NCBI GenBank assembly: GCA_023231475.1
Contig: JALJEE010000027.1
Coordinates: forward strand, 1-64,000
DNA: 64,000 bases
Source of the DNA: Seison nebaliae
Taxonomy: Eukaryota
Direction of reading: 5' to 3'
Shown here: positions 1 to 64,000 of the stretch, piece by piece
How the letters are laid out: each line of letters begins with the position of its first letter
Numbering within the stretch: position 1 is the stretch's first letter
Translations under genes and position numbers: made by a program
The notes under the pieces: model-generated
Told to the model about the DNA's origin: nothing
Databases searched by the model: none
What the model saw: the letters and a program-made list of their open reading frames with translations, nothing else

Positions 1-713
1 TTCTGATCGATAAGGGCTCCAATACGAATATCAGTCGCAATGGATGCCAGAATTATCGATCAGAAGAAAAAAGTCTATTAAGCTCTAAAAGCTTCGGATT
101 GTATTGGAGAGAATCCAGTACAATCATTCTTATGGTATTCCACGTGAAATGTTTCAAGATGACAATGGATGAAACCTTTCACCTTATTATTTGGAATTGA
201 TACTTCCTAATACCAATAACACCTACCAATTTTTTAATTAATTCATTTTCAATAATTCTTATTTTTTCTGTGTTCAATAAACTTTTTTGTTCGGAAATTT
301 TCTTTCATACTACAATTATTCGTTAAGTTGAAAAATTAGAAGTAAAAATTGTATCTCTTAAATTTAATTTATTTGTATATAATGAATTTAGGAAATAATA
401 AGATAAATAATAATCCAAAAGTTTTCATCAAATCGATAAATTTCAAAAGAATTCAATATTAATTTGAATAAGAATCATTGTATGCGAGATGGAAATTCCA
501 TTCAGTTCATTCAATTAGATAATTTAACCGTCGTTCCACGTCAGAAAGAAACTGATTTAATAAAAATTGTTGAAAATAAGTAGCAAAGATGAATTTGAAC
601 ATAAACAGTTTATAATTTCATTTTATAAATTATTAGCTCTAATTGGTCATGCAATAAACGGTAACATTTTCTCAAGACATTTCATCAGTTAATTCTCTGA
701 AACTAAATTCATC

Positions 714-1157
714 ATGGATCAAAGAGAACCATGTCCATGGCGTATTGTTGATGATACTGGTGGCGCATTTAGTATGGGACTAATTGGTGGGACGATCCTT
801 CATGGAATTAAAGGATATAGAAATGCTCCCGCTGGAAGTAAACGACGTTTCGCCGGTGCATTAAGTGAAATTAGACATCGAGCACCGAAATTAGGTGGCA
901 GTTTTGCCATGTGGGGTGGAGTGTTCTCATTGACCGAATGTTCCCTCAAATTTCTAAGGAGGAAAGAAGATCCATATAATTCGATAATTAGTGGAGCGAT
1001 TACTGGCGGAGTTGTACAAATTCGTCATGGAATTCCCAATATTTTAGCGTCGGCATTTGTGGGTGGAGTGATATTGGCCATAATTGAAGGATCGATGATA
1101 ATGTTAACGAAATTCCAGACGGAACAAATGAAAGCGGAAATGGCACAAATGCAATGA
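714..1157 (+). CDS. TIMM17: Mitochondrial inner membrane translocase subunit Tim17 (intronless)
   Basis: N-terminus REPCPWRIVDDTGGAFSMG, plus GGSFAMWGG and RKEDPYNSIISGA, match the Tim17 family. Confidence 0.95.
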   Translation: MDQREPCPWRIVDDTGGAFSMGLIGGTILHGIKGYRNAPAGSKRRFAGALSEIRHRAPKLGGSFAMWGGVFSLTECSLKFLRRKEDPYNSIISGAITGGVVQIRHGIPNILASAFVGGVILAIIEGSMIMLTKFQTEQMKAEMAQMQ

Positions 1158-1400
1158 ATTTCTTCCACAATTATTATCGGACGATTATTTTGTAAAATTT
1201 TAAAAAAATTTATCGTTTTTATCTCGTCTAGTAAGTTTCTCTTTATCATAAATTATAATTATTATTATAAATAATTATTTTATTGACAAAAAAATTTTAT
1301 GAATTCTGAAATTTCATTAAAGAATTTTCTCCTTTTAATTTATTCTTCTTTTCTTTATTAATCCATTTCCTAAACAAGACAAATTTTCTTTTTAGAAAAA

Positions 1401-3193
1401 ATGGAAGAAATCGTTAAAGATCTTTATAATTATCTGAAGGAATTGACAGTTGATGAAATGGATACATTCGAATTAGCTGATAAACTTCATTTGGATCATC
1501 AATTGATCGTTGGAGCGATTAAAAGTATTCAAACATATCCAAAAGTTTCCTTCAATTTCTTCATTCAATTTCCCATATTTTTTTTGATGATTAGAGAATA
1601 AAAACGAAAGAAATAGTTTCCACTAACATCGTTATGACGGATGAAGGTAATTATATTATGGATAATAATTCTCATGAAATTAATTTAATTGAAAATTTGA
1701 AAAAATCTCAAGATTGTATGACGGAAAAAGAAGTTTTAAATTTTTGAAGAAATAATTTCGAAATTCCATTTTCGATTAGTTGATGGAATCGTTAGGGAAA
1801 TATGGATCGATCGGATTCCGTCAAGCCATGGCAAATCGATGGATTAGAATTGAGAAAGATGAAGAGAAGAAAATTAATAAAGTCATTTTGAATAAGGAGA
1901 AAGTGGAAAATGTGAAAGATGAAGTGAAACAATTATTAATCGATATAAATGATGGAAAAGTATCGGCAATAGACAAATCATTAAATCCATTGAAAAAAAG
2001 GAAATTGATCAATTTGAAAAAAATTACGGGATATATTATAACGAAAGATGAATTGTTTGAGAAAGGTCTGCCGAAAACATTCACAGAATTAACATCACAA
2101 ATGATGAATAATGGCGAATGGGAATCAATTGTATTCAAAAAATTAAATTTAGATGCTCAAGGTATACCACCAACGGGAGGATATTTACATCCATTAATGA
2201 AAGTCAGATCAGAAATTCGAGATATCTTCCTCGAATTGGGATTCACTGAAATGAAAACGAATAATTATGTAGAAAGTTCATTTTGGAATTTTGATGCACT
2301 TTTCCAACCTCAACAACATCCCGCCAGAGACGCTCACGACACTTTCTTCCTTACAAGTTTATTATTATTATTATTATTTATTAGAAATTATTTATCTAAA
2401 ATATATTCAGATCCTGAAAATTGTAAAAGTTTTGGAAATGTTGATAATTTTGAGAAGAAAGTAAAGAAAGTTCATTCGATGGGTGGTTATGGTTCCACTG
2501 GTTACAATTATGATTGGGAGAGGAAAGAAGCAGAAAAAAATATTCTTCGAACACACACAACGGCTGTCAGTGCACGAATGTTGCATAAGTTGGGAGAGGA
2601 ATTGAAATCGACTGGTCAATTTAAACCGGCGAAATTATTTTCTATTGATAAAGTCTTTCGAAACGAGTCATTAGATGCGACTCATCTCGCCGAATTCCAT
2701 CAAGTCGAGGGAGTGGTAATGGATAAGAATTTGACGTTGAAACATTTAATGGGAATTCTCCAACTTTTCTTCCACAAATTGGGAATTGAACAATTCCGAT
2801 TTAAACCGGCGTATAATCCTTACACCGAACCATCAATGGAAGTTTTTGGATTTCATCCAGGTTCATTTTTTTTTTTATTTTGTCGCAATTAAATTTATGG
2901 GTTAAATTCGAAGGTTTGAAAAAATGGGTGGAAATTGGCAATTCCGGAATATTTCGACCAGAAATGTTGGCGCCAATGGGATTCTCATCTGACGTTCAAG
3001 TTATCGCTTGGGGTCTCTCCCTTGAAAGGTTCACTTGTCATTTTTCGTTTAATTTTTTATCATTTCATTTTAAAGGCCAACGATGATTAAATATGGTTAC
3101 AATAATATACGAAGTTTAATGGGACATAAAGTTGATCTAAAGTTAATTGAGTCAACTCCCATTTGTCATATGAATGAGGGAACAGTGAAATAA
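1401..3193 (+). CDS. FARSA: Phenylalanine--tRNA ligase alpha subunit, 6 exons (introns 1545-1594, 1733-1779, 2357-2410, 2861-2913, 3029-3075)
   Basis: Motifs [48 protein letters not shown] and [12 protein letters not shown]. Splicing restores [14 protein letters not shown] and [13 protein letters not shown]; stop at 3191-3193. Confidence 0.96.
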
Positions 3194-3966
3194 AACTCAT
3201 GAACATCTTCTAAATTCATTCCAAATTTTATTCTCGTTAACTTAAATTCGATGTCAAAACTCTCAAAATGACAATCCCAAATAAAATATTGTTATGCAAA
3301 TCTTCTTATAATTTTACGGAAATCTTCTTTTCTTTCAATTTATTTTTTTATCACTCTAAACTAATTTCTGACATAAAAATCTCATTCATTTAATCATAAA
3401 TATTTTTACAATTTGAATTAATTAACTAAAAATTATTTTATATTTATACGGAAACTTACAATCGATGATTAATCGATAATATTACAATAAGTTAATCGGA
3501 ATTAATTTTCAAAAAATATTTATTTAAATAATTTTTTTAAACACTTTTCTAATTCGATCAGAAGAATTGAACGAATAATGTGTATACCGAAAAATGAATA
3601 AATTTTAAGAGATTTGCAACTAAGTCGTGTTATTTGTCTTACTCGACTCCAGGAATGAGTACGTGAAGAGGAACATTATCTAACAGTATTTTTGATGAGT
3701 AACAGTAATTCTAACTTAATTGATGAATAATTTATACAGAAAATATTCGTAGTGCTGGTAAGAAGTCTTACAACTAATAGTGAAACAGGAAAAATTTGGA
3801 ATAATCTTCTTTTGCACATAAGACATTATGATATAAAAACGTTTTAACTTCCATTCGTTTTAAGTTACCATTCAATCATTCATCTCATTCAATATATTCT
3901 TTTATTTCTCTGGGAGATTTTGAATTGTAAATGAATTAAATCAAAAACTTCCCGGATAATAATCGT

Positions 3967-3980
3967 GTTACTATAGTAAC
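3967..3980. promoter_or_regulatory. Perfect palindromic X-box-like (RFX) motif GTTACTATAGTAAC
   Basis: Fits the RFX consensus GTHNYY-AT-RRNAAC. No adjacent gene identified. Confidence 0.4.
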
Positions 3981-6900
3981 AATTTACAGGTCAAAAGAAT
4001 TCAATCAAGAATTTGTTTCTAATCGGAATTGTAATTAGTATCATTGGAAATTAGTCATTGGAAATAGTCATTTTTCGAAATGATCAGCATATTGAAATGC
4101 AATTTGTCAGAAGGATTCCATTAACATCTTCATTATATAATTATAAAGGTGATGAGTCACAAACTCGAAATTTCCCAATAAAGAGAATCATATTTCATTC
4201 TAGATTTCATTGCCGTTTTTATTCTTCGTTTAATAATGAATTTCTGATTTGTATGAAGAATAAATCATATTTTCAATTAACATAGACTGTATGTGTGTGT
4301 TGAGAGTGAAGAATGCTTTTAATAGAATTAAAATAATTACATAATAATTATGAAGTTGGCTATTCTTCGATATGGTGGCACTCCTCTTCCACTTCGACAT
4401 TATCTCTCATTTACTCATATTCGAATAAATGCGATGACAAGCGTCCATATATTTGTTAAAGATAAGAATGACTAATAATTATTATCTCCCTCCCATGTTC
4501 GACATTCATCCATTATGTAAATAAATTAATGAAATTTCTAAAGAATTTATCCGTTTTCACTTGGATGTTCATTTCATCTCTTAATTCATCTACTACTATT
4601 TATATTCTCGAAATTCGTTGGAAACGAGTAGACGGACGAAAGACCAAGAATGCAGATTCCCATTATTTTTATCTCATAAATTATCTCACAATTATGTCGA
4701 TTGACTATAATTCATCATCATGGAAATTGTGGAAAGTAACCAAAATTTCAAGAGTAAAGTCCTTCTACGACTTCGTGTTGTTGTTAGTAAACATGTTATA
4801 GGCATGTAGTTGTATGAGATGTGAGTAGAATATTCGTGAAAATCATTTCTGATATTCGTCGAATCGTCGAAGTTTATTGTTATTTTTCATCTCGAGTAAA
4901 TATGTTCGATATCGACAAATTTCATCTCACAGTTATAGAAAAAAATTGTTGTAGATTAAACGATTTTTCAAATGATGAAATTTTAAAGAAATTATGACTT
5001 AACCATAATTCATAAGGAAATTGAATGACGTAAAACAGATCCATAAATTTTGGAAATGATATATCGATTAAGTTACATACAGTTAACATCGTTTCCTTCT
5101 CCTTATTTTTCAGTATGCGGTAAACGATGTGCCACATTTTTTTTATCTGAACTTCCAAATTTTTATGCTAATGACGTGCAACATATAATATCGTCTGTGC
5201 ATTCTCCGCCTTCATTTCCATATGGTGGCAATTTAATATGGGAAGTGTTATTTGGAATATTCAGTTCAAATTATTTCATAAATTCGAATGAAATGAATGC
5301 ACAATTATTTTAATATGGTAATTAGATGAGAATATGGGCAACAGAATTAGACGTAACCAATCATTTATCAATTAATATTTGTAAGTGAATTTAGTTCGTA
5401 TTTTTATGAACATTCTCTTTTGTCTATTGTCAGTTAGTTATAGTATATATATTGGGAAATGTTTCCTTAAATAATCTAATAACTTATTTCTTATTCTGAT
5501 TATTAACATCGTTATCGTTTCCTAATTATTAATGACGGAAGAATATTATTGACGAATCCTTATTATTATGTTGACATATTTTGCATCGGACAACTCTAAT
5601 GATTCATCCTCAAATTTTCTGTTAACATGTTGAGAACAATTATGTATTAGCTTCGTACATGAACCAACCTAAAAATTTGAATTAAAAGGAAATATAAGGT
5701 TCGGGTTGGTGAGCACATTATATCATCCATTGCTCATTTGTCCCATGTTATTCTAGTGATTATTCTTATTTGCATAAATTTACGAATCATGAAACAAACA
5801 CAGATAAACAGAACTAGTTGAATTCATTGTTTATTTACAGTTACTGGTGTTTTTTCGGGAAATTCTATGGAAAATAATATGGACATGCTCCTTATCGGAC
5901 ACGACCAAATCGTCGTAATAAGTTAATTGTTCTTGATAATTGAACAGAATTAAACAAATGTTAATTAACTTGAAAACTATTCTCTAAATGTTAATATGTT
6001 TTCACGATGAAAATGCAGGAACTAAAGAAATTGTTGAGGTTATTAAAGTTGGGTGGTAAATTGAAGTGTCATCGACAAGTTTTATGTGAAAGGGTGAGAG
6101 AGTGTCCAATATCATAAAATTTCCGCATACCGGACTGTGAGCGAAGTATTAATTGATTGATAAAATATTTCGATTTTGGTGAATGTGGTAAAACCACCAC
6201 ATTCTTCCTTAACGTACAATAATTATAATAAATAATTTATTGATGAGATACACTCTTCTCCTTTCCCCCATTTGATGGTAATAATAATGATTTTCTCTTC
6301 CTCCCGTTTTCCCTGTTCCCGTCTTCGTTTGTGGGGAAATAAGTCCATTCGTTAATACGAGAAGTAGTCAGATGCGATGAATATTTTTGATTTAATATCA
6401 TTTGTCCTACGTATTGTTGATAAGAGGAAAAAGTAGTATCAAGAAGAACGAAAAAGAGAAAAAGACTAAAATTTACGGATTCCTCAACTAATTTCCATAG
6501 AGCTATCGACATTTTCTATCACTCTGTTGTACCTAGACCAAATCTCTACGGACATACACATATGTATATCAACACAATTTGTATATTTTACCATTCATAT
6601 ACGTACTTCCCAATTGTATATCATATTCATATTATGTAGATAAACATTCGTGTGAAGATAAACGTGGCGAAAATGGGAGAACAATGCGTTGTTATAAGAT
6701 CATATCATGAACGGACGCCATAGCGAAAAAGATAAATATCAAATGTTCAATAGCCCATACGGTAAAGGTGAAGAAGTAACAGAAACATAATGTTGTCAGA
6801 CTGTTAACACCGAACTGAAAGTTACTGGAAGAAGAAGAACTTCGGTTGTTGTTGTTGTTCCATCAAATTAATATAACAATAACAATCTCTAATGTAGCTT

Positions 6901-8335
6901 AAGGGAATTGATTCGTAATAGAATGAAATTGCTACCCAAGAAATTAAGTGTAAAAAAGGGCCGACCTTCGACATCACCAAATTGATGTAATTTTTTAGTG
7001 TGTACTTAACATTGGCATAGTTTATATGTTCATCTAATTAGTTCCTTATGTTCATGTAATTGGTTCTTTCCAGGACAAAACTTATATTCCAATGATTCGT
7101 TTCCATGCCTTAATTGGACAAAGTTTTATTCCCAAAACTCTTCCATCCCAATTCCATCCATCAATTTTTTTGATATTCTTCTTTTTAATATTTATTAGTC
7201 TTCTTCTTCCCCTCAAGTCTAAGAAATTCAAGTACAATATCTCATTAAAGTTAATCGAAATTATTATTAATTTTACCATTACTCTTATGTAATGTGTGAG
7301 ATCTGACGTGCATAACTGGAATAAATTTTTCAAATTTTTTGTTTGAAATTGTTTTAGTTACTTATCTTTTGAAATGATGAATAATGGGAGAAAGAAATTG
7401 GACATTGACAAACATTTTTATGATGGTTGATAAAGGAATAAGTTAGAAAGAAGTCCAAAATGATGAAGCTATGGCGAATGTCTAAAGAATGACATCCTTC
7501 TAATTCCAAATGTTTATGTACGATGATCATTTGATATATTGTTTACATAAAGTGGAAGTACACTTCTTCCATATGTACACAGTGGGGGGAATTGGTTAAA
7601 GTAAATTCCTGTGATAGACAGGAGAATGTCTCGTTCGGTGAAGTAACTGAAAGCACTTCAAAATGAATGATCGAGGTTTCTCTCAATAAGAAATAACCGT
7701 AATGGATATTTTAGCTATTCTACTTAAATACTTACCATCGGCAGCAGATTATTCTTCGAGTTGAATAAATCTTTCTTCTTGTTTTGGTCAAAGAAAAATA
7801 TTTCCACTTTAGGACAATAATATCTAAATGTCAAAAAGGAATGTTACGAATAAATTTGTTTATCCAATACACAATCGTTAAGATGAACCATTAACAAGAA
7901 GATATATGTCATGTATTTATGGTTCCTCATAATCTCAATCCGATATTATAAGTACGTTATGTTATGTGATTATTTCAACAATGAATTAATGATCAATTGA
8001 ACATACATTCTCTTACGATTCTTCCACATAACGTTGGATATTATAAATAAATCTTTATAGTTTCATAGTCAAATATAATGAACGAAATAGAATTCTCTTA
8101 TCGATTAAATTATCTGGAAATGTTAATCTAATTATAAAGAGGAAAGAAATTTTCCGATAAATTTATTAAAATTATCATTTGTCAATGATTATTTAAGTTT
8201 TTCCTTCGGGAAAAATGTTATTTCCATGAAACTTTCCTTTGAAAATATGTTCAACTAAAATTTATCTCTAATGAAAACACTTTTTTTTTCTCCAAAATTC
8301 CTTATTAATGTTAAAGAAATGATTACACAACAAAA

Positions 8336-11276
8336 ATGATTAGTGATGCACCAATAATTAATGTCAATCACCAAAGTGAATATTTCGCATCTGCTCAACA
8401 ACAGTTGCCCAAATGGCAATTGGAGATTGAAGTGGCCGCCAATTTCGATGAGGCATATCGTGACACTTGTGATTTCGACGTCTTGAAAGAGGATTATGAA
8501 AAGAAGAAATCATCAAAATTTTCAATTCTAGTTGATCGAACATGTACCGTTGGCATGGTAATGATACATTTGAATAGTGAATTAACGAAAGTGAATTCAT
8601 GTGGTAATTGGTCGGATTATTGTTTGTGGTGGATCGAGGAGAAGAAATGGTTGGAACATTCCAATTGTACTTTAGCTTCCTTATGTGTCAATGCTGATAG
8701 TCATTTGTATTTCTCGCCCAGACATCGACCAATTCGTTTGCAATTACCAGATTGTAGGATTTTGTTATTGAACGCCGATTTCTCATGTTCCGTATTCTCC
8801 TGCGTTACAAGATTATGTTCCGATTTGGGAATTTCATTTTCCGAAGAACTTTCGTTAATCCATTTACCGAATCGAATGAACGCATCAACAAAACATAATT
8901 TTTCAAACGATCAATTATCGAATATTGAAATATCGACGGAAAATCTCCTTCAACGAAGTCGTCGTTCATCAAATTCAACAACAACATCATCATCAGCGTC
9001 GTCGTCGTCAGGTGTGAGAAAATTGAAGAATCGACGACATCTCAATTCATCAACTCACGTGTCAGTGAGTGATAGTGAATTGAAGAATGTGAGACAATTT
9101 GATGGAATTAGTACAACAACAACCGATAGTGGTAATATGATTCCGTTGATAACGATTAGCGGAAATATTCGATATAATTATAATTCGGAGAATATGAATG
9201 AAAATGAATCGAATGGTCGTGGAATGGTTTTAGTGGTTAAATCATCGAGACCGTGGTATTATAATAACGGTCGTTATTTCGAAATTGATTCGTTAACGAA
9301 AGCTTGTATCGATGATGCAATTCCATATAATCGACGATCGACACCGTTAGAAACAAGTATTCAATTACCAGTTCGAACGGCTTTGGGACGTTTACCGCGT
9401 GAAACGACATTTTTGGATGCTGCTCGAGTCTCTCGTTGTTGGTTGGATAGTGAGAGAACGTTGGCCGAACAAAATGTGTCTCCATTCGATTTTCTATTAT
9501 TGAGATTTAAATATTATGATTTCTATCACATCGCTCAAGGTACTCCGGTACGTATTCATCAATTATATGAACAATTACGATTGTCAATTCTATCGAATTC
9601 GGTCAATTGTACAGAGAAGGAGGCGCTGCACTTTGCCGCTCTCCAATATTCGATCGATCAACAAGAATCCATCGAATTGTCGAATAATAACAATTATAAT
9701 TTATCCGATAATTCATTTTTATCAATACCACATCATTCAAATTATCAGACGATAGACAATTATAATAATTTCAATCGAAATCATGAAATTGATGGTAATG
9801 GAATGAGAAAGAATCCAGAAACACAATCAATTATCGAAACAATCGAAGAAGAAATCAAATCATTCGGTATCACATCGACGAATGAATTCAAAAGAGAAAC
9901 AGAAATGAAAGTCGCTAAATCCATCGACAATGATGGAAATAAATCAAAATTTAGTTTTCTTACACATCGATCCCATAATAATGGTATTTCATCCAATGGT
10001 CCGACTAATACTCAATTTACACAATCGACGAATAGTTTCGATCACACACATGGAATGTCGAATAAATATGGAACAACTTCCTTTAAGAAATATTGGTGTG
10101 TTCTCCAATTGCCGATGTTGACGATGTGGAAATCAAAACAGGCTTATCAGAATTCGGCGGGTCGATTCAGTTGTGTGACTGGAATGAAACAATGTCAAGT
10201 AGATAAATTGGACACGTTCACTAACACCGATTATCAATTACGATACGATTTGACAGACGCAAAAATTTCCTCCTATACTTTAAACGGTAAATTTATCATT
10301 TGGTTAGTGGTGGCAACAGAATTTGGAGATTTAACAAAAATTACTTTGAAAACGAATATCATGGACGATTATGTGGATTGGTTGGCGATTATTCGATTAT
10401 TCTTACGATCAGGCTTAGATGAGAAATCGTACGATAATGAAAAGAGAATGATTCAAGCGACATTACTCGATTCGTCGATTAATGACAATCATACCATCGT
10501 TTCCGACGTTCTACAATCACCTTCTTCAACTTTGTCAATCGAACAATATTTTTCTCCTCTCCATTTGGGAGTCTCTCCCAAACTTTTATATTCTACAAAC
10601 ACACCACCAAATCAGTATCAAATGAAGAAATTATCACGTAAAGATGCTCAGACGGTAAAGAATTCCCTTCTGACTAATCAGCAACAGCAACTGATGAAGA
10701 AAAAAACGATGATGAAACAACTGTTGTTAGATTATCTGAATCAATTGAATTTCGATCAGATTCCATCGAATGACTTAAAATTGAACTTTATTGAGCGATG
10801 GAGATCATTACCAGATGCTGGATTCGTCTACTTTCATATTCAACTTCAAAATTCAAAAAAGTTATCGGTACTGGGCTTAATGCCAAACAGAATCGTTCTC
10901 ATAGAAGATGCAGATCGACGTGTTGTTGATCGCTCGTGGCGATTAGATGCATTAACTGATTGGTTCGTTCGATGGGAAACATCAATGGTTTTTTTTCCTT
11001 CGTTTAAATATTTAATTAATTATATATAATTATTAGATTACATTAATGTTTGAAAATGATCGGTTACAATTCACATGCACATCATGTCAATGTCAAACAT
11101 TACACGAATTTATTGGGGGATACGTCTATTGCGCTTTACGATTCCGTTCGGATAAATCGGATGCACAAGACACCGTCGACGGAACAAAATTACGTATACG
11201 TCTTAACGAATTTCGACCGGATGAAAACATTTTCAAACAAATGACACGAGGAAACCCCTCGCGTTTGAAAACATAG
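8336..11276 (+). CDS. FERMT: Kindlin / fermitin family (FERM with inserted PH domain), 2 exons (intron 10988-11036)
   Basis: F0 motif NWSDYCLWW; WLDSERTLAEQNV..LLLRFKYY; RIHQLYEQ; ALHFAALQY. Spliced F3 end reads RWETSM|ITLMF...LHEFIGGYVY. Confidence 0.92.
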
Positions 11277-12156
11277 ACATGACTCATTCTTTCTCGGAGT
11301 TGATGGATGACATCTGACGAACAAATTGAGATCCATCATCGTTTTGATGAGAATCGTCTTCATATTTATATTTTGGGGCGAATCAAATGTGTATGTATAT
11401 TTTGTATTAAAATAAACTCATTTCATTCTTCAATTTTAATGAGCTTCATTTCCTCTCACTAATACATTTAATCATCGTTTCCATCGTCCGAACATTTTTC
11501 AAAAAAATTTCTTTTCTTTCTTTGAACATTTTTTTGAAAATATAATTGAAGTTTTGGGAAAGAAAAGATCTTTATCTTGAAAGTTTTCTAATAAAACTTC
11601 GTTTTAGACTTCGTTTCTCCTTTAAACTTTCTTTGTTTATTCAATGATTTCGTAAAGATTTTTCTTTGCAGATTTACGAAGATCATTTGTAAAAAATGGC
11701 CATTGTACCATTGAATTATGATGGAGAAGAAAATGAGTAGATCGATGATATAAGAAAGGATAAATTAACATACATTTATGATGATATGAATGTGTAATTG
11801 AACATAGTTTTCTTGAGAAGTTTAAGTGAACTACTATTATAATGAAGTAGTAATGACTGATCCGATAATCAGATTGTAGAAGAAATTCCGTAAAAGAATC
11901 TGTTGGAGCAGATCAAGGTTATGATTGTAACAGTTCCCGAAACTAGTAAAGAATATGATCGTTACTTTTATCATTGCGTTAAACTGCCCATTAAAAAACT
12001 CATAATGTTTCATTCGAAATGACGTTCCTTTTTCCACTTCTGATGATAATTTCCGTTTAATTTCCTTCTATTTCCCCACTTAATATCCTCGTTAATGGTA
12101 ATCGATGTTCTCTTTTAAATATGGAATAAAGATCTTTAATTAATTTCATCTCTAAT

Positions 12157-13868
12157 ATGAATTCTAAAATTTTCCTCATAATTCTCTTACAAATCAACTA
12201 CCTGCCACTAATCTATCCACGACTAACATCGTTGTTGGATTTGAGACATAAAATAATGGAACATAATGAAGAAACGAAACGACAACGAGAATATCTTCGA
12301 TGGAAGAGTCAAGAAGAAATGAAACTTCGGAGGAAGGAACATCGATTGAGAGTTTTGAAGTATTATCAGTTAAGAGCATCGACATCCACCGTCTCAACGA
12401 CCACAACGTTTGCCGAAAATACTCCCTTGGAAACTACTCCACCACCAGTCTTGAACATTTCTCCCGTTGTTCAATATAATCCATTTGATCGTTGCAAACA
12501 TTGTCGTTACATTAATCAATTACCGATGAACGATCAAATTCTTTTAAGAAAAATGAAAGCATTAAATGACATTCTACAGTTCTCATTTAACTTCTTCTTT
12601 CATTATTTTAAATAAATATTTTTCCTTTATTTAGTCATCTCAACATTAAGAATATATCGGAATATAATTACAATTTAGAATATAATCGTGAAACAAGGAA
12701 ATATAATTCGAAATATATGTTACGAACCGTCCGATTACCATCATATATCCAAGAGCAAATCGATGAAGTCAATAAAAATGATTTCGTCGAAATGAAACAG
12801 TTGGGAGAGAAGAATATTGCCAATTTAGAAAAACGAATAAGATTATCTCGATTTCGTAAAGACACTCCAATTACACGTCAATATATCGAACCTCAAAAAA
12901 GTTTGAAAATTTTTTTCATTAATTAATTATTATTAATTTCATTTTTTTCAACTGTTTCCAGATTTCTTTTGCATCGGCCGTTCATCCTTATGTATCTATT
13001 TTCCGAAGAATTTAAATCGAATGAAAGGTATCAAATATTTGACATTGAAAACGGCACTTCTCCTTCCGATGAATAAAACTTTATGTAACACCGAACCAAC
13101 TCTCATTTTTTATCCAATGCCAAATAATAAATCGGAGAATCTTTATAAAACCGATCAACCGGTCGTTTTCGATACCCAACCAATGGGTTCATAATTTTAT
13201 AATTATAATTTAATATTATTTATTTTTTGAAGGAAATTGGACGAGAATTCCATTGATAACTTTGAAATCGACAACTGATCATTCAGCTCGATGGAATTTC
13301 GAAGATAATCGAGGAATAACAATACGACGAGCTGGTTGTAACAATAAGAGAATGAACGAACTATTTCCAATTAGTAAACAATCGCCTTTATTCGAATATA
13401 TCGTAATGAAAATCCAATTAAATAATGTTAATGAAAAAAAAGAAAGAAAACAAAGATCGAATTCGATAACTGACGAGAAGGAAAACGAATTACCACAATG
13501 TCTATCGGAAGCGAAAAAAATGAATATTGATATAATTAGTAATAAACAATGTTGTCTTCGTTATGTCACGCTGGATTTCAGCAGTTTTGGTTGGCATTGG
13601 ATCATTTATCCGAAAACCTTTAAATTAACATTTTGTGATGGATATTGTGGAGGTTTATTTCATTTTATTTATTATTTTGAACATTTTCATTAAATTATTT
13701 CTTTTTTAAGCATTAACTCATATTAATCAAAAAGTTAGTGGATTTTCCAAATGTAGCGCCATGTCCAAAGCTCCATTAGTGATCGTATATCGAGACGAGA
13801 AGAATCGAAAATTGTTAAAGACAATTCAAATACCGGAACTCAGAGCAACATCTTGTCATTGTATGTAA
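12157..13868 (+). CDS. TGF-beta superfamily ligand (activin/myostatin-type cysteine pattern), 5 exons (introns 12579-12634, 12901-12961, 13187-13232, 13653-13710)
   Basis: Signal peptide, prodomain and RKQR furin site, then C...CCLRYVTLDFSSFGWHWIIYPK...FCDGYC...C...SCHCM-stop. The frame is continuous after splicing. Confidence 0.9.
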
Positions 13869-14127
13869 CTGATATGAACCAATTTAACAATTTTATTTAT
13901 TTTAATCATTTTCTTTTATTTTCATTAAATTATACTTTTTTTTCTTGAAAATTTTTATAATTAATAATTTAGAATTTCGGTGTTGAAGAATTTATCGAAC
14001 ATTCAATTTCATAATAATACTAATTATTAGATATGGAAAATAAAGAAAAATTCAAAAGTTTAGTTTTTGATTGTTAAGGCAATTATTCAAAATATCATTG
14101 CAATTTTATATTCTTTCCAATAATCAA

Positions 14128-16129
14128 ATGGATAATTTCGATGATTTTTTGAAAGATTTCAATTCTGATGAATCTGATTCTGATGATACTGTAACTGAGA
14201 AGGAAGAAGAGAAAATAATAACGAAAATTATAGAACCAAGGAAGAAGAGAGTCGAAGGAAAATGTCAAGATATTAATACGTTATTAAAGAATGATGAGAA
14301 GAAGAAGATAAATGAGAAGAATTCATTAAAGGAAAATGATAAGAATAGTTTCGTTGAAAAAAATTCTTCAATAAAAATTGTAAATTCAATTGTGGATCAG
14401 AAACATTTGACGTCGCTCCAAAAATATCGTTCCTATTTACCTTTATCGAAAATCAGCGTTTATTGTCGTCAAAATCAAAATAAAGACAAAATAAAAAATG
14501 ATGGAAATGGATTTATTCAAATCGATTCCTCCAACGAATGGTTCACCATCGTTATTGTCACCAACATCTCCGAAACTTTAGTATCATCGAATGGCGGTAA
14601 ATATATCCGATTATCAATCGTCGATATGGGTTGTATTTCTTCTCCTAAAACTCTCTTTTTATTTTCCTCCGGTTTCGAAACGGTATGGAAAAGCTTATCG
14701 AATGGAACTGTTCTATCATTGTTGGAACCGAAATTGATGGTTGATCAAAAACAGATGATGTCTAATTCATTAGATCATATTCGATTGTCAATTTCGAACG
14801 GTGAACAAATTATGATTTTGGGTCAGAATATGGTGGTGGGACGTTGTAAAGGTACGAAGAAACTTAGTAGTCAAGAAACTGGTCAATGTACCAAATATGT
14901 TAATCGGGAAACGGACGATTATTGTACGGAACATTATATGTCGATGTGTTCACAATTGAGAAATAATCGTCCTGCAATCAATTCCACTCAATCTCTTGTC
15001 ATTCCGAAGAAATTCAGTCAGATGAATGTGAAGAAATCGATAATTCCATTACAAACGACAAAGAATTCGAATAAGAGAACATTCGACGAATTTCATCGTT
15101 TACTCAATTTAGACAATTCACCAAAAGAAAAAAATAAATTTTGTTTAGAAGAAATTTTGGAAAAGAAACGAAGTTCTAATTTTCTTCCAATTTTTCATAT
15201 TTAAATTCTCTTTCGAATTTAAATTATTAAATTTTCTTTCGAATTAAAGAACGCGATGGAGATTTGAGAAGTAATGCATCGAAATTATTTGAAGCTAGTA
15301 AAGAAAGAAAAGGAAGTTGTTTTTTCAAAAATTAAATTCAAAAGAAAAAATTTTAAATTTCTTCAATAATTTATCTAATTTTGATAGAGAATGTACATAA
15401 TGAAAAACGAGAAGCATTATCGTTTGTGAAGAAAGTTGTGACGAATATTAGGAAGACTGTTAGTTGTGTCTTTGATATTTGAAATTATTTGTATTATTTG
15501 AAAGAATATTAATGAGACGAGAAAGAAGAATGCAATTGAAATTTGGCAAAAACATCAAAAAATGGATCCGTTGGAAAGATTGAAGAAGGAGAAAGAAGCG
15601 GAGAATATTCGGATGAAATGTTCGAAATTGAATATGGAAACGATTCGATCGGAAAGAATTTCTGGATTATTAGCGAGTAGTAATGAAATAAAGAATATTA
15701 ATGAACTGAAGAATGATATGAAAGAGAATGAATTGAAACGGTTGGAAATGTTGGATGATATCGAAAGTAAGTTGGAATCGATTCATGAGAAAGAAGTGAT
15801 CGTATTCACTTGTGAGAATGTTAGAATGATTCTATAAATTCATTTAATTCTCTATTTTCTAGTGTAAGAAAACTAGACAAAAGAAATCGGCGTTATGTGT
15901 CGAAGGAAAACATCGGATTTATACTCATAAATCTAAAATAAAATTTTTCGTTTGCGATAATTGTAAGACGAGATGTACGACTTTTGCACTCTATCCAGAT
16001 AGAGCTTGTGACAAGTGTGGAGAAACGGCGAAATTCCATCGATCCGGATTAATAACGGTGAGTGGAGAAACGTCGTTACATAACGAAAAATTATCATTGC
16101 GTGGACGAGAAGAAAAGTTTTTATCGTAA
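14128..16129 (+). CDS. MCM10: DNA replication factor MCM10, 5 exons (introns 15173-15249, 15316-15387, 15459-15504, 15820-15862)
   Basis: OB-fold (SSNGGKYIRLSIVD), CCCH finger (GRCKG...CTKYVN...YCTEH), C-terminal Zn motifs (CENC...C...H; FFVCDNC...CDKCG) and the LRGREEKFL end. Confidence 0.9.
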
Positions 16130-17192
16130 ATTATTCGACTGAAAGAATAAAGTATATTTGTATTGTTAATATATTCTTGTTATGTTAATATATTTAATGG
16201 AGAATTCTTATCCTTTCTTATTGGTGTGAAGGAAAAAATTGAAATTCTTCTCTCTCATTCACAAATTCTAATAATTGTATTATTCACTAATAATTTTCTC
16301 TTTATTATTTTATATGATTTCTCTTTTTTATGATTGACAATAAAGTAAAATGTATATTGGTCATTATCGATCATTTCTAATAACCTAAGATGGAACGATT
16401 AATAAAAATTGATAGTTGCAATTATTGAATTATATGGTTGTAATAATAATAAATAAACTGGGTTTCAAAACTTTAGAACCTATCGAAATACCGGTATAAA
16501 TAAATAAATTTTAAATAAGCGTGTCATATCTTTAGAAATTTATGGAAAAAACACCTTTGGACAATAAGGCCGCTATCTGTCCTTTTTCGAACTCCGATAA
16601 TGTTTTTGCTTTCCCCATAATAAAATGTGATTAGCGATAGTATGTGATAGTAAAATATAAATAATAGCGTGGGTCGAAATATTTAGATTAAACAAATTGT
16701 TAAATTTAAATTTTATCATTGTAATCAAAATTTTACATAGTTTTCTGCCATTTAATCTTGCAGTTTCTAAAGATATGACACGGTTATTTAAAATTTATTC
16801 ATTATACATGTATCGATTAAATTAATTATATTAAATCAGGAAATGAATGAAAGTATTTCTGAATAATTCTTCTTCTTCCATAAAGACCACAAATCTTAAT
16901 CAGATAAATTAAGATAAAAAATTAATGAGTTGAATGTCAACATTTTTAACTTTGATGGTTTTAATATTATTTGTCATTAATTTAGAGAACTTTTAAGAGT
17001 GAAAAAATTAAAAATTTATAAAAACCAAAGTGGACTAACGAGAAAGAACTAAATTTCTGTTTAAAACTGGAATCCATAGTATTATAAAACCTTGAATTAA
17101 ATTATGATAAAATTGAAGAAATTAATAAAATTTAAAAATCGATTTATAACATTCTCCAAAGCGGTTCGAGTTCGTATCAAATCGCTCAACAT

Positions 17193-20100
17193 TCACAACA
17201 TTTTAGAAATTGAAAAAATTTTATTTTTCGAATCTCGATTGTCCGGTTTTTGTTGTTGTTGTGGTTGGTGAAGGATATTAGACTGGTGAGATTGTTGTTG
17301 TTGAAGGATATTCGAATGTTTAGATTGTTGTTGTAGAAGGATGTTAGACTGCTGAGGTTGTTGTTGTCGTTGTTGAATAACATTAGACGATTGTTGTTGT
17401 TGTTGTTGTTGTTGTTGGCGATTAAGTTGGGAAGTCGATTGGTTTGGTTGTTGACCGTAAGACATTGAAATGAGATTGAGTAAATCTTCTTGATTTGCCG
17501 TATTAAAATCAACATTTTCAACAAGTTGTTTTATAATTTGATCATCGTTTAGTTGTGGTGAAGTCAATAATTGTTCCAACAGATTATTGTCATTATTATC
17601 CAAGTTAGATATATTCATGAGAGAATTCAAACTTTCATTTAATAAATTGTTGTTGTCAGACTGCTGTAAATTGGGGATGTTTACAGATTGCAATAAATCT
17701 GCATAATTACCCTGTTGGAAATGTTCGAGCAGATCCTTCAGATCCACCTTATCCAAATTCATTACTTTATTCTTCTGTTGATTGTTCCTCCTGTTATTCG
17801 ATGTCCTTCTTCCCGTATTTCCCGATCTTTTACTCGACGATTGCCCCGACAACTTACTCGTTTGACTTACCGTTGTCGGTTGGTGACAGTTTTGAAATTT
17901 TTGAGATTGATCCATTTTTTCCAATTTCTGTCTTCGTTGTGAAAGATTTTGTCCAGCTGACACATTCGTATTCCCAAAATTCTGTTGTTGAGATTTTTGC
18001 GATTGTCTTCGCCTATTTTGTTGTTGTTGTTGTTGTGTTTGTTGTTGTTGTTGTTGTTGTGTTTGTTTTTGTTGTGTTTGTTGTTGTTTTTGTTGTGTTT
18101 GTTGTTGTTTTTGTTGTTGTTGTTCATTATTAGTATTAATATATGGCATGAGAGCTCGAAGGATTTCATCCATACTTTGATGTGTCCAAGTATTGGGATC
18201 CAATCCAATGATTAGATCTGCCACATTTGACGGTAGATTTTGGAAATCGGAAGGCGATTCTAATAATTTCATCATGTTAGTAACGACCATGGTGGTTTGA
18301 TCTATTTCTTGTTGTGCCGGTTGCACGTTCGACTGATTAGACGACGAGGCGTTTACTTTATTTATCGACGAGTTACTCAAATTGGATGTGGAAGGATTGA
18401 CCGTCTGACTCTTTCTCATTTGTTCACTTTCTTTAAAATTCAAATTAATTTTCTTATTCTTCCCAATATTAGCATTTTGATGAACAACATTATTATTATT
18501 ATTATTATTATTTCCCATTTGTTGATGATGAACTATTTTATTTTGTTGTGATTGAAATTGATTAGCACAATTAACACCCAAATGATTCTGTGAAGAATTA
18601 CTTCTATTTATTTGATTCTTCTCGTTCATCAAAATATCTGACGATCCTGAAGTCATTTGTAAACAATTCAATTGATTTTGAATATTCGACATCTGTTGTT
18701 GTTGTTGTTGTTGTTCTTGTTTCGGAAATATATTCGAATAACTTTTTTGTGATATTTTAAATTTCTTTGGTGGCATTTCGCTTGAATTATTTTTAGCATT
18801 ATTCAACGGTCTCTTCGATCGGAAGAAATCACAAAGATTTTGCGAATCCGAAGCGATTGAACATAAACTATTGAAAACTTGGTTATCAGCTTCGAATAAT
18901 AACTGCCATGGAATATTATCCATATCGAAATCTATGTCACCTTCAAGACTATGACGAAGTTGTTCAATTTGTCGTTCTCTCTCCACAGCTGTCATGTCCA
19001 CCTGACAAGGTTCCGATTTCACCGGTTTTGACGACGGCACCGTTATTTGCGGTTTTGGTTGAAGTCGTGGAGGAATGGGTGGAAGTAACGGACGTGGGAT
19101 AACCGGAGATTTCCTTTCAGGAATTCTCGGTCGATAAATTAATCTAGGTCGCATTTTCTCCACTGGAGGTGAATCGTCTGATTCATCAGATGATGATAAA
19201 TTTCCATTTTTAATTTGAATTTTTTCAAATTCAGCTTCCACTTCACCAAATCTTTCTCTCCTCGTCATTAGTATTCCAGCCACCATTTTCAAGATGAATA
19301 TTCGTTGTTCTAATTTCGTTCGATGTTGTGGAATGATGATATCTGAATGATTTCGAACTCTTCGATAATTTAATGATTTGTTAATATGATTTCTTCTCTT
19401 CTCTTTCGTATCTTCAAATAAATATCTGTCCGGTAGAGAACTAGAAGATGCTTCTCTCACTCTCACTTTCTCCTTCTTTTTTCCATCTTCATCTATTTCT
19501 TTTTCGAATTGATTTAAATAGAAAAAACAATTTGGTTCTTCCAATAAATTGGGAAGTGGTTCGTCAATTTCTTCCACTTCAAATTCTTCGATATTTTCAT
19601 TAACAAATATTTTATTTTCTTCATCCGATTCCCATTTCACTTTACTCACCAACGGTGGTATCGATGGCCAATATGGATAATATTTGAAATTTATCGAACA
19701 ATTCTCGAGTGTTTTCGAATTGTTCAAATTGCAGAAAATCGATCGAATTCGAAAATAACTCGACATTTTAATCGAATCTCCCGCCGTTTGATACGACGAA
19801 TTCACATTACAAAATTGTTTTAAACTACTTCGATTATTCGTCACAATCTTACCACCCGAATACAACAATTCCGTCAACTGATTGATGATTATTAATGGTT
19901 GAATATCGATCATCGATCTAAAAAAAAATAAAAAAATTCAAAAATTTTTCATAAATAAAAATTGAACATGATCAATAAGAAAAGATCTTGGATAAATTGA
20001 GAGACCTTTTCAATCTTCCAAAACCGGAATAATCGACAATTATTTTCATCTATTCGATTATTCATATCTGATCGATTAATGGATGAGCTGATGGTTTGAT

Positions 20101-23100
20101 AATGATCTTGACAATAATCGATCATTGTCTGAATGACGGAAGAGGCCAAATAATGGTCGTTACTAGAAAACAGACAGAATAACGTATGTATGATGGATGT
20201 GTTGTATTGGATGGATAATAGAAAGACGAGACAATCATACGCCATTAATCGAACATTGCATGACTGATTATTTCGAGTATAACTCGTGAAAATGACAAGA
20301 GATGAATGAATATTTGTTTCATATCCCAATTCATAAAATTTCCTGATTCCATTCAAACAACTACTAACAACAATACCATTATACGAGGGAATTTTCTGAC
20401 GGATATTGAGATGATGTAAAACATATTGAATGAGATGATAAACAGTTTTTGAAAATTTTTTTGGAATTTTTGGATGATCACTCTGATTCATTAACGATCG
20501 TTCCAATCCGAAAAGTGAGTCACATTTTCTTAAATTTAATCGATTTTCTATCGACATAAATTGGTTAGAGATTGAATGTGATGAATTATTTCGTCTCGAT
20601 CGATTCCTCCCTTTGAAGAAATCATATTTGGGTAATGAATATCCGATGGAATTGATGATGGTAGCTAAATAATAATCATCAATAAAATGATTAAAATGAT
20701 TGAAATTATATCGAACGATATCCAATAATAATTCCTGTGAATCGATTGATGTAAATCCTGCACATTTCTCTTGCGTATTTGAATTTTCGTTTAAAAAATC
20801 GACATCATCAAACATATGTTTGATTTTATTATATGTTCGTTTCCCATCAAATTTCTTCGATTCCAAATGTGTCTTAATATTACGATAAGCTTCTGATGAT
20901 TCTATATCCATTCGAGATAATCGTTCCAAACCCAATAATGTCACCATCTCTTTCAAGAGAAGATATTCGGGAATATGAACGAAATTATTACATCGAGGAA
21001 GGAACTTCTTTATGGTTTTTTCGTCACTTCTCAATTTTATTTCATTATTTTTCTCATCTTTTTCTTTCACATCATTCGTCATTAATTCGTCTCGATTTTC
21101 TTGAATAATTTTCCCTTTTCGTCGAGTACATTCTTGGAAGAATTGGAAAATATCATCACCAGTCGGATAGAAGATTTGTTTGACATATTTCTCATCATAA
21201 ATCACTTCTTCATTCATGAATAATTTTTGAAAAAGTTTCACAAAAATTAAATTAATATTTTCCGATTTTCCACTTTTCCTTAAACTAAAATCATTTTGTA
21301 AAAGATAAAGAAATTGTACAGCACGAATTCTCACATCAACGAAAACTCGTCGATTCGTTATGATTTCAACTAATAATTGTAAAATATTTTTTATTTCGTC
21401 TGTAAATGTCGAATAATTTCTCACCGTCAAATATGGTGTTGGATTATCGAGTAATTTCATTGCAAGACCTTCAATCGATTCCAATTGAGCTTCTGCATCA
21501 ACCAAGTGTCTCAACATCAATTGCCATTGATGGAATGGTTGTGTACATTCAATTCGACGTATCAATGAAAGATTTGGATCGGCACGAAACCATAAAACGG
21601 GTGAATCATATGCTTCTGATTCACCCACTTTATCTGATCCGATTTTCATAGCAATTCGTTTCTTTGTTCTCCGACCCGGTTTCATATGTGGTGAATAATC
21701 GATACGTGTCAAATGTTGTCCTTCAACAATCATAGATCGTTCAAAAGTTCGATCTAATTCAGCGAAACAAAATTGCAATTGACCACGAAATGGTAGAAAA
21801 TATCGATTCGATTTAATTAACATTTCATTCTCTTGATTATTATTATTTTCTTTATTTCTTTTCCGTCGATTATTTTCCGTTTCATTTGAATTATTTGAAG
21901 CGATACCAGGTTGACGAATTTCGATTTCAAACACATTTCGTCTCCGATTATATTTCCCATCAATCACCAAATAAACGACACCATCATAATTGAGATATGG
22001 ACGAAGAATTTGTTCCACATTTTTCGAACAGATTTTCGTTCCGATATTAAAAAAAATTCGAAGATTTAATATGAATCCATGAGGATTATTTTCAATCATT
22101 GACATCGTTTGGAATTTGGTGATATATTTCAATTTCTTTTTCATATCCAATACCGTCGGTTGGACACAACATCGATTAGATGACGATGTATTTCTTAATG
22201 TCATTAATCGAGAAATTATTTCGAAAAAATTACTTCGACCAATTTTCTCGGATAATATTCGAATAATTAATGCCGATTTAATTCGACGAACGACACAATC
22301 GATCGGTGTCCAAAGTCGATTAATCACTAAAATTTCCAATTCATTTTTCTTCATCGATTTATATGTGGTTAATTGAATGGATCGTTGTCGAACGATTTGT
22401 TCCTCACAAATCAAATCATTATAATGATGAACGAGACGATTATAAAAATTCTTTCCAAATTCTTCTTCCAAATATAACCATGCAAAATATTCAGTCAATC
22501 CGACGGTAAGAAACCAATCGCAATCGATTTCATATGATAAGAAACATAAAATAAATTGAGAGGCGATAGCAATGGCATTTTTCCGTCTCGTTTCATAAAC
22601 ACTTTCAATGACTGTTGTAGCATGTAATGATTCAATATCATAAATAACTAGAGCTGCATAAATTGACATATGTTGACATGGATCACGTCTCATCCATTCA
22701 TTATTACATTCATTATTTGAATAATATTCATTATGATAATTTCCATCAGATCGAACATCACTAAACATACAATCATTAGATGTACAACGATTTTCTTTCG
22801 ATTGATTCGTACCAAGTCCACGAACATAAACTTGTTTATAATTCCAAAACGGATAAATATTCGATAATAATTTTTCAAAAAATCCGAAAATTGGAGAAAT
22901 GTCCAATTGTTGAACATTCAATTGTTGTGCTAATAAAACGAGTTCGGAAGGACACCAAGCTGATAATTCCTTCATATTATCGTTGATGATATGAGAATAA
23001 TTAAATCCATAAACGAAACCGATATATGGAGCTGATGTTATTTGCCCTAAATGATATCGAATTATTCGAACTTTCCGTTCAATATAAATCGATTTTTTCT

Positions 23101-24310
23101 TCTTCTTTTTTAAACGTTTCAATTTAATTTTCATTCGTTTCTCACTCAAATTCTTCTTGATAATTTTATCTTTTTTATTCATTTTTGAATTCTTTTTATT
23201 TTTATGTTTTTTCTTTATCGCTAATTCGATCGCTTTCGAACTCTTTTTCTTCATTTTCAATTCTCGTAACTTCTTCTCGATCTTCTTTTTCCTCGCCGCT
23301 TTTCTTAACAAATTTTCGAATAAATCATCATCTTCTTGTGGAATAAACCGTTCTCGTTCACTTGTCTCTAATAAAATGATATCTTTCATATTATATCGAC
23401 GACGTTCGAAATAAATATTATCTACTCCACTTCGTTGAATATGTGACAATGTTGTCAACGATTTTCTGCTTTCTTGAAATTTCGATAGAACTTCCAAATT
23501 TCCTGAAGCGATGAAAGTGGAAGCAAAAGTTTGAGTGTGACATTCCATCGACCACAAACATTGACTACCGACCAAATTACCATCAATACATGGTAACCAT
23601 TCTCTTGATGAGAAAATCAGATTATTATTATATGTATAAACATGAGAATGATTATTTAATGGTTCATCAGAATTATCATCTTTCATTTCATCATCATCAT
23701 CATCATCATTATTTTCTTCTTCTTCTTTTTCTTCATTTTCTTTTGGCAAATAATTTCGATCATGAATAAATTTTATTCCTGATGTTGGACTATCGATCGT
23801 GTAGTAGATGGTGATGGTAAAAATGTAGGAATCAGGTGGATAATTTAAAAGTTCACTCAATTCTGAAACATTCCCATATTTCTTCCTCATCTTCTCAATC
23901 ATTTTCATTCGAATCTCCAAATTTTTTCGTCTTTCTTTCGCCAATTTCGAATTGAAAACTTTCGGAAGATATATCGTCAATTCACCACGATTTAATGAGG
24001 CGGTTGTATTCGTTTCAACTTCTTGTCGTTTCAATCGCAAATCAATCAAATTATTCGTTTGTTCATTAATCTTCATATCCTGGAACGGATTCGAATAATT
24101 ATATGACAATTGAACAACATCATTCAAATAGACATTTCCCACCGATAATTGTCGAGCATTTAACGTCACCGTTTTCACATCTGCATTAATCGAACAACAT
24201 AATTCCAATTCGGTCGATGCTGAAATAAATCTCTTCTTAATATCAATCTCATAAAAGACGATAGATTGATGTCGAATTAAGTAATTTCTCTTACTATCCT
24301 TCTCTTCCAT
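17193..24310 (-). CDS. TAF2: TFIID subunit TAF2 with a long Q/N-rich C-terminal extension, 2 exons (intron 19918-19967)
   Basis: Aminopeptidase-like TAF2 motifs (YLIRHQ, SREWLPCID, YNRRRNVFEIEIRQ, DSPVLWFRADP, NHFIDDYYLATII, PSYNGIV). A 50-nt GTTCAA..TTAG intron joins the two long ORFs in frame. Confidence 0.88.
18019..18124 (-). repeat. Imperfect (CAA)n coding repeat giving poly-Q with T/K interruptions
   Basis: Directly visible TTG/GTT run on the + strand; encodes QQQQKQQQTQQKQQQ. Confidence 0.9.
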
Positions 24311-24668
24311 CTCAAACACAAATAATAATTGTTGAATAATTATCGGTAGATGTCAAAGCTTTAATTTATATGTTGAAAATTTAAAAAAAAATTTTGTTTG
24401 AAACTAAAAAAATTACCGTCGCCAATTCCATCAAAAACAATAATTCTTTAACATCTCGATTTGGATGAAAGAAACTTAGCTCATTAAACTACATGAAAGC
24501 AAATGATAAATGAATGAAATATTATTCTCATCGTTTTAATAACTTGTCATGAAAATTTTTTATAATAAAAATTTCAATTCATTTCGAATTCCTGATAAAA
24601 TTAATTCCCCCAATCTGTTCTTGTTATGAGGGTGTTTTAAGTCAAAGTCCATGAAAAATATAGACTAC

Positions 24669-24674
24669 TATAAA
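24669..24674 (+). promoter_or_regulatory. Candidate TATA box of the secreted peptide gene
   Basis: TATAAA about 50 nt upstream of ATG 24721. Weak evidence in AT-rich DNA. Confidence 0.35.
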
Positions 24675-24720
24675 TTAGATGGATTGTTCTCATAATTCAA
24701 ATCATAAAACACACAATAAA

Positions 24721-25116
24721 ATGAAGACTCATCAAATTATTTGGATATTTATAACTGTCATCGGATTTTTATTCATTCAGATAACGGCAATGTCAATTGG
24801 GAATTTGGATGAATCAATACAAATAAGGAATCGAAGACAAAGTAGTTTATCTGTAGATCTCAAATCGTCGAAAGACCGTCATGGAAAAACAGAAAGTTTT
24901 GGAGTTTCATGGAATAAAAATAACTGGGATGTAGGCGGAAGACATACTCAATTTAAAGGATATGATGGCTATAAAAATAAAAAGTCTGAAGCAAATATCT
25001 CCTTCTCAAATAATAACGGTGTAAAATATTTCGGGGGTGGACATCATCAACGAGATAATATGGGCAATAAAGGTTGGGGTGTACATGGAGGAATGAAAAT
25101 ACATTTCAGAAAATAA
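24721..25116 (+). CDS. Secreted Gly-rich cationic peptide precursor (candidate antimicrobial peptide)
   Basis: Hydrophobic signal MKTHQIIWIFITVIGFLFIQITA, short propeptide ending RNRR, mature part starting with Q, Gly/Lys/His-rich, ending GWGVHGGMKIHFRK; AATAAA follows. The function is inferred. Confidence 0.7.
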   Translation: MKTHQIIWIFITVIGFLFIQITAMSIGNLDESIQIRNRRQSSLSVDLKSSKDRHGKTESFGVSWNKNNWDVGGRHTQFKGYDGYKNKKSEANISFSNNNGVKYFGGGHHQRDNMGNKGWGVHGGMKIHFRK

Positions 25117-25422
25117 TTCTATTCAAATAAATTTTTTCAAAAATATTTTTGATATTTTCGTCCAATTCATCTGGTTATCCTATCGAACATTTATTTGGAT
25201 TTTTAAATTTAATTTAATTCAAATTAAACCAGTTTTTATTCAATTTTAAAATTCTTATGATTCATCTTCTTTTTCCAATTCTCTCCACTGCCAGTGTATT
25301 TGGAAATTCAATCGAAGTTGCAAAAGTTCATTTTAAAAGTATAGGCCAAAATTTTTAAGAGAATTCCAAAAACAAATTTTTAGTTCACTTTGAACTTGTT
25401 CTTTTATGAAGTTGTATAAATA

Positions 25423-25436
25423 GTTACTATGGCATT
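25423..25436 (+). promoter_or_regulatory. Imperfect X-box (RFX) GTTACTATGGCATT upstream of DYNC2LI1
   Basis: Matches the X-box except the last 2 nt; about 55 nt upstream of the ATG of a ciliary gene. Confidence 0.5.
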
Positions 25437-25489
25437 GAGCTAATGATATTATGAGAGAATAGTGATAGTAATTTAAAGTTTCCTGAAAA

Positions 25490-27056
25490 ATGACAGAAGA
25501 AGAGAAAGAAAGAATAAGCACGGACCATGAGAAAATTGAAAATGGGGATATATCAAAACCCCAAGAAGAAAAAGCTACAGAAAAGGTAGATGAGACGAAA
25601 CCGAAAGAAAATAAAGAAATAGAAAAAAAAGATGGCAAAGTGGACGAACCGAATCCAGATGATGGTTCTTTTTTAACTTGATTTATATCTTCAACCACTT
25701 ATTATCTAGCTTTCCGTGATCCTAATCCAGGACCGTTAAATATATTTCATTTTTTTAAACACACTTTTCTATTTCATCCGATAGAGATCGATTGTTGTGG
25801 GATATTGCTCATGATCTAATAAATCTTCGAAAAGAGAAGCAGAAGAATATTGATGAACTCTCCAATGAATATACCACATTAGTTTTGGGCAGTCAACGAG
25901 CATTAAAAACAACTATCATCTATGAATTTTTGGGAAAGGCTTTAGACAAAAGAACCTCAACAACTGGCTTAGACTATAATTTCGGAAGGAAATTCATCGA
26001 CAAAACGATGAAAAGAATTGTCGGTCATGTTTGGGAATTGGGAGACGGAACAGATTTATTGAGTTTGGTGAAAGTAGTGTTAAATGAGAGAACTGCAGTT
26101 CATTCATCTGTAATTCTCGTGATTGACTTAGGTGTTCCTGAAGAGATTTGGCACACTGCAACTGAATGTATTGCAGCAGTGAAACCGACGGTCAATACGA
26201 TAATTGGAAAAATATTAAAAAAGAAAACACCAGAAGCATTAGAGATTATAGCGAACGTCAAACATCGAAATGCTAAAAATAAAGTTTATCGTCTTAAGAA
26301 GAAGATATTTTTATTTATTTTTGTTTTTTTAGGATATGAAAAATAGTCTTTATGTTCCATTCGCCATTATCGCAACAAACTATTCCAAGTTTCAAGTGGG
26401 ATAACTTTCTGAAATTTCACAAAATAATTTTTCATTTAAATTTTAGGGGTTAGATCCCGAGAATCAGAAAGTGATATGTCAAGCATTGCGTTATTTAACA
26501 TTTGCCAATGGAGGATATTTGATCGTTTCCATTAGATTTTTTCAAATTTATTTCATAATTCTTTTTCGATGGTTTTGAAAGACATATGATGATAAAACAA
26601 AATCGAATATAAATATGATGCTCAATTCTTTCGTTTTCAAAGAACAACATCAGTTAGTCTTAATATAAAAAACAACAATTAAAATTTAATTATTCTAATA
26701 AGTAAAATAAAACATCCCAATCGAACTTATACGTCTCCATTATCGATCGGTCCTGGAAGTGACGACTTATCTGATATAAAAGGTTCTTCTTTTAAACTTC
26801 TTTTAAACATATTTCAAGTTGAATGATTCTTTAAGATACATCTTTGATCGAGAATAAGAATAATGAATGGAATGGAAAAATGAAGGAATTATATCCAAAG
26901 AGGAAAGCGAGAAGGAAATTGAATCAACGAACGAAAGAAGAGAAAGAGGAAATCGCGAAAAATTTCCATGAACCAGATATTGATGCGGCGAAAGACAAAA
27001 ATGAATTTATTCTGAAACATTATCGAAAGAATTATTTAGAGAAACAGAAATCTTAA
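25490..27056 (+). CDS. DYNC2LI1: Cytoplasmic dynein-2 light intermediate chain, 8 exons (introns 25665-25709, 25735-25784, 26284-26332, 26396-26446, 26525-26581, 26653-26702, 26783-26835)
   Basis: LWDIA, LGSQRALKTTII, LDYNFGR, HVWELGDG, VIDLGVPEEIW. Spliced product gives YSKFQ|GLDPENQKVICQALRY and PLSIGPGSDDL. Confidence 0.9.
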
Positions 27057-27315
27057 GAAGTTCATTCACCCAACCAAACACTTTTCGGCTTTTTAAAAAA
27101 TAAATAAAATATTTTATTTAAATAAAAATAAAAGTTAATCATTAGATTCATTAAATACTTTACATGTTGTTGCCACTTGATAGGAGGGGCAACCGTTTGA
27201 ACTGTGTTGAGGACCGGCCAATAAAAAATGCAAATGAAAATTTAGAAAAAATGAAAGGATTAATTGTGTGACTGTACTAATAAGTTATTATGGTTGGATG
27301 AATATTTGAGAATTG

Positions 27316-29685
27316 TCAAACATAAACTTTAATTTTATAATATTGTGTTATTAAATTATTTATGGTATGGAGTAAAGAAGAAATAGTAGGACGTCTATTA
27401 GGACACGAACGCCACGTCGTTTCAATGATGTTCTTATATTCATTTTCCGCATTGATATACCACCATTTAGCTCTAATTGACGACTGGAATTGGTGATTGG
27501 AATGAAAGAAATGAAGTTCATTAATTTCTTCGTTTAACGTCATTAATAAATGATTTTGAGATGAGATACATTTACCCATTTCGAAATGAGATAAACTACG
27601 ATAATTCACTTTTTTCTTATTGAAAAAATTACTGATTAATTTTCTTGTGGGTAAAACTGAATTGCGTCGAATATCTGTGGGATCTGGTACGTCGAATTGC
27701 TGATTGACATTGAATGAATTATTAACGAAAATATTGTTATCACGATAATGTTGTTGACGTTGTGCTGCTGTCAAAGATAAATTATTTTCAAAAATTTTAT
27801 TTTTTATAATTTTCGATTCTTCCGATGGTTTCTCCTCATCAATCGTCTTATTCTGAGGATTAGTAAGAGTTTCATGGAAATGGAAATCTTCAATCTCATC
27901 AGCATTATATAGAGTTACACTGGAATATTGATAATTTTTTCTAGTGGTGAAAGATGGTGGCCAATTTGGTGGGAAAGCCGGCCGATATTCTTCCGCGACA
28001 ACCTTAAAAACCGTTACATGTGGATTCTCACCGATGAATGGTAAATCTCGTGTTAACATATGCCAAAATGTCATTCCACACGAATAGATGTCAGCAGCTG
28101 GTGTTGGAGGTTTTCCCCTTAATAGTTCGGGTGCTCGATATAAATAAGTTCCGGTAGTAGCTGAAGTTGATCGATTAGGAACGATAGGAAGAACAACGCC
28201 TTTATTTCTTAAGTTTTCTATGACAACCGAACAACCGAAATCAGCCAATTTACATCGACCCATTCCTGGAATAAGATTGGATGTAACGATAATATTTGAT
28301 GGTTTTATATCTAAATGAAGAATTCTCATTTGTTCGTTTGAATGGAGGAAATTTAATCCGTTCAAAATATCAACTGTCCATCTCAGACGTGTAATACAAT
28401 CAATCGTTGGCATTAGAATGAAATCGTTCAATAATGTCAAAAGAGAATGTTCGCCCGCTAATTCACAAATCATAATGTAACTTCTCGATAAATCGAATTG
28501 ATCTAATAACGACCAGAATTTCGGTGTTTTACATTCATTTTTCCATAAATATGATTCCGGTGTGGAGAATCTTCCGTTATAAGATAAAGACGATCGATAT
28601 TGTGATGAGTTGAATGATGATCGATTATCATTCGTTAAATCGGACATAAAATCACTAATATAATTACTATCTCTTTTCGTACTGATCGAGGAATCGCATA
28701 ACGGCGAATTTACCGTATCTGGTGAATTGAGACGACTCGTATTTGATATGATTGTTGTTGTTGATGATTTTGGTCGTCGAGAACGATTAGTTGTCGTACT
28801 CATTGGATTCCGATAAGATACTGGAGATAAATGATTAATTAGGGGATGGATAAGATGCATCGTTCGAACGACATTCTGATGTAATAATCCTACGACATGT
28901 TGTTCATTTAAGATACTTTGTTGCAATGCATTCCTACTCAATTTCATGGTGGAATGTAATTGTTTAATTGCAATTCGAACTTTCAATTTCTTCTTCCTAA
29001 ACAATCGATAACCATTTTCCAACTGATTCGTATTGAATAAAGATTTACTTCGTCGTCTTTTATAATTTGTTTGGAAATTGTTCGATTGGAAATGTTTCCG
29101 ATTCATCTCATATTCTGACATCAGATAACATTCTAATAAGAATTTCAATTCTTTCATTAAACATTCCTCGTAATTTCGAAGATAATAACTGGAGAAGAGA
29201 ACAGATAAATCGATAATCCAAGCCGCTTCATAAACATTTCCAAATGCGCCTTGACCGATTTTGCGATAAATTTGAATTGTCGTATCGAACGGAAATAATG
29301 ATAACATTTCATTCTCACAACGATTTTTCAAATTGAGAATTAATTGAAATATTCTTCCCGTTCGACTACAATTCCCATCAATAATTACATAATTATTCAT
29401 TGATGAATTATTCCAAAATATATCTATCGCTTCATATTTCCCCGAATGATCATTCTCTTCGATTAACGAATAATTATTCTCCTCGTCATTGGCACTAGTG
29501 GGAGACATGGCATTCGAATTGATATTCGCCTCAGCTAAACAGATTATACTGGCGTTGGACTCTTGTTGTACTCGGGAGAGATTGCCATTAATATTCTTCT
29601 TCTTACGCAATTCATTCAAAAGTGATTTCAATTTCAACACAGTTACACTCAATCTGCTACTTTCGCTTCCGATGTTGGACTCCAT
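27316..29685 (-). CDS. MOS: Mos serine/threonine kinase (intronless, large insertions)
   Basis: IGQGAFGNVY, LLHQNVVR, ILHLDIKPSNI, LADFGCS and GTYLYRAPELLRGKPPTPAADIYS...VVAEEYRP match c-Mos. First ATG is at 29685. Confidence 0.88.
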   Translation of the reverse strand: MESNIGSESSRLSVTVLKLKSLLNELRKKKNINGNLSRVQQESNASIICLAEANINSNAMSPTSANDEENNYSLIEENDHSGKYEAIDIFWNNSSMNNYVIIDGNCSRTGRIFQLILNLKNRCENEMLSLFPFDTTIQIYRKIGQGAFGNVYEAAWIIDLSVLFSSYYLRNYEECLMKELKFLLECYLMSEYEMNRKHFQSNNFQTNYKRRRSKSLFNTNQLENGYRLFRKKKLKVRIAIKQLHSTMKLSRNALQQSILNEQHVVGLLHQNVVRTMHLIHPLINHLSPVSYRNPMSTTTNRSRRPKSSTTTIISNTSRLNSPDTVNSPLCDSSISTKRDSNYISDFMSDLTNDNRSSFNSSQYRSSLSYNGRFSTPESYLWKNECKTPKFWSLLDQFDLSRSYIMICELAGEHSLLTLLNDFILMPTIDCITRLRWTVDILNGLNFLHSNEQMRILHLDIKPSNIIVTSNLIPGMGRCKLADFGCSVVIENLRNKGVVLPIVPNRSTSATTGTYLYRAPELLRGKPPTPAADIYSCGMTFWHMLTRDLPFIGENPHVTVFKVVAEEYRPAFPPNWPPSFTTRKNYQYSSVTLYNADEIEDFHFHETLTNPQNKTIDEEKPSEESKIIKNKIFENNLSLTAAQRQQHYRDNNIFVNNSFNVNQQFDVPDPTDIRRNSVLPTRKLISNFFNKKKVNYRSLSHFEMGKCISSQNHLLMTLNEEINELHFFHSNHQFQSSIRAKWWYINAENEYKNIIETTWRSCPNRRPTISSLLHTINNLITQYYKIKVYV

Positions 29686-30092
29686 AACCTCTACACCAAA
29701 ACCTGTCACCGCAAATTACTTTTTTCTCAACTCGTCTTCGGCGACAACTTGAATTAATATTTCGAATTATTCAAACCAGCCAAATTGAAAAAAATATGCT
29801 GAATTTTTTGCTTTGGTCTATTATGAAAATTTTGAATACTCTCTACTCTCAGGAATGTGAAGTAAGAGAATGTTGTATGAGTATGAAACAGTTTTCTCAA
29901 ACTTTATGTCGAGTCATTCAGTCTGCAGATAATAATGATGATGACCGATTATTCTTTTAAGAAGCTTCCTCTGACGCTCGATTTCATGAAATAATTTCAT
30001 TATTCTATAGAAACAAAATGGACATCATAATACAGAACAGAAAAAAATTTCATGAATCTAAAAAAAAATATTTTCCAACAGATGTTACACTG

Positions 30093-30111
30093 TCTCTCTC
30101 TCTCTCTCTCT
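30093..30111. repeat. (TC)n microsatellite
   Basis: Directly visible. Confidence 0.85.
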
Positions 30112-30870
30112 TTTTTTTGTTTTCTGTTTATTTTAGAATCTTTCATTTCTTTACTTTTTAAGTATAACCATCTGCGTCCAGAAGACTAATTGAATAAAAA
30201 AAAATGTTCCCAATATTAAATTGTATAAAGTGACACATAGAAGATTGTGCATAAATGACAGCCTATGTCAATCTATATCGGTTTGTCATTAATAAAGAAA
30301 CTTATCACTAAACTCCGAAGAGAGTTGATTAATAATATTCTCTTATGGTTAAAATAAAATTTGGAGGGTCGCTCTTACCTCATTGTAAAATTTTTACCTG
30401 CCCCTCTCTAATTACCAGAACAATTCAAGAAATTATTATTAATTATTAAATTAATTTTGATTCCAATTCTGTTCCCCTCATCAATTGCTCACCAGTCAAC
30501 TTCGTCCAATAATATTTTGTGGTAAGATTTTAAATTTGATTTTAATCAAGTTGAATCATTCGACTTTTTTCGACAGTTTTAAACATTAATAGAAATCTAA
30601 ATTTAACTTACAATTGTTAGGAATCTTAATTTTTCAAAAAAGTAGAATTTATCCAATTAAAGTTTAATTTAAAATAATTTGAATTATTTAAATTGATGCC
30701 AAATAAAGAATTGACGTTTAATCCAATAAAAATGACGTATAAGATAAACAACAAAAATTTTTGAATAAGGATGACGTGTTATAAACTCAACGGAAAAAAA
30801 TGGATGAATCATTAAAATTTCTAATGTCACGTACATTGATTTGATGATTGATCTTTCAGAACATTTAAAA

Positions 30871-33800
30871 ATGAATTCGTTCTTAATTTTACTGTTATAT
30901 TTGTTCTTAATCAATATTTCTGAGGTTAGCACAATTAAGGAAGAAACTTTCTTCAAGAAATGCTCCTAATTTTTATGTGTGTTAAATCGATAGGGCGTAA
31001 AGGTTAAAAAAATGACGATGGTTTATGCTCAAAACGTACTCTTAGCATCACGTGGCTTATGTAAGTGGGAGAGAGCGTATGACAACCGGAATCCACGATT
31101 CGTAGATATCGCCAAACATGGTCTGACGATAGATGGCGAATTAAATCGGAGATTGTCAAGTGTGGAACCGTTGCAGATTCCCAAATTTTTAATAGGACCA
31201 GGTTAGTTTGCCGATCATTCCCCATTTGTAAAACATATCGCCAGAGGGAATAACCATCTACAATGTTGTTCTTAGAGATGCCGCACTCTATAAATGTACG
31301 TATTACGATGGTAGATCACAAATATATGATGCTGATGTTCTAGGTTTGAATATGATTTGAATGCTTCAAACTTATTCCACATATCCCAGATACAAAGTTG
31401 AATTTTGGATACGTTTATGGTAAACTCTTCTACAAAATAAATAACAAAGAAGTGTCGTTACGCGAATGGCATAAACAAAAGCATGAGGAGCATCACCACG
31501 AAGGATATTTAATAGTTGATCCACCAAAATATTTGGGACCAATTTCGGTGACTCTCTACGATCATAAAGATGTAAAGCTTGCGTGTGATGGTGTACGATC
31601 AGAAGCACATTTAGTATATTATTGGTTGAATGCGAATAATCCGTTAAATTTCAATAGCAATATAAGATGGGTTAGTCATCCGTTGAACATTAATTAATAG
31701 ATCTTATTAGTCGAATGCTCAACTTGATCTCTATTTTGCCATCTCGCCAATAGTCGGCTCGATGATTTTGGGGAAAACGAAAACTCCATACTTCTCTCCA
31801 TTTCGAGCGGCATATACGAAGAATCCTCATTTTCACTATCGGCTAACTGCACGTAGATGGCTGTCTTTAGTACAAAGATATCAATGTCCAGCTAACGTAC
31901 CAAGAGCAGTACAGAAACACTATTTCGATAATCTTAATGAATTACTGGTTAGATATTTAGTAAACATTTACTTTCCAAAGAATATTTGTCAAAGTAAATC
32001 AAAATTCCTTACTCAATAATAATTCGATCAGAATTTCCTTCATTTAATCTAAATATTTAATTTTAGAACTTATTTATGTGGACTATTCAGTAATTTAGTT
32101 TAATTTCTTTCTTTTTAATACAGTTTAAATCGTTCCAACAACAAAATCCGAAACTAAGTCCGAAACAGAATTATTTCCACGATATACCCTCCACTAATGC
32201 TGCGATGAGTGGAACTTATCTTTGTATGACTCTGCCTATTGATGATCATCATCATCACGCCACACACGATACACCAACAAGATATGAGAAGAGTGCATAT
32301 ATAGCTGAAATAGAAATATTTTTCGGGAGGCCCTTCATGAAAAAGAAATCATTGAGACCTCCGATTTTAAAAAATTTGGAAACAATGAAAAAGAAATCGA
32401 CAGACTTAAACGTCACGAAAGATTTAGGTACGGATTATGACGACGGCAGAGTATCGAGAACATGTAACTATTTTCGTTCGATGGCATATAAGTTGTTTGA
32501 CTCTCAATTCCTTCCATATCTTTTCGATACAGATGAGAAAGATATAATAGGTATGTTAGTGAATGAAAAAAGGATGAATTCTTATTATGAAACAAATGAT
32601 TTGAGACCAGGAATAAGAAATTTATTAGTTCGAGCTGATTTCAATAGATCAAAAGTAATTTGTACTAATCATTGGTATACGCGAGCACAATTTTCTCATT
32701 TTTGTGGTATGTTTACGGATGCGGGAATTCCTCGTCCGAAATACGACAACAAATGGATTAATGTGAAGAGGCGGTTGATGTATAAAAGATTATTTTTTGC
32801 GCCTGACCCCAAAGCAGGTGAAACGACTTATCCCAGTTATCTTGGCGAAGGTGTGCAAGTACCAGTGGTAGAACATGATAGTCTTAAAGAACCGGCGGTC
32901 AAACGAATCGAATGTCGAGAGAAGATTGATATGGCATTTTATCCATGTTTCCTCTACATATTTCAACCACGAAATCGATATAGTTAGACTGTTTATGAAT
33001 AATCAATTATTAATCAATCATTTCTAGTGACTCGTTTAAAGAGTGGATTACGTAAATTTCAAATACCGATAAAGAAATATAAAGATAACATCTATGTATT
33101 GGATTCGAAGTATATCAGGAATGTCAGAACGATGTACATACCACGACATCGAACTATTTTCGAGATGTCGTTCCTAACACCAGATACTTACAATGTTTAT
33201 CATCCAATAAGTTTACATGTTCCAATTGGAAGGTTCATCGAGTTGAATTGTAAACATTTCATGTGTACACGAAGAACGAAAGTCTCATTCTCTTCTACAC
33301 AAATTCCAAACCAATAATCATTTCTTCACAGTTCCTTCATCCAGGTTTATATTGTAAATACCTATGGCGTTTAAATGGGAAAATTTTGGAAACGCAAATC
33401 GATCATATAGTCATCAATCATGCACTACCTAAACATAGTGGTACTTATACATGTACAGTAAATCCCAGACTAAAAAGTAGGAAAACACAAGTACTTAAAT
33501 TGAAGGTTGTGGATTTGATCCCACCAATTTTCACAATGTGCCCACACAACCTCATTTTCTGCTATGCCAATCGATCTGATCGTTACTTTCATGAGAGTGT
33601 CGAAATAAAGTTACCAAATCCAAGAGCGATCGATAATGTTGATCATCGGAACGTGAAGATTACGTGTAATAAATTAGGTATTCTTCGATTCTATCAAGGT
33701 CGATTTATAGTTTCATGCAATGCAACTGATAAATCAGGCAATGTAGCAACTTGTACTTATTATATTGTCGGTTCGACTTTTCTTAATATTATCTTTTCCT

Positions 33801-34091
33801 TCAATTCTCAATTTAGTGTGTTCTCTAGTTCAAGCGAAAGCCATCGATCCTTTCTTCCAATTGACACGAACACTTACTGTCGCTGCCACTTATCTTTTCG
33901 CTGCAATCATGTTAATCATGTCATATTGTATCGCTCTCATCGATTTTACGAAACGTTAATAATTTTTATTTTTTTTTATAAAAAAATATAATTTATTTTT
34001 TTAAGATCGACCCAAAAAAATGAATCCGAATCTGTTGAAAAAATTCGTTCGTTTAGAACATCTATCGAGAATGGACGAAGAAAAACGATAA
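30871..34091 (+). CDS. Type I membrane protein: signal peptide, Ig-like domains, HYR-like domain, TM helix, short tail; about 10 exons (introns 30925-30993, 31202-31244, 31344-31389, 31671-31710, 31948-32123, 32983-33027, 33282-33331, 33771-33816/33828, 33955-34005)
   Basis: Seven ORF fragments join in frame. Ig F-strand motifs RDAALYKC, MSGTYLC and HSGTYTC; HYR-like VDLIPPIFTMCP...ATDKSGNVATCTYYI; TM LTVAATYLFAAIMLIMSYCIALI. Confidence 0.75.
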
Positions 34092-34147
34092 CAATTGAAA
34101 TTTACATTTTCCTCTATTTTCTTCTAATTTTATTTAATTCCATTAAT

Positions 34148-35887
34148 TTATATTGATTTCTTTCTAATAAAATGATTTCGTAATATTCTCTCATGCATCT
34201 CCCATACTTGAACTATATTATCTTTCGCCATCGAAATATTTAGGAAAGACATCGGTAACTTCTCTTTTTTCATCTTCAACAAAACTTTACAATTATCAAC
34301 TTTTCTCTTCATTTCCTTATATTTATCAGAATCTAATTCCAATAATTTTATATGAGATTTCTTCGTCCAAAAATCGTACATTTTTTCCATTGCTACATCA
34401 ATTGAATATCGCCAATCAACACTCGTCACCGGTCCCGTATTTCCACCATGAGCGAAAATGAGATTTGGAATATCTTTCGTTTGGAATGATTTTTTCACGA
34501 TTAATTCTCTCGTTGACAATTTCACATCTTCGATACTCTTCTGATATTGTTCATAACTATTATCGTCAGCTATTGATGATTTGACGGATGTTTTGAAATA
34601 ATTTTTCATTTTTTCATCAATTTTATTCTCACAATTATTTATATCCCAGACATAAGTTCGACGATTGGATGATGATTGTGAAAGAATATTGTAGAGTGTT
34701 GGATGCCAATTTAATTGTAATGTTTTCATATCTTCCATTTCATCATCATCCGTCGATGTTGATGGTAATTTAACGAAAGTTTCATTAAGTTTTCTCATAT
34801 CATAAATTCGAGAGGATGAACCACCAACAGCGAATAAATGACCAATAACTGGATTGAATTCAATTCGTTGATATTCCTCATTTGTGTGATTGATATGAAT
34901 AATATTCTTTTTTAAACGAATATCATTTATTTGAATATCATTCCTCTCTGTCAGACATGAGAGAAGATATGGATGTGATTTATTCCATGAAATATCTACA
35001 GGTCGATGACGTAAATTCATCGATTGATTTACCGATTTCCTTTCAATATCTAAAAGAGTTAATCCGTTCGTTTCCTCATCACAAATGGAAGCGAAACGAT
35101 TATAAAGAAACGGATTCCATTCCACATTGATAATTTCACCATTAAATCCTTTGAATATATGAATCTTTTCCAATTCTTTTATATCGTTTTCCATCTGATG
35201 ATTTTTTTCTTCTCGACATAATTTCAAAATTTTCCAATTTTCATTCTTTTCTTTCTCCTCCAATTCTCGTTCTTCCTTCTCTTTATATTCTCCGTAGCCC
35301 AATAAATCGTTTACTCGAAAAATTCCGAGACGACCTTCTTTCGTTCCCGTCACGACGGTTATAGATTTATCGAATAAATGATTCATATCAACATTCGATT
35401 GGAAAATGGAACATTTCGCACATGACAACGATCCATCGTCATGATAATATCTGGCAACTATTCTTATTCGATTTTTCAACGATCGATATTCACCAAATCC
35501 ATTTCCATTACTTGGAATATATTTGAGATATTCTTCGTTGTATGCCGATTCTTTTTTTTCCAAATTATCCACATTCTCATTAAACAAAGTATATGAATCG
35601 GGAATTAATGTTGATCCAATCATCAATAATGATGGTTCGTCAATCGGTTGAGTTCCCATCATAAACAATTGTAATTCATTCCTCCCATTATTCACTTCAT
35701 CATCATTTGAGATACTGTGACATAATTCGCATAAATCTTGAGTTAAATACATGGGGAGGAATTGGACGAATGGTGACGACCACTCAAGAGCAGAAGTGTA
35801 AAATAAATCATAAAGGAAAGACGTATTCTTTTTCCATTTGCGAAACTCCTCTGCAATTCTCTTCGTTTCTATTTTCTCGCTATTCAT
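34148..35887 (-). CDS. RBBP4/RBBP7 (CAF-1 p55)-like WD40 histone chaperone, divergent, intronless
   Basis: EEFRKWKKNTSFLYDL..ALEWSS, LIFAHGGNTGPV and DNIVQVWEM. Confidence 0.88.
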   Translation of the reverse strand: MNSEKIETKRIAEEFRKWKKNTSFLYDLFYTSALEWSSPFVQFLPMYLTQDLCELCHSISNDDEVNNGRNELQLFMMGTQPIDEPSLLMIGSTLIPDSYTLFNENVDNLEKKESAYNEEYLKYIPSNGNGFGEYRSLKNRIRIVARYYHDDGSLSCAKCSIFQSNVDMNHLFDKSITVVTGTKEGRLGIFRVNDLLGYGEYKEKEERELEEKEKNENWKILKLCREEKNHQMENDIKELEKIHIFKGFNGEIINVEWNPFLYNRFASICDEETNGLTLLDIERKSVNQSMNLRHRPVDISWNKSHPYLLSCLTERNDIQINDIRLKKNIIHINHTNEEYQRIEFNPVIGHLFAVGGSSSRIYDMRKLNETFVKLPSTSTDDDEMEDMKTLQLNWHPTLYNILSQSSSNRRTYVWDINNCENKIDEKMKNYFKTSVKSSIADDNSYEQYQKSIEDVKLSTRELIVKKSFQTKDIPNLIFAHGGNTGPVTSVDWRYSIDVAMEKMYDFWTKKSHIKLLELDSDKYKEMKRKVDNCKVLLKMKKEKLPMSFLNISMAKDNIVQVWEMHERILRNHFIRKKSI

Positions 35888-36181
35888 TTCTCTTAAATAA
35901 AAATTAAATTTAAAATGATTATCAAATTTACTTATAATCCAGATGTTTCTTCCTCTTATTTATTCTCCGAATGAGAAAAAGATATTTTAAAATTTAAAAT
36001 AACTTTTATTTTCCTTTTCAGCTTATTTTTCCTAAATTTTATTCTTCCATTCTCTTTCTTTCTCCATTTCTTTGTACATTTATCTTATTAATAAAAATGA
36101 CCAATATTTCAAAAATCTTCTCAACACCATTCTCGATTTATTTACTCTCTTTTAATTTTCTTTTCAACAATTTTTTTAAAA

Positions 36182-36550
36182 ATGGATAACATTTCAAAGA
36201 AAGAAAATGACAATCCGATTAACAAAAAATCATCAAATCTGATTAATGATATTGGTTTTGATAAGATGCCAAGAAATAAAACTTTACGACAACAATTACC
36301 AGCGTCGACTTGTGAACAATGTTTCCATTTTTGGGCGACATATAATTTGACAGATGCTCAACTACTTGAGAAATTGCGAGTTGGAGGATGTCGTCATCGA
36401 TCGAACAATTTAAAATGGCAGGAAGTTCCTTCTTATTTATTCCTCTCAGAAAATTTTGATTTATCAGACAATTCCCAGAAAGTGACTGGTTCACCTGATC
36501 GAATACATAAAAATAAAATGAAAAGAAAAAATAAATATTTGAATGAATAA
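36182..36550 (+). CDS. CtIP/Sae2/Com1 C-terminal-domain protein (122 aa)
   Basis: RNKTLRQQLPASTCEQC...GCRHR matches the CtIP R-K-R--L----CxxC...CSRHR signature. Confidence 0.7.
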   Translation: MDNISKKENDNPINKKSSNLINDIGFDKMPRNKTLRQQLPASTCEQCFHFWATYNLTDAQLLEKLRVGGCRHRSNNLKWQEVPSYLFLSENFDLSDNSQKVTGSPDRIHKNKMKRKNKYLNE

Positions 36551-36709
36551 AAATTTTATTGGTTGAATTTCAAACACAGAAGGAAATCTTTCAAAAAAAA
36601 AAAAGATAATATTGACACAAATGAGAAAGAAGCTATAAATACTGATGATAATGATGATGATGATGATGATCAAGATGACGATGATAAAAATAAGAAACTT
36701 GAGATAAAT

Positions 36710-38104
36710 TTACGTCGTTTGACATTTGAACGTTTTAATGATTTTTATACAATCGTCTTTGCAAATTGTCCGACAACAATAAACGAATCGGCAATTACAT
36801 TTAATTTTAATTTTATTGATTTTTTCCAAAATAAATTCTTCTGATTTATCAATCCTTTTTTGTCCGTTCACATTTTTCGAACAATTAACAAATCGATTCT
36901 CTATTATTGGTTTCTCTTCGATATTTCGCTTTCTTTGATTTCTTTGTTGGATGAATCGTTGACGACGAAATTTCCTTCTCTGTCGTCTTCTTTGTCGATT
37001 AGTATTGATGGTGGAGCGTTTATTATAAATGATATCCATCGGACCTGCCAACTTCTCCAATGCATTTGTCACCCGACCATAAAATCGTTGTGGGTCATAA
37101 GACAAAGTGTTAATTGGTAAAGACCTCGAATTGTGACGTTTCCCATTATGATTTCTTCTCAATCGATTTTGTTGTTGACTTTGAATTTCATTTCGGATCA
37201 TTGATAATATTTGTTTTGGTTCGATAGAAATTGCATTAATTGTACGATCATTTAATGATTGTACAACATAAAAAAAAGGTCGAATTCGGTTGCCGATTTT
37301 TACCATTTTATTCAAATAAATATGATTTCGACGATTTCTTTTTTTTCCAGTTTGACGAAATATTTCCGTATTTGGTTTTACATCTTTCACTCCCAATGAC
37401 AATTTCGCTATTTGAATACCGACATTGATGTTATGATTACGAACTGCTCGTTTTACAGGTTTTAACTTCCGTCGTTGTTCGGTCGTTCGATTGAAGATGT
37501 TATTATCATGAAGGAATTTTTTCGTTATTATCGAAGAGAATGTAAAGAGTTTTGATAGAGTACATCGATTCTCTTTGATACGTGATCGAAATCGTGAAAA
37601 ATTATTATTATTCGAACAATATTTTCGACATAAATGAAATTCACCCGTTGAACATTTTTTCATAATATTATAAAGTAAACTGGCACTACTCAATGCATGG
37701 AAGTAAGCGGCTTGATTGGGGAAACTTATCACTAAAAGAAAATTAGATTATAATTAATTTAATATTTATAATTCAAATGGAACTTGATTTGAAATTGGTG
37801 GGACAATTGAGTATTGAATTTGGCGATTGATGTCTGTTCATTATTCCACATTCTGCCATAGTTAAATTTTTACCTGAACAAATGAAGACAAAATATTATT
37901 ATTATTAGTTAACTTTTTAATTAGAATAAAAATTTAACTTTCTTGAACTGCGTCCAATAGACCACGAATGTTCTTTATCATCGTCAATTGATGGGGAGAT
38001 TCCATTGGGAACTTCTCATCAAACAACCACGAATCTTCGATGAATCCATTCGATTGTGTAATGGGAAGAAGGATAAGTAGAAGTACAAATAGTCGTCGAC
38101 TCAT
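36710..38104 (-). CDS. Highly divergent Wnt ligand, 3 exons (introns 37874-37938, 37732-37783)
   Basis: Signal peptide; AEC...LNC; QAAYFHALSSA...KKCSTGE; RNHNINVG; C-terminal CNCRFVYCCRTICKDDC...FKC. Confidence 0.85.
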
Positions 38105-40941
38105 TGCTCACATCTAATAGTTGTAAACGAAAAACTTTCCTTATATTATTATTGAATTAGAATGGGAGTAGGAGAATATTCGGTAGAAAATGTATATATT
38201 GAAATGGCAAATAAAAGGTAATTTAAAGAAAATGAAACACTTTTCTTGTTATCATACAAGATTTACGAGGTAGTAATCGGTAAACAATCGATCAAGGATC
38301 AGTAACCGCAGCTGTTACAGAAGAATAGTCTCACCCGACTTCAAACGTTCGGACACGAAATCGATGTGTGGAAATTGAAAAGAAGAATATCAACAACATA
38401 AAATTTATAGTAAATCCGCTCACTGATGAATTGCTACTGTTACCCTATAAATATAAATGAGGAAAAATGACAATTTTATTTGATTTAGACAATGAAGAGT
38501 AAGTGATGAAATTAATTTGTTATTACACCTTAATGACAAATCAATTAAGCGAAACAGTGTAATCGATTTATTATTGGAAATAATATCCAAACAAATCGCG
38601 CAGTAACAGTTCCTTTCCCACAGGGTCTTCGGGTGTCATTTGAATTTTACCTCAAAAAAAAAAACTTCGATGAGCTAAATAATTTCGTTAATAGATCGAT
38701 AAAAAAATGAAACTAATTCATTTTCCTCTCAAAAAAAAAATGTACATCTTCAAAAACTTAACAAGTGATCGATGATTTTCATTTATGGATTTTGTTCTTT
38801 TCTATTGAAGTTTATGCAGAAAAAAAGATTCGGTTTAATGACTAATGGTAACTGTGTTATAAGGAATGGAAATTGATATGGTTGAAAGTGAAAGGTGTAA
38901 CCTTAGACGTTATATGTAGGAAGTAAAAAGAAACAAGTGAGATGAAAATCAGTTCAATCAACATCCACTTATCAGAAAGTTTGCACATAGTTAAGAATCG
39001 TAATGAAGAGGAGTTTTCCCTTGCTATTCGTACACAAATAAGTTTTCGACGAAATATTCTCAGACATCAGATTCGTTAAGAAATGACGATGAACGTTTCT
39101 GTTGTCGACGCGTTAATTTGAATTTTATGCAAATAAAGGAAATGCGACGTGTCGAATTGATGGAATTCTTATGACGGTTTTCTTTTTGGTCTTTGTATTC
39201 CGCCTTTCTTCTTATCGGATTTTCGTCTTAGAACGGAACGACAAGATGAATTAATAAAAAGAAATCCTCATCCATCTTCGGGACTTATAGCACGTATCCA
39301 TGAATAATAATGAAGTGGAATGAATGGCAGTAAAAACTGTCAGTTAAACACAAACTGTAAACTTAGTTGAAGATGAAAGTTGAACAAGGTGAAAGAACGT
39401 TTTTTACTTCGATAAATTATCGTTAAATGGAAAAAGAAATACTTCCTATATGAAATGTGCATAAAATTGAGCATGATTGTTCATTAGCTGTTCATAGAAA
39501 CAATGGTTATTTCCGAGTAATTGGAATTTGGTTAGAGAAAACATTATTACTCACAATAATTCATTTTCGAAAAATAGATATTCATTGAATTGCTAACGGC
39601 TCTTTTAGTTCCCGAAGAATTGGGGGCGAAGTTAAGGAAGTGTTTCATTTTAGTTTTATGTAAAAGAACATGGACTGAAGATGATAAAAAGGAAAATAAT
39701 CGATAATAATAAAATTGATAATTCTGCTGTTTACCCTGGAACATTTGGTGACAAATTTGAAATTTTGACAATTCCGTTAATTGTTCGATCGGAGAATTGA
39801 ACTTCACGAATAGGAAAATGTAACACAAACACCAAAAAAAAAGAATGAATAAGAATTTATTCACGAACTTGTAAAAATCATCATCGAATGATTAAATCAG
39901 TAAAATGTGTGACGCGTGAAAAGCGTCAATAATCTTAAGTTTTATTTCGCGCATCTATCCACTCATCATCATGAAATAGGGTGATTGTTATCTAGTTCGT
40001 TGAATGATCGAACGAATTATTTGCCCAATGACTTCGTTTCCCAATGAAACGATTATTCAAATTTAAATGTGAGTGCATTCTTCCAGAAACTGAATTGGAG
40101 TAGAAAGAAGGTAAATAATATCGAGTCAACACCAAATTGGAGGGGTAGTGGCATTCCTAGACGAATATCAGAAACATTCATGAATAATTAGAAAATGAAT
40201 AGAACTAATTATAATTTCCGCTCAAATTTCTCCTTTGTATCGTCAATAAATATTTCTTTTAATTAGCAGTTACTTCCCATATACTTTCATTCATCATATC
40301 TAATTAGCGTTGCGGGAAAAGTTGTTAAACTAAATTGTTTGTCTAGTCTCGACATTGTCGTCCATATCTAACAAGGAAACTATCATAACCATTAAAACGG
40401 TAATTATCAAATATCGTTTATTGACAATTACATTCTAATTTCTCACATTCAATTGATATTTCCCCTTCCAATAAAATAAATCCGTAACGACTATCGATTT
40501 CATTTCATCTAATCCTCACAAACTCTCTCAAAAAAGAAGAAATTTTTCAATATTTTCTTTCAAAAACTTCATAAGCCTTAAAAAACCTTTTTTATGTCTT
40601 TCAAAGAGATTTCTCCAAATTTTTTCTCAGACTCAAAAATTATTCTCAAACTTTCTCTTCAAACAATTCCCCTTAAATAAGTTTATATTCCTTTAATGCA
40701 ATTAAGATTCTTTCTATAATTATTCAAACTAATTTTCATGACTCTTATTTTAGTGAGTAAATATTTTTCAAATGAATAAATTCTATTCATGCATCTGAAT
40801 TTCAATCGAACTTAATTGAATGAGTTGTAGTTGGATAAACAAAATAAAATTTTATTAAAAATCCAGAAAAGGAGGAGCTGATTCTCCAATGGTAATAAAT
40901 ATGGTAATAAATAAAGTGAAAAATGATGTAGAAATGGGATA

Positions 40942-41871
40942 TCAACGGAAATCATGACATTCTATTGGAATCGTATCAGAACAATAATAGAAATGTTTCG
41001 CTTCTTTAAATAGAATCGATTCTCGAATCTCGTGAACATGATGATCGTTGATAGTTGAACATTCTCGAATTTCATTCATTCCTTTCGTCGTCAAATGGAA
41101 AACTTTACACTCGTTATATTTGGGAGCGAGGACAATGCCGATTGCTAATGAGAGAAGATTTTGATACATAAATTGTGTATGCATATCGATAGAGGAGAAG
41201 AATGCTGTTTGTGTTGGATGTGAATGTATCCATCCGATTAGACTACAATTATGTTTCTCACTGAACTCCAATAATTGCCATTCATCGAACATTTCACACG
41301 AATTAGCCGTTCCTTTCTGTCTGGGAATGACGAGATGATTAATATGATGTTTTCCCGTTTGACTATTTGAATATCCGAATAATATTCCACATGTCTCAAC
41401 ATTCTGCGTCGTATTCGAATGAGCTAATTCGGCGAATAAATTCGGTAGATGTTCATGTGCACAAATCTGATCTTCTGGCATGGCTGCTGCCGATGGGCGA
41501 ACTTCAAGTTGTAAGTTCTGTGATTCAACTTCTTTCAATTTATTTAAATATGATATTCGAACTTTCTCTTTCATCTCATCCAATTCATTAAAGATATTTC
41601 GATTAATTTCCATTTGCATCGAATTTAATAATTCCGAATTAAATTTCGCATCTTCCGACGACAATAACATTCGCACCAGATGAACATATCGCAAATAAAG
41701 AATATAACTCTTCTCATACTCATTACGTAATCGAGAATAACGAGCTGAATCCAACATCGATTTTGCTAACGGAATATTCATAGAAACTTTTCTGTCTTTA
41801 CAAATGGACGTCGTTGCTCTCGCATTCTCCACCATCTGATTTAACATAATCTTCACTTTATCTTCCGTCAT
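40942..41871 (-). CDS. STAMBP: AMSH/STAMBP JAMM deubiquitinase (intronless)
   Basis: N-terminal SYILYLRY; NVETCGILFG; IGWIHSHPTQTAFFSSIDMHTQ. Confidence 0.93.
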   Translation of the reverse strand: MTEDKVKIMLNQMVENARATTSICKDRKVSMNIPLAKSMLDSARYSRLRNEYEKSYILYLRYVHLVRMLLSSEDAKFNSELLNSMQMEINRNIFNELDEMKEKVRISYLNKLKEVESQNLQLEVRPSAAAMPEDQICAHEHLPNLFAELAHSNTTQNVETCGILFGYSNSQTGKHHINHLVIPRQKGTANSCEMFDEWQLLEFSEKHNCSLIGWIHSHPTQTAFFSSIDMHTQFMYQNLLSLAIGIVLAPKYNECKVFHLTTKGMNEIRECSTINDHHVHEIRESILFKEAKHFYYCSDTIPIECHDFR

Positions 41872-42024
41872 TTATTCTTTGTGTGTTTGACGAACTTGAA
41901 TTAACTACTAATTAACAATCAATTCCATTCGAAGCTAAAAAATGGAAAAGTTTATATTATTGATAAAAATTGAATTGGGAGAAATTTGAAAAAGATTTGA
42001 TGATAAAACCAATTTTTTCTGGAA

Positions 42025-42038
42025 GTAACCATGGCAAC
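42025..42038 (+). promoter_or_regulatory. X-box (RFX site) GTAACCATGGCAAC
   Basis: Full match to GTHNYY-AT-RRNAAC, about 55 nt upstream of the FBXO16 ATG, in the gap shared with divergent AMSH. Confidence 0.75.
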
Positions 42039-42091
42039 GATTTGTCTTCATCTTCTGAATCAGTTTCCTGCAAATCCAGAAAGTAATTAGA

Positions 42092-44189
42092 ATGCCCATC
42101 TCGTCACAAACTCGAATTGTTCATCAAGATGACATCGATGAACGATCGAAACATAGTCTGAAAAGTACGTGGACTCCATTAGCTAATGAGAATTATAATA
42201 AGAAAGTTCCATTTTTAAAATTATTCCTTTTCACATTATCATTCAGTTATACGTCGAACGACGACAATTAGTGAACAAATGGGTTCGTTCTCTAATCGAT
42301 TATCATTAACGATTTCTTATTAAAATTAGTTTGATACATGGACAACGAGACAACGACAAATGTTGTTGGAAGATTTACTCATCATCTCGAGAAGATCTGA
42401 ACGGACATTCGCCAGGGAATGGCTAAATGCATTTGTTCCTCGTACCCGAATGGATTTCACTCAAACTCTACCGAGATGTATTTCCATTTATATCTTCTCT
42501 TTCCTCGATCCCAAGTCACTCGCATGTTGTGCTCAAGTTAATTCGCATTGGAAACATTTGAGTGAGAGTGACAGTCTTTGGAGACCGATATGTGTCCGAA
42601 AGAATTGGGTTTTACCATTCGCTTTAACGCCATTCGAAAATGGCGCTTGGAAAAGAATGTATGCGGAAAATATTCGGATTTCTTTAATCGAATTGGATGT
42701 TGATTAATTTCTTTCTTAATATTAATAATTCTTCTTTACTGTCAATAATTCCAGTCGATGATAACGAGGGAAGCGTTGATGGATGAAGAGAAACGTAAAG
42801 CGAAATTAGCTGAAGAGAATCGTCAGATTCGAGAATACAATCAAATTATTCGTAATTCGTTTATGTTAAACACGAAAGTTCACATGAAATTTTTATTTGC
42901 GATATAATTTTTTGGAAATAGAACACTGAAATTCAACGACCGCCATGGCGTCCAAATTGTAAGAAGCCAGATGATATTCATATTCATAAGAAACCACATG
43001 TTAAATTAAAAGTAAAGTTTATTTTCAAATTATTCTCATTTTTATCATATCAATTATCACATATAATCATATCACATCAACAGTCGAACAAGTTCAAGAC
43101 CAATTAGCGGTCGAATTCGATCCACACCAACACCGACAAAACAGATGGATCTTTTTGTTTTGATTTTTAATAAACTCCTTCAATTAAATTAATTATTATT
43201 AATCATAGAATGAATATTTAAGTGGTGACGCATATTCCGTAAATGTTAATAAATTTATTATTATTTGAATATTATTATGAATTTCTTTTCAATTCTCGTT
43301 TGGTTAGAGAGAGATATGTTCAAGACCAGATTGGGCAAGAACGACAGCAGATGAAGCAGCCGAAATGTTTTTAACCAGTTCCCAACATCAGAAACCTCCG
43401 CCTTTTCTCCCAACTAAAATTGAGAGATTTCATTTGACAAAGAACTATATTGACTATGTAAACACAGAAGATAAAAAATCAGATACAGATGTCGAAGATT
43501 TCATCAATGCTAATCGCATAACACCTAAATGTGAATCACTATCAAATACACAATCGGAGAATGAGAAAAGGACGGAGAGTGAAATCGATATGTTGCGACA
43601 CAAATTCGACAAAACTAAAAAGAGTCGTGTTGATTCAGGAATGAAAAAGACTAATAAAACGGTAGATCAAAAGAAAAAGATGAAACGAGTTTTCGTCAAT
43701 ATTAGCACAGTAAATCAAATAGCTAAGAAACCGCAAAGAGTGAAAGAGAATGTTGAATCATCTCAACAGAAAGAGAAGGAGAAACTACAAGAGAAACGGA
43801 AGAAAATCGTCTTTAAACTACTCGAAGATACAACAAAATTAAATACACCTCCAATAACTAAACGTGTCATGTCACCAAGACCGATAATTAAAGTTTCTTT
43901 CTTTCGCTTTCGGTCAATAACTAATTTCCTTTCCCAAAAGAAACCTGCACTGATTGAAGAAAAAGTTAAGGATAAAACTGAAGAATCAGGAATCGATGTT
44001 AATGAAATAACTACTTTGCCGACAATGACCACACTCGATGAAAGACCTAGTAATGTGTCAGAAAAAACTGAAACGTCATTACCATTATCTACAAACACTT
44101 TATCGTCCACCGAAGAATTAACCGAAACTAAAACATTAGATGACGATTCATTTAGGACGGAGAGTGAAAGTGATGGGGATAGTCCATAA
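42092..44189 (+). CDS. FBXO16: F-box protein FBXO16-like, about 9 exons (introns 42206-42246, 42283-42329, 42699-42754, 42878-42921, 43017-43083, 43157-43208, 43239/43245-43307, 43893-43940)
   Basis: Spliced STWTPL...ERRQLVNKW|FDTWT, F-box DFTQTLPRCISIYIFSFLDPKSL, TPFENGAWK and PPWRP. The 3' exons are less certain. Confidence 0.8.
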
Positions 44190-44754
44190 CTGATAAATTA
44201 ATTTAATTATTTTTTAAATTCAATTAAGATATATTATTAATTACTATTATTTCTTTAATTGGCGTTTCTCTATTAATTGATCTTCAATCGAATTCAATTA
44301 TTATTATTGTCAGATTTCTTCATGAACAATCATTTTAATGATTATCTTTCTAAATAAAACTATATTATTATTCTTTTAACTAATTCACATCAAAAATCGC
44401 GAAAAGTTTTTTCCTTTTGTCTTCAATCCATAATATCGATATATAATATTTATATAATATATAATCGGTAATTATTCTTATTATTATACTCAATTTTAAT
44501 AATTATTTTAGAGTGAAACATGAGTGAATAAGTATTATGCATAAATGATTAAAGGAATATTAAGAAATTGGTTTTAAAACGAATATTAACATTTAAACAA
44601 ACGAACCAACAATTTAAAGTAAACAATTCCACCTCATTCATTCGAAGAAATCAATTTTAATCGAACCGATCTCTTCAAAATTTCAATGGATATTGTGAAT
44701 CGTTTCTAATCTACTCCATATTATCAGTTGATTAATTTCCATTAAAAGGAAACG

Positions 44755-45810
44755 ATGGTTGATAAGAAAAAAGTTATTATTCATTCAATTTTCCATGAAA
44801 CTAAAATTTGAAACATTTAAACTTTAGAAAAAGGGTAAAGTAAAAGGAAAGACGAAAGGCAAAGGTAAAGATAAGGGAAAAGGGGGAAAGAAAAAGAGGA
44901 AAGTATCATCCATAAAAACTTCTGATAAGAATGAGACTGAAAGTGCTGCTCCCAGTAATTTATCTCTTATGCCAAGCATCAGTAAAATAAGTAGAGGAAG
45001 TAAAGATGACTTAACCGAAAGTTGGATAATTTTTAATTCTCTTAAAATATTCTTTGTCCATACTTTCCTCAGATCGTTCGGTCTCCGCCCTGAAACTTTA
45101 TCAGCCAAAGACTAAACATAAAAAACACAAAAAAACAGTGAAAATTCCGGAAGAGGAAAAAGACTTAACGAGATTACTTACCACTCGTCCCAATTTTAAA
45201 GATTATTCAATTAAAGTTATTTCAATTCTTTCTTTCAAATTTCTTAAATTTAAATGAACTGTTGACAAGGAATTGAAAAATCCGAAATATCCAATCATTT
45301 CTCATCATGGTGCAGCTGTTGATAAGAATAACAAACCATTAGTACTACATAATAAAAAGAATTTGGAAGTGAATGACAAATATGCGGAATATGATGAAGG
45401 TGATGCCACTTTCGTTCCACCCGCTACTTTGGCTATCGTCAAATTACGAGAAATGGGCAAGAGTGATTTCGAAAATATTGATTTTTCCAATCCTCTCCCC
45501 CAAGGCATAAGCCGAGGCTGGGATTCAACTCGTCCTCAATCTAATTTCAAAAATTTTACGAAATATTATAAAGAACCGTTACAAGGACAATTACCGTTAG
45601 AAGAATACTTCCCCGATTGGACACATGATTATCGTATCATTGATAAAACTAACATGAACAAAGCAAACATTTATAAATTAGTGTTAGTTGAAGTTTTTTT
45701 TAATAGAAATTCTCTTAATTTATTTACGGAACGTATTTAGACATATTGTGGGTAAAATGCCTCCAAGATTATTTGACTACACAATAAATAAATTTAAGGA
45801 AGGAAAATAA
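44755..45810 (+). CDS. Unknown basic protein, paralogue A (Lys/Gly-rich N-terminus); introns 44773-44827, 45021-45072, 45216-45269, 45683-45740
   Basis: Frame is continuous after splicing; co-linear similarity and shared intron positions with paralogue B. Confidence 0.65.
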
Positions 45811-46086
45811 AATTCACATCTCAAATCTTGTGCTTTTCTGTAATTATTTCAAATTTGTGTCATTCGATGTAGAAATGAAAATTGATCTATCAACTGAAAT
45901 TTTTAATTTTTGTTCGTTTTGCGAGAAAGAATAGTGAGATTAAAAGGAATTTCTTTTTGATTTGTTTCATTTCGACAACATCTTGGTATTTGACCACTAA
46001 AGAGTTAACTTATCAAATGAGATTCGAACTATCAAATTTAACATTCAAATTAGAATTTTTCGAAGATTTCTTAATTAGAAGAAAGA

Positions 46087-46976
46087 ATGAAGACTACTAT
46101 GTGGAATAAATCAGCACGATCACCTTTTAGCAGTTTTAGTTGTATGACTTATTTTTATGTGTTCTTTTGTTAGTTCTTTTAATTAATTCCATGATAATAG
46201 CATTGAAAAGCGTATCTCGTATGAGTCTGTTGGTGGGTCGAAAGAAGAGAGTTCTTCATAGCAAACTTGTAGAAAAACAGTTGACACGATTAACTTTAAA
46301 GAAAGCACCAATCAAAGATTACACGAAGAAAGTGAATTAAATAATTTTAGTTAATGATAATTCGTATTTCAGGAATTAGAATATCCGATTAAATGTAAAT
46401 ATGATATTCATGCATTGAAAGTTGATCGAAGTGGGAAACTGTTGTTATTGAACTCACCGAAAGACGTGAAAGTATTGGACAATTATCAAGTTTATGATGA
46501 AAGTGATCCGAATTTTATGCCACCTCCCGAATTAGCAGTCGTCAAATTACAACAAACACAACGTAATGATTTTGAAGATATAAAATTTCAGCCTAAAATC
46601 GAACTACCCCCCAATTATCGACGGACAAAACCTTCGAATGTCACCAAAGACAGCTCGTTCACTAAATTTTACACTCGACCAATTGAAAGACAAATACCGT
46701 TTGATGAAACATTTAACTATCTTCCTGAACATTATATGAGAACTCGGAAAATGAAAGCGAATGCAACTCAAGCTGAAGTCTTGGCGATATTGTTAAATTG
46801 TGTTGAATTTGTGTTAAAATTTAAATTTCTAAATTTTCAGTGAACAATTCCCAAAAATGCCGAATCGATTAATTCAACAAACGGCACAACGATTGAAAGT
46901 ATATCAACAGGAAAAGAAGTTAGAACAAGAGAAAAAGGAAAAGAAAATTATGCTGCCTTATTTGGGGAAATATTGA
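46087..46976 (+). CDS. Unknown protein, paralogue B; introns 46133-46173, 46332-46372, 46792-46840
   Basis: YDESDPNFMPPPELAVVKL vs A's YDEGDATFVPPATLAIVKL; FTKFY vs FTKYY; KMPNRL vs KMPPRL. The start codon is uncertain. Confidence 0.62.
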
Positions 46977-49180
46977 AGAAATTGGATGAGAATGATAAGT
47001 ATTTTATGTCGGATGAATTTTGTTTGAAAACGAATAAATATTTCAATAAATAAATATCTTCTTTGAAAAAGAATGAAAGAAAGAATAAAATAGGATAAAT
47101 TGTTAAAGGAAAGCGGCAAGAAAAAATTGATTATGCTAAAATGAATAAATGAATTGTAACAATGATATTTAATATTATATAAGTTAAAAATTGTTGAAAA
47201 TATTTCGAATTGGAAATACAAATAGATAAATGAGTATGAAGAGAGAGACTAATGGATCTACAGCCACGTAATGGCTAGATAAATTATTCAAATTTATATA
47301 ACAATTCCTTAACGGAAATGACGTGTAAGAAGAAAATTTTCTAACGCTTTTTTCTCTTCAACACATACGTAGCTACGTATATATGTAGTCCGAAGAGATA
47401 TTCTCACTTGTATAATTGGTGTATACAATTTCTGTTAATCCTTCAAAAAAAAATTATGGACAACGACTAAAAAAGGAAAGAAGTGGTCATAAACTATTTT
47501 CTCACACTTCTCCCAACCAACTTTTCTTCTCCTTCTTCACTCAATTCCTATTAGCTACTGTTAGTCTGTTTGGGGGATGTCATAATCTGAGAGTTTTTTT
47601 ACAAAATATTTCATTTGCATTAGGAATTCTCTTTAGGGAAAGCGAGTTGAATATGTGGAAGAAACACTTGTCTTGTGTTGGGTGGACATCGTGGGAATAT
47701 AATGTTAAGAATAAATTATATAAAATTTAGACAAATATTATGGAACATTAATTATCTTTCAATTAGTTTTCAATATGAGAAGTTCTCATGAATCTGTTTG
47801 TATAAGGAGTCGAACATTTTTCTTTTTAGTCAAAGAAAATTTCTTTCGAAATTTTTTCAAAGTTTCCTTTCATTATCACTTCATTGGAGATAAGATACAA
47901 ATTGCTAAGTGGTTTAATTCCATATTAATTAGATGTTTTTGAAGGATGATTAAGAGGAATTTTATCATGAATGAAATTAAGGTCGATAAGAAGATAATTT
48001 CCACATTTTATTTCAGGGAAAGAATTTTAGCATTCTTTTCTATTTGTGCATCCGTTATTGAGATGAAGGGAATAGTTGTCGAAGAATGGAACTAGGAAAC
48101 TTCCACATAATCACGTGTACCGATGTGTAAAAGAGTTGTATTTCCTTCCACTTGACTGTACTGTGTATATGTGGGAAGAGAGGGTGAGGAAGCGATAATT
48201 GTCCATTCTTTTACATAACCTTAATGCAAATGATTTATATATGACAATTATTAATTGAATCTCTCTACCTGATTCTTGGGGTGTATTGTTGGAATAATTA
48301 TTTTTATGCGTCATATCATATATAATTGCAAATATGTGTATAGCGAACTGACTGACTGACTGGCTGGCTACTTCTCTTTCACAAATCGCCAATGGTCACT
48401 GTGAAAAAGAAATTGATTGTGAAAAGTGTGTGAGAAACGAATGGGGAAAACATGTGGAAATGGTGAAAAGTGTGGTCCTTCAGAGTTGGAAGGCTTAAGT
48501 ATTTCCGTAAAATGACATTCGTTCTAGGAAGAGACAATGAGAAGTGTTTCCTCTATCCCTCAGTGTTGAAGGGGGAAATGTGTTTATTATTGGGAATATT
48601 ATTATTATTATTATTATTAGATTGAGAAGAAAACATGCATCTTCCCTGTCCATCTTCCACTATCGAACATGTACATAATATGGATTTCATTTCATAACAA
48701 TGACAATTATTAGAGTAAACGTCTTCATTCGTCTCTTTGGGAGAATAGCTATTCTTTTTTTATTTCTCATTTTAGTTGGGATGTGAAAAATGGAAAGATT
48801 TCTCCTTAGACAAAAAGAGAAGGAAGGAATAATTACGATAAATAAATAATTATAAATAAATTATAATATATTAATATATCATCTCGTTTACATACGTACA
48901 ATGTAATATAAATAGATTCTCTTTTATTTTCCATCCTTTTATTACAGTCCTTTTAGCCAGTGGTCATTCTTCTTCCTTCATATTCTCAACATGTAACATT
49001 CGCTTTTGTTTTTATCCTCTGTCAAATTGTTCCATTTATTCATGATTACTCTTGATTACTTCCCCCTATTTAATACTTTCAATATCTAACCAACTTTTCA
49101 TGATTCTATTTATTCAGATTCTATTCTATTCTTAAAGTATTTTTTGTAGTTGAACCATTCTTTCTAATCGATCGTCAACG

Positions 49181-50478
49181 ATGCAGTCAACTCTAATTAA
49201 AAGTGAATGTCTCCCACAATTGAATGATAATAGCACGAACGATAACAATCATTTATCAATCGATCAAAATGAGAAACGAACTAATCGAAGAAAACCCAAT
49301 GTTACCAGACGATTTCAAGGTGTCAATGACAAGCGAATGGAATTGACCACTCCCGAATTATTAAATACTCAATTCGCCAATGATCAACATGATGTAAATA
49401 TCCACCAGAATGATGACGACGAAGCTGTCGCCGATTTAAATCAAGAGACGATCAATAACAATCATCAATCCACAACCATCATCGAACCGAGAAGAGATAG
49501 TGTTGCCTCCACCTTATCGGATAAAAGTAGTGGATGTATTTCAAATGGAAGTCGATTTAGCGAAGACGATATTTGTGCAGCGAAACAAAATTTAAATCAG
49601 CCATCTCATATGAAAAATGAACATTTAGAAGATCCGGAAATATTATCCAGCATTCTTCACCGATTACTCGGCAACAACAATTCCAGTCTTGCCGACGTAT
49701 TGCAAAATAAAATTATGTTAAAAATTCATGAAAATGAAAGAAATACTCCTTCGCCACCTACCACCTCACCACCAAATACTCATGAAGTAAAAGAAATAAA
49801 GAAAGAATTGGAAACTTATCCCAAATTGGCAGCTATGTTATCAGGCGATTCACCCAAATCTTTACCGAGAAATTACAATTCCACCAATCCACCATCTCGT
49901 GCCTCTCCCCCAAGAGGACGGTCACGAATTGGTAGTGATGATTTGAAAAATCAGACAATTGCTGAATTATTAGGTAATCGACGTCGTTCCCTCATAAGAA
50001 GTGTGGAAAAAGAAGGATTATCGAAAATTAATGTAAATGAAGTTCTCTCTTCTACTGGAACAACCGTGGGAACTGTTCGAAAATCGACGAAAAGAAATGC
50101 TCCTGTCAAATCTCTCACGGCCAATAAACAATTAAGAATGGATCGGTTTGTAAAATTTGAAATTTTAAAAAAAAATAATTTTAAAAAAATAAATTTTTTA
50201 GTTCGTCCGACACTCCATGTGACAGTGGTAGTGGAAGTGGTAGTGGTGGAGAATCATCGAAAAAAACAACTATGGACGGTGTTGATTTAGCATATTTGGA
50301 ACGAAGAAGAAAAAATAATGATGCGGCGAAACGTTCGAGAGATTTACGACGACAAAAAGAAGATGAAATTGCGTTACGCGCTGCGTTTTTAGAACAAGAG
50401 AATTTGGAATTACGAGCAAAAGTTGAATTGTTGAGAAGTGAATTGAACAATCTTCACGTCATTCTATCGATGAGATAA
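49181..50478 (+). CDS. PAR-family bZIP transcription factor (giant/CES-2-like), 2 exons (intron 50146-50201)
   Basis: [38 protein letters not shown] followed by a leucine zipper; the intron joins the two ORFs in frame. Confidence 0.92.
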
Positions 50479-52954
50479 CAACCCGATGAAGAAACAGTCA
50501 CTGAATATATTTCACACAACAACAAGAATGTGATTAAATTATCGAATTTGAGTTTATATCAAAAAATTATCTTGTCAACTCTTTCTTTTATTTGTGATTA
50601 AATAAGAATAATTGTCATAAGAATTTTTTTTTGAAAAAAAAGTAAGTTTTATTCGAACTTCAATCACTCAACCTTCAACAAAATTTCTCTTCCGATTGTT
50701 GTCATTTGAAAACTTCCATGTGAGTCTATGAAGAGATAAAAATCTCCCTCAGATCTTTTCACACTTAACTTAATTCGTATCGGAGTCACTTTTTATATCT
50801 TTTATTCCAATCCTTTCTTTCTCATTAATATCTCATATTTTCGTATTCATCCGAACTAACATCTCGAATTCATTCCCGCCAATAGTCAATGTCCGGTCTA
50901 AATTTTCCCTCAGAAATCACATTCTTTTTTTTGTTAAAACCGAAAGATTTTTTTTTTTTTGATTCTTAAAACTCGAAATTTCTCTTTTGACTAATTTCAT
51001 CAATTTCCAACTCTCAAATTATTTTGTCGCATTTTATTGACCGTTATTTAAACAAATAATAATGAACCATTCAATTCTTCTAACTTGTCTCTCTCTCAAC
51101 AGCACGAAAGTAAAAATTGAAAGAAAATATATTTTTTAAAAATTTGAATTGATGCCAAAAAAAAATTGATTTCCTTTTTACATACTGTATAAACTTACTT
51201 ACAAACATTAATGAGGGATATATAAAAAAATTGTGTACAGAGTTATCTGTTCACAGATAAATACGTTTCTTATATAAAACTAAAAAAAAAGTTTATTCGA
51301 ATTGTGGAGAATGATTTGAATGATAGTTATTATTATTTTGAAAAAAAATTTGTGTTTCCTATTGAAACGATCTGTTTTCTCCAAATCACTTTCTCTTATG
51401 TCTTCAAATAAATTCTCTTTTTTTTTCTTCTTGATAGAAACAATTCAAATGAGTTTTCTAAAACGCCGTTGTCTGTCTATTTGTTTTACGTTGAATGTTT
51501 TGCTTATTTATTTTATCTCTCATTATTTTCTAGTTGTTCATTATTTATGTAATTCGTTATAAGTAACGATCTCCTTCTCAATCGAACTAAAAAATTTTAC
51601 GAGAGAAAATATACAGATAAATTTCTTTCTGTTTTCAATTCACCATTCGAGAGAATTTCAAGATAGGACGTTGGAAAAAAATCTTTTTTTTTAATTTTCA
51701 TTTATTCAACATTTATCATTATTAGAAGTTAGAAAAGTTGTGTAAATGAATTTTGTATTTTGAGGAGATAAATCAGAGGAATTATTCATGGGAGAGAATT
51801 GACCATCAAATATTTCTAAAATTTCCTGATCGACTCGGTATCAGTGACGAGTAATAATTAGATGTTAGATGGACAAGTGTTGATGTGAAGTGGGTGAAGG
51901 GAGGAGGAGTGTAGGAGATAAATGCTTGAGATAAGTCAACTTCCAACAGCAGTGAGAGTGAACGTTAAAGTTTTCCGTTAAAAAAGATAAAAAGTAAATT
52001 TTTGTGACAAGACAAAAAATTATTCCCATTATTAGTTCTTCACATCCAATTGATAAGAAGAAAAAAATAATAATGATGAAAGTAATGAGTAATAAAGTTT
52101 CATGGGACGAATGAGAGAGCAATAGAGATGACACGATTCATTCTAATTTGACAATTATTGTTGTTGTTGATATTATCGATGTTGTTTTTATATTAATTCG
52201 AAATGAGATTGAGGATGAAGAGAAAATAGATGCAGACCGTTAAAAATTGCGAAATGAAGTTTTGATGATCTGATGACGACATGAAGTTCGATAATATAAC
52301 GTCTCTGATGAATAGATTGGATGAGAGATAGATGGATTGAATACAGACAAAATGGTTTGATATGTGAATCATGAAATCTCATTTTGATCCGTAAATATGA
52401 TGAAATTTAAAGTTTAATTTTTTAAGTGGTACAATTTATGAAGCGAATCCTAATTCATTTCAACAGTCTCACTCACATTCATTTACGTTCACAGTCATTA
52501 AATGAACTAGTAGATTTGACGAAAGAAATTTTAATAATCATAATAAATGAAAAATAATCATATTCTACTTTTCGATGGACAAAAGCCATTAAAGAGAGCC
52601 CAGTTCATTTGCCTAATCCATTTTCTCATTATATAATCCATATTAGGTTATCCGTTCTTCTTCAATTATTTCTCCTTTTCTTTTCTCCTCCATCTACGAA
52701 AATTTGAAAAAAAATTCATTTTATCATCACATTATCCATATCCATTCTCAATCAATCCACAAGGAATGCGAAGAATTCATGCAAATTCTTTCAGGGAAGT
52801 ATCATGTCCAATCCGATACATCTGTTTTCCTTTCTCATTAGAGACGAGTGTGGAGAAATAACTATAAAAATAGCCGATTGCATGCATGCATTTTTGAAGG
52901 GAGAATATGATAATTATATGGTTTCTCTCGTGCTTCCTCATTGGAATGACTCTT

Positions 52955-52973
52955 TCTCTCTCTCTCTCTCTCT
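52955..52973. repeat. (TC)n microsatellite
   Basis: Directly visible. Confidence 0.85.
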
Positions 52974-53588
52974 TTCTTTCTTCCTCATTCAATTATTGTG
53001 TGTGATGGTGGAAATGAATGTTCTCGGAAACGCTATCAAGTAGATTTGAAAGTTGTGGTTAACAAATGTCAAAATGGACAAATTAACGAGCTTTCTTTCT
53101 ATGTCATCTCTCTTTGAAAATTCTTTTTGTTTTCACATTCACGATAATTTTGAAGGGAGAGATGGGACGTTTTCTCTCTTCTCGTCAATGAGACTGCACT
53201 TGTTTTTGGACGATTCTTATTATATGAGCGCACGGTGTATAGATGGTTTTATTCGATCGTATGAAATGATGTGCGCATGTATATATATTTATATATTGAA
53301 ATGGATTGATGTTATCGATTATAAAGGGAGAGAAATAAGAGAGAGGGAACATATTGTGACATTGAATTTCCGATGTGACTACATTTATCCTTTGGTACAT
53401 TGGATTGACCATTGTCCATCGATAATTAATTTTCTTCCTCTTTCTTTCCAATGTATATTCCACTCATTTACTTCCCTTCTTCATTTGGCACCTTCTAATA
53501 TTCTCCTTTTTTCCATTCCCATTAACATTTCCGTTCTTCAAGAAATCATATTGTGAAGGGAAGAAACCGATTCCTATTTCGATTGTCG

Positions 53589-56305
53589 ATGGCAACTTGT
53601 CATGTTTCAGGTGCTTCAATGTCTCTCACGCCCAAAATCAGACGATCGAGACTGTTCATGGAACCGTATCGTAGTTCGCTCACTTGTATAAAACAGGAAC
53701 GATTCAACCGGTATTCATATCCATCCAAAATCCGGTTAGATGATACTTGGAAGAGATACATCAGAAATATTCCTCCCTGGAACAATGAAATGAATAAGGA
53801 GAACATGACACAACTCGATGTTTCTGTTAGTTGTCCAAATTAATTTTAATTATCATCTAAAAAAAATTTATTTAAAATAATTTCAAATATCATTTTAAAA
53901 AAAAGTGAATGGAAATTTAATTAAATTGAAATTAATTATGTTCATAATTAATTTTTTGAAATGTTTCATAAAATTGGAAAATAGTTCTAGAAAAAAAAAA
54001 GAGAGAAAAGTTAATAAAACGAATTTGAGTTAATGTTTCATGATAAAAAGAGGAAACTTTTAAAAGGAATTCAGACACATTTACTTTTCAATTCAAATTT
54101 TTGTTTTAACTTTCCTTTTTCTTTTACCAGGAACATCTAATCAATCGCTGCGAATTTATTTCTCATCATATTCACGTCTTGAAATATTTCGTACAAATCC
54201 ACAAAACCATCGACCGTCATCTTATTCCTCGCGTCGAATTGACTGATTGTCAGAAGTGCACGATCGAAGAGTTTAATAGAGTTTATGCCGATATCAGTTT
54301 GTTGGAGAAGATGTGTCATCGAGCAACAGCGATGAATAGAATAAATGAAATAAGAAATCGTTTACAACGATTAACATTATCGATGCGTGGATTGGAAGAG
54401 CAATATTGTCATACGAGATTGATGGAAGATAAAAAAAATGAATTTCCACAAGAAGAATTGGGAGTCACTTTATTATCGATCGAAACATTAGAGAATCATA
54501 TGGAGAAAGTATTCAAGAGATTATGTCATCTTTTTGAAATGTATGAGCGTGAATACGAGAATAAAATGGCGGATAAATCCGATAATTATGGAAATTATTC
54601 CGATTGTTATTCTGACGGCAAATTTGACGACACTTATACCGGAATGTCATCAATGATGGAGAGTTGTAAGATATCTGGTGATTCGGATAATTTGTTCGAG
54701 AATGATGGATACGGATCATCAGAATGCGATTTATTAAAATCCGATTCAAATTATCTATTAAAATCACAATCTAATTATTTATTGAATGTTTATGATAATG
54801 AAGTGAATGGAAATTGTCTCTATAATGAATATGATCGAACTCCAAAACGTCGTCAATTTATGTCGAATGGAATTCAAAATCATAATTGTAATAACAGTTG
54901 TAATAATCATGAAATGTTTAATAATTGTCTTCATTCTAGTCACCATGCGAATCATATGACTGAATTCAATGGAACTCCATTGAAACATCGACTTAACACG
55001 AAAGAATTCATCGATAATAAATTGACATTTTGTGCCGTTCGAGATAATTATTTAAATAATTCGACCGATTGTCTCGACCATCAAGACGGTCATACTCATT
55101 TGGATGAATCGATTAACGTTTCTTCTCCTTTATCTCAATCCATCACTACCAATCGTCAAATGAGTCCATCGAGAGAATCGAAATTAAAACCGAAAATCTC
55201 ACCAGCTTTATCGGTCAATTCTCAACAAACCGTTCATTCATCATCGTCGAATAATTCGGCATTGAGTAGTGTACAAAAGATTGTGGTTCAAGAGAATGGA
55301 ATTACTCGTCTCACTAATTATACGCCACCACCAAATATCAATATTAATCGATATAAAACGGAATTGTGTCGTCCGTTCGAGGAGAAAGGCGTTTGTCGTT
55401 ACGGAACGAAATGTCAATTCGCTCATGGTAAACATGAATTAAGAGATTTAGATAGACATCCCAAATATAAGACAGAACGATGTAAGACTTATCATACGAA
55501 AGGTTTCTGTCCATACGGACGACGTTGTCATTTTCTTCACGACGATTTGGGATCATCAACAGATTTGTTGTATGATCTCGAATTGACCAGTTCGAGTGAA
55601 AATAATTTATTGAATATGAATACAAATACCAACAACAACAGTAGTTCAACAAGTAACGGCAGTTCTGGAAATGAAGAAATGGAAACGAGCAACAAAATCG
55701 ATGGAAAAAGTGAGGAAAAAAAAACCGTTCTAAAAACCGTTTTAAATTCCTTCATTTCAAATTCACCATCGACCGTCTCGTCGAGACGTAATAGTGTTTC
55801 GACAAATGGTAATAAATGTCAAAAGGAGAAAGACAACATTTCTGATTATCATACGGCTGATTATCTTCTCGAACAATTAGTGGCGATTCGAGACGAGAGT
55901 AAAGTTCGTGAATCGAGTAACGACTCCGTTGAAATGGAACGAGACGATCTTATGGAAGCGAATAATAAAGTCCAAAATCAGATTCGTTCGATTGAAGAGG
56001 AAATTAATTTGTCTTTAAATTTATTGACGGAAGGTGTTAAAGGTGATGTTTGTGAACATGAAAATAATTCAAATAATAACGAGAAAATGGAGAGGGAATT
56101 ATCAGACGATAATGAACATAACAAGGAAAATGAGTTGAGAGTAAAACCGAGTATTCAACTGAATGGCGAATATTTGTCTTCTCCACAAATCAGTCAAACG
56201 ATCAATAAGAAGTGCAAGAATAATGGGACTAATGAAAAGAAAGTTGTAGAGAGTCCACGAACTGAGAATACTTATTCTTCTATTCTTCGACGTTCCTTAA
56301 TCTGA
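53589..56305 (+). CDS. Tis11/ZFP36-family tandem CCCH zinc-finger ARE-binding protein; intron 53820/53826-54130
   Basis: RYKTELC-x8-C-x5-C-x3-H followed by KYKTERC-x8-C-x5-C-x3-H. The first exon is inferred from a phase-0 join. Confidence 0.88.
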
Positions 56306-57441
56306 TATTCTACCAGCTTCAAATCGAATGAGTGGAAATGATGGAACCACACGTTCTCTTCCTCTTTTCATTAAATTATTTCACTCCAAACTATTTTTCA
56401 TTGCTCTTTTACTATCGATTTCCCGTTCGATTCATCTCACTTTCTTCAAATCTCTTTTTCACTATTTCACACACACACATGCACACATACGCACACAATA
56501 ACTTCACCTTCTCTCCTCTATTGTACACAAAACACAAAATACACACATTCAAGACACACAAACACTAACACAATCTTATACATTTCTACTCAATTCATCA
56601 ATTCAACTGTTTCATTGCATATTTTATCAGGAGAAGGAGGAATGCGAGAATAATATTTATGTTAAGAAAAAGAAAACTTTTTAAAATTAATTCGAAATTT
56701 TTTATCCGATTTATTCCTTTTTTTATATAATTATTTCGCTATTCTCATTTCTTTAATTTGTTGTTTCTTTTCCCATCGCTTTTATTTATCTCACTTATCT
56801 CGAATGGATAACACTCTAATTTATTATTTCAAATTGATGATGTTCATTTCTTATCGATGTGCAAATTGATGTTATATCTATATTAGTATTACGTAATTAT
56901 TTATGATGTGTAGATTTCCCAATTTTCCCATTTATCTTTCAATTTGACAAAAGATTCTTTCTATGTTGTGCCCAAACGAATTTTTCTTCAGAGTATCCAC
57001 ATTTTGAATTCTCAAAATCACTCAGTTCACCATCTTACATCTCTTATTTATGAAAGTATTAATTATTTTGTATTTAACAACATCCATCATCTAAACACAT
57101 TGATGCACAAACTGCCCACACATTCATTAGCACACATAAATTAGAGTTATCTTAATCAACGAAAAAAAAACATATGAAAATATGTGAAATTATTTTTGTT
57201 TCTCCATTTTTTTCTAATCATCATAATTATTATTGTCTTTTGAACAAATCTATTTATTTCTCTATCATGATTGATCTATAAATTCTTCAATTGAGATCCA
57301 TAAATCAGATTTCTATTATATTTATACTAAAATATTATTCAAACAATTTTTATTAAAATAAAAATTTATTTAATTTCTAATAAATTCCTCTAATTTCAAT
57401 GAACAACTTTATTTATTATTATTTAATTCCATTCAATCATT

Positions 57442-60400
57442 TTATAACATATTCGCCACTTTTGACGATTTAGCGAATTCGGTTTGAAGATTAATATCGT
57501 TCGCTATCTTGTCATTTTTCTCTTGTTCAATCTCCATCGCTGTCCGTCGTAAATGTTTCTTTGCGTTCTTATTATTCATTCGACCGAATCCCACCGTCGA
57601 ATTCGATGATGATATTCCAACCGTCGTTCCTCCACCAGTAATGGCACTGTTCAGTGCTGAGCCCATAGCACCCGGTGCAGTCGTTGAGAAGTTGGGAACG
57701 GCAACTAATGACGATTGTGTAAAAAGTGGAAACCAAGAAAGTAAAGTCTTTTTTACATTTGAATTTAAATCGACTGCCAAATCATTCATGAGTACTTGTG
57801 CTACACCCATAAAACTGTTTCTATCCAATTTTCCATAATCACCAGTTATGGCAATATGTAGTACTCGATATCTCCAATCAGTATCAACAAAATCATGTCC
57901 ATATCTAAACGAAGGTTCCGTCGTTCTCTCATTGGCAGTAGCCTTCAATTTTTCTGTACAATTCTTCCCATCAAACAAATACAATTTCGCAGTTATAATC
58001 GGCAGTTGTTTAATGCTCGGTTTCAACGCCATATCTTTAGCTCGCACAATTTCACATCTCAATTGTGTGGGCGGGAGACCAGACTCGATAAATTTCAATT
58101 GAATTTTTCCTAAACATGGCGACGCCAACGCTTGACGGCTAATAATTTGACCCGGTCCTAAACCGTCCACAAATTCCGTCACACTTTCATCTTCTCGTAA
58201 CATAGCGTCTTTGAGAATAGACGAAATATCTGAACCTTCACTCGATTGACTTGTCGTTCTGCTAAGTGATCGACTCATCAATTTATCAGGAATTCCAATT
58301 TCTTCCGTTCGATTAAATCCCAAACGTCTTTGGCCCAAATTCGATGCCGATTGACTCTTTTTATTAATTCCTAATATTACCAATGCTTTCGCCACACTTG
58401 TTCGACGTTTGCCTTTCGTATTTGGTGCAGTGCTGGTAGCTGTTGCCGCCGTATCAGAAAGATAACCAGTGACCGCACCGATTTGCGTGTTAGTTGTGGA
58501 AGTGATTGGTCGAATCATATTATCGGGACCATCTAAACCGGCCGCATTTTTCCCTTTATGTTTATTTCGACTTTTGGGATCAGGTACGATCTGTCCGAAA
58601 GGATCAGCTTCGATCATCGCATTTTTGTCCATTGATTTTTGTGCTCCTAATTTCTTCGATTTCGCCAACGATTCACTTTGACTGTGTATCATTTGTAGTT
58701 TTTTCTGCGCTTGAATTTGTTGTTGCACTTTCAATTCTCGATGTGCTCTCAATTTCTTTTGTCTCAACGGATCGTGTCCTCCGAGAATTCCGGCTTTAAT
58801 TAATCCCGCATCACCTTCACCAGGAACAGCTGCTGGAATATTAATATTCTCTACTAATTCCTGATTCTCCATTATCTGTTTCTCATTCAAAGCCAAAGAA
58901 ATGACATTGGACTTTTGAGATGAACGTCTGGTAGCATTCAACATTTGATCTTTTCGTTTTCCTCCCAAATGATTTGGTGTCATTCGATGTCTCATCATAT
59001 TACCACCCATTCCCTTCACATTCGCTTGTTGTTTTTGTTGTTGTTCTCTCAATCGAACTTTATTTCGATGTTTCTCTTTAAACACTTTAATATCTTCGAT
59101 CAATTTGGAGGAAGTGACATTTGTTGAATCGCCCCAAACATTATTATCTTTATCGAATATCGCTGAATGAGTATTAGAACGAGATAATGATGTTTGATGT
59201 TTCAATGTCAATTCATTATTCAATAATAAATCCTCAATACAGAAATCATCAGAAGTATGCAATTCATATGGATGTGTCTTGATAACATGCGGATGTGCCT
59301 TCGAACGACCGGTATATGGATTTAATGTCTTAAATCCTAACGGAGCTTTCGGAAGTATCACATTCGATTTATTCTTGATTGATGGTGGTTGATATTTACA
59401 AATTTTATCATATGTTTCCATCATCTCCTTCCTACTTCGTCGACGACTTAATGTCGGTTTAGCAATATGTCCTCCCGTCTGAACATTCATTGTCGTTGCT
59501 ACTACAACGGCAGGTGACGGTGCAGACATTTGTTGAAATGAGTTGACAATGTTTTGTGGGAGATTCGTAGTCGTTGTCATCATCATCATCGTCATTGGAA
59601 CATTATTCATTTTCTGATTATTCGTTAATTGATATTGATTTGTTTGAATATTTTCATTCATCGACATATTTGCTGGAAATATTTCCGGATAATTATTCAT
59701 ATTACTTATTTTCATTGTAGTTGTTGTTGTTATCATTGTTGTCGTATTTAAATTAGGTGTTGGAACGAATTTATTTATCATTGATGATGGTGGGACGATT
59801 GTGCTATTTGTCATTTGCATCGATATCATATTTTGTTGCGATACATTTCCGTATTGTTGTTCATTTGGTTTCTGTCCTATTAGTTGTGGTGGCTGAATTG
59901 GATTAGTTAATATATTGCCAATATTTGGTTGTTGATTCGTTTGTAGAATGGGCAAAGTCGATTTACTACTAGTCGATTTGGACGTATCGACACTTCCTTC
60001 CAATAAAGTATCTTCGGAATTTCGAGGAGTTAATTCATTAAATTTTATTGGTCGGAAATATGCGGCTGTTGTAGTGGAAGTCATTTTCTCAGTGATAATC
60101 GGAATCGGTTTCTTATTCGAATATGTTTCACTCATAAATTGATTGAATTCTTTTCTTTGCATCGCTATCGATGTTGATGTGACGTCGTTATTTGATTTCT
60201 TCTCCAAACCAATCGAAATATTTGAAAGAATTGTTGTTGGTGTTGTTGTTGTTGTTGTTGGGGATGTGAAGAATTCAGAAGAAACGACATTTGATGAACA
60301 TGTTTGCACATGCGGATATGGAGACAGTAATCGTGGAGCTTTAGTTACATTAACTGATTTTGATGTGACATTTCCAATGATGGTCGACGGTAGAGAAGTA

Positions 60401-63106
60401 TCAACTAAATTATTCGTTTGATCTAATGACGAATTGGATTCATGTTTGGAGAATTGACGAATATTCTTCCCATATTTCCGTTTATTATCAATCGGAGTCT
60501 TTTTTCGAACCTCTACCGTTTTCTTCTGTTTATTACTTTTTAACGATGTCATACTGATGGTATCATTCGATACTTCTTTTGAAAAAGATGTTCCATTTCC
60601 TTTCGGTATTCGTCTCATTTTCGTTCGATTTATTCCAGTTTTACTATTTATCGAAATATTGTCCAATTGTTGTTGACTATTACCTACAACATTTTTCTTC
60701 GATAAATCTTTCTTTCGATTTCCAATTTCCGTTCGTTTTATTTCTTGACGAGGTTTCCCTTTAGACGCTATCGAACCGTTCGAGGTACTAAGAATTCCTT
60801 TGATATTCGTTGTCGTATGAGAAGATTTTTGAACTAATTTATTCTCCTGTACTTTCTTCTCAACCTGTTTACCGGAATTTATCGGTTTTGTTGTAGACAT
60901 CGATTTCTTGACAACTTTTCGAATAACTGGTACTTTTGTGACAGATTGCTTCACCGGTTCCTGATTCGATTCGATAGATGATCTTGAAATCAAATCAGCT
61001 TTCGATGATGAATTACTTGGTCGTTTCGATGAAATATTTGGTCGTACTTTAGAAGTTGTTGGAATTACTGGAGGTTCTGATATTTCCTCTACGACAACTT
61101 CCACTGGAACTGGTTCGATCGGTTTAATAATTTCTTTTTTAATTTCATCTTCTTTTTCTTCAATTATTTTTATTGGAATCGGATCAGGTTCACGTTCAAT
61201 TTCATATTTTGTTGTTTCAACTGAAAAACTTTGTAAATTCGATTGAGTTTCTTTATTACTCGTTGATGGTTCGAGTAAGGAGGAAGGACAAATTGATTCA
61301 TTTTCATATCGAATCAAATCTGTTTGTTTTGAATAAAGATCTTTATAGAAATATCGATTCCATGATCTGATAATATCATCATCTAAATTCGGAATGTTCA
61401 TGACGTTCGGTGTGTTCTTTCTCATGAAATTTTTAGTCGTTTCATTTTGGAAAGATTTCTCCAAATTCTCATTTATTCGAATTTTGATCGGTAGAGGTTT
61501 ATTGAGATCAAATCGAAATTGATCATTTTGTCCTTCTAATTTCTTAAAGAATTCATTCGATTTATTATTCATCAACTTCTCCAACAATTGAGAACGTTCA
61601 TCAATTTCATCTTTCGATATATCGGATGGTGTTGGAATTGATGTTGGAGCAGAATTGAAATTCATTTCTAACAATTCTTCATCATCTCCATAATCAAATT
61701 TCGCCAAATTCGCTAAATACTTTTTTCGTTTTTCTTCTTCATTCACTTTCGACGATTTGATGATTTCTGTCGATTTCGGTTCGAATTTCATTTTTTGTGT
61801 GGATAAATTTAAAATTTTAAAATTATCAAACTTTCTTTCGTTTAAATTTTCAAATTTCTTTTCGCTCAAATGCGATGTGACGTCTATTCGTTTTTGATGG
61901 AATTTATCATCCATTTTCTGATCGTTTGATATGGTTGATGGTAGAATGATATTCTCTTTTGGTTTCGGAAAACTGATCGACGATATCGTCGAACTATTTT
62001 TCGAAATTGATGGTGAACTATTCAACAAATTCCCAATTCTTTTATCAGCCGATTGAGTTAGAATTGACGTGACTAATTTAGATGTCTCTGTTGTTGTTAT
62101 TGTTGTTGTTGTTAAAGTATCTTGTACATTTGTTGTTGTTGTTGTTATTGAATTTTTTGAAGATAATTTCAATTTCAATTCATTCAATCGTTGAAGGAAT
62201 TGATCGGCGGAATTTAAAGATTTTGCATTTAGTTCTTTCGTATCTTCCTCGACTTCGTCACTACTTTCCGACAAAGATGATGATAACGATAATTCTTTTT
62301 TTCCATCAATATTTCCTGATGATTTTGATTTGGGAGATGATTTATCTACCAAATCCAACCAGAGAGCTCCAGCGTCAATTGGTGCGCTTGTAAAAATTTT
62401 TAAAGGTATTTGGGCACATCCAATTTTCGAAGGATTCTCCTCCGATAATTTCGTATCCCAAACGGCGAAATTGATTTCTGTCGATTCCACATCTTTTTCT
62501 GGGATGGGACTGAATGCAAATTTTTGATTCCAAACTGGATCGCATGTTTGTTTTAATGTTTTTGTTTTTCTCGATGACAATAATTTTCTCTCGCTAAATA
62601 AAGTGATTCGACAGAAAACATCTAACATCATTCCACTAACAGCCGATTTTGGTAAGGAAACTGCTCCCATTACCCAAACTCGAAGTTCATATTCTTTCGC
62701 TTCAATTTTCACTTGTAATCGTCCTTTGATGGCATCAGTCAACTCTTCTAATGGATCGAAATATTCAGTGAATTTCTTATTCGATTTTTTATTCATTTGA
62801 TTATAATTATTGTTCATATAATTGAAATGAACTTCCTCGTTATCCGAATTAATTTGTGGAGACGAATAAACGTCATTCAATTCATCCATATCATCCATTA
62901 ATTCATTCTCCCAACCAAATCCCATTGTCGGCGTCGCTGGATCGATTATCGTACTATTGATTAACGTATCGATTCCATCCGGTTTCAATATCGATGCTAA
63001 TGATGTCGCTTTATTCGCTAACGTATTGAAAATATTCGTCGAAGAATTCAATCCCAACAAACTATTCGTTGAACTCATTTCACTCACAATACTTGTTGTT
63101 GGAGTT

Positions 63107-63141
<35 letters not shown>

Positions 63142-63954
63142 AATTAACGATGATGAATGAGATATTTCATTATTTTCATTATCATTTCCTGTTAATTTAG
63201 ATAAACTGTCAAAAACGGAGAATCTGGACGAGAAAGTTTTGGACAGTTCCTCATTCTTCCGACTCAATTTATCCAGAACTGAACTAGTTCGATTCATAGA
63301 GAATTGTTCACTCTTATTCCTCAACATCTTCAGCGGGGAATTTTGTTGTGATGAATTTTCATTTTCCATTTTCTTCGTTCCTTCTTCGATCATATTACGG
63401 ATACCGGAAAGGAAGTTTGCACCATCATCTAATTCATATGTTTTGGAAGAAGTTTCTTTATTTTCTAGAGACAATTTTTCATATTTATTCGTCATTTTCT
63501 CTTTGGGCAAATTTGATTTTCCATCTTTCATTGATATCAATGACGTTGGTTTCCTGCTTGAAAATAAAATATTTTTAGCAATGACTTCTCAAATTTTATT
63601 TTATAAAACAAAATTTTAACTTCTCTTCAGATTTGAATAAATTCACTTTTTCCAAATTTTCATTATCTCCTTTCACGATATTTGGTAGAATGTTTGTTTG
63701 TTTCGTATTATTATTTGAACGGAAATTTGTCGTCATTGTTATTCCACCAACAGTAGTAGTAGTAGGAGGAGCGATACTAGTGATGGTGGTAGAGATAGTG
63801 GCAATTGTGGTAGTGGTGATGGTAGTGGGAGTAGTAAATTGAGTTGTAGACGAACTAGTGGAGATATTTGAGAATAGATTTCCCAATAAACTTTTTCGTC
63901 CATCATCTGATTTTTCTTCCTTCTCAAATTTCTTCTCACTTTTGTCAGTTTTCT
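57442..63954 (-). CDS. RIM/UNC-10-like active-zone protein (C2A and C2B), 5' end beyond the window; intron 63557-63620
   Basis: FVDGLGPGQIISRQALASPCLGKIQL and GDYGKLDRNSFMGVAQV (RIM C2B), GFNRTEEI, and C2A RKTKTLKQTCDPVWNQKF. Another acceptor lies at 63955. Confidence 0.88.
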
Positions 63955-64000
63955 CTAAAAATACAAATAAATAATAACGGATTAATTTCACTAAATTATA

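What the first reader, a model, noticed from the sequence alone, without database searches (positions are those of the whole stretch)
1545..63620. Shifted 5' splice-site code: introns start GTT, not GT(A/G)
Seen: of 51 introns inferred in 14 genes, 47 begin GTT. Examples are all five in FARSA (GTTTCC, GTTTTA, GTTTAT, GTTCAT, GTTCAC), all four in the TGF-beta gene and all four in MCM10. Exceptions are GTG (26396, 46332), GTC (33282) and one ambiguous site (43239/43245). Many junctions are fixed by conserved protein motifs. The recurring form is GTTAG(T/A/C) (15459, 15820, 26653, 30925, 31202, 31671, 31948, 32983, 45683), which is GTAAGT with only +3 changed. Established: animal U2-type donors strongly prefer a purine at +3, read by the U1 5' end (AUACUUACCUG) and then the U6 ACAGAGA region; GTT is normally a minority class. 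Inference: this lineage has a rewired spliceosome, for example a compensatory U-to-A change in U1 (AUACUAAC...) or altered U6, U1-C, LUC7 or PRP8 contacts.
Basis: partly seen in the sequence, partly recalled or inferred. Interest (0 to 1): 0.92.

Follow-up and report, generated by a model that had tools for sequence, protein, structure and literature searches.

The report
Animal introns that begin with GTT
In this tiny rotifer-related animal, nearly all of the introns inferred from the DNA begin GTT instead of the GTA or GTG usual in animals, so its splicing machinery likely reads intron starts differently, probably through a changed base in a splicing RNA that could not be found here.

Summary
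Confirmed at DNA level. Database names give the species as Seison nebaliae (Syndermata). Of 50 introns in 14 genes, 47 begin GTT, 2 GTG, 1 GTC, none GTA; T follows GT in 34-48% of background sites. It holds in 29 introns fixed by database proteins (27 GTT), against homolog profiles (12 of 12), and in a gene model biased 20-fold against GTT (31 of 38). No RNA run was available, so no junction is RNA-verified. GTTAG is only 9 of 48; the donor is AA(G/A)|GTTN(G). An adenosine opposite +3, most likely in U1, explains U-only best, as in Entamoeba. Against it: the one U1 found in runs holding this DNA is canonical, though it may be the crustacean host's. U6 was not read. Shifted register and introners are not supported. 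My searches found no animal case in print; the scan noted GTT donors before only in protists.

The parts
1545..3075 (+). FARSA gene (CDS 1401-3193): introns 1545-1594, 1733-1779, 2357-2410, 2861-2913, 3029-3075; all GTT
   Evidence: Exact mapping of P0001; homolog profile ranks each first; donor-blind model posterior 0.96-1.0
10988..11036 (+). Kindlin-like gene: one intron, GTT
   Evidence: Gene model posterior 1.0 under all three priors; Pfam Kindlin_2_N, FERM_M
12579..13710 (+). TGF-beta family gene: introns 12579-12634, 12901-12961, 13187-13232, 13653-13710; all GTT
   Evidence: Gene model; Pfam TGF_beta; the GTG alternative at 13647 removes the second Cys of CDGYCG (motif recalled)
15173..15862 (+). 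MCM10 gene: introns 15173-15249, 15316-15387, 15459-15504, 15820-15862; GTT (15459 has a GTC rival at 15468)
   Evidence: Gene model; Pfam Mcm10; 15820 keeps a CENC pair that the GTA rival 15802 removes
19918..19967 (-). TAF2 gene: one predicted intron 19967-19918, GTT
   Evidence: Sequence; gene model posterior 0.56-0.66; Pfam TAF2 domains
25665..26835 (+). Dynein light-intermediate-chain-like gene (name recalled): introns at 25665, 25735, 26284, 26525, 26653, 26783 (GTT) and 26396 (GTG)
   Evidence: Exact mapping of P0123 and homolog profile
30925..34005 (+). Ig/HYR membrane-protein gene: introns at 30925, 31202, 31344, 31671, 31948, 32983, 33771, 33955 (GTT) and 33282 (GTC)
   Evidence: Exact mapping of P0121; Pfam Ig_2, weak HYR
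37732..37938 (-). Wnt gene: introns 37938-37874 and 37783-37732; GTT
   Evidence: Gene model posterior 0.96-1.0; Pfam wnt
42206..43940 (+). F-box gene: introns at 42206, 42283, 42699, 42878, 43017, 43157, 43245, 43893; all GTT
   Evidence: Exact mapping of P0122; 42283 and 43245 have GTG/GTA rivals under a human-like prior
44773..45740 (+). Unnamed gene: introns 44773-44827, 45021-45072, 45216-45269, 45683-45740; all GTT
   Evidence: Gene model; 45683 chosen because it gives KMPPRL in frame, matching KMPNRL of the neighbouring paralog
46332..46840 (+). Unnamed paralog: introns 46332-46372 (GTG) and 46792-46840 (GTT)
   Evidence: Gene model posterior 1.0 under all priors
50146..50201 (+). bZIP gene: one intron, GTT
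   Evidence: Gene model posterior 1.0; Pfam bZIP_2
53820..54130 (+). Tandem-CCCH gene: predicted 305-311 nt intron, donor 53820 or 53826, both GTT
   Evidence: Enumeration of frame-compatible donors; Pfam zf-CCCH
63557..63620 (-). C2-domain (RIMS-like, name recalled) gene: predicted intron, donor 63620 or 63609, both GTT
   Evidence: Enumeration of frame-compatible donors; Pfam C2

Best explanation
The short GT-AG introns inferred in this window begin GTT in 47 of 50 cases, a shifted donor that is likely genome-wide in this animal and is probably read by a co-evolved splicing RNA with an adenosine opposite intron position +3, most likely U1 position 6. Shown in DNA: T at +3, no A at +3, residual canonical features in the normal register (A at -2/-3, G at +5), nothing at +4 or +6, introns of 40-77 nt, no intron families. 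Inferred: the introns are excised by the major spliceosome; short AT-rich introns are defined largely by length and composition, leaving GU plus +3U as the main paired core; an A opposite +3 pairs U only and clashes with A or G, which would give both the U excess and the loss of the ancestral GUA. Established knowledge: U1 position 6 and later U6 G44 face +3. Not shown: the variant RNA itself.
For: Canonical register retained: -2A 31 of 48, -3A 27 of 48, -1G 15 of 48, +5G 16 of 48. 27 of 48 introns have a GTA/GTG within -40..+25 that is passed over; real donors are best or tied among local GT sites in 34 of 44 with an A6 U1 against 24 of 44 with canonical U1 (partly circular, since it restates the +3T excess). 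Precedent: the only +3U lineage I found in print, Entamoeba, has U1 ACAAAC (bioRxiv 10.1101/2022.06.08.495308). Window-level pattern holds in every gene with two or more introns across 62 kb.
Against: Runs X1 and X4 each gave exactly one U1-like contig on an invertebrate U1 reference, and its 5' end is canonical (ATACTTACCTG). Its depth in X4 (15.2) is about 0.55-0.6 of the window's depth in sibling run X2 (25-28), close to the 79x/132x two-peak ratio published for this species' genome B (PMC8351084 section 6), so it may be the animal's own; in X1 the ratio is about 0.39. No U1 with A at position 6 was found in the metagenome collection (0 matches; 0 of 136 in the relaxed scan), so such a U1 is rare. 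In Saccharomycotina, donor shifts at +4 came without any U1 or U6 change (PMC10581693). No RNA junction data; one 64-kb window only; database gene models may share a trained donor bias.
Confidence: 0.45

Rival explanations
1. The donor shift is real, but U1 is canonical; +3U is selected later, by U6 (a U-G44 wobble, or a G44-to-A change) or by altered proteins (U1-C, LUC7, SNRNP27K, PRP8, SNU23).
For: Canonical U1 in both holder runs, one contig each, at a depth compatible with the lower peak of the species' genome. U6 G44 faces +3 and C. elegans snrp-27 mutants shift +3 preference (PMC11732430 passages). Roy and Bowser note that GUUUGU could pair better with U6 ACAGA. +4 shifts in yeasts track METTL16 and SNRNP27K, not snRNA sequence. 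+5G, which pairs U6 C42, is kept in 16 of 48.
Against: G44 should accept C at +3 at least as well as U, yet C is 1 of 46. With canonical U1, GTA would bind best, yet it is 0 of 48. I found no printed case of +3U dominance with a canonical U1. The U1 contig may be the host's: its nearest match among 119 metagenome U1s is L113, of unknown taxon.
Confidence: 0.38
2. Canonical U1 pairs in a +1 shifted or bulged register, so that its A7 reads +3U (Roca-Krainer type sites used as the norm).
For: Gives an A partner for +3U with the canonical U1 seen; -1A in 22 of 48; shifted pairing separates real from decoy GT sites as well as the normal register does (AUC 0.67 each; best or tied in 29 of 44). Earlier scan notes propose this for foraminifera (unchecked).
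Against: Shifted register predicts G at +6 and A at +4/+5 (prediction from the U1 sequence): +6G is 1 of 48 (2.7 expected by chance), +4A and +5A are at background, -1A is not significant (p=0.12), while -2A and +5G of the normal register are enriched.
Confidence: 0.07
3. Artefact or local effect: T-rich introns and a self-trained annotation make GTT look dominant, or the window is unrepresentative.
For: Intron interiors are 48-50% T and 6% G; no RNA run to check junctions; the gene model's intron, acceptor and length parts were trained on the annotated introns; low-confidence model paths do contain GTA/GTG donors (12 of 52 non-GTT with a flat prior).
Against: 45 of 48 against 50% (p=7e-11); homolog profiles built without this species' proteins rank the same junction first in 12 of 12; a prior penalising GTT 20-fold against GTA still leaves 31 of 38 confident donors GTT; the pattern spans 14 unrelated genes on both strands.
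Confidence: 0.08
4. The introns are recent insertions of a transposon family (introners) whose end happens to be GTT.
For: Would give a uniform, non-canonical start without a changed spliceosome (established for other lineages; recalled).
Against: No similarity among 47 introns beyond shuffles (mean local score 7.7, max 17; shuffled 7.5, max 14-19) and no target-site-like repeats (0-1 nt at 38 of 47 junctions).
Confidence: 0.02

Closest known systems
Entamoeba transformed donors GUUUGU(U) with co-evolved U1 (ACAAAC); Roy and Bowser, bioRxiv 10.1101/2022.06.08.495308 (abstract, passages and section 22 read)
   Same: U at +3 in nearly all introns, GT-AG termini, G at +5 retained.
   Different: Entamoeba is an intron-poor amoeba with strict donors (87.9-89.5% GUUUGU) and +4U; here an animal with up to nine introns per gene, +4 and +6 free, +5G in a third only. 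U1 compensation is shown there and unresolved here.
+4U donors of Saccharomycotina linked to METTL16 and SNRNP27K; Parker et al. 2023, PMC10581693 (passages)
   Same: A lineage-wide change of one donor position in the normal register.
   Different: Position +4, explained by U6 A43 and proteins with invariant U1 and U6; here +3, where canonical U6 offers G, not A.
Shifted- and bulged-register human 5' splice sites (Roca and Krainer 2009; paper not held; seen only as cited in PMC9311317; GUUAAGU consensus recalled)
   Same: Introns that start GUU with a canonical U1.
   Different: A rare class in humans with a displaced AAG core; here +6G is 1 of 48 and the normal-register features are the enriched ones.
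Ordinary animal U2-type donors, CAG|GUAAGU, +3 usually A or G (PMC9311317, PMC11732430 passages)
   Same: GT-AG ends, -2A, -1G, +5G tendencies.
   Different: Purine at +3 in 2 of 48 here.

Membership tests
U2-type spliceosomal introns | GT...AG termini whose removal restores a conserved reading frame | tested here: met
   29 of 29 junctions in four database proteins have one GT-AG placement; homolog profiles agree in 12 of 12
U2-type spliceosomal introns | No U12-type 5' signature (GTATCC) | tested here: met
   0 of 48 have A at +3
U2-type spliceosomal introns | Excision from the transcript | not testable with these tools
   No RNA holder listed; X1 and X2 behave as DNA
Entamoeba-type transformed donor with co-evolved U1 | U at +3 in nearly all introns | tested here: met
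   45 of 48; window only
Entamoeba-type transformed donor with co-evolved U1 | U at +4 and a strict GUUUGU hexamer | tested here: not met
   +4T 14 of 48; GTTTG 3 of 47
Entamoeba-type transformed donor with co-evolved U1 | U1 5' end rewritten to pair the donor | tested here: inconclusive
   One canonical U1 contig in each of X1 and X4, owner unresolved
Entamoeba-type transformed donor with co-evolved U1 | Intron-poor genome | tested here: not met
   50 introns in 14 genes of this window, beside several long intronless frames; window only
Shifted-register (+1) 5' splice sites | G at +6 and A at +4/+5 | tested here: not met
   +6G 1 of 48; +4A 17 and +5A 16 of 48, at background
Shifted-register (+1) 5' splice sites | A at -1 | tested here: inconclusive
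   22 of 48 against 37% background, p=0.12
U6- or protein-driven donor shift (METTL16/SNRNP27K type) | Canonical U1 and U6 with loss or change of a splicing protein | not testable with these tools
   No genome held; U6 and the proteins were not read
Introners | Families of similar introns with target-site repeats | tested here: not met
   Pairwise similarity equals shuffles; junction repeats 0-1 nt in 38 of 47

The most novel reading that the evidence does not exclude
This is the first animal whose major spliceosome has swapped the snRNA base that reads intron position +3, so that GUU replaced GUA genome-wide in an intron-containing genome with otherwise degenerate donors, without the intron loss and signal tightening seen in Entamoeba.
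Probability: 0.45. Interest if true: 0.85.

Novelty: new variant of a known kind. Interest (0 to 1): 0.7.

Why it matters
The purine at donor position +3 is treated as a constant of animal splicing, tied to an invariant U1 5' end. An animal that has turned it into U in about nine of ten introns shows that thousands of sites and their reader can move together in a metazoan. Either outcome is informative: a rewritten U1 would be the first animal case of snRNA-donor co-evolution; a canonical U1 would mean that +3 is set by U6 or proteins against U1's own preference. Syndermata offer sequenced relatives (bdelloids, monogononts, acanthocephalans) to date the shift, and gene finders with a standard donor model will misplace junctions here.

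Tried and rejected
No whole genome is held for the window. No RNA holder listed; this says nothing on expression. X1 and X2 laid on 25400-45390 gave no spliced joints and behave as DNA. No Rfam family in the window. X6 and X7 (organism B) gave no U1 contig (no proof of absence). L113, the nearest U1, could not be extended, and upstream sequences did not assign it to a taxon. Rows dropped before the count of 48: model-proposed introns at 26346 (GTC) and 33538 (GTG), absent from the database proteins; Wnt 36798/36750 (GTA), because the open frame runs on through the terminal Cys to a stop; 34207 (GTA, only under the human-like prior); 46142 (GTA) or 46133 (GTT), rival first introns, neither needed if the gene starts at a later ATG; 36489 (GTT, posterior 0.78, gene uncertain); 33233 (GTT, 0.5); a candidate at 63891 (GTT) or 63939 (GTG) that could not be put in frame. 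Where the model and I differ (15459 vs 15468, 15820 vs 15802, 13653 vs 13647, 45683 vs 45693/45634) I chose by motif or paralog, except 15459, which rests on the model alone and has a GTC rival. No branch-point word stood out among 5-mers. PMC3033335 held none of six terms; PMC1557818 passages gave no +3 figures; supplements of PMC8351084 held none of five spliceosome terms, the long file being cut; bioRxiv 2024.08.01.605096 does not mention introns or splicing.
Full report
Source. No genome is held for the window. It is 29-38% G+C. A FARSA frame finds as best hit a protein that NCBI names SNEBB_001807 of Seison nebaliae; all other listed hits are 52-57% identical. Two further genes return only SNEBB_001814 and SNEBB_001819, and a fourth returns an unnamed 100% match, P0123. 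The animal is thus, by database name, a seisonid (Syndermata) living on the crustacean Nebalia (PMC8351084, passages). Contigs of runs X1 and X2 cover 25400-45390 without a letter difference and without spliced joints; both behave as DNA. No RNA holder was listed, so no junction below is RNA-verified.

The observation. All 14 quoted positions read as stated. Mapping the four database proteins letter for letter gives 29 introns, each with a single GT-AG placement: 27 GTT, 1 GTC, 1 GTG. These models may carry their own trained bias, so I ran two checks. First, profiles built from 60 FARSA and up to 70 dynein-chain homologs, without this species' proteins, scored every frame-compatible GT-AG variant within 36 bases: the database junction ranks first in 12 of 12; four had no rival at all, and three in poorly conserved parts won by 0.4 bits or less, one of these over a GTG. 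Second, a gene model that knows only 'GT' at the donor (coding model from long frames; intron, acceptor and length models from the annotated introns) was run on 13 regions. With a flat +3 prior, 40 of 52 best-path donors and 35 of 38 with posterior 0.9 or more are GTT; with a human-like prior (A 0.60, G 0.34, T 0.03; figures recalled) still 36 of 52 and 31 of 38. T follows GT in 34-48% of background sites. The curated set is 48 introns in 12 genes: 45 GTT, 2 GTG, 1 GTC, 0 GTA (p=7e-11 against 50% T). Two more introns have only GTT candidates, for 47 of 50 in 14 genes. Dropped candidates, several of them GTA or GTG, are listed under Tried and rejected.

Anatomy. Introns are 40-77 nt (one 176), 50% T, 33% A, 6% G. 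Donor counts of 48: -3A 27, -2A 31, -1G 15 and -1A 22; +3T 45; +4 A17 C13 G4 T14; +5 A16 C6 G16 T10; +6 A17 C6 G1 T24. Enriched over background are -3A, -2A, -1G (weakly), +3T and +5G; +4A and +6T are not. GTTAG is 9 of 48. In 27 of 48 introns a GTA or GTG lies within -40..+25 and is passed over. The introns form no families and have no target-site-like repeats, which disfavours introners.

The snRNAs. The window holds no Rfam match. I laid runs X1, X4, X6 and X7 on the most central of the animal-type U1 genes (L012). X1 and X4 each gave one contig, 80 of 91 letters alike, whose loose 5' end reads ATACTTACCTGGACG and whose 3' side carries CGTC and an Sm-like AATTTTTG: a U1 with a canonical pairing end. 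Whose it is could not be settled. For the host or another passenger: depth below single copy (0.39 in X1), a conservative sequence for a long-branch animal, the chance that a divergent own U1 escaped an 80% match or the tool's filter, and closest likeness among 119 distinct U1s to L113, of unknown taxon. I put it near even. U6 was not read.

Mechanism. U1 (AUAC-psi-psi-ACCUG) pairs CAG|GUAAGU (PMC9311317 passages), which sets position 6 against +3; U6 G44 later faces +3, 'usually an A or a G', weakly (PMC11732430 passages). A near-exclusive U with loss of A is what an adenosine partner would impose. I commit to U1 position 6 (0.45), because the one +3U lineage I found in print, Entamoeba, has exactly such a change (bioRxiv 10.1101/2022.06.08.495308) and because G44 would not exclude C. 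The canonical U1 keeps the rival, canonical U1 with selection by U6 or proteins, almost level (0.38); yeast +4 shifts came with no snRNA change (PMC10581693 passages). A +1 shifted register would also put an A (A7) on +3U and scores as well as the normal register against decoys, but its predicted +6G is 1 of 48 and the enriched positions are those of the normal register (0.07). Pair counts favour an A6 U1 (AUC 0.84 against 0.67), which partly restates the observation. Shown: the DNA pattern in this window.

Known and new. It works like the Entamoeba transformed donor but fails membership on +4U, the strict hexamer and intron poverty; U1 compensation is inconclusive. Ten searches of the held library returned no paper on donor sequences in Seison or other syndermatans and no animal with a +3U majority; the genome paper mentions introns only for length, a later preprint not at all, and PMC10125929 notes alternative splicing of Seison lamins only. 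Subscription papers and preprint supplements were not visible, and I obtained no +3 frequencies for related animals, so whether the trait is shared with bdelloids or acanthocephalans, or visible in published logos, is open; I recall GTT as a sizeable minority in some AT-rich invertebrates, untested here. The scan has noted GTT donors before in protists (Bonamia, foraminifera, one with a proposed second U1; unchecked AI notes, which prompted my shifted-register test), and nothing in this genome or look-alikes.

Verdict. Real and well above chance in this window; a new variant of a known kind, apparently the first in an animal; mechanism open between a rewritten U1 and a later reader. Interest 0.70.

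Noticed in passing
L052:2236-2401 (-), L087:301-466 (+), L089:301-466 (+): Metagenome U1 genes (Rfam 70-73 bits) with changed position 5: ATACATACCTG in L052/L087 and ATACGTACCTG in L089, which would pair GTATGT and GTACGT donors; organisms unknown.
   Followed up: partly
L001, L012, L018, L028, L034, L057: Dense clusters of U1, U2, U5 and mostly U4 genes, some with U6, U3, SRP, 5S or tRNA genes, within 3-5 kb in unnamed metagenome contigs.
   Followed up: no
window, 47 introns: Acceptors are loose: TAG 22, CAG 13, AAG 12, no GAG; no branch-point word stands out; lengths 40-77 nt with one of 176.
   Followed up: partly
window 17193-24352 (-): The TAF2 frame appears to continue through one 50-nt intron into a 900-residue Q/N-rich frame, giving a predicted 2,355-residue protein.
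   Followed up: partly
window 24679-25116 (+): Small frame with a signal-like start, an RNRR site and a Gly/Asn/Lys-rich remainder, reminiscent of glycine-rich antimicrobial peptides (recalled); no Pfam match.
   Followed up: partly
window 44755-45790 and 46200-46960 (+): Two neighbouring Lys-rich genes without Pfam match share a last intron position and a KMP.RL motif, so they are likely tandem paralogs.
   Followed up: partly
window 36101-36550 (+): Frame with CEQC and CRHR motifs, recalled as CtIP C-terminus-like; ends about 160 bases from the convergent Wnt stop; no Pfam match.
   Followed up: no
window 57442-63588 (-), 27316-29715 (-), 34148-35959 (-), 40942-41871 (-): Very long uninterrupted frames (C2 protein 2,048 codons; kinase; RBBP4-like; JAB/AMSH-like) sit beside genes with 7-9 tiny introns.
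   Followed up: no
window, 48 donors: +5G tends to go with +4A and against -2A (both p=0.054), a hint of the U5-class/U6-class split described in PMC11732430.
   Followed up: partly

Follow-up and report, generated by a model that had tools for sequence, protein, structure and literature searches.

Seison nebaliae is a tiny epibiont of crustaceans that is related to the rotifers and to the parasitic thorny-headed worms (acanthocephalans). The window, which is the whole 64-kb stretch of genomic DNA that was analysed, is AT-rich, gene-dense animal DNA and contains, on the minus strand at positions 38104-36710, a predicted Wnt gene of three exons encoding 425 residues (Table 1). The splicing is predicted and matches the public gene model: the joined three-exon product is identical to SNEBB_001817 of Seison nebaliae, a "hypothetical protein" of 425 aa. 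Also on the minus strand, a gene of several very short exons (approximately 38250-38700) seems to stop about 150 nt short of the Wnt start, on its upstream side, and a small frame at 36101-36550 (plus strand) lies tail-to-tail with the Wnt gene and shows a weak match to the SAE2/CtIP C-terminus (E = 0.046), which falls short of the cutoff. The window also encodes an RBBP4/CAF1-C-like WD40 protein that carries long insertions and occupies one frame of 603 codons (34148-35959, minus strand), a 799-codon single-frame kinase with long insertions (27316-29715, minus strand), which looks Mos-like by eye, and two similar tandem 160-codon frames without a Pfam match (45258-45740 and 46361-46843, plus strand). 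An exon of a TGF-beta family ligand (PF00019; 13214-13693, plus strand) represents a second divergent signalling ligand in the window, against which motif erosion in this genome could be gauged.

Table 1. Features of the predicted Seison Wnt gene and its product, in window coordinates
Feature	Position	Strand	Remarks
Exon 1	37939..38104	-	predicted; ATG at 38104; signal-peptide-like N-terminus (aa 1-~19) and N-terminal subdomain, Cys pair lost
Intron 1	37874..37938	-	65 nt, GT..AG, GC 0.15; predicted, agrees with public model
Exon 2	37784..37873	-	90 nt, predicted; EC...NC cysteine pair C64, C79
Intron 2	37732..37783	-	52 nt, GT..AG, GC 0.13; predicted
Exon 3	36710..37731	-	predicted; aa 86-425 and stop (36712-36710), single unbroken frame
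C112-C142 region	37562..37654	-	four Cys kept (112, 120, 124, 142); hairpin-1 WxWGG lost
Thumb / hairpin-2 site	37316..37396	-	aa 198-224; 0/4 Cys, no His-Gly, no Ser; basic; low-confidence loop in model
Expanded N-C linker	37034..37237	-	aa 251-318; one R-X-R-R site at 275
Arg-rich tract	36917..37012	-	aa 326-357, 14 K+R/32; three conserved Cys positions replaced; R-X-R-R at 331, 335; predicted helix
C-terminal eight-Cys module	36722..36883	-	C369-C422 with index finger; predicted beta-hairpin 386-422

The 1278-nt reading frame of the gene is free of stops and frameshifts. In all four DNA runs, which represent at most two samples and one of which is possibly the window's own source, the whole gene is covered by one contig per run with no differences and no gaps, and an assembly error is unlikely because the contigs of all four runs match the gene exactly. 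The open frame through the stretches of exon 3 in which conserved Wnt sequence has been replaced is not a product of chance. None of 5000 DNA shuffles of codons 198-357 was stop-free, the GC content of the replaced stretches is 0.29-0.36 versus 0.13-0.15 in both introns, and the in-frame codon score is positive in all seven segments, corresponding to exon-like codon use. Retained introns in the thumb, the linker, or the Arg tract are ruled out by this GC content and codon use.

The Pfam profile wnt (PF00110) matches the Seison protein at aa 36-197 with 40 bits (cutoff, 20.3 bits; E = 4.5e-10), whereas a canonical control scored 389 bits. As references, at least 117 loci with a Wnt motif were collected from metagenome contigs, 122 stop-free segments were built into a profile, and 61 references were aligned with the Seison protein; because the loci were selected by the thumb motif, this set shows the canonical state and not its frequency. 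Among these loci, L002:2371-3453 (+) is a canonical Wnt7-like gene that is intact, has no introns, carries the complete thumb motif, and lies on a 211-kb fish-virus contig (Lymphocystis disease virus 4). Another, L015:283-756 (+), is an animal Wnt last exon in a bacterial bin (Dysgonomonas MAG) and is most likely host contamination, and a third, L058:31-1113 (+), is a Wnt with a tandemly repeated NLHNN helix region, possibly an assembly artefact.

The profile of 122 segments matches the Seison protein at aa 36-196 (37.1 bits) and 390-423, with nothing between, and its colinearity with canonical Wnts extends from the N-terminal subdomain as far as the last Cys. Wnt columns that at least 85% of the references conserve number 65, of which 27 are kept and 38 are changed, including hairpin 1 and two residues of the finger tip. 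All matches among solved structures are Wnts, the best being Wnt8a (E = 1.9e-4) by a small margin, and the Atlas matches of the protein are Wnt8-type clusters at 0.87-0.88, which is a lead only. The protein scores 12-25 bits against the references and possesses an N-terminal subdomain that is absent from vertebrate Wnt8. Searches of protein databases returned only the Seison protein itself, and nothing among shorter proteins; these blanks say nothing about its uniqueness because a profile with a canonical Wnt7-like member also found no other Wnt among 4571 candidates. A search of the four DNA runs with a canonical Wnt gene at 80% likeness returned no contigs and is too insensitive to show that canonical paralogues are absent. 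Judged from its sequence, the Seison protein is a descendant of Wnt that lacks three of the features by which canonical lipidated Wnts are defined.

In the thumb, the hairpin-2 signature C[KR]CHGxSGxC with its acyl-serine is absent, and a Thr occupies the Ser column. After RNHNINVG (183-190), the next Cys occurs only at 369, and there is no Ser between 198 and 243; the sequence-only reading, which had described a Wnt without its lipidation hairpin and with a Cys-free region at this place, is borne out, since none of the four thumb Cys remains. The thumb loop has been replaced in place and not deleted, as the alignment is gap-free and sets Thr213-Gly214 on the canonical Ser-Gly. All 42 thumb references keep C-x-C-H-G and two later Cys, whereas the Seison protein keeps none of them. 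Thr at the acylation site is also found in four of the 42 references (L023, L056, L067, and L088), always inside the full cysteine frame.

The losses extend beyond those noticed in the sequence-only reading, as the WxWGG of hairpin 1 and the Cys pair near the N-terminus are missing too. Hairpin 1 retains its Cys, but of its WxWGGC motif only the Cys (C142) remains. In total, 14 of 24 conserved Cys columns are kept, while canonical Wnts have 22-24, and the lost Cys comprise the N-terminal pair, the four of the thumb, and a further four located between linker and finger. When the disulfide map of XWnt8 is applied, the 14 Cys make up seven complete pairs, provided that C369 is bonded to C422. The probability that only whole pairs remain under naive random Cys loss on this map is 4e-4, a value that is too small because the paired losses cluster in segments. 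The cysteines of the Seison Wnt were thus apparently lost in disulfide pairs. Two bonds of the Wnt disulfide map, the vicinal one and the N-terminal one, are supported by 10.1101/2022.10.21.513178 and PMC4068752.

A missed exon supplying CKCHG-S, which the sequence-only reading had named among the observations that would overturn its interpretation, was found neither in the six frames, nor among the splice options, nor with a thumb profile, and the contigs carry no indel. The patterns C-x-C-H-G, C-H-G-x-S, G-x-S-G-S-C, C-C-G-x-G, and W-x-W-G-G-C have no match in the six frames of the 64 kb. A single further intron can be placed in exon 3 in 886 ways, none of which yields the thumb motif; 43 of them bring at least two Cys within 80 residues of NHN, all by removing 402-600 nt and thereby pulling the finger forward. 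When the thumb profile of 42 references was run against 3194 six-frame segments, the best match had an E value of 0.48 and lay outside the Wnt gene. A frameshifted thumb in the alternative frame at approximately 37393-37340 is ruled out by contigs without an indel and by the failure of that frame to score as a thumb. Of the matches to the thumb pattern, one of 15 in genome contigs is a Wnt exon, and likewise one of the two viral matches.

Between the two domains, the expanded linker corresponds to the region that binds the co-receptor in canonical Wnts, as described in 10.1101/2022.10.21.513178. The Arg-rich tract that follows aligns to the PxYC..GRxC..DGC stretch, ahead of CCGRG. In place of CCGRG the protein reads NCSKN, an eroded form in which a single Cys survives, C369, which falls on the first Cys of the CC in some alignments and on the second in others. 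Of the earlier statement that an Arg-rich tract replaces the CCGRG region, the Arg-rich replacement therefore holds and its place does not. Arg makes up 10.8% of the Seison Wnt versus 5.2% in the window ORFs, which is twice the average, and the net charge is +56 versus +14 to +33 in seven full-length reference Wnts. Because of this charge, retention at the cell surface or in the matrix would be expected rather than diffusion, and the suggestion that the protein is possibly diffusible is doubtful.

R-X-[KR]-R sites are present at 217, 275, 331, and 335. Those at 331 and 335 are the furin-like sites that had been noticed in the Arg tract; at least one such site also occurs in six of the seven full-length references, and one of 29 references has a site at the same position, between PxxC and CC. 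Since all eight C-terminal Cys lie beyond the last R-X-R-R site, the module released by cleavage there would be closed. Cleavage of the Arg tract by a furin-type protease is conceivable though rather unlikely, and the best explanation does not need it.

The index finger is kept, with C397, C399, F401, C404, C405, C409, C413, and C422. At its tip, W is changed to Y403 (Tyr in one of 39 references) and V to T407 (found in none of the 39). At the other end of the protein, the start is signal-peptide-like by hydropathy only, being basic with the most hydrophobic 9-mer (3.8) at aa 5-13. The signal peptide, as a prediction, and the C-terminal Cys finger, with seven Cys and F401, thus remain, as had been read from the DNA. 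The fold predicted from the single sequence reached a pLDDT of 40, and that predicted with a 62-row alignment reached a pLDDT of 71.9 and a pTM of 0.61. The latter model consists of a helical domain, a thumb site that lacks structure (203-222, below 50), a helix over the Arg tract (pLDDT 83-91), and a finger hairpin (pLDDT 85-91), and it leans towards canonical Wnts because it was built on an alignment of them. In Foldseek, the top nine rows were Wnts, two of them at E < 0.001, and VIA-align gave Z scores of 13.3-17.7 for eight Wnt chains, with the next non-Wnt at 6.2; the aligned ranges stop at residue 324, and the finger is therefore not placed as in solved Wnts. The Seison protein is predicted to combine the Wnt N-terminal fold with a finger hairpin.

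A diverged contig of 385 nt and low depth, present in one run, is collinear with the upstream region and exon 1 only (window 38027-38299). It is approximately 95% alike upstream and approximately 70-85% alike in exon 1, where the frame is kept. In codons 27-36, compared by hand, 9 of 30 bases differ, six of them at third positions, and three codons are synonymous and three changed; the binomial P for this third-position excess is approximately 0.04, based on 30 readable bases. The contig may come from a second strain, another species, or a paralogue, and Seison nebaliae has been reported with two strains (PMC8351084).

Based on these features, a mode of action is proposed with moderate confidence, in which the Seison Wnt is a lipid-free, Wntless-independent, surface-bound ligand that uses the finger alone. 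In canonical Wnts, Porcupine takes hairpin 2 into a luminal cavity, and Wntless buries the thumb together with the lipid (PMC10112924). Because the hairpin taken up by Porcupine is gone, the Seison Wnt is most likely not acylated, and it is probably exported by ordinary bulk secretion without Porcupine or Wntless, by analogy with WntD. Heparan-sulfate-type retention through the basic tracts would probably stand in for the lipid. Frizzled-type receptors are probably engaged weakly, by the retained C-terminal finger only, to give a short-range signal. A role as a strong agonist is countered by experiments on Wnt3a, in which W333A nearly abolishes Frizzled binding and S209A abolishes both binding and activity (PMC4068752). 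The loss of the thumb may have gone together with the loss or deep divergence of Wntless in the lineage of Seison and the acanthocephalans. The earlier idea of an independently derived lipid-free Wnt is supported by the lack of a missed exon or frameshift in the searches described above, the predicted fold and finger, the apparently paired Cys losses, and a Wntless that is scored as missing.

In the supplement of PMC12256650, the Wntless BUSCO is complete in all 11 monogononts, and 10 of 11 bdelloids have it in complete, duplicated, or fragmented form; it is present in 21 of the 22 rotifers other than the pararotatorians and missing in all three pararotatorians, namely Seison and both acanthocephalans. 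This absence may reflect divergence because 29% of BUSCOs (280 of 954) share the same joint absence in Seison and the acanthocephalans (PMC12256650), and the authors of the Seison genome concede that derived genes may have been missed (PMC8351084). The supplement of PMC7310846 lists a Frizzled-2 cluster for the acanthocephalan P. laevis. Among the BUSCO rows listed in the supplement of PMC12256650, there is no row for Porcupine, catenin, dishevelled, or axin, and no Wnt, Porcupine, or Wntless rows appear in the supplementary material available for PMC8351084, PMC12690905, and PMC9523657; the available text of PMC9153150 has prose mentions only. The main text of PMC12256650 contains no occurrence of Wnt, and the link between the Seison Wnt gene and the Wntless BUSCO row is not made there. 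In the largely open-access papers and the main texts of preprints covered, no publication was found that deals with Wnt ligands of Seison or the acanthocephalans, or with a lineage that lacks Wntless.

A different fate of the same protein can be envisaged, in which a furin-type protease would release a natural mini-Wnt (aa 358-425), the N-terminal domain having the role of a pro-domain. The freed module would occupy Frizzled site 2 and act as a weak ligand or a competitive antagonist. All eight C-terminal Cys lie beyond the last R-X-R-R (335), a site at this position is found in only one of 29 references, and, on the XWnt8 disulfide map, the sole bond that would span the Arg tract is among those lost, each of which agrees with such a release. 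Isolated Wnt C-terminal domains, moreover, bind Frizzled and moderately inhibit Wnt3a (PMC4068752). We nevertheless consider this processed form, taken as a whole, unlikely, because R-X-[KR]-R also occurs in six of seven full-length canonical references, the Arg tract is modelled as a helix (pLDDT 83-91), cuts at the extra sites 217 and 275 would break the protein up, and an antagonist presupposes canonical Wnts to oppose.

Somewhat less probable again is relaxed selection in a fast-evolving, gene-losing lineage, under which the decayed motifs and the basic tracts would be products of drift and the protein would have little or no signalling role. A frame of 1278 nt without a stop or frameshift, with exon-like codon use in seven of seven segments, is not what decay would leave, and neither is an even, apparently paired Cys set together with a complete finger set. 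The third-position excess in the diverged copy likewise argues against decay, as does the Arg content, twice the window average (10.8% vs 5.2%), which AT bias alone does not give. It is very unlikely that the protein is still acylated, at Thr213 by a divergent Porcupine, or that the gene model hides a true thumb through an unseen exon, editing, or a frameshift: although Thr213-Gly214 lies gap-free on Ser-Gly, Thr occurs at this site in four of 42 references, and the alternative frame at 37393-37340 has one C-K dipeptide, the C-x-C-H-G and two later Cys that are present in 42 of 42 references are all missing, hairpin 2 is the very part that Porcupine takes up in its luminal cavity (PMC10112924), the contigs show no indel, and none of the splice options and frames is recognised as a thumb.

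The lipid-free, surface-bound ligand proposed here has its closest counterpart in Drosophila WntD. WntD carries no lipid and does not depend on Porcupine or Wntless (PMC2427328), and a 2023 review presents it as the one analysed Wnt without lipid (PMC10112924), in agreement with its having been named as the known non-acylated precedent. Both proteins are Wnt homologues without the acyl-accepting serine (the Ser209 position of Wnt3a), and the N-terminal domain of the Seison model aligns with the WntD structure (PDB 4KRR) over 179 residues (Z = 14.6, rmsd 6.0). In WntD, however, the site sits within conserved cysteines (PMC2427328, Fig. 2D legend), whereas the Seison protein lacks all four thumb Cys. 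It also lacks hairpin 1 and six more cysteines and is more remodelled than WntD. Furthermore, flies have Porcupine, Wntless, and lipidated Wnts alongside WntD, whereas Wntless is scored as missing in Seison, and the two belong to different phyla.

With canonical Wnts (PF00110; 4F0A, 7KC4, 8TZR, and 8TZO), the Seison protein shares the helical domain (Z = 16-17.7) and the Cys and Phe of the finger. It differs from them in having 14 and not 22-24 Cys, no C[KR]CHGxSGxC, no WxWGG, a longer linker, an Arg tract, and a charge of +56. Norrin signals without lipid via Frizzled site 2 and has basic glycosaminoglycan binding (PMC4497409); it is a works-like comparison only, being an unrelated cystine-knot protein, whereas the Seison protein descends from Wnt. 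Mini-Wnt and the isolated Wnt C-terminal domain (PMC4068752; PMC4497409) are finger-only modules that bind Frizzled without lipid, like the putative cut product of the Seison protein. In contrast to that product, they are man-made, and the Wnt3a domains are inactive alone and mildly inhibitory (PMC4068752). The Seison module, for its part, lacks three Cys that such fragments carry.

As a possibility rather than an expectation, we suggest that Seison and the acanthocephalans may have lost the complete machinery for Wnt lipidation and export (Wntless and probably Porcupine) and may use lipid-free, basic, finger-only ligands. They would then be the first animal lineage with a wholly non-acylated Wnt system, of which the Seison gene, possibly encoding a furin-released natural mini-Wnt, would be the visible trace. 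It is debated whether the lipid is needed only for Wntless export or for receptor activation as well, and a natural Wnt without the acylation hairpin but with the finger provides a ready-made test of finger-only signalling. If Wntless and Porcupine are truly gone in Seison and the acanthocephalans, an animal lineage would pattern its body without Wnt lipidation, and structural work would gain a soluble, detergent-free natural Wnt scaffold.
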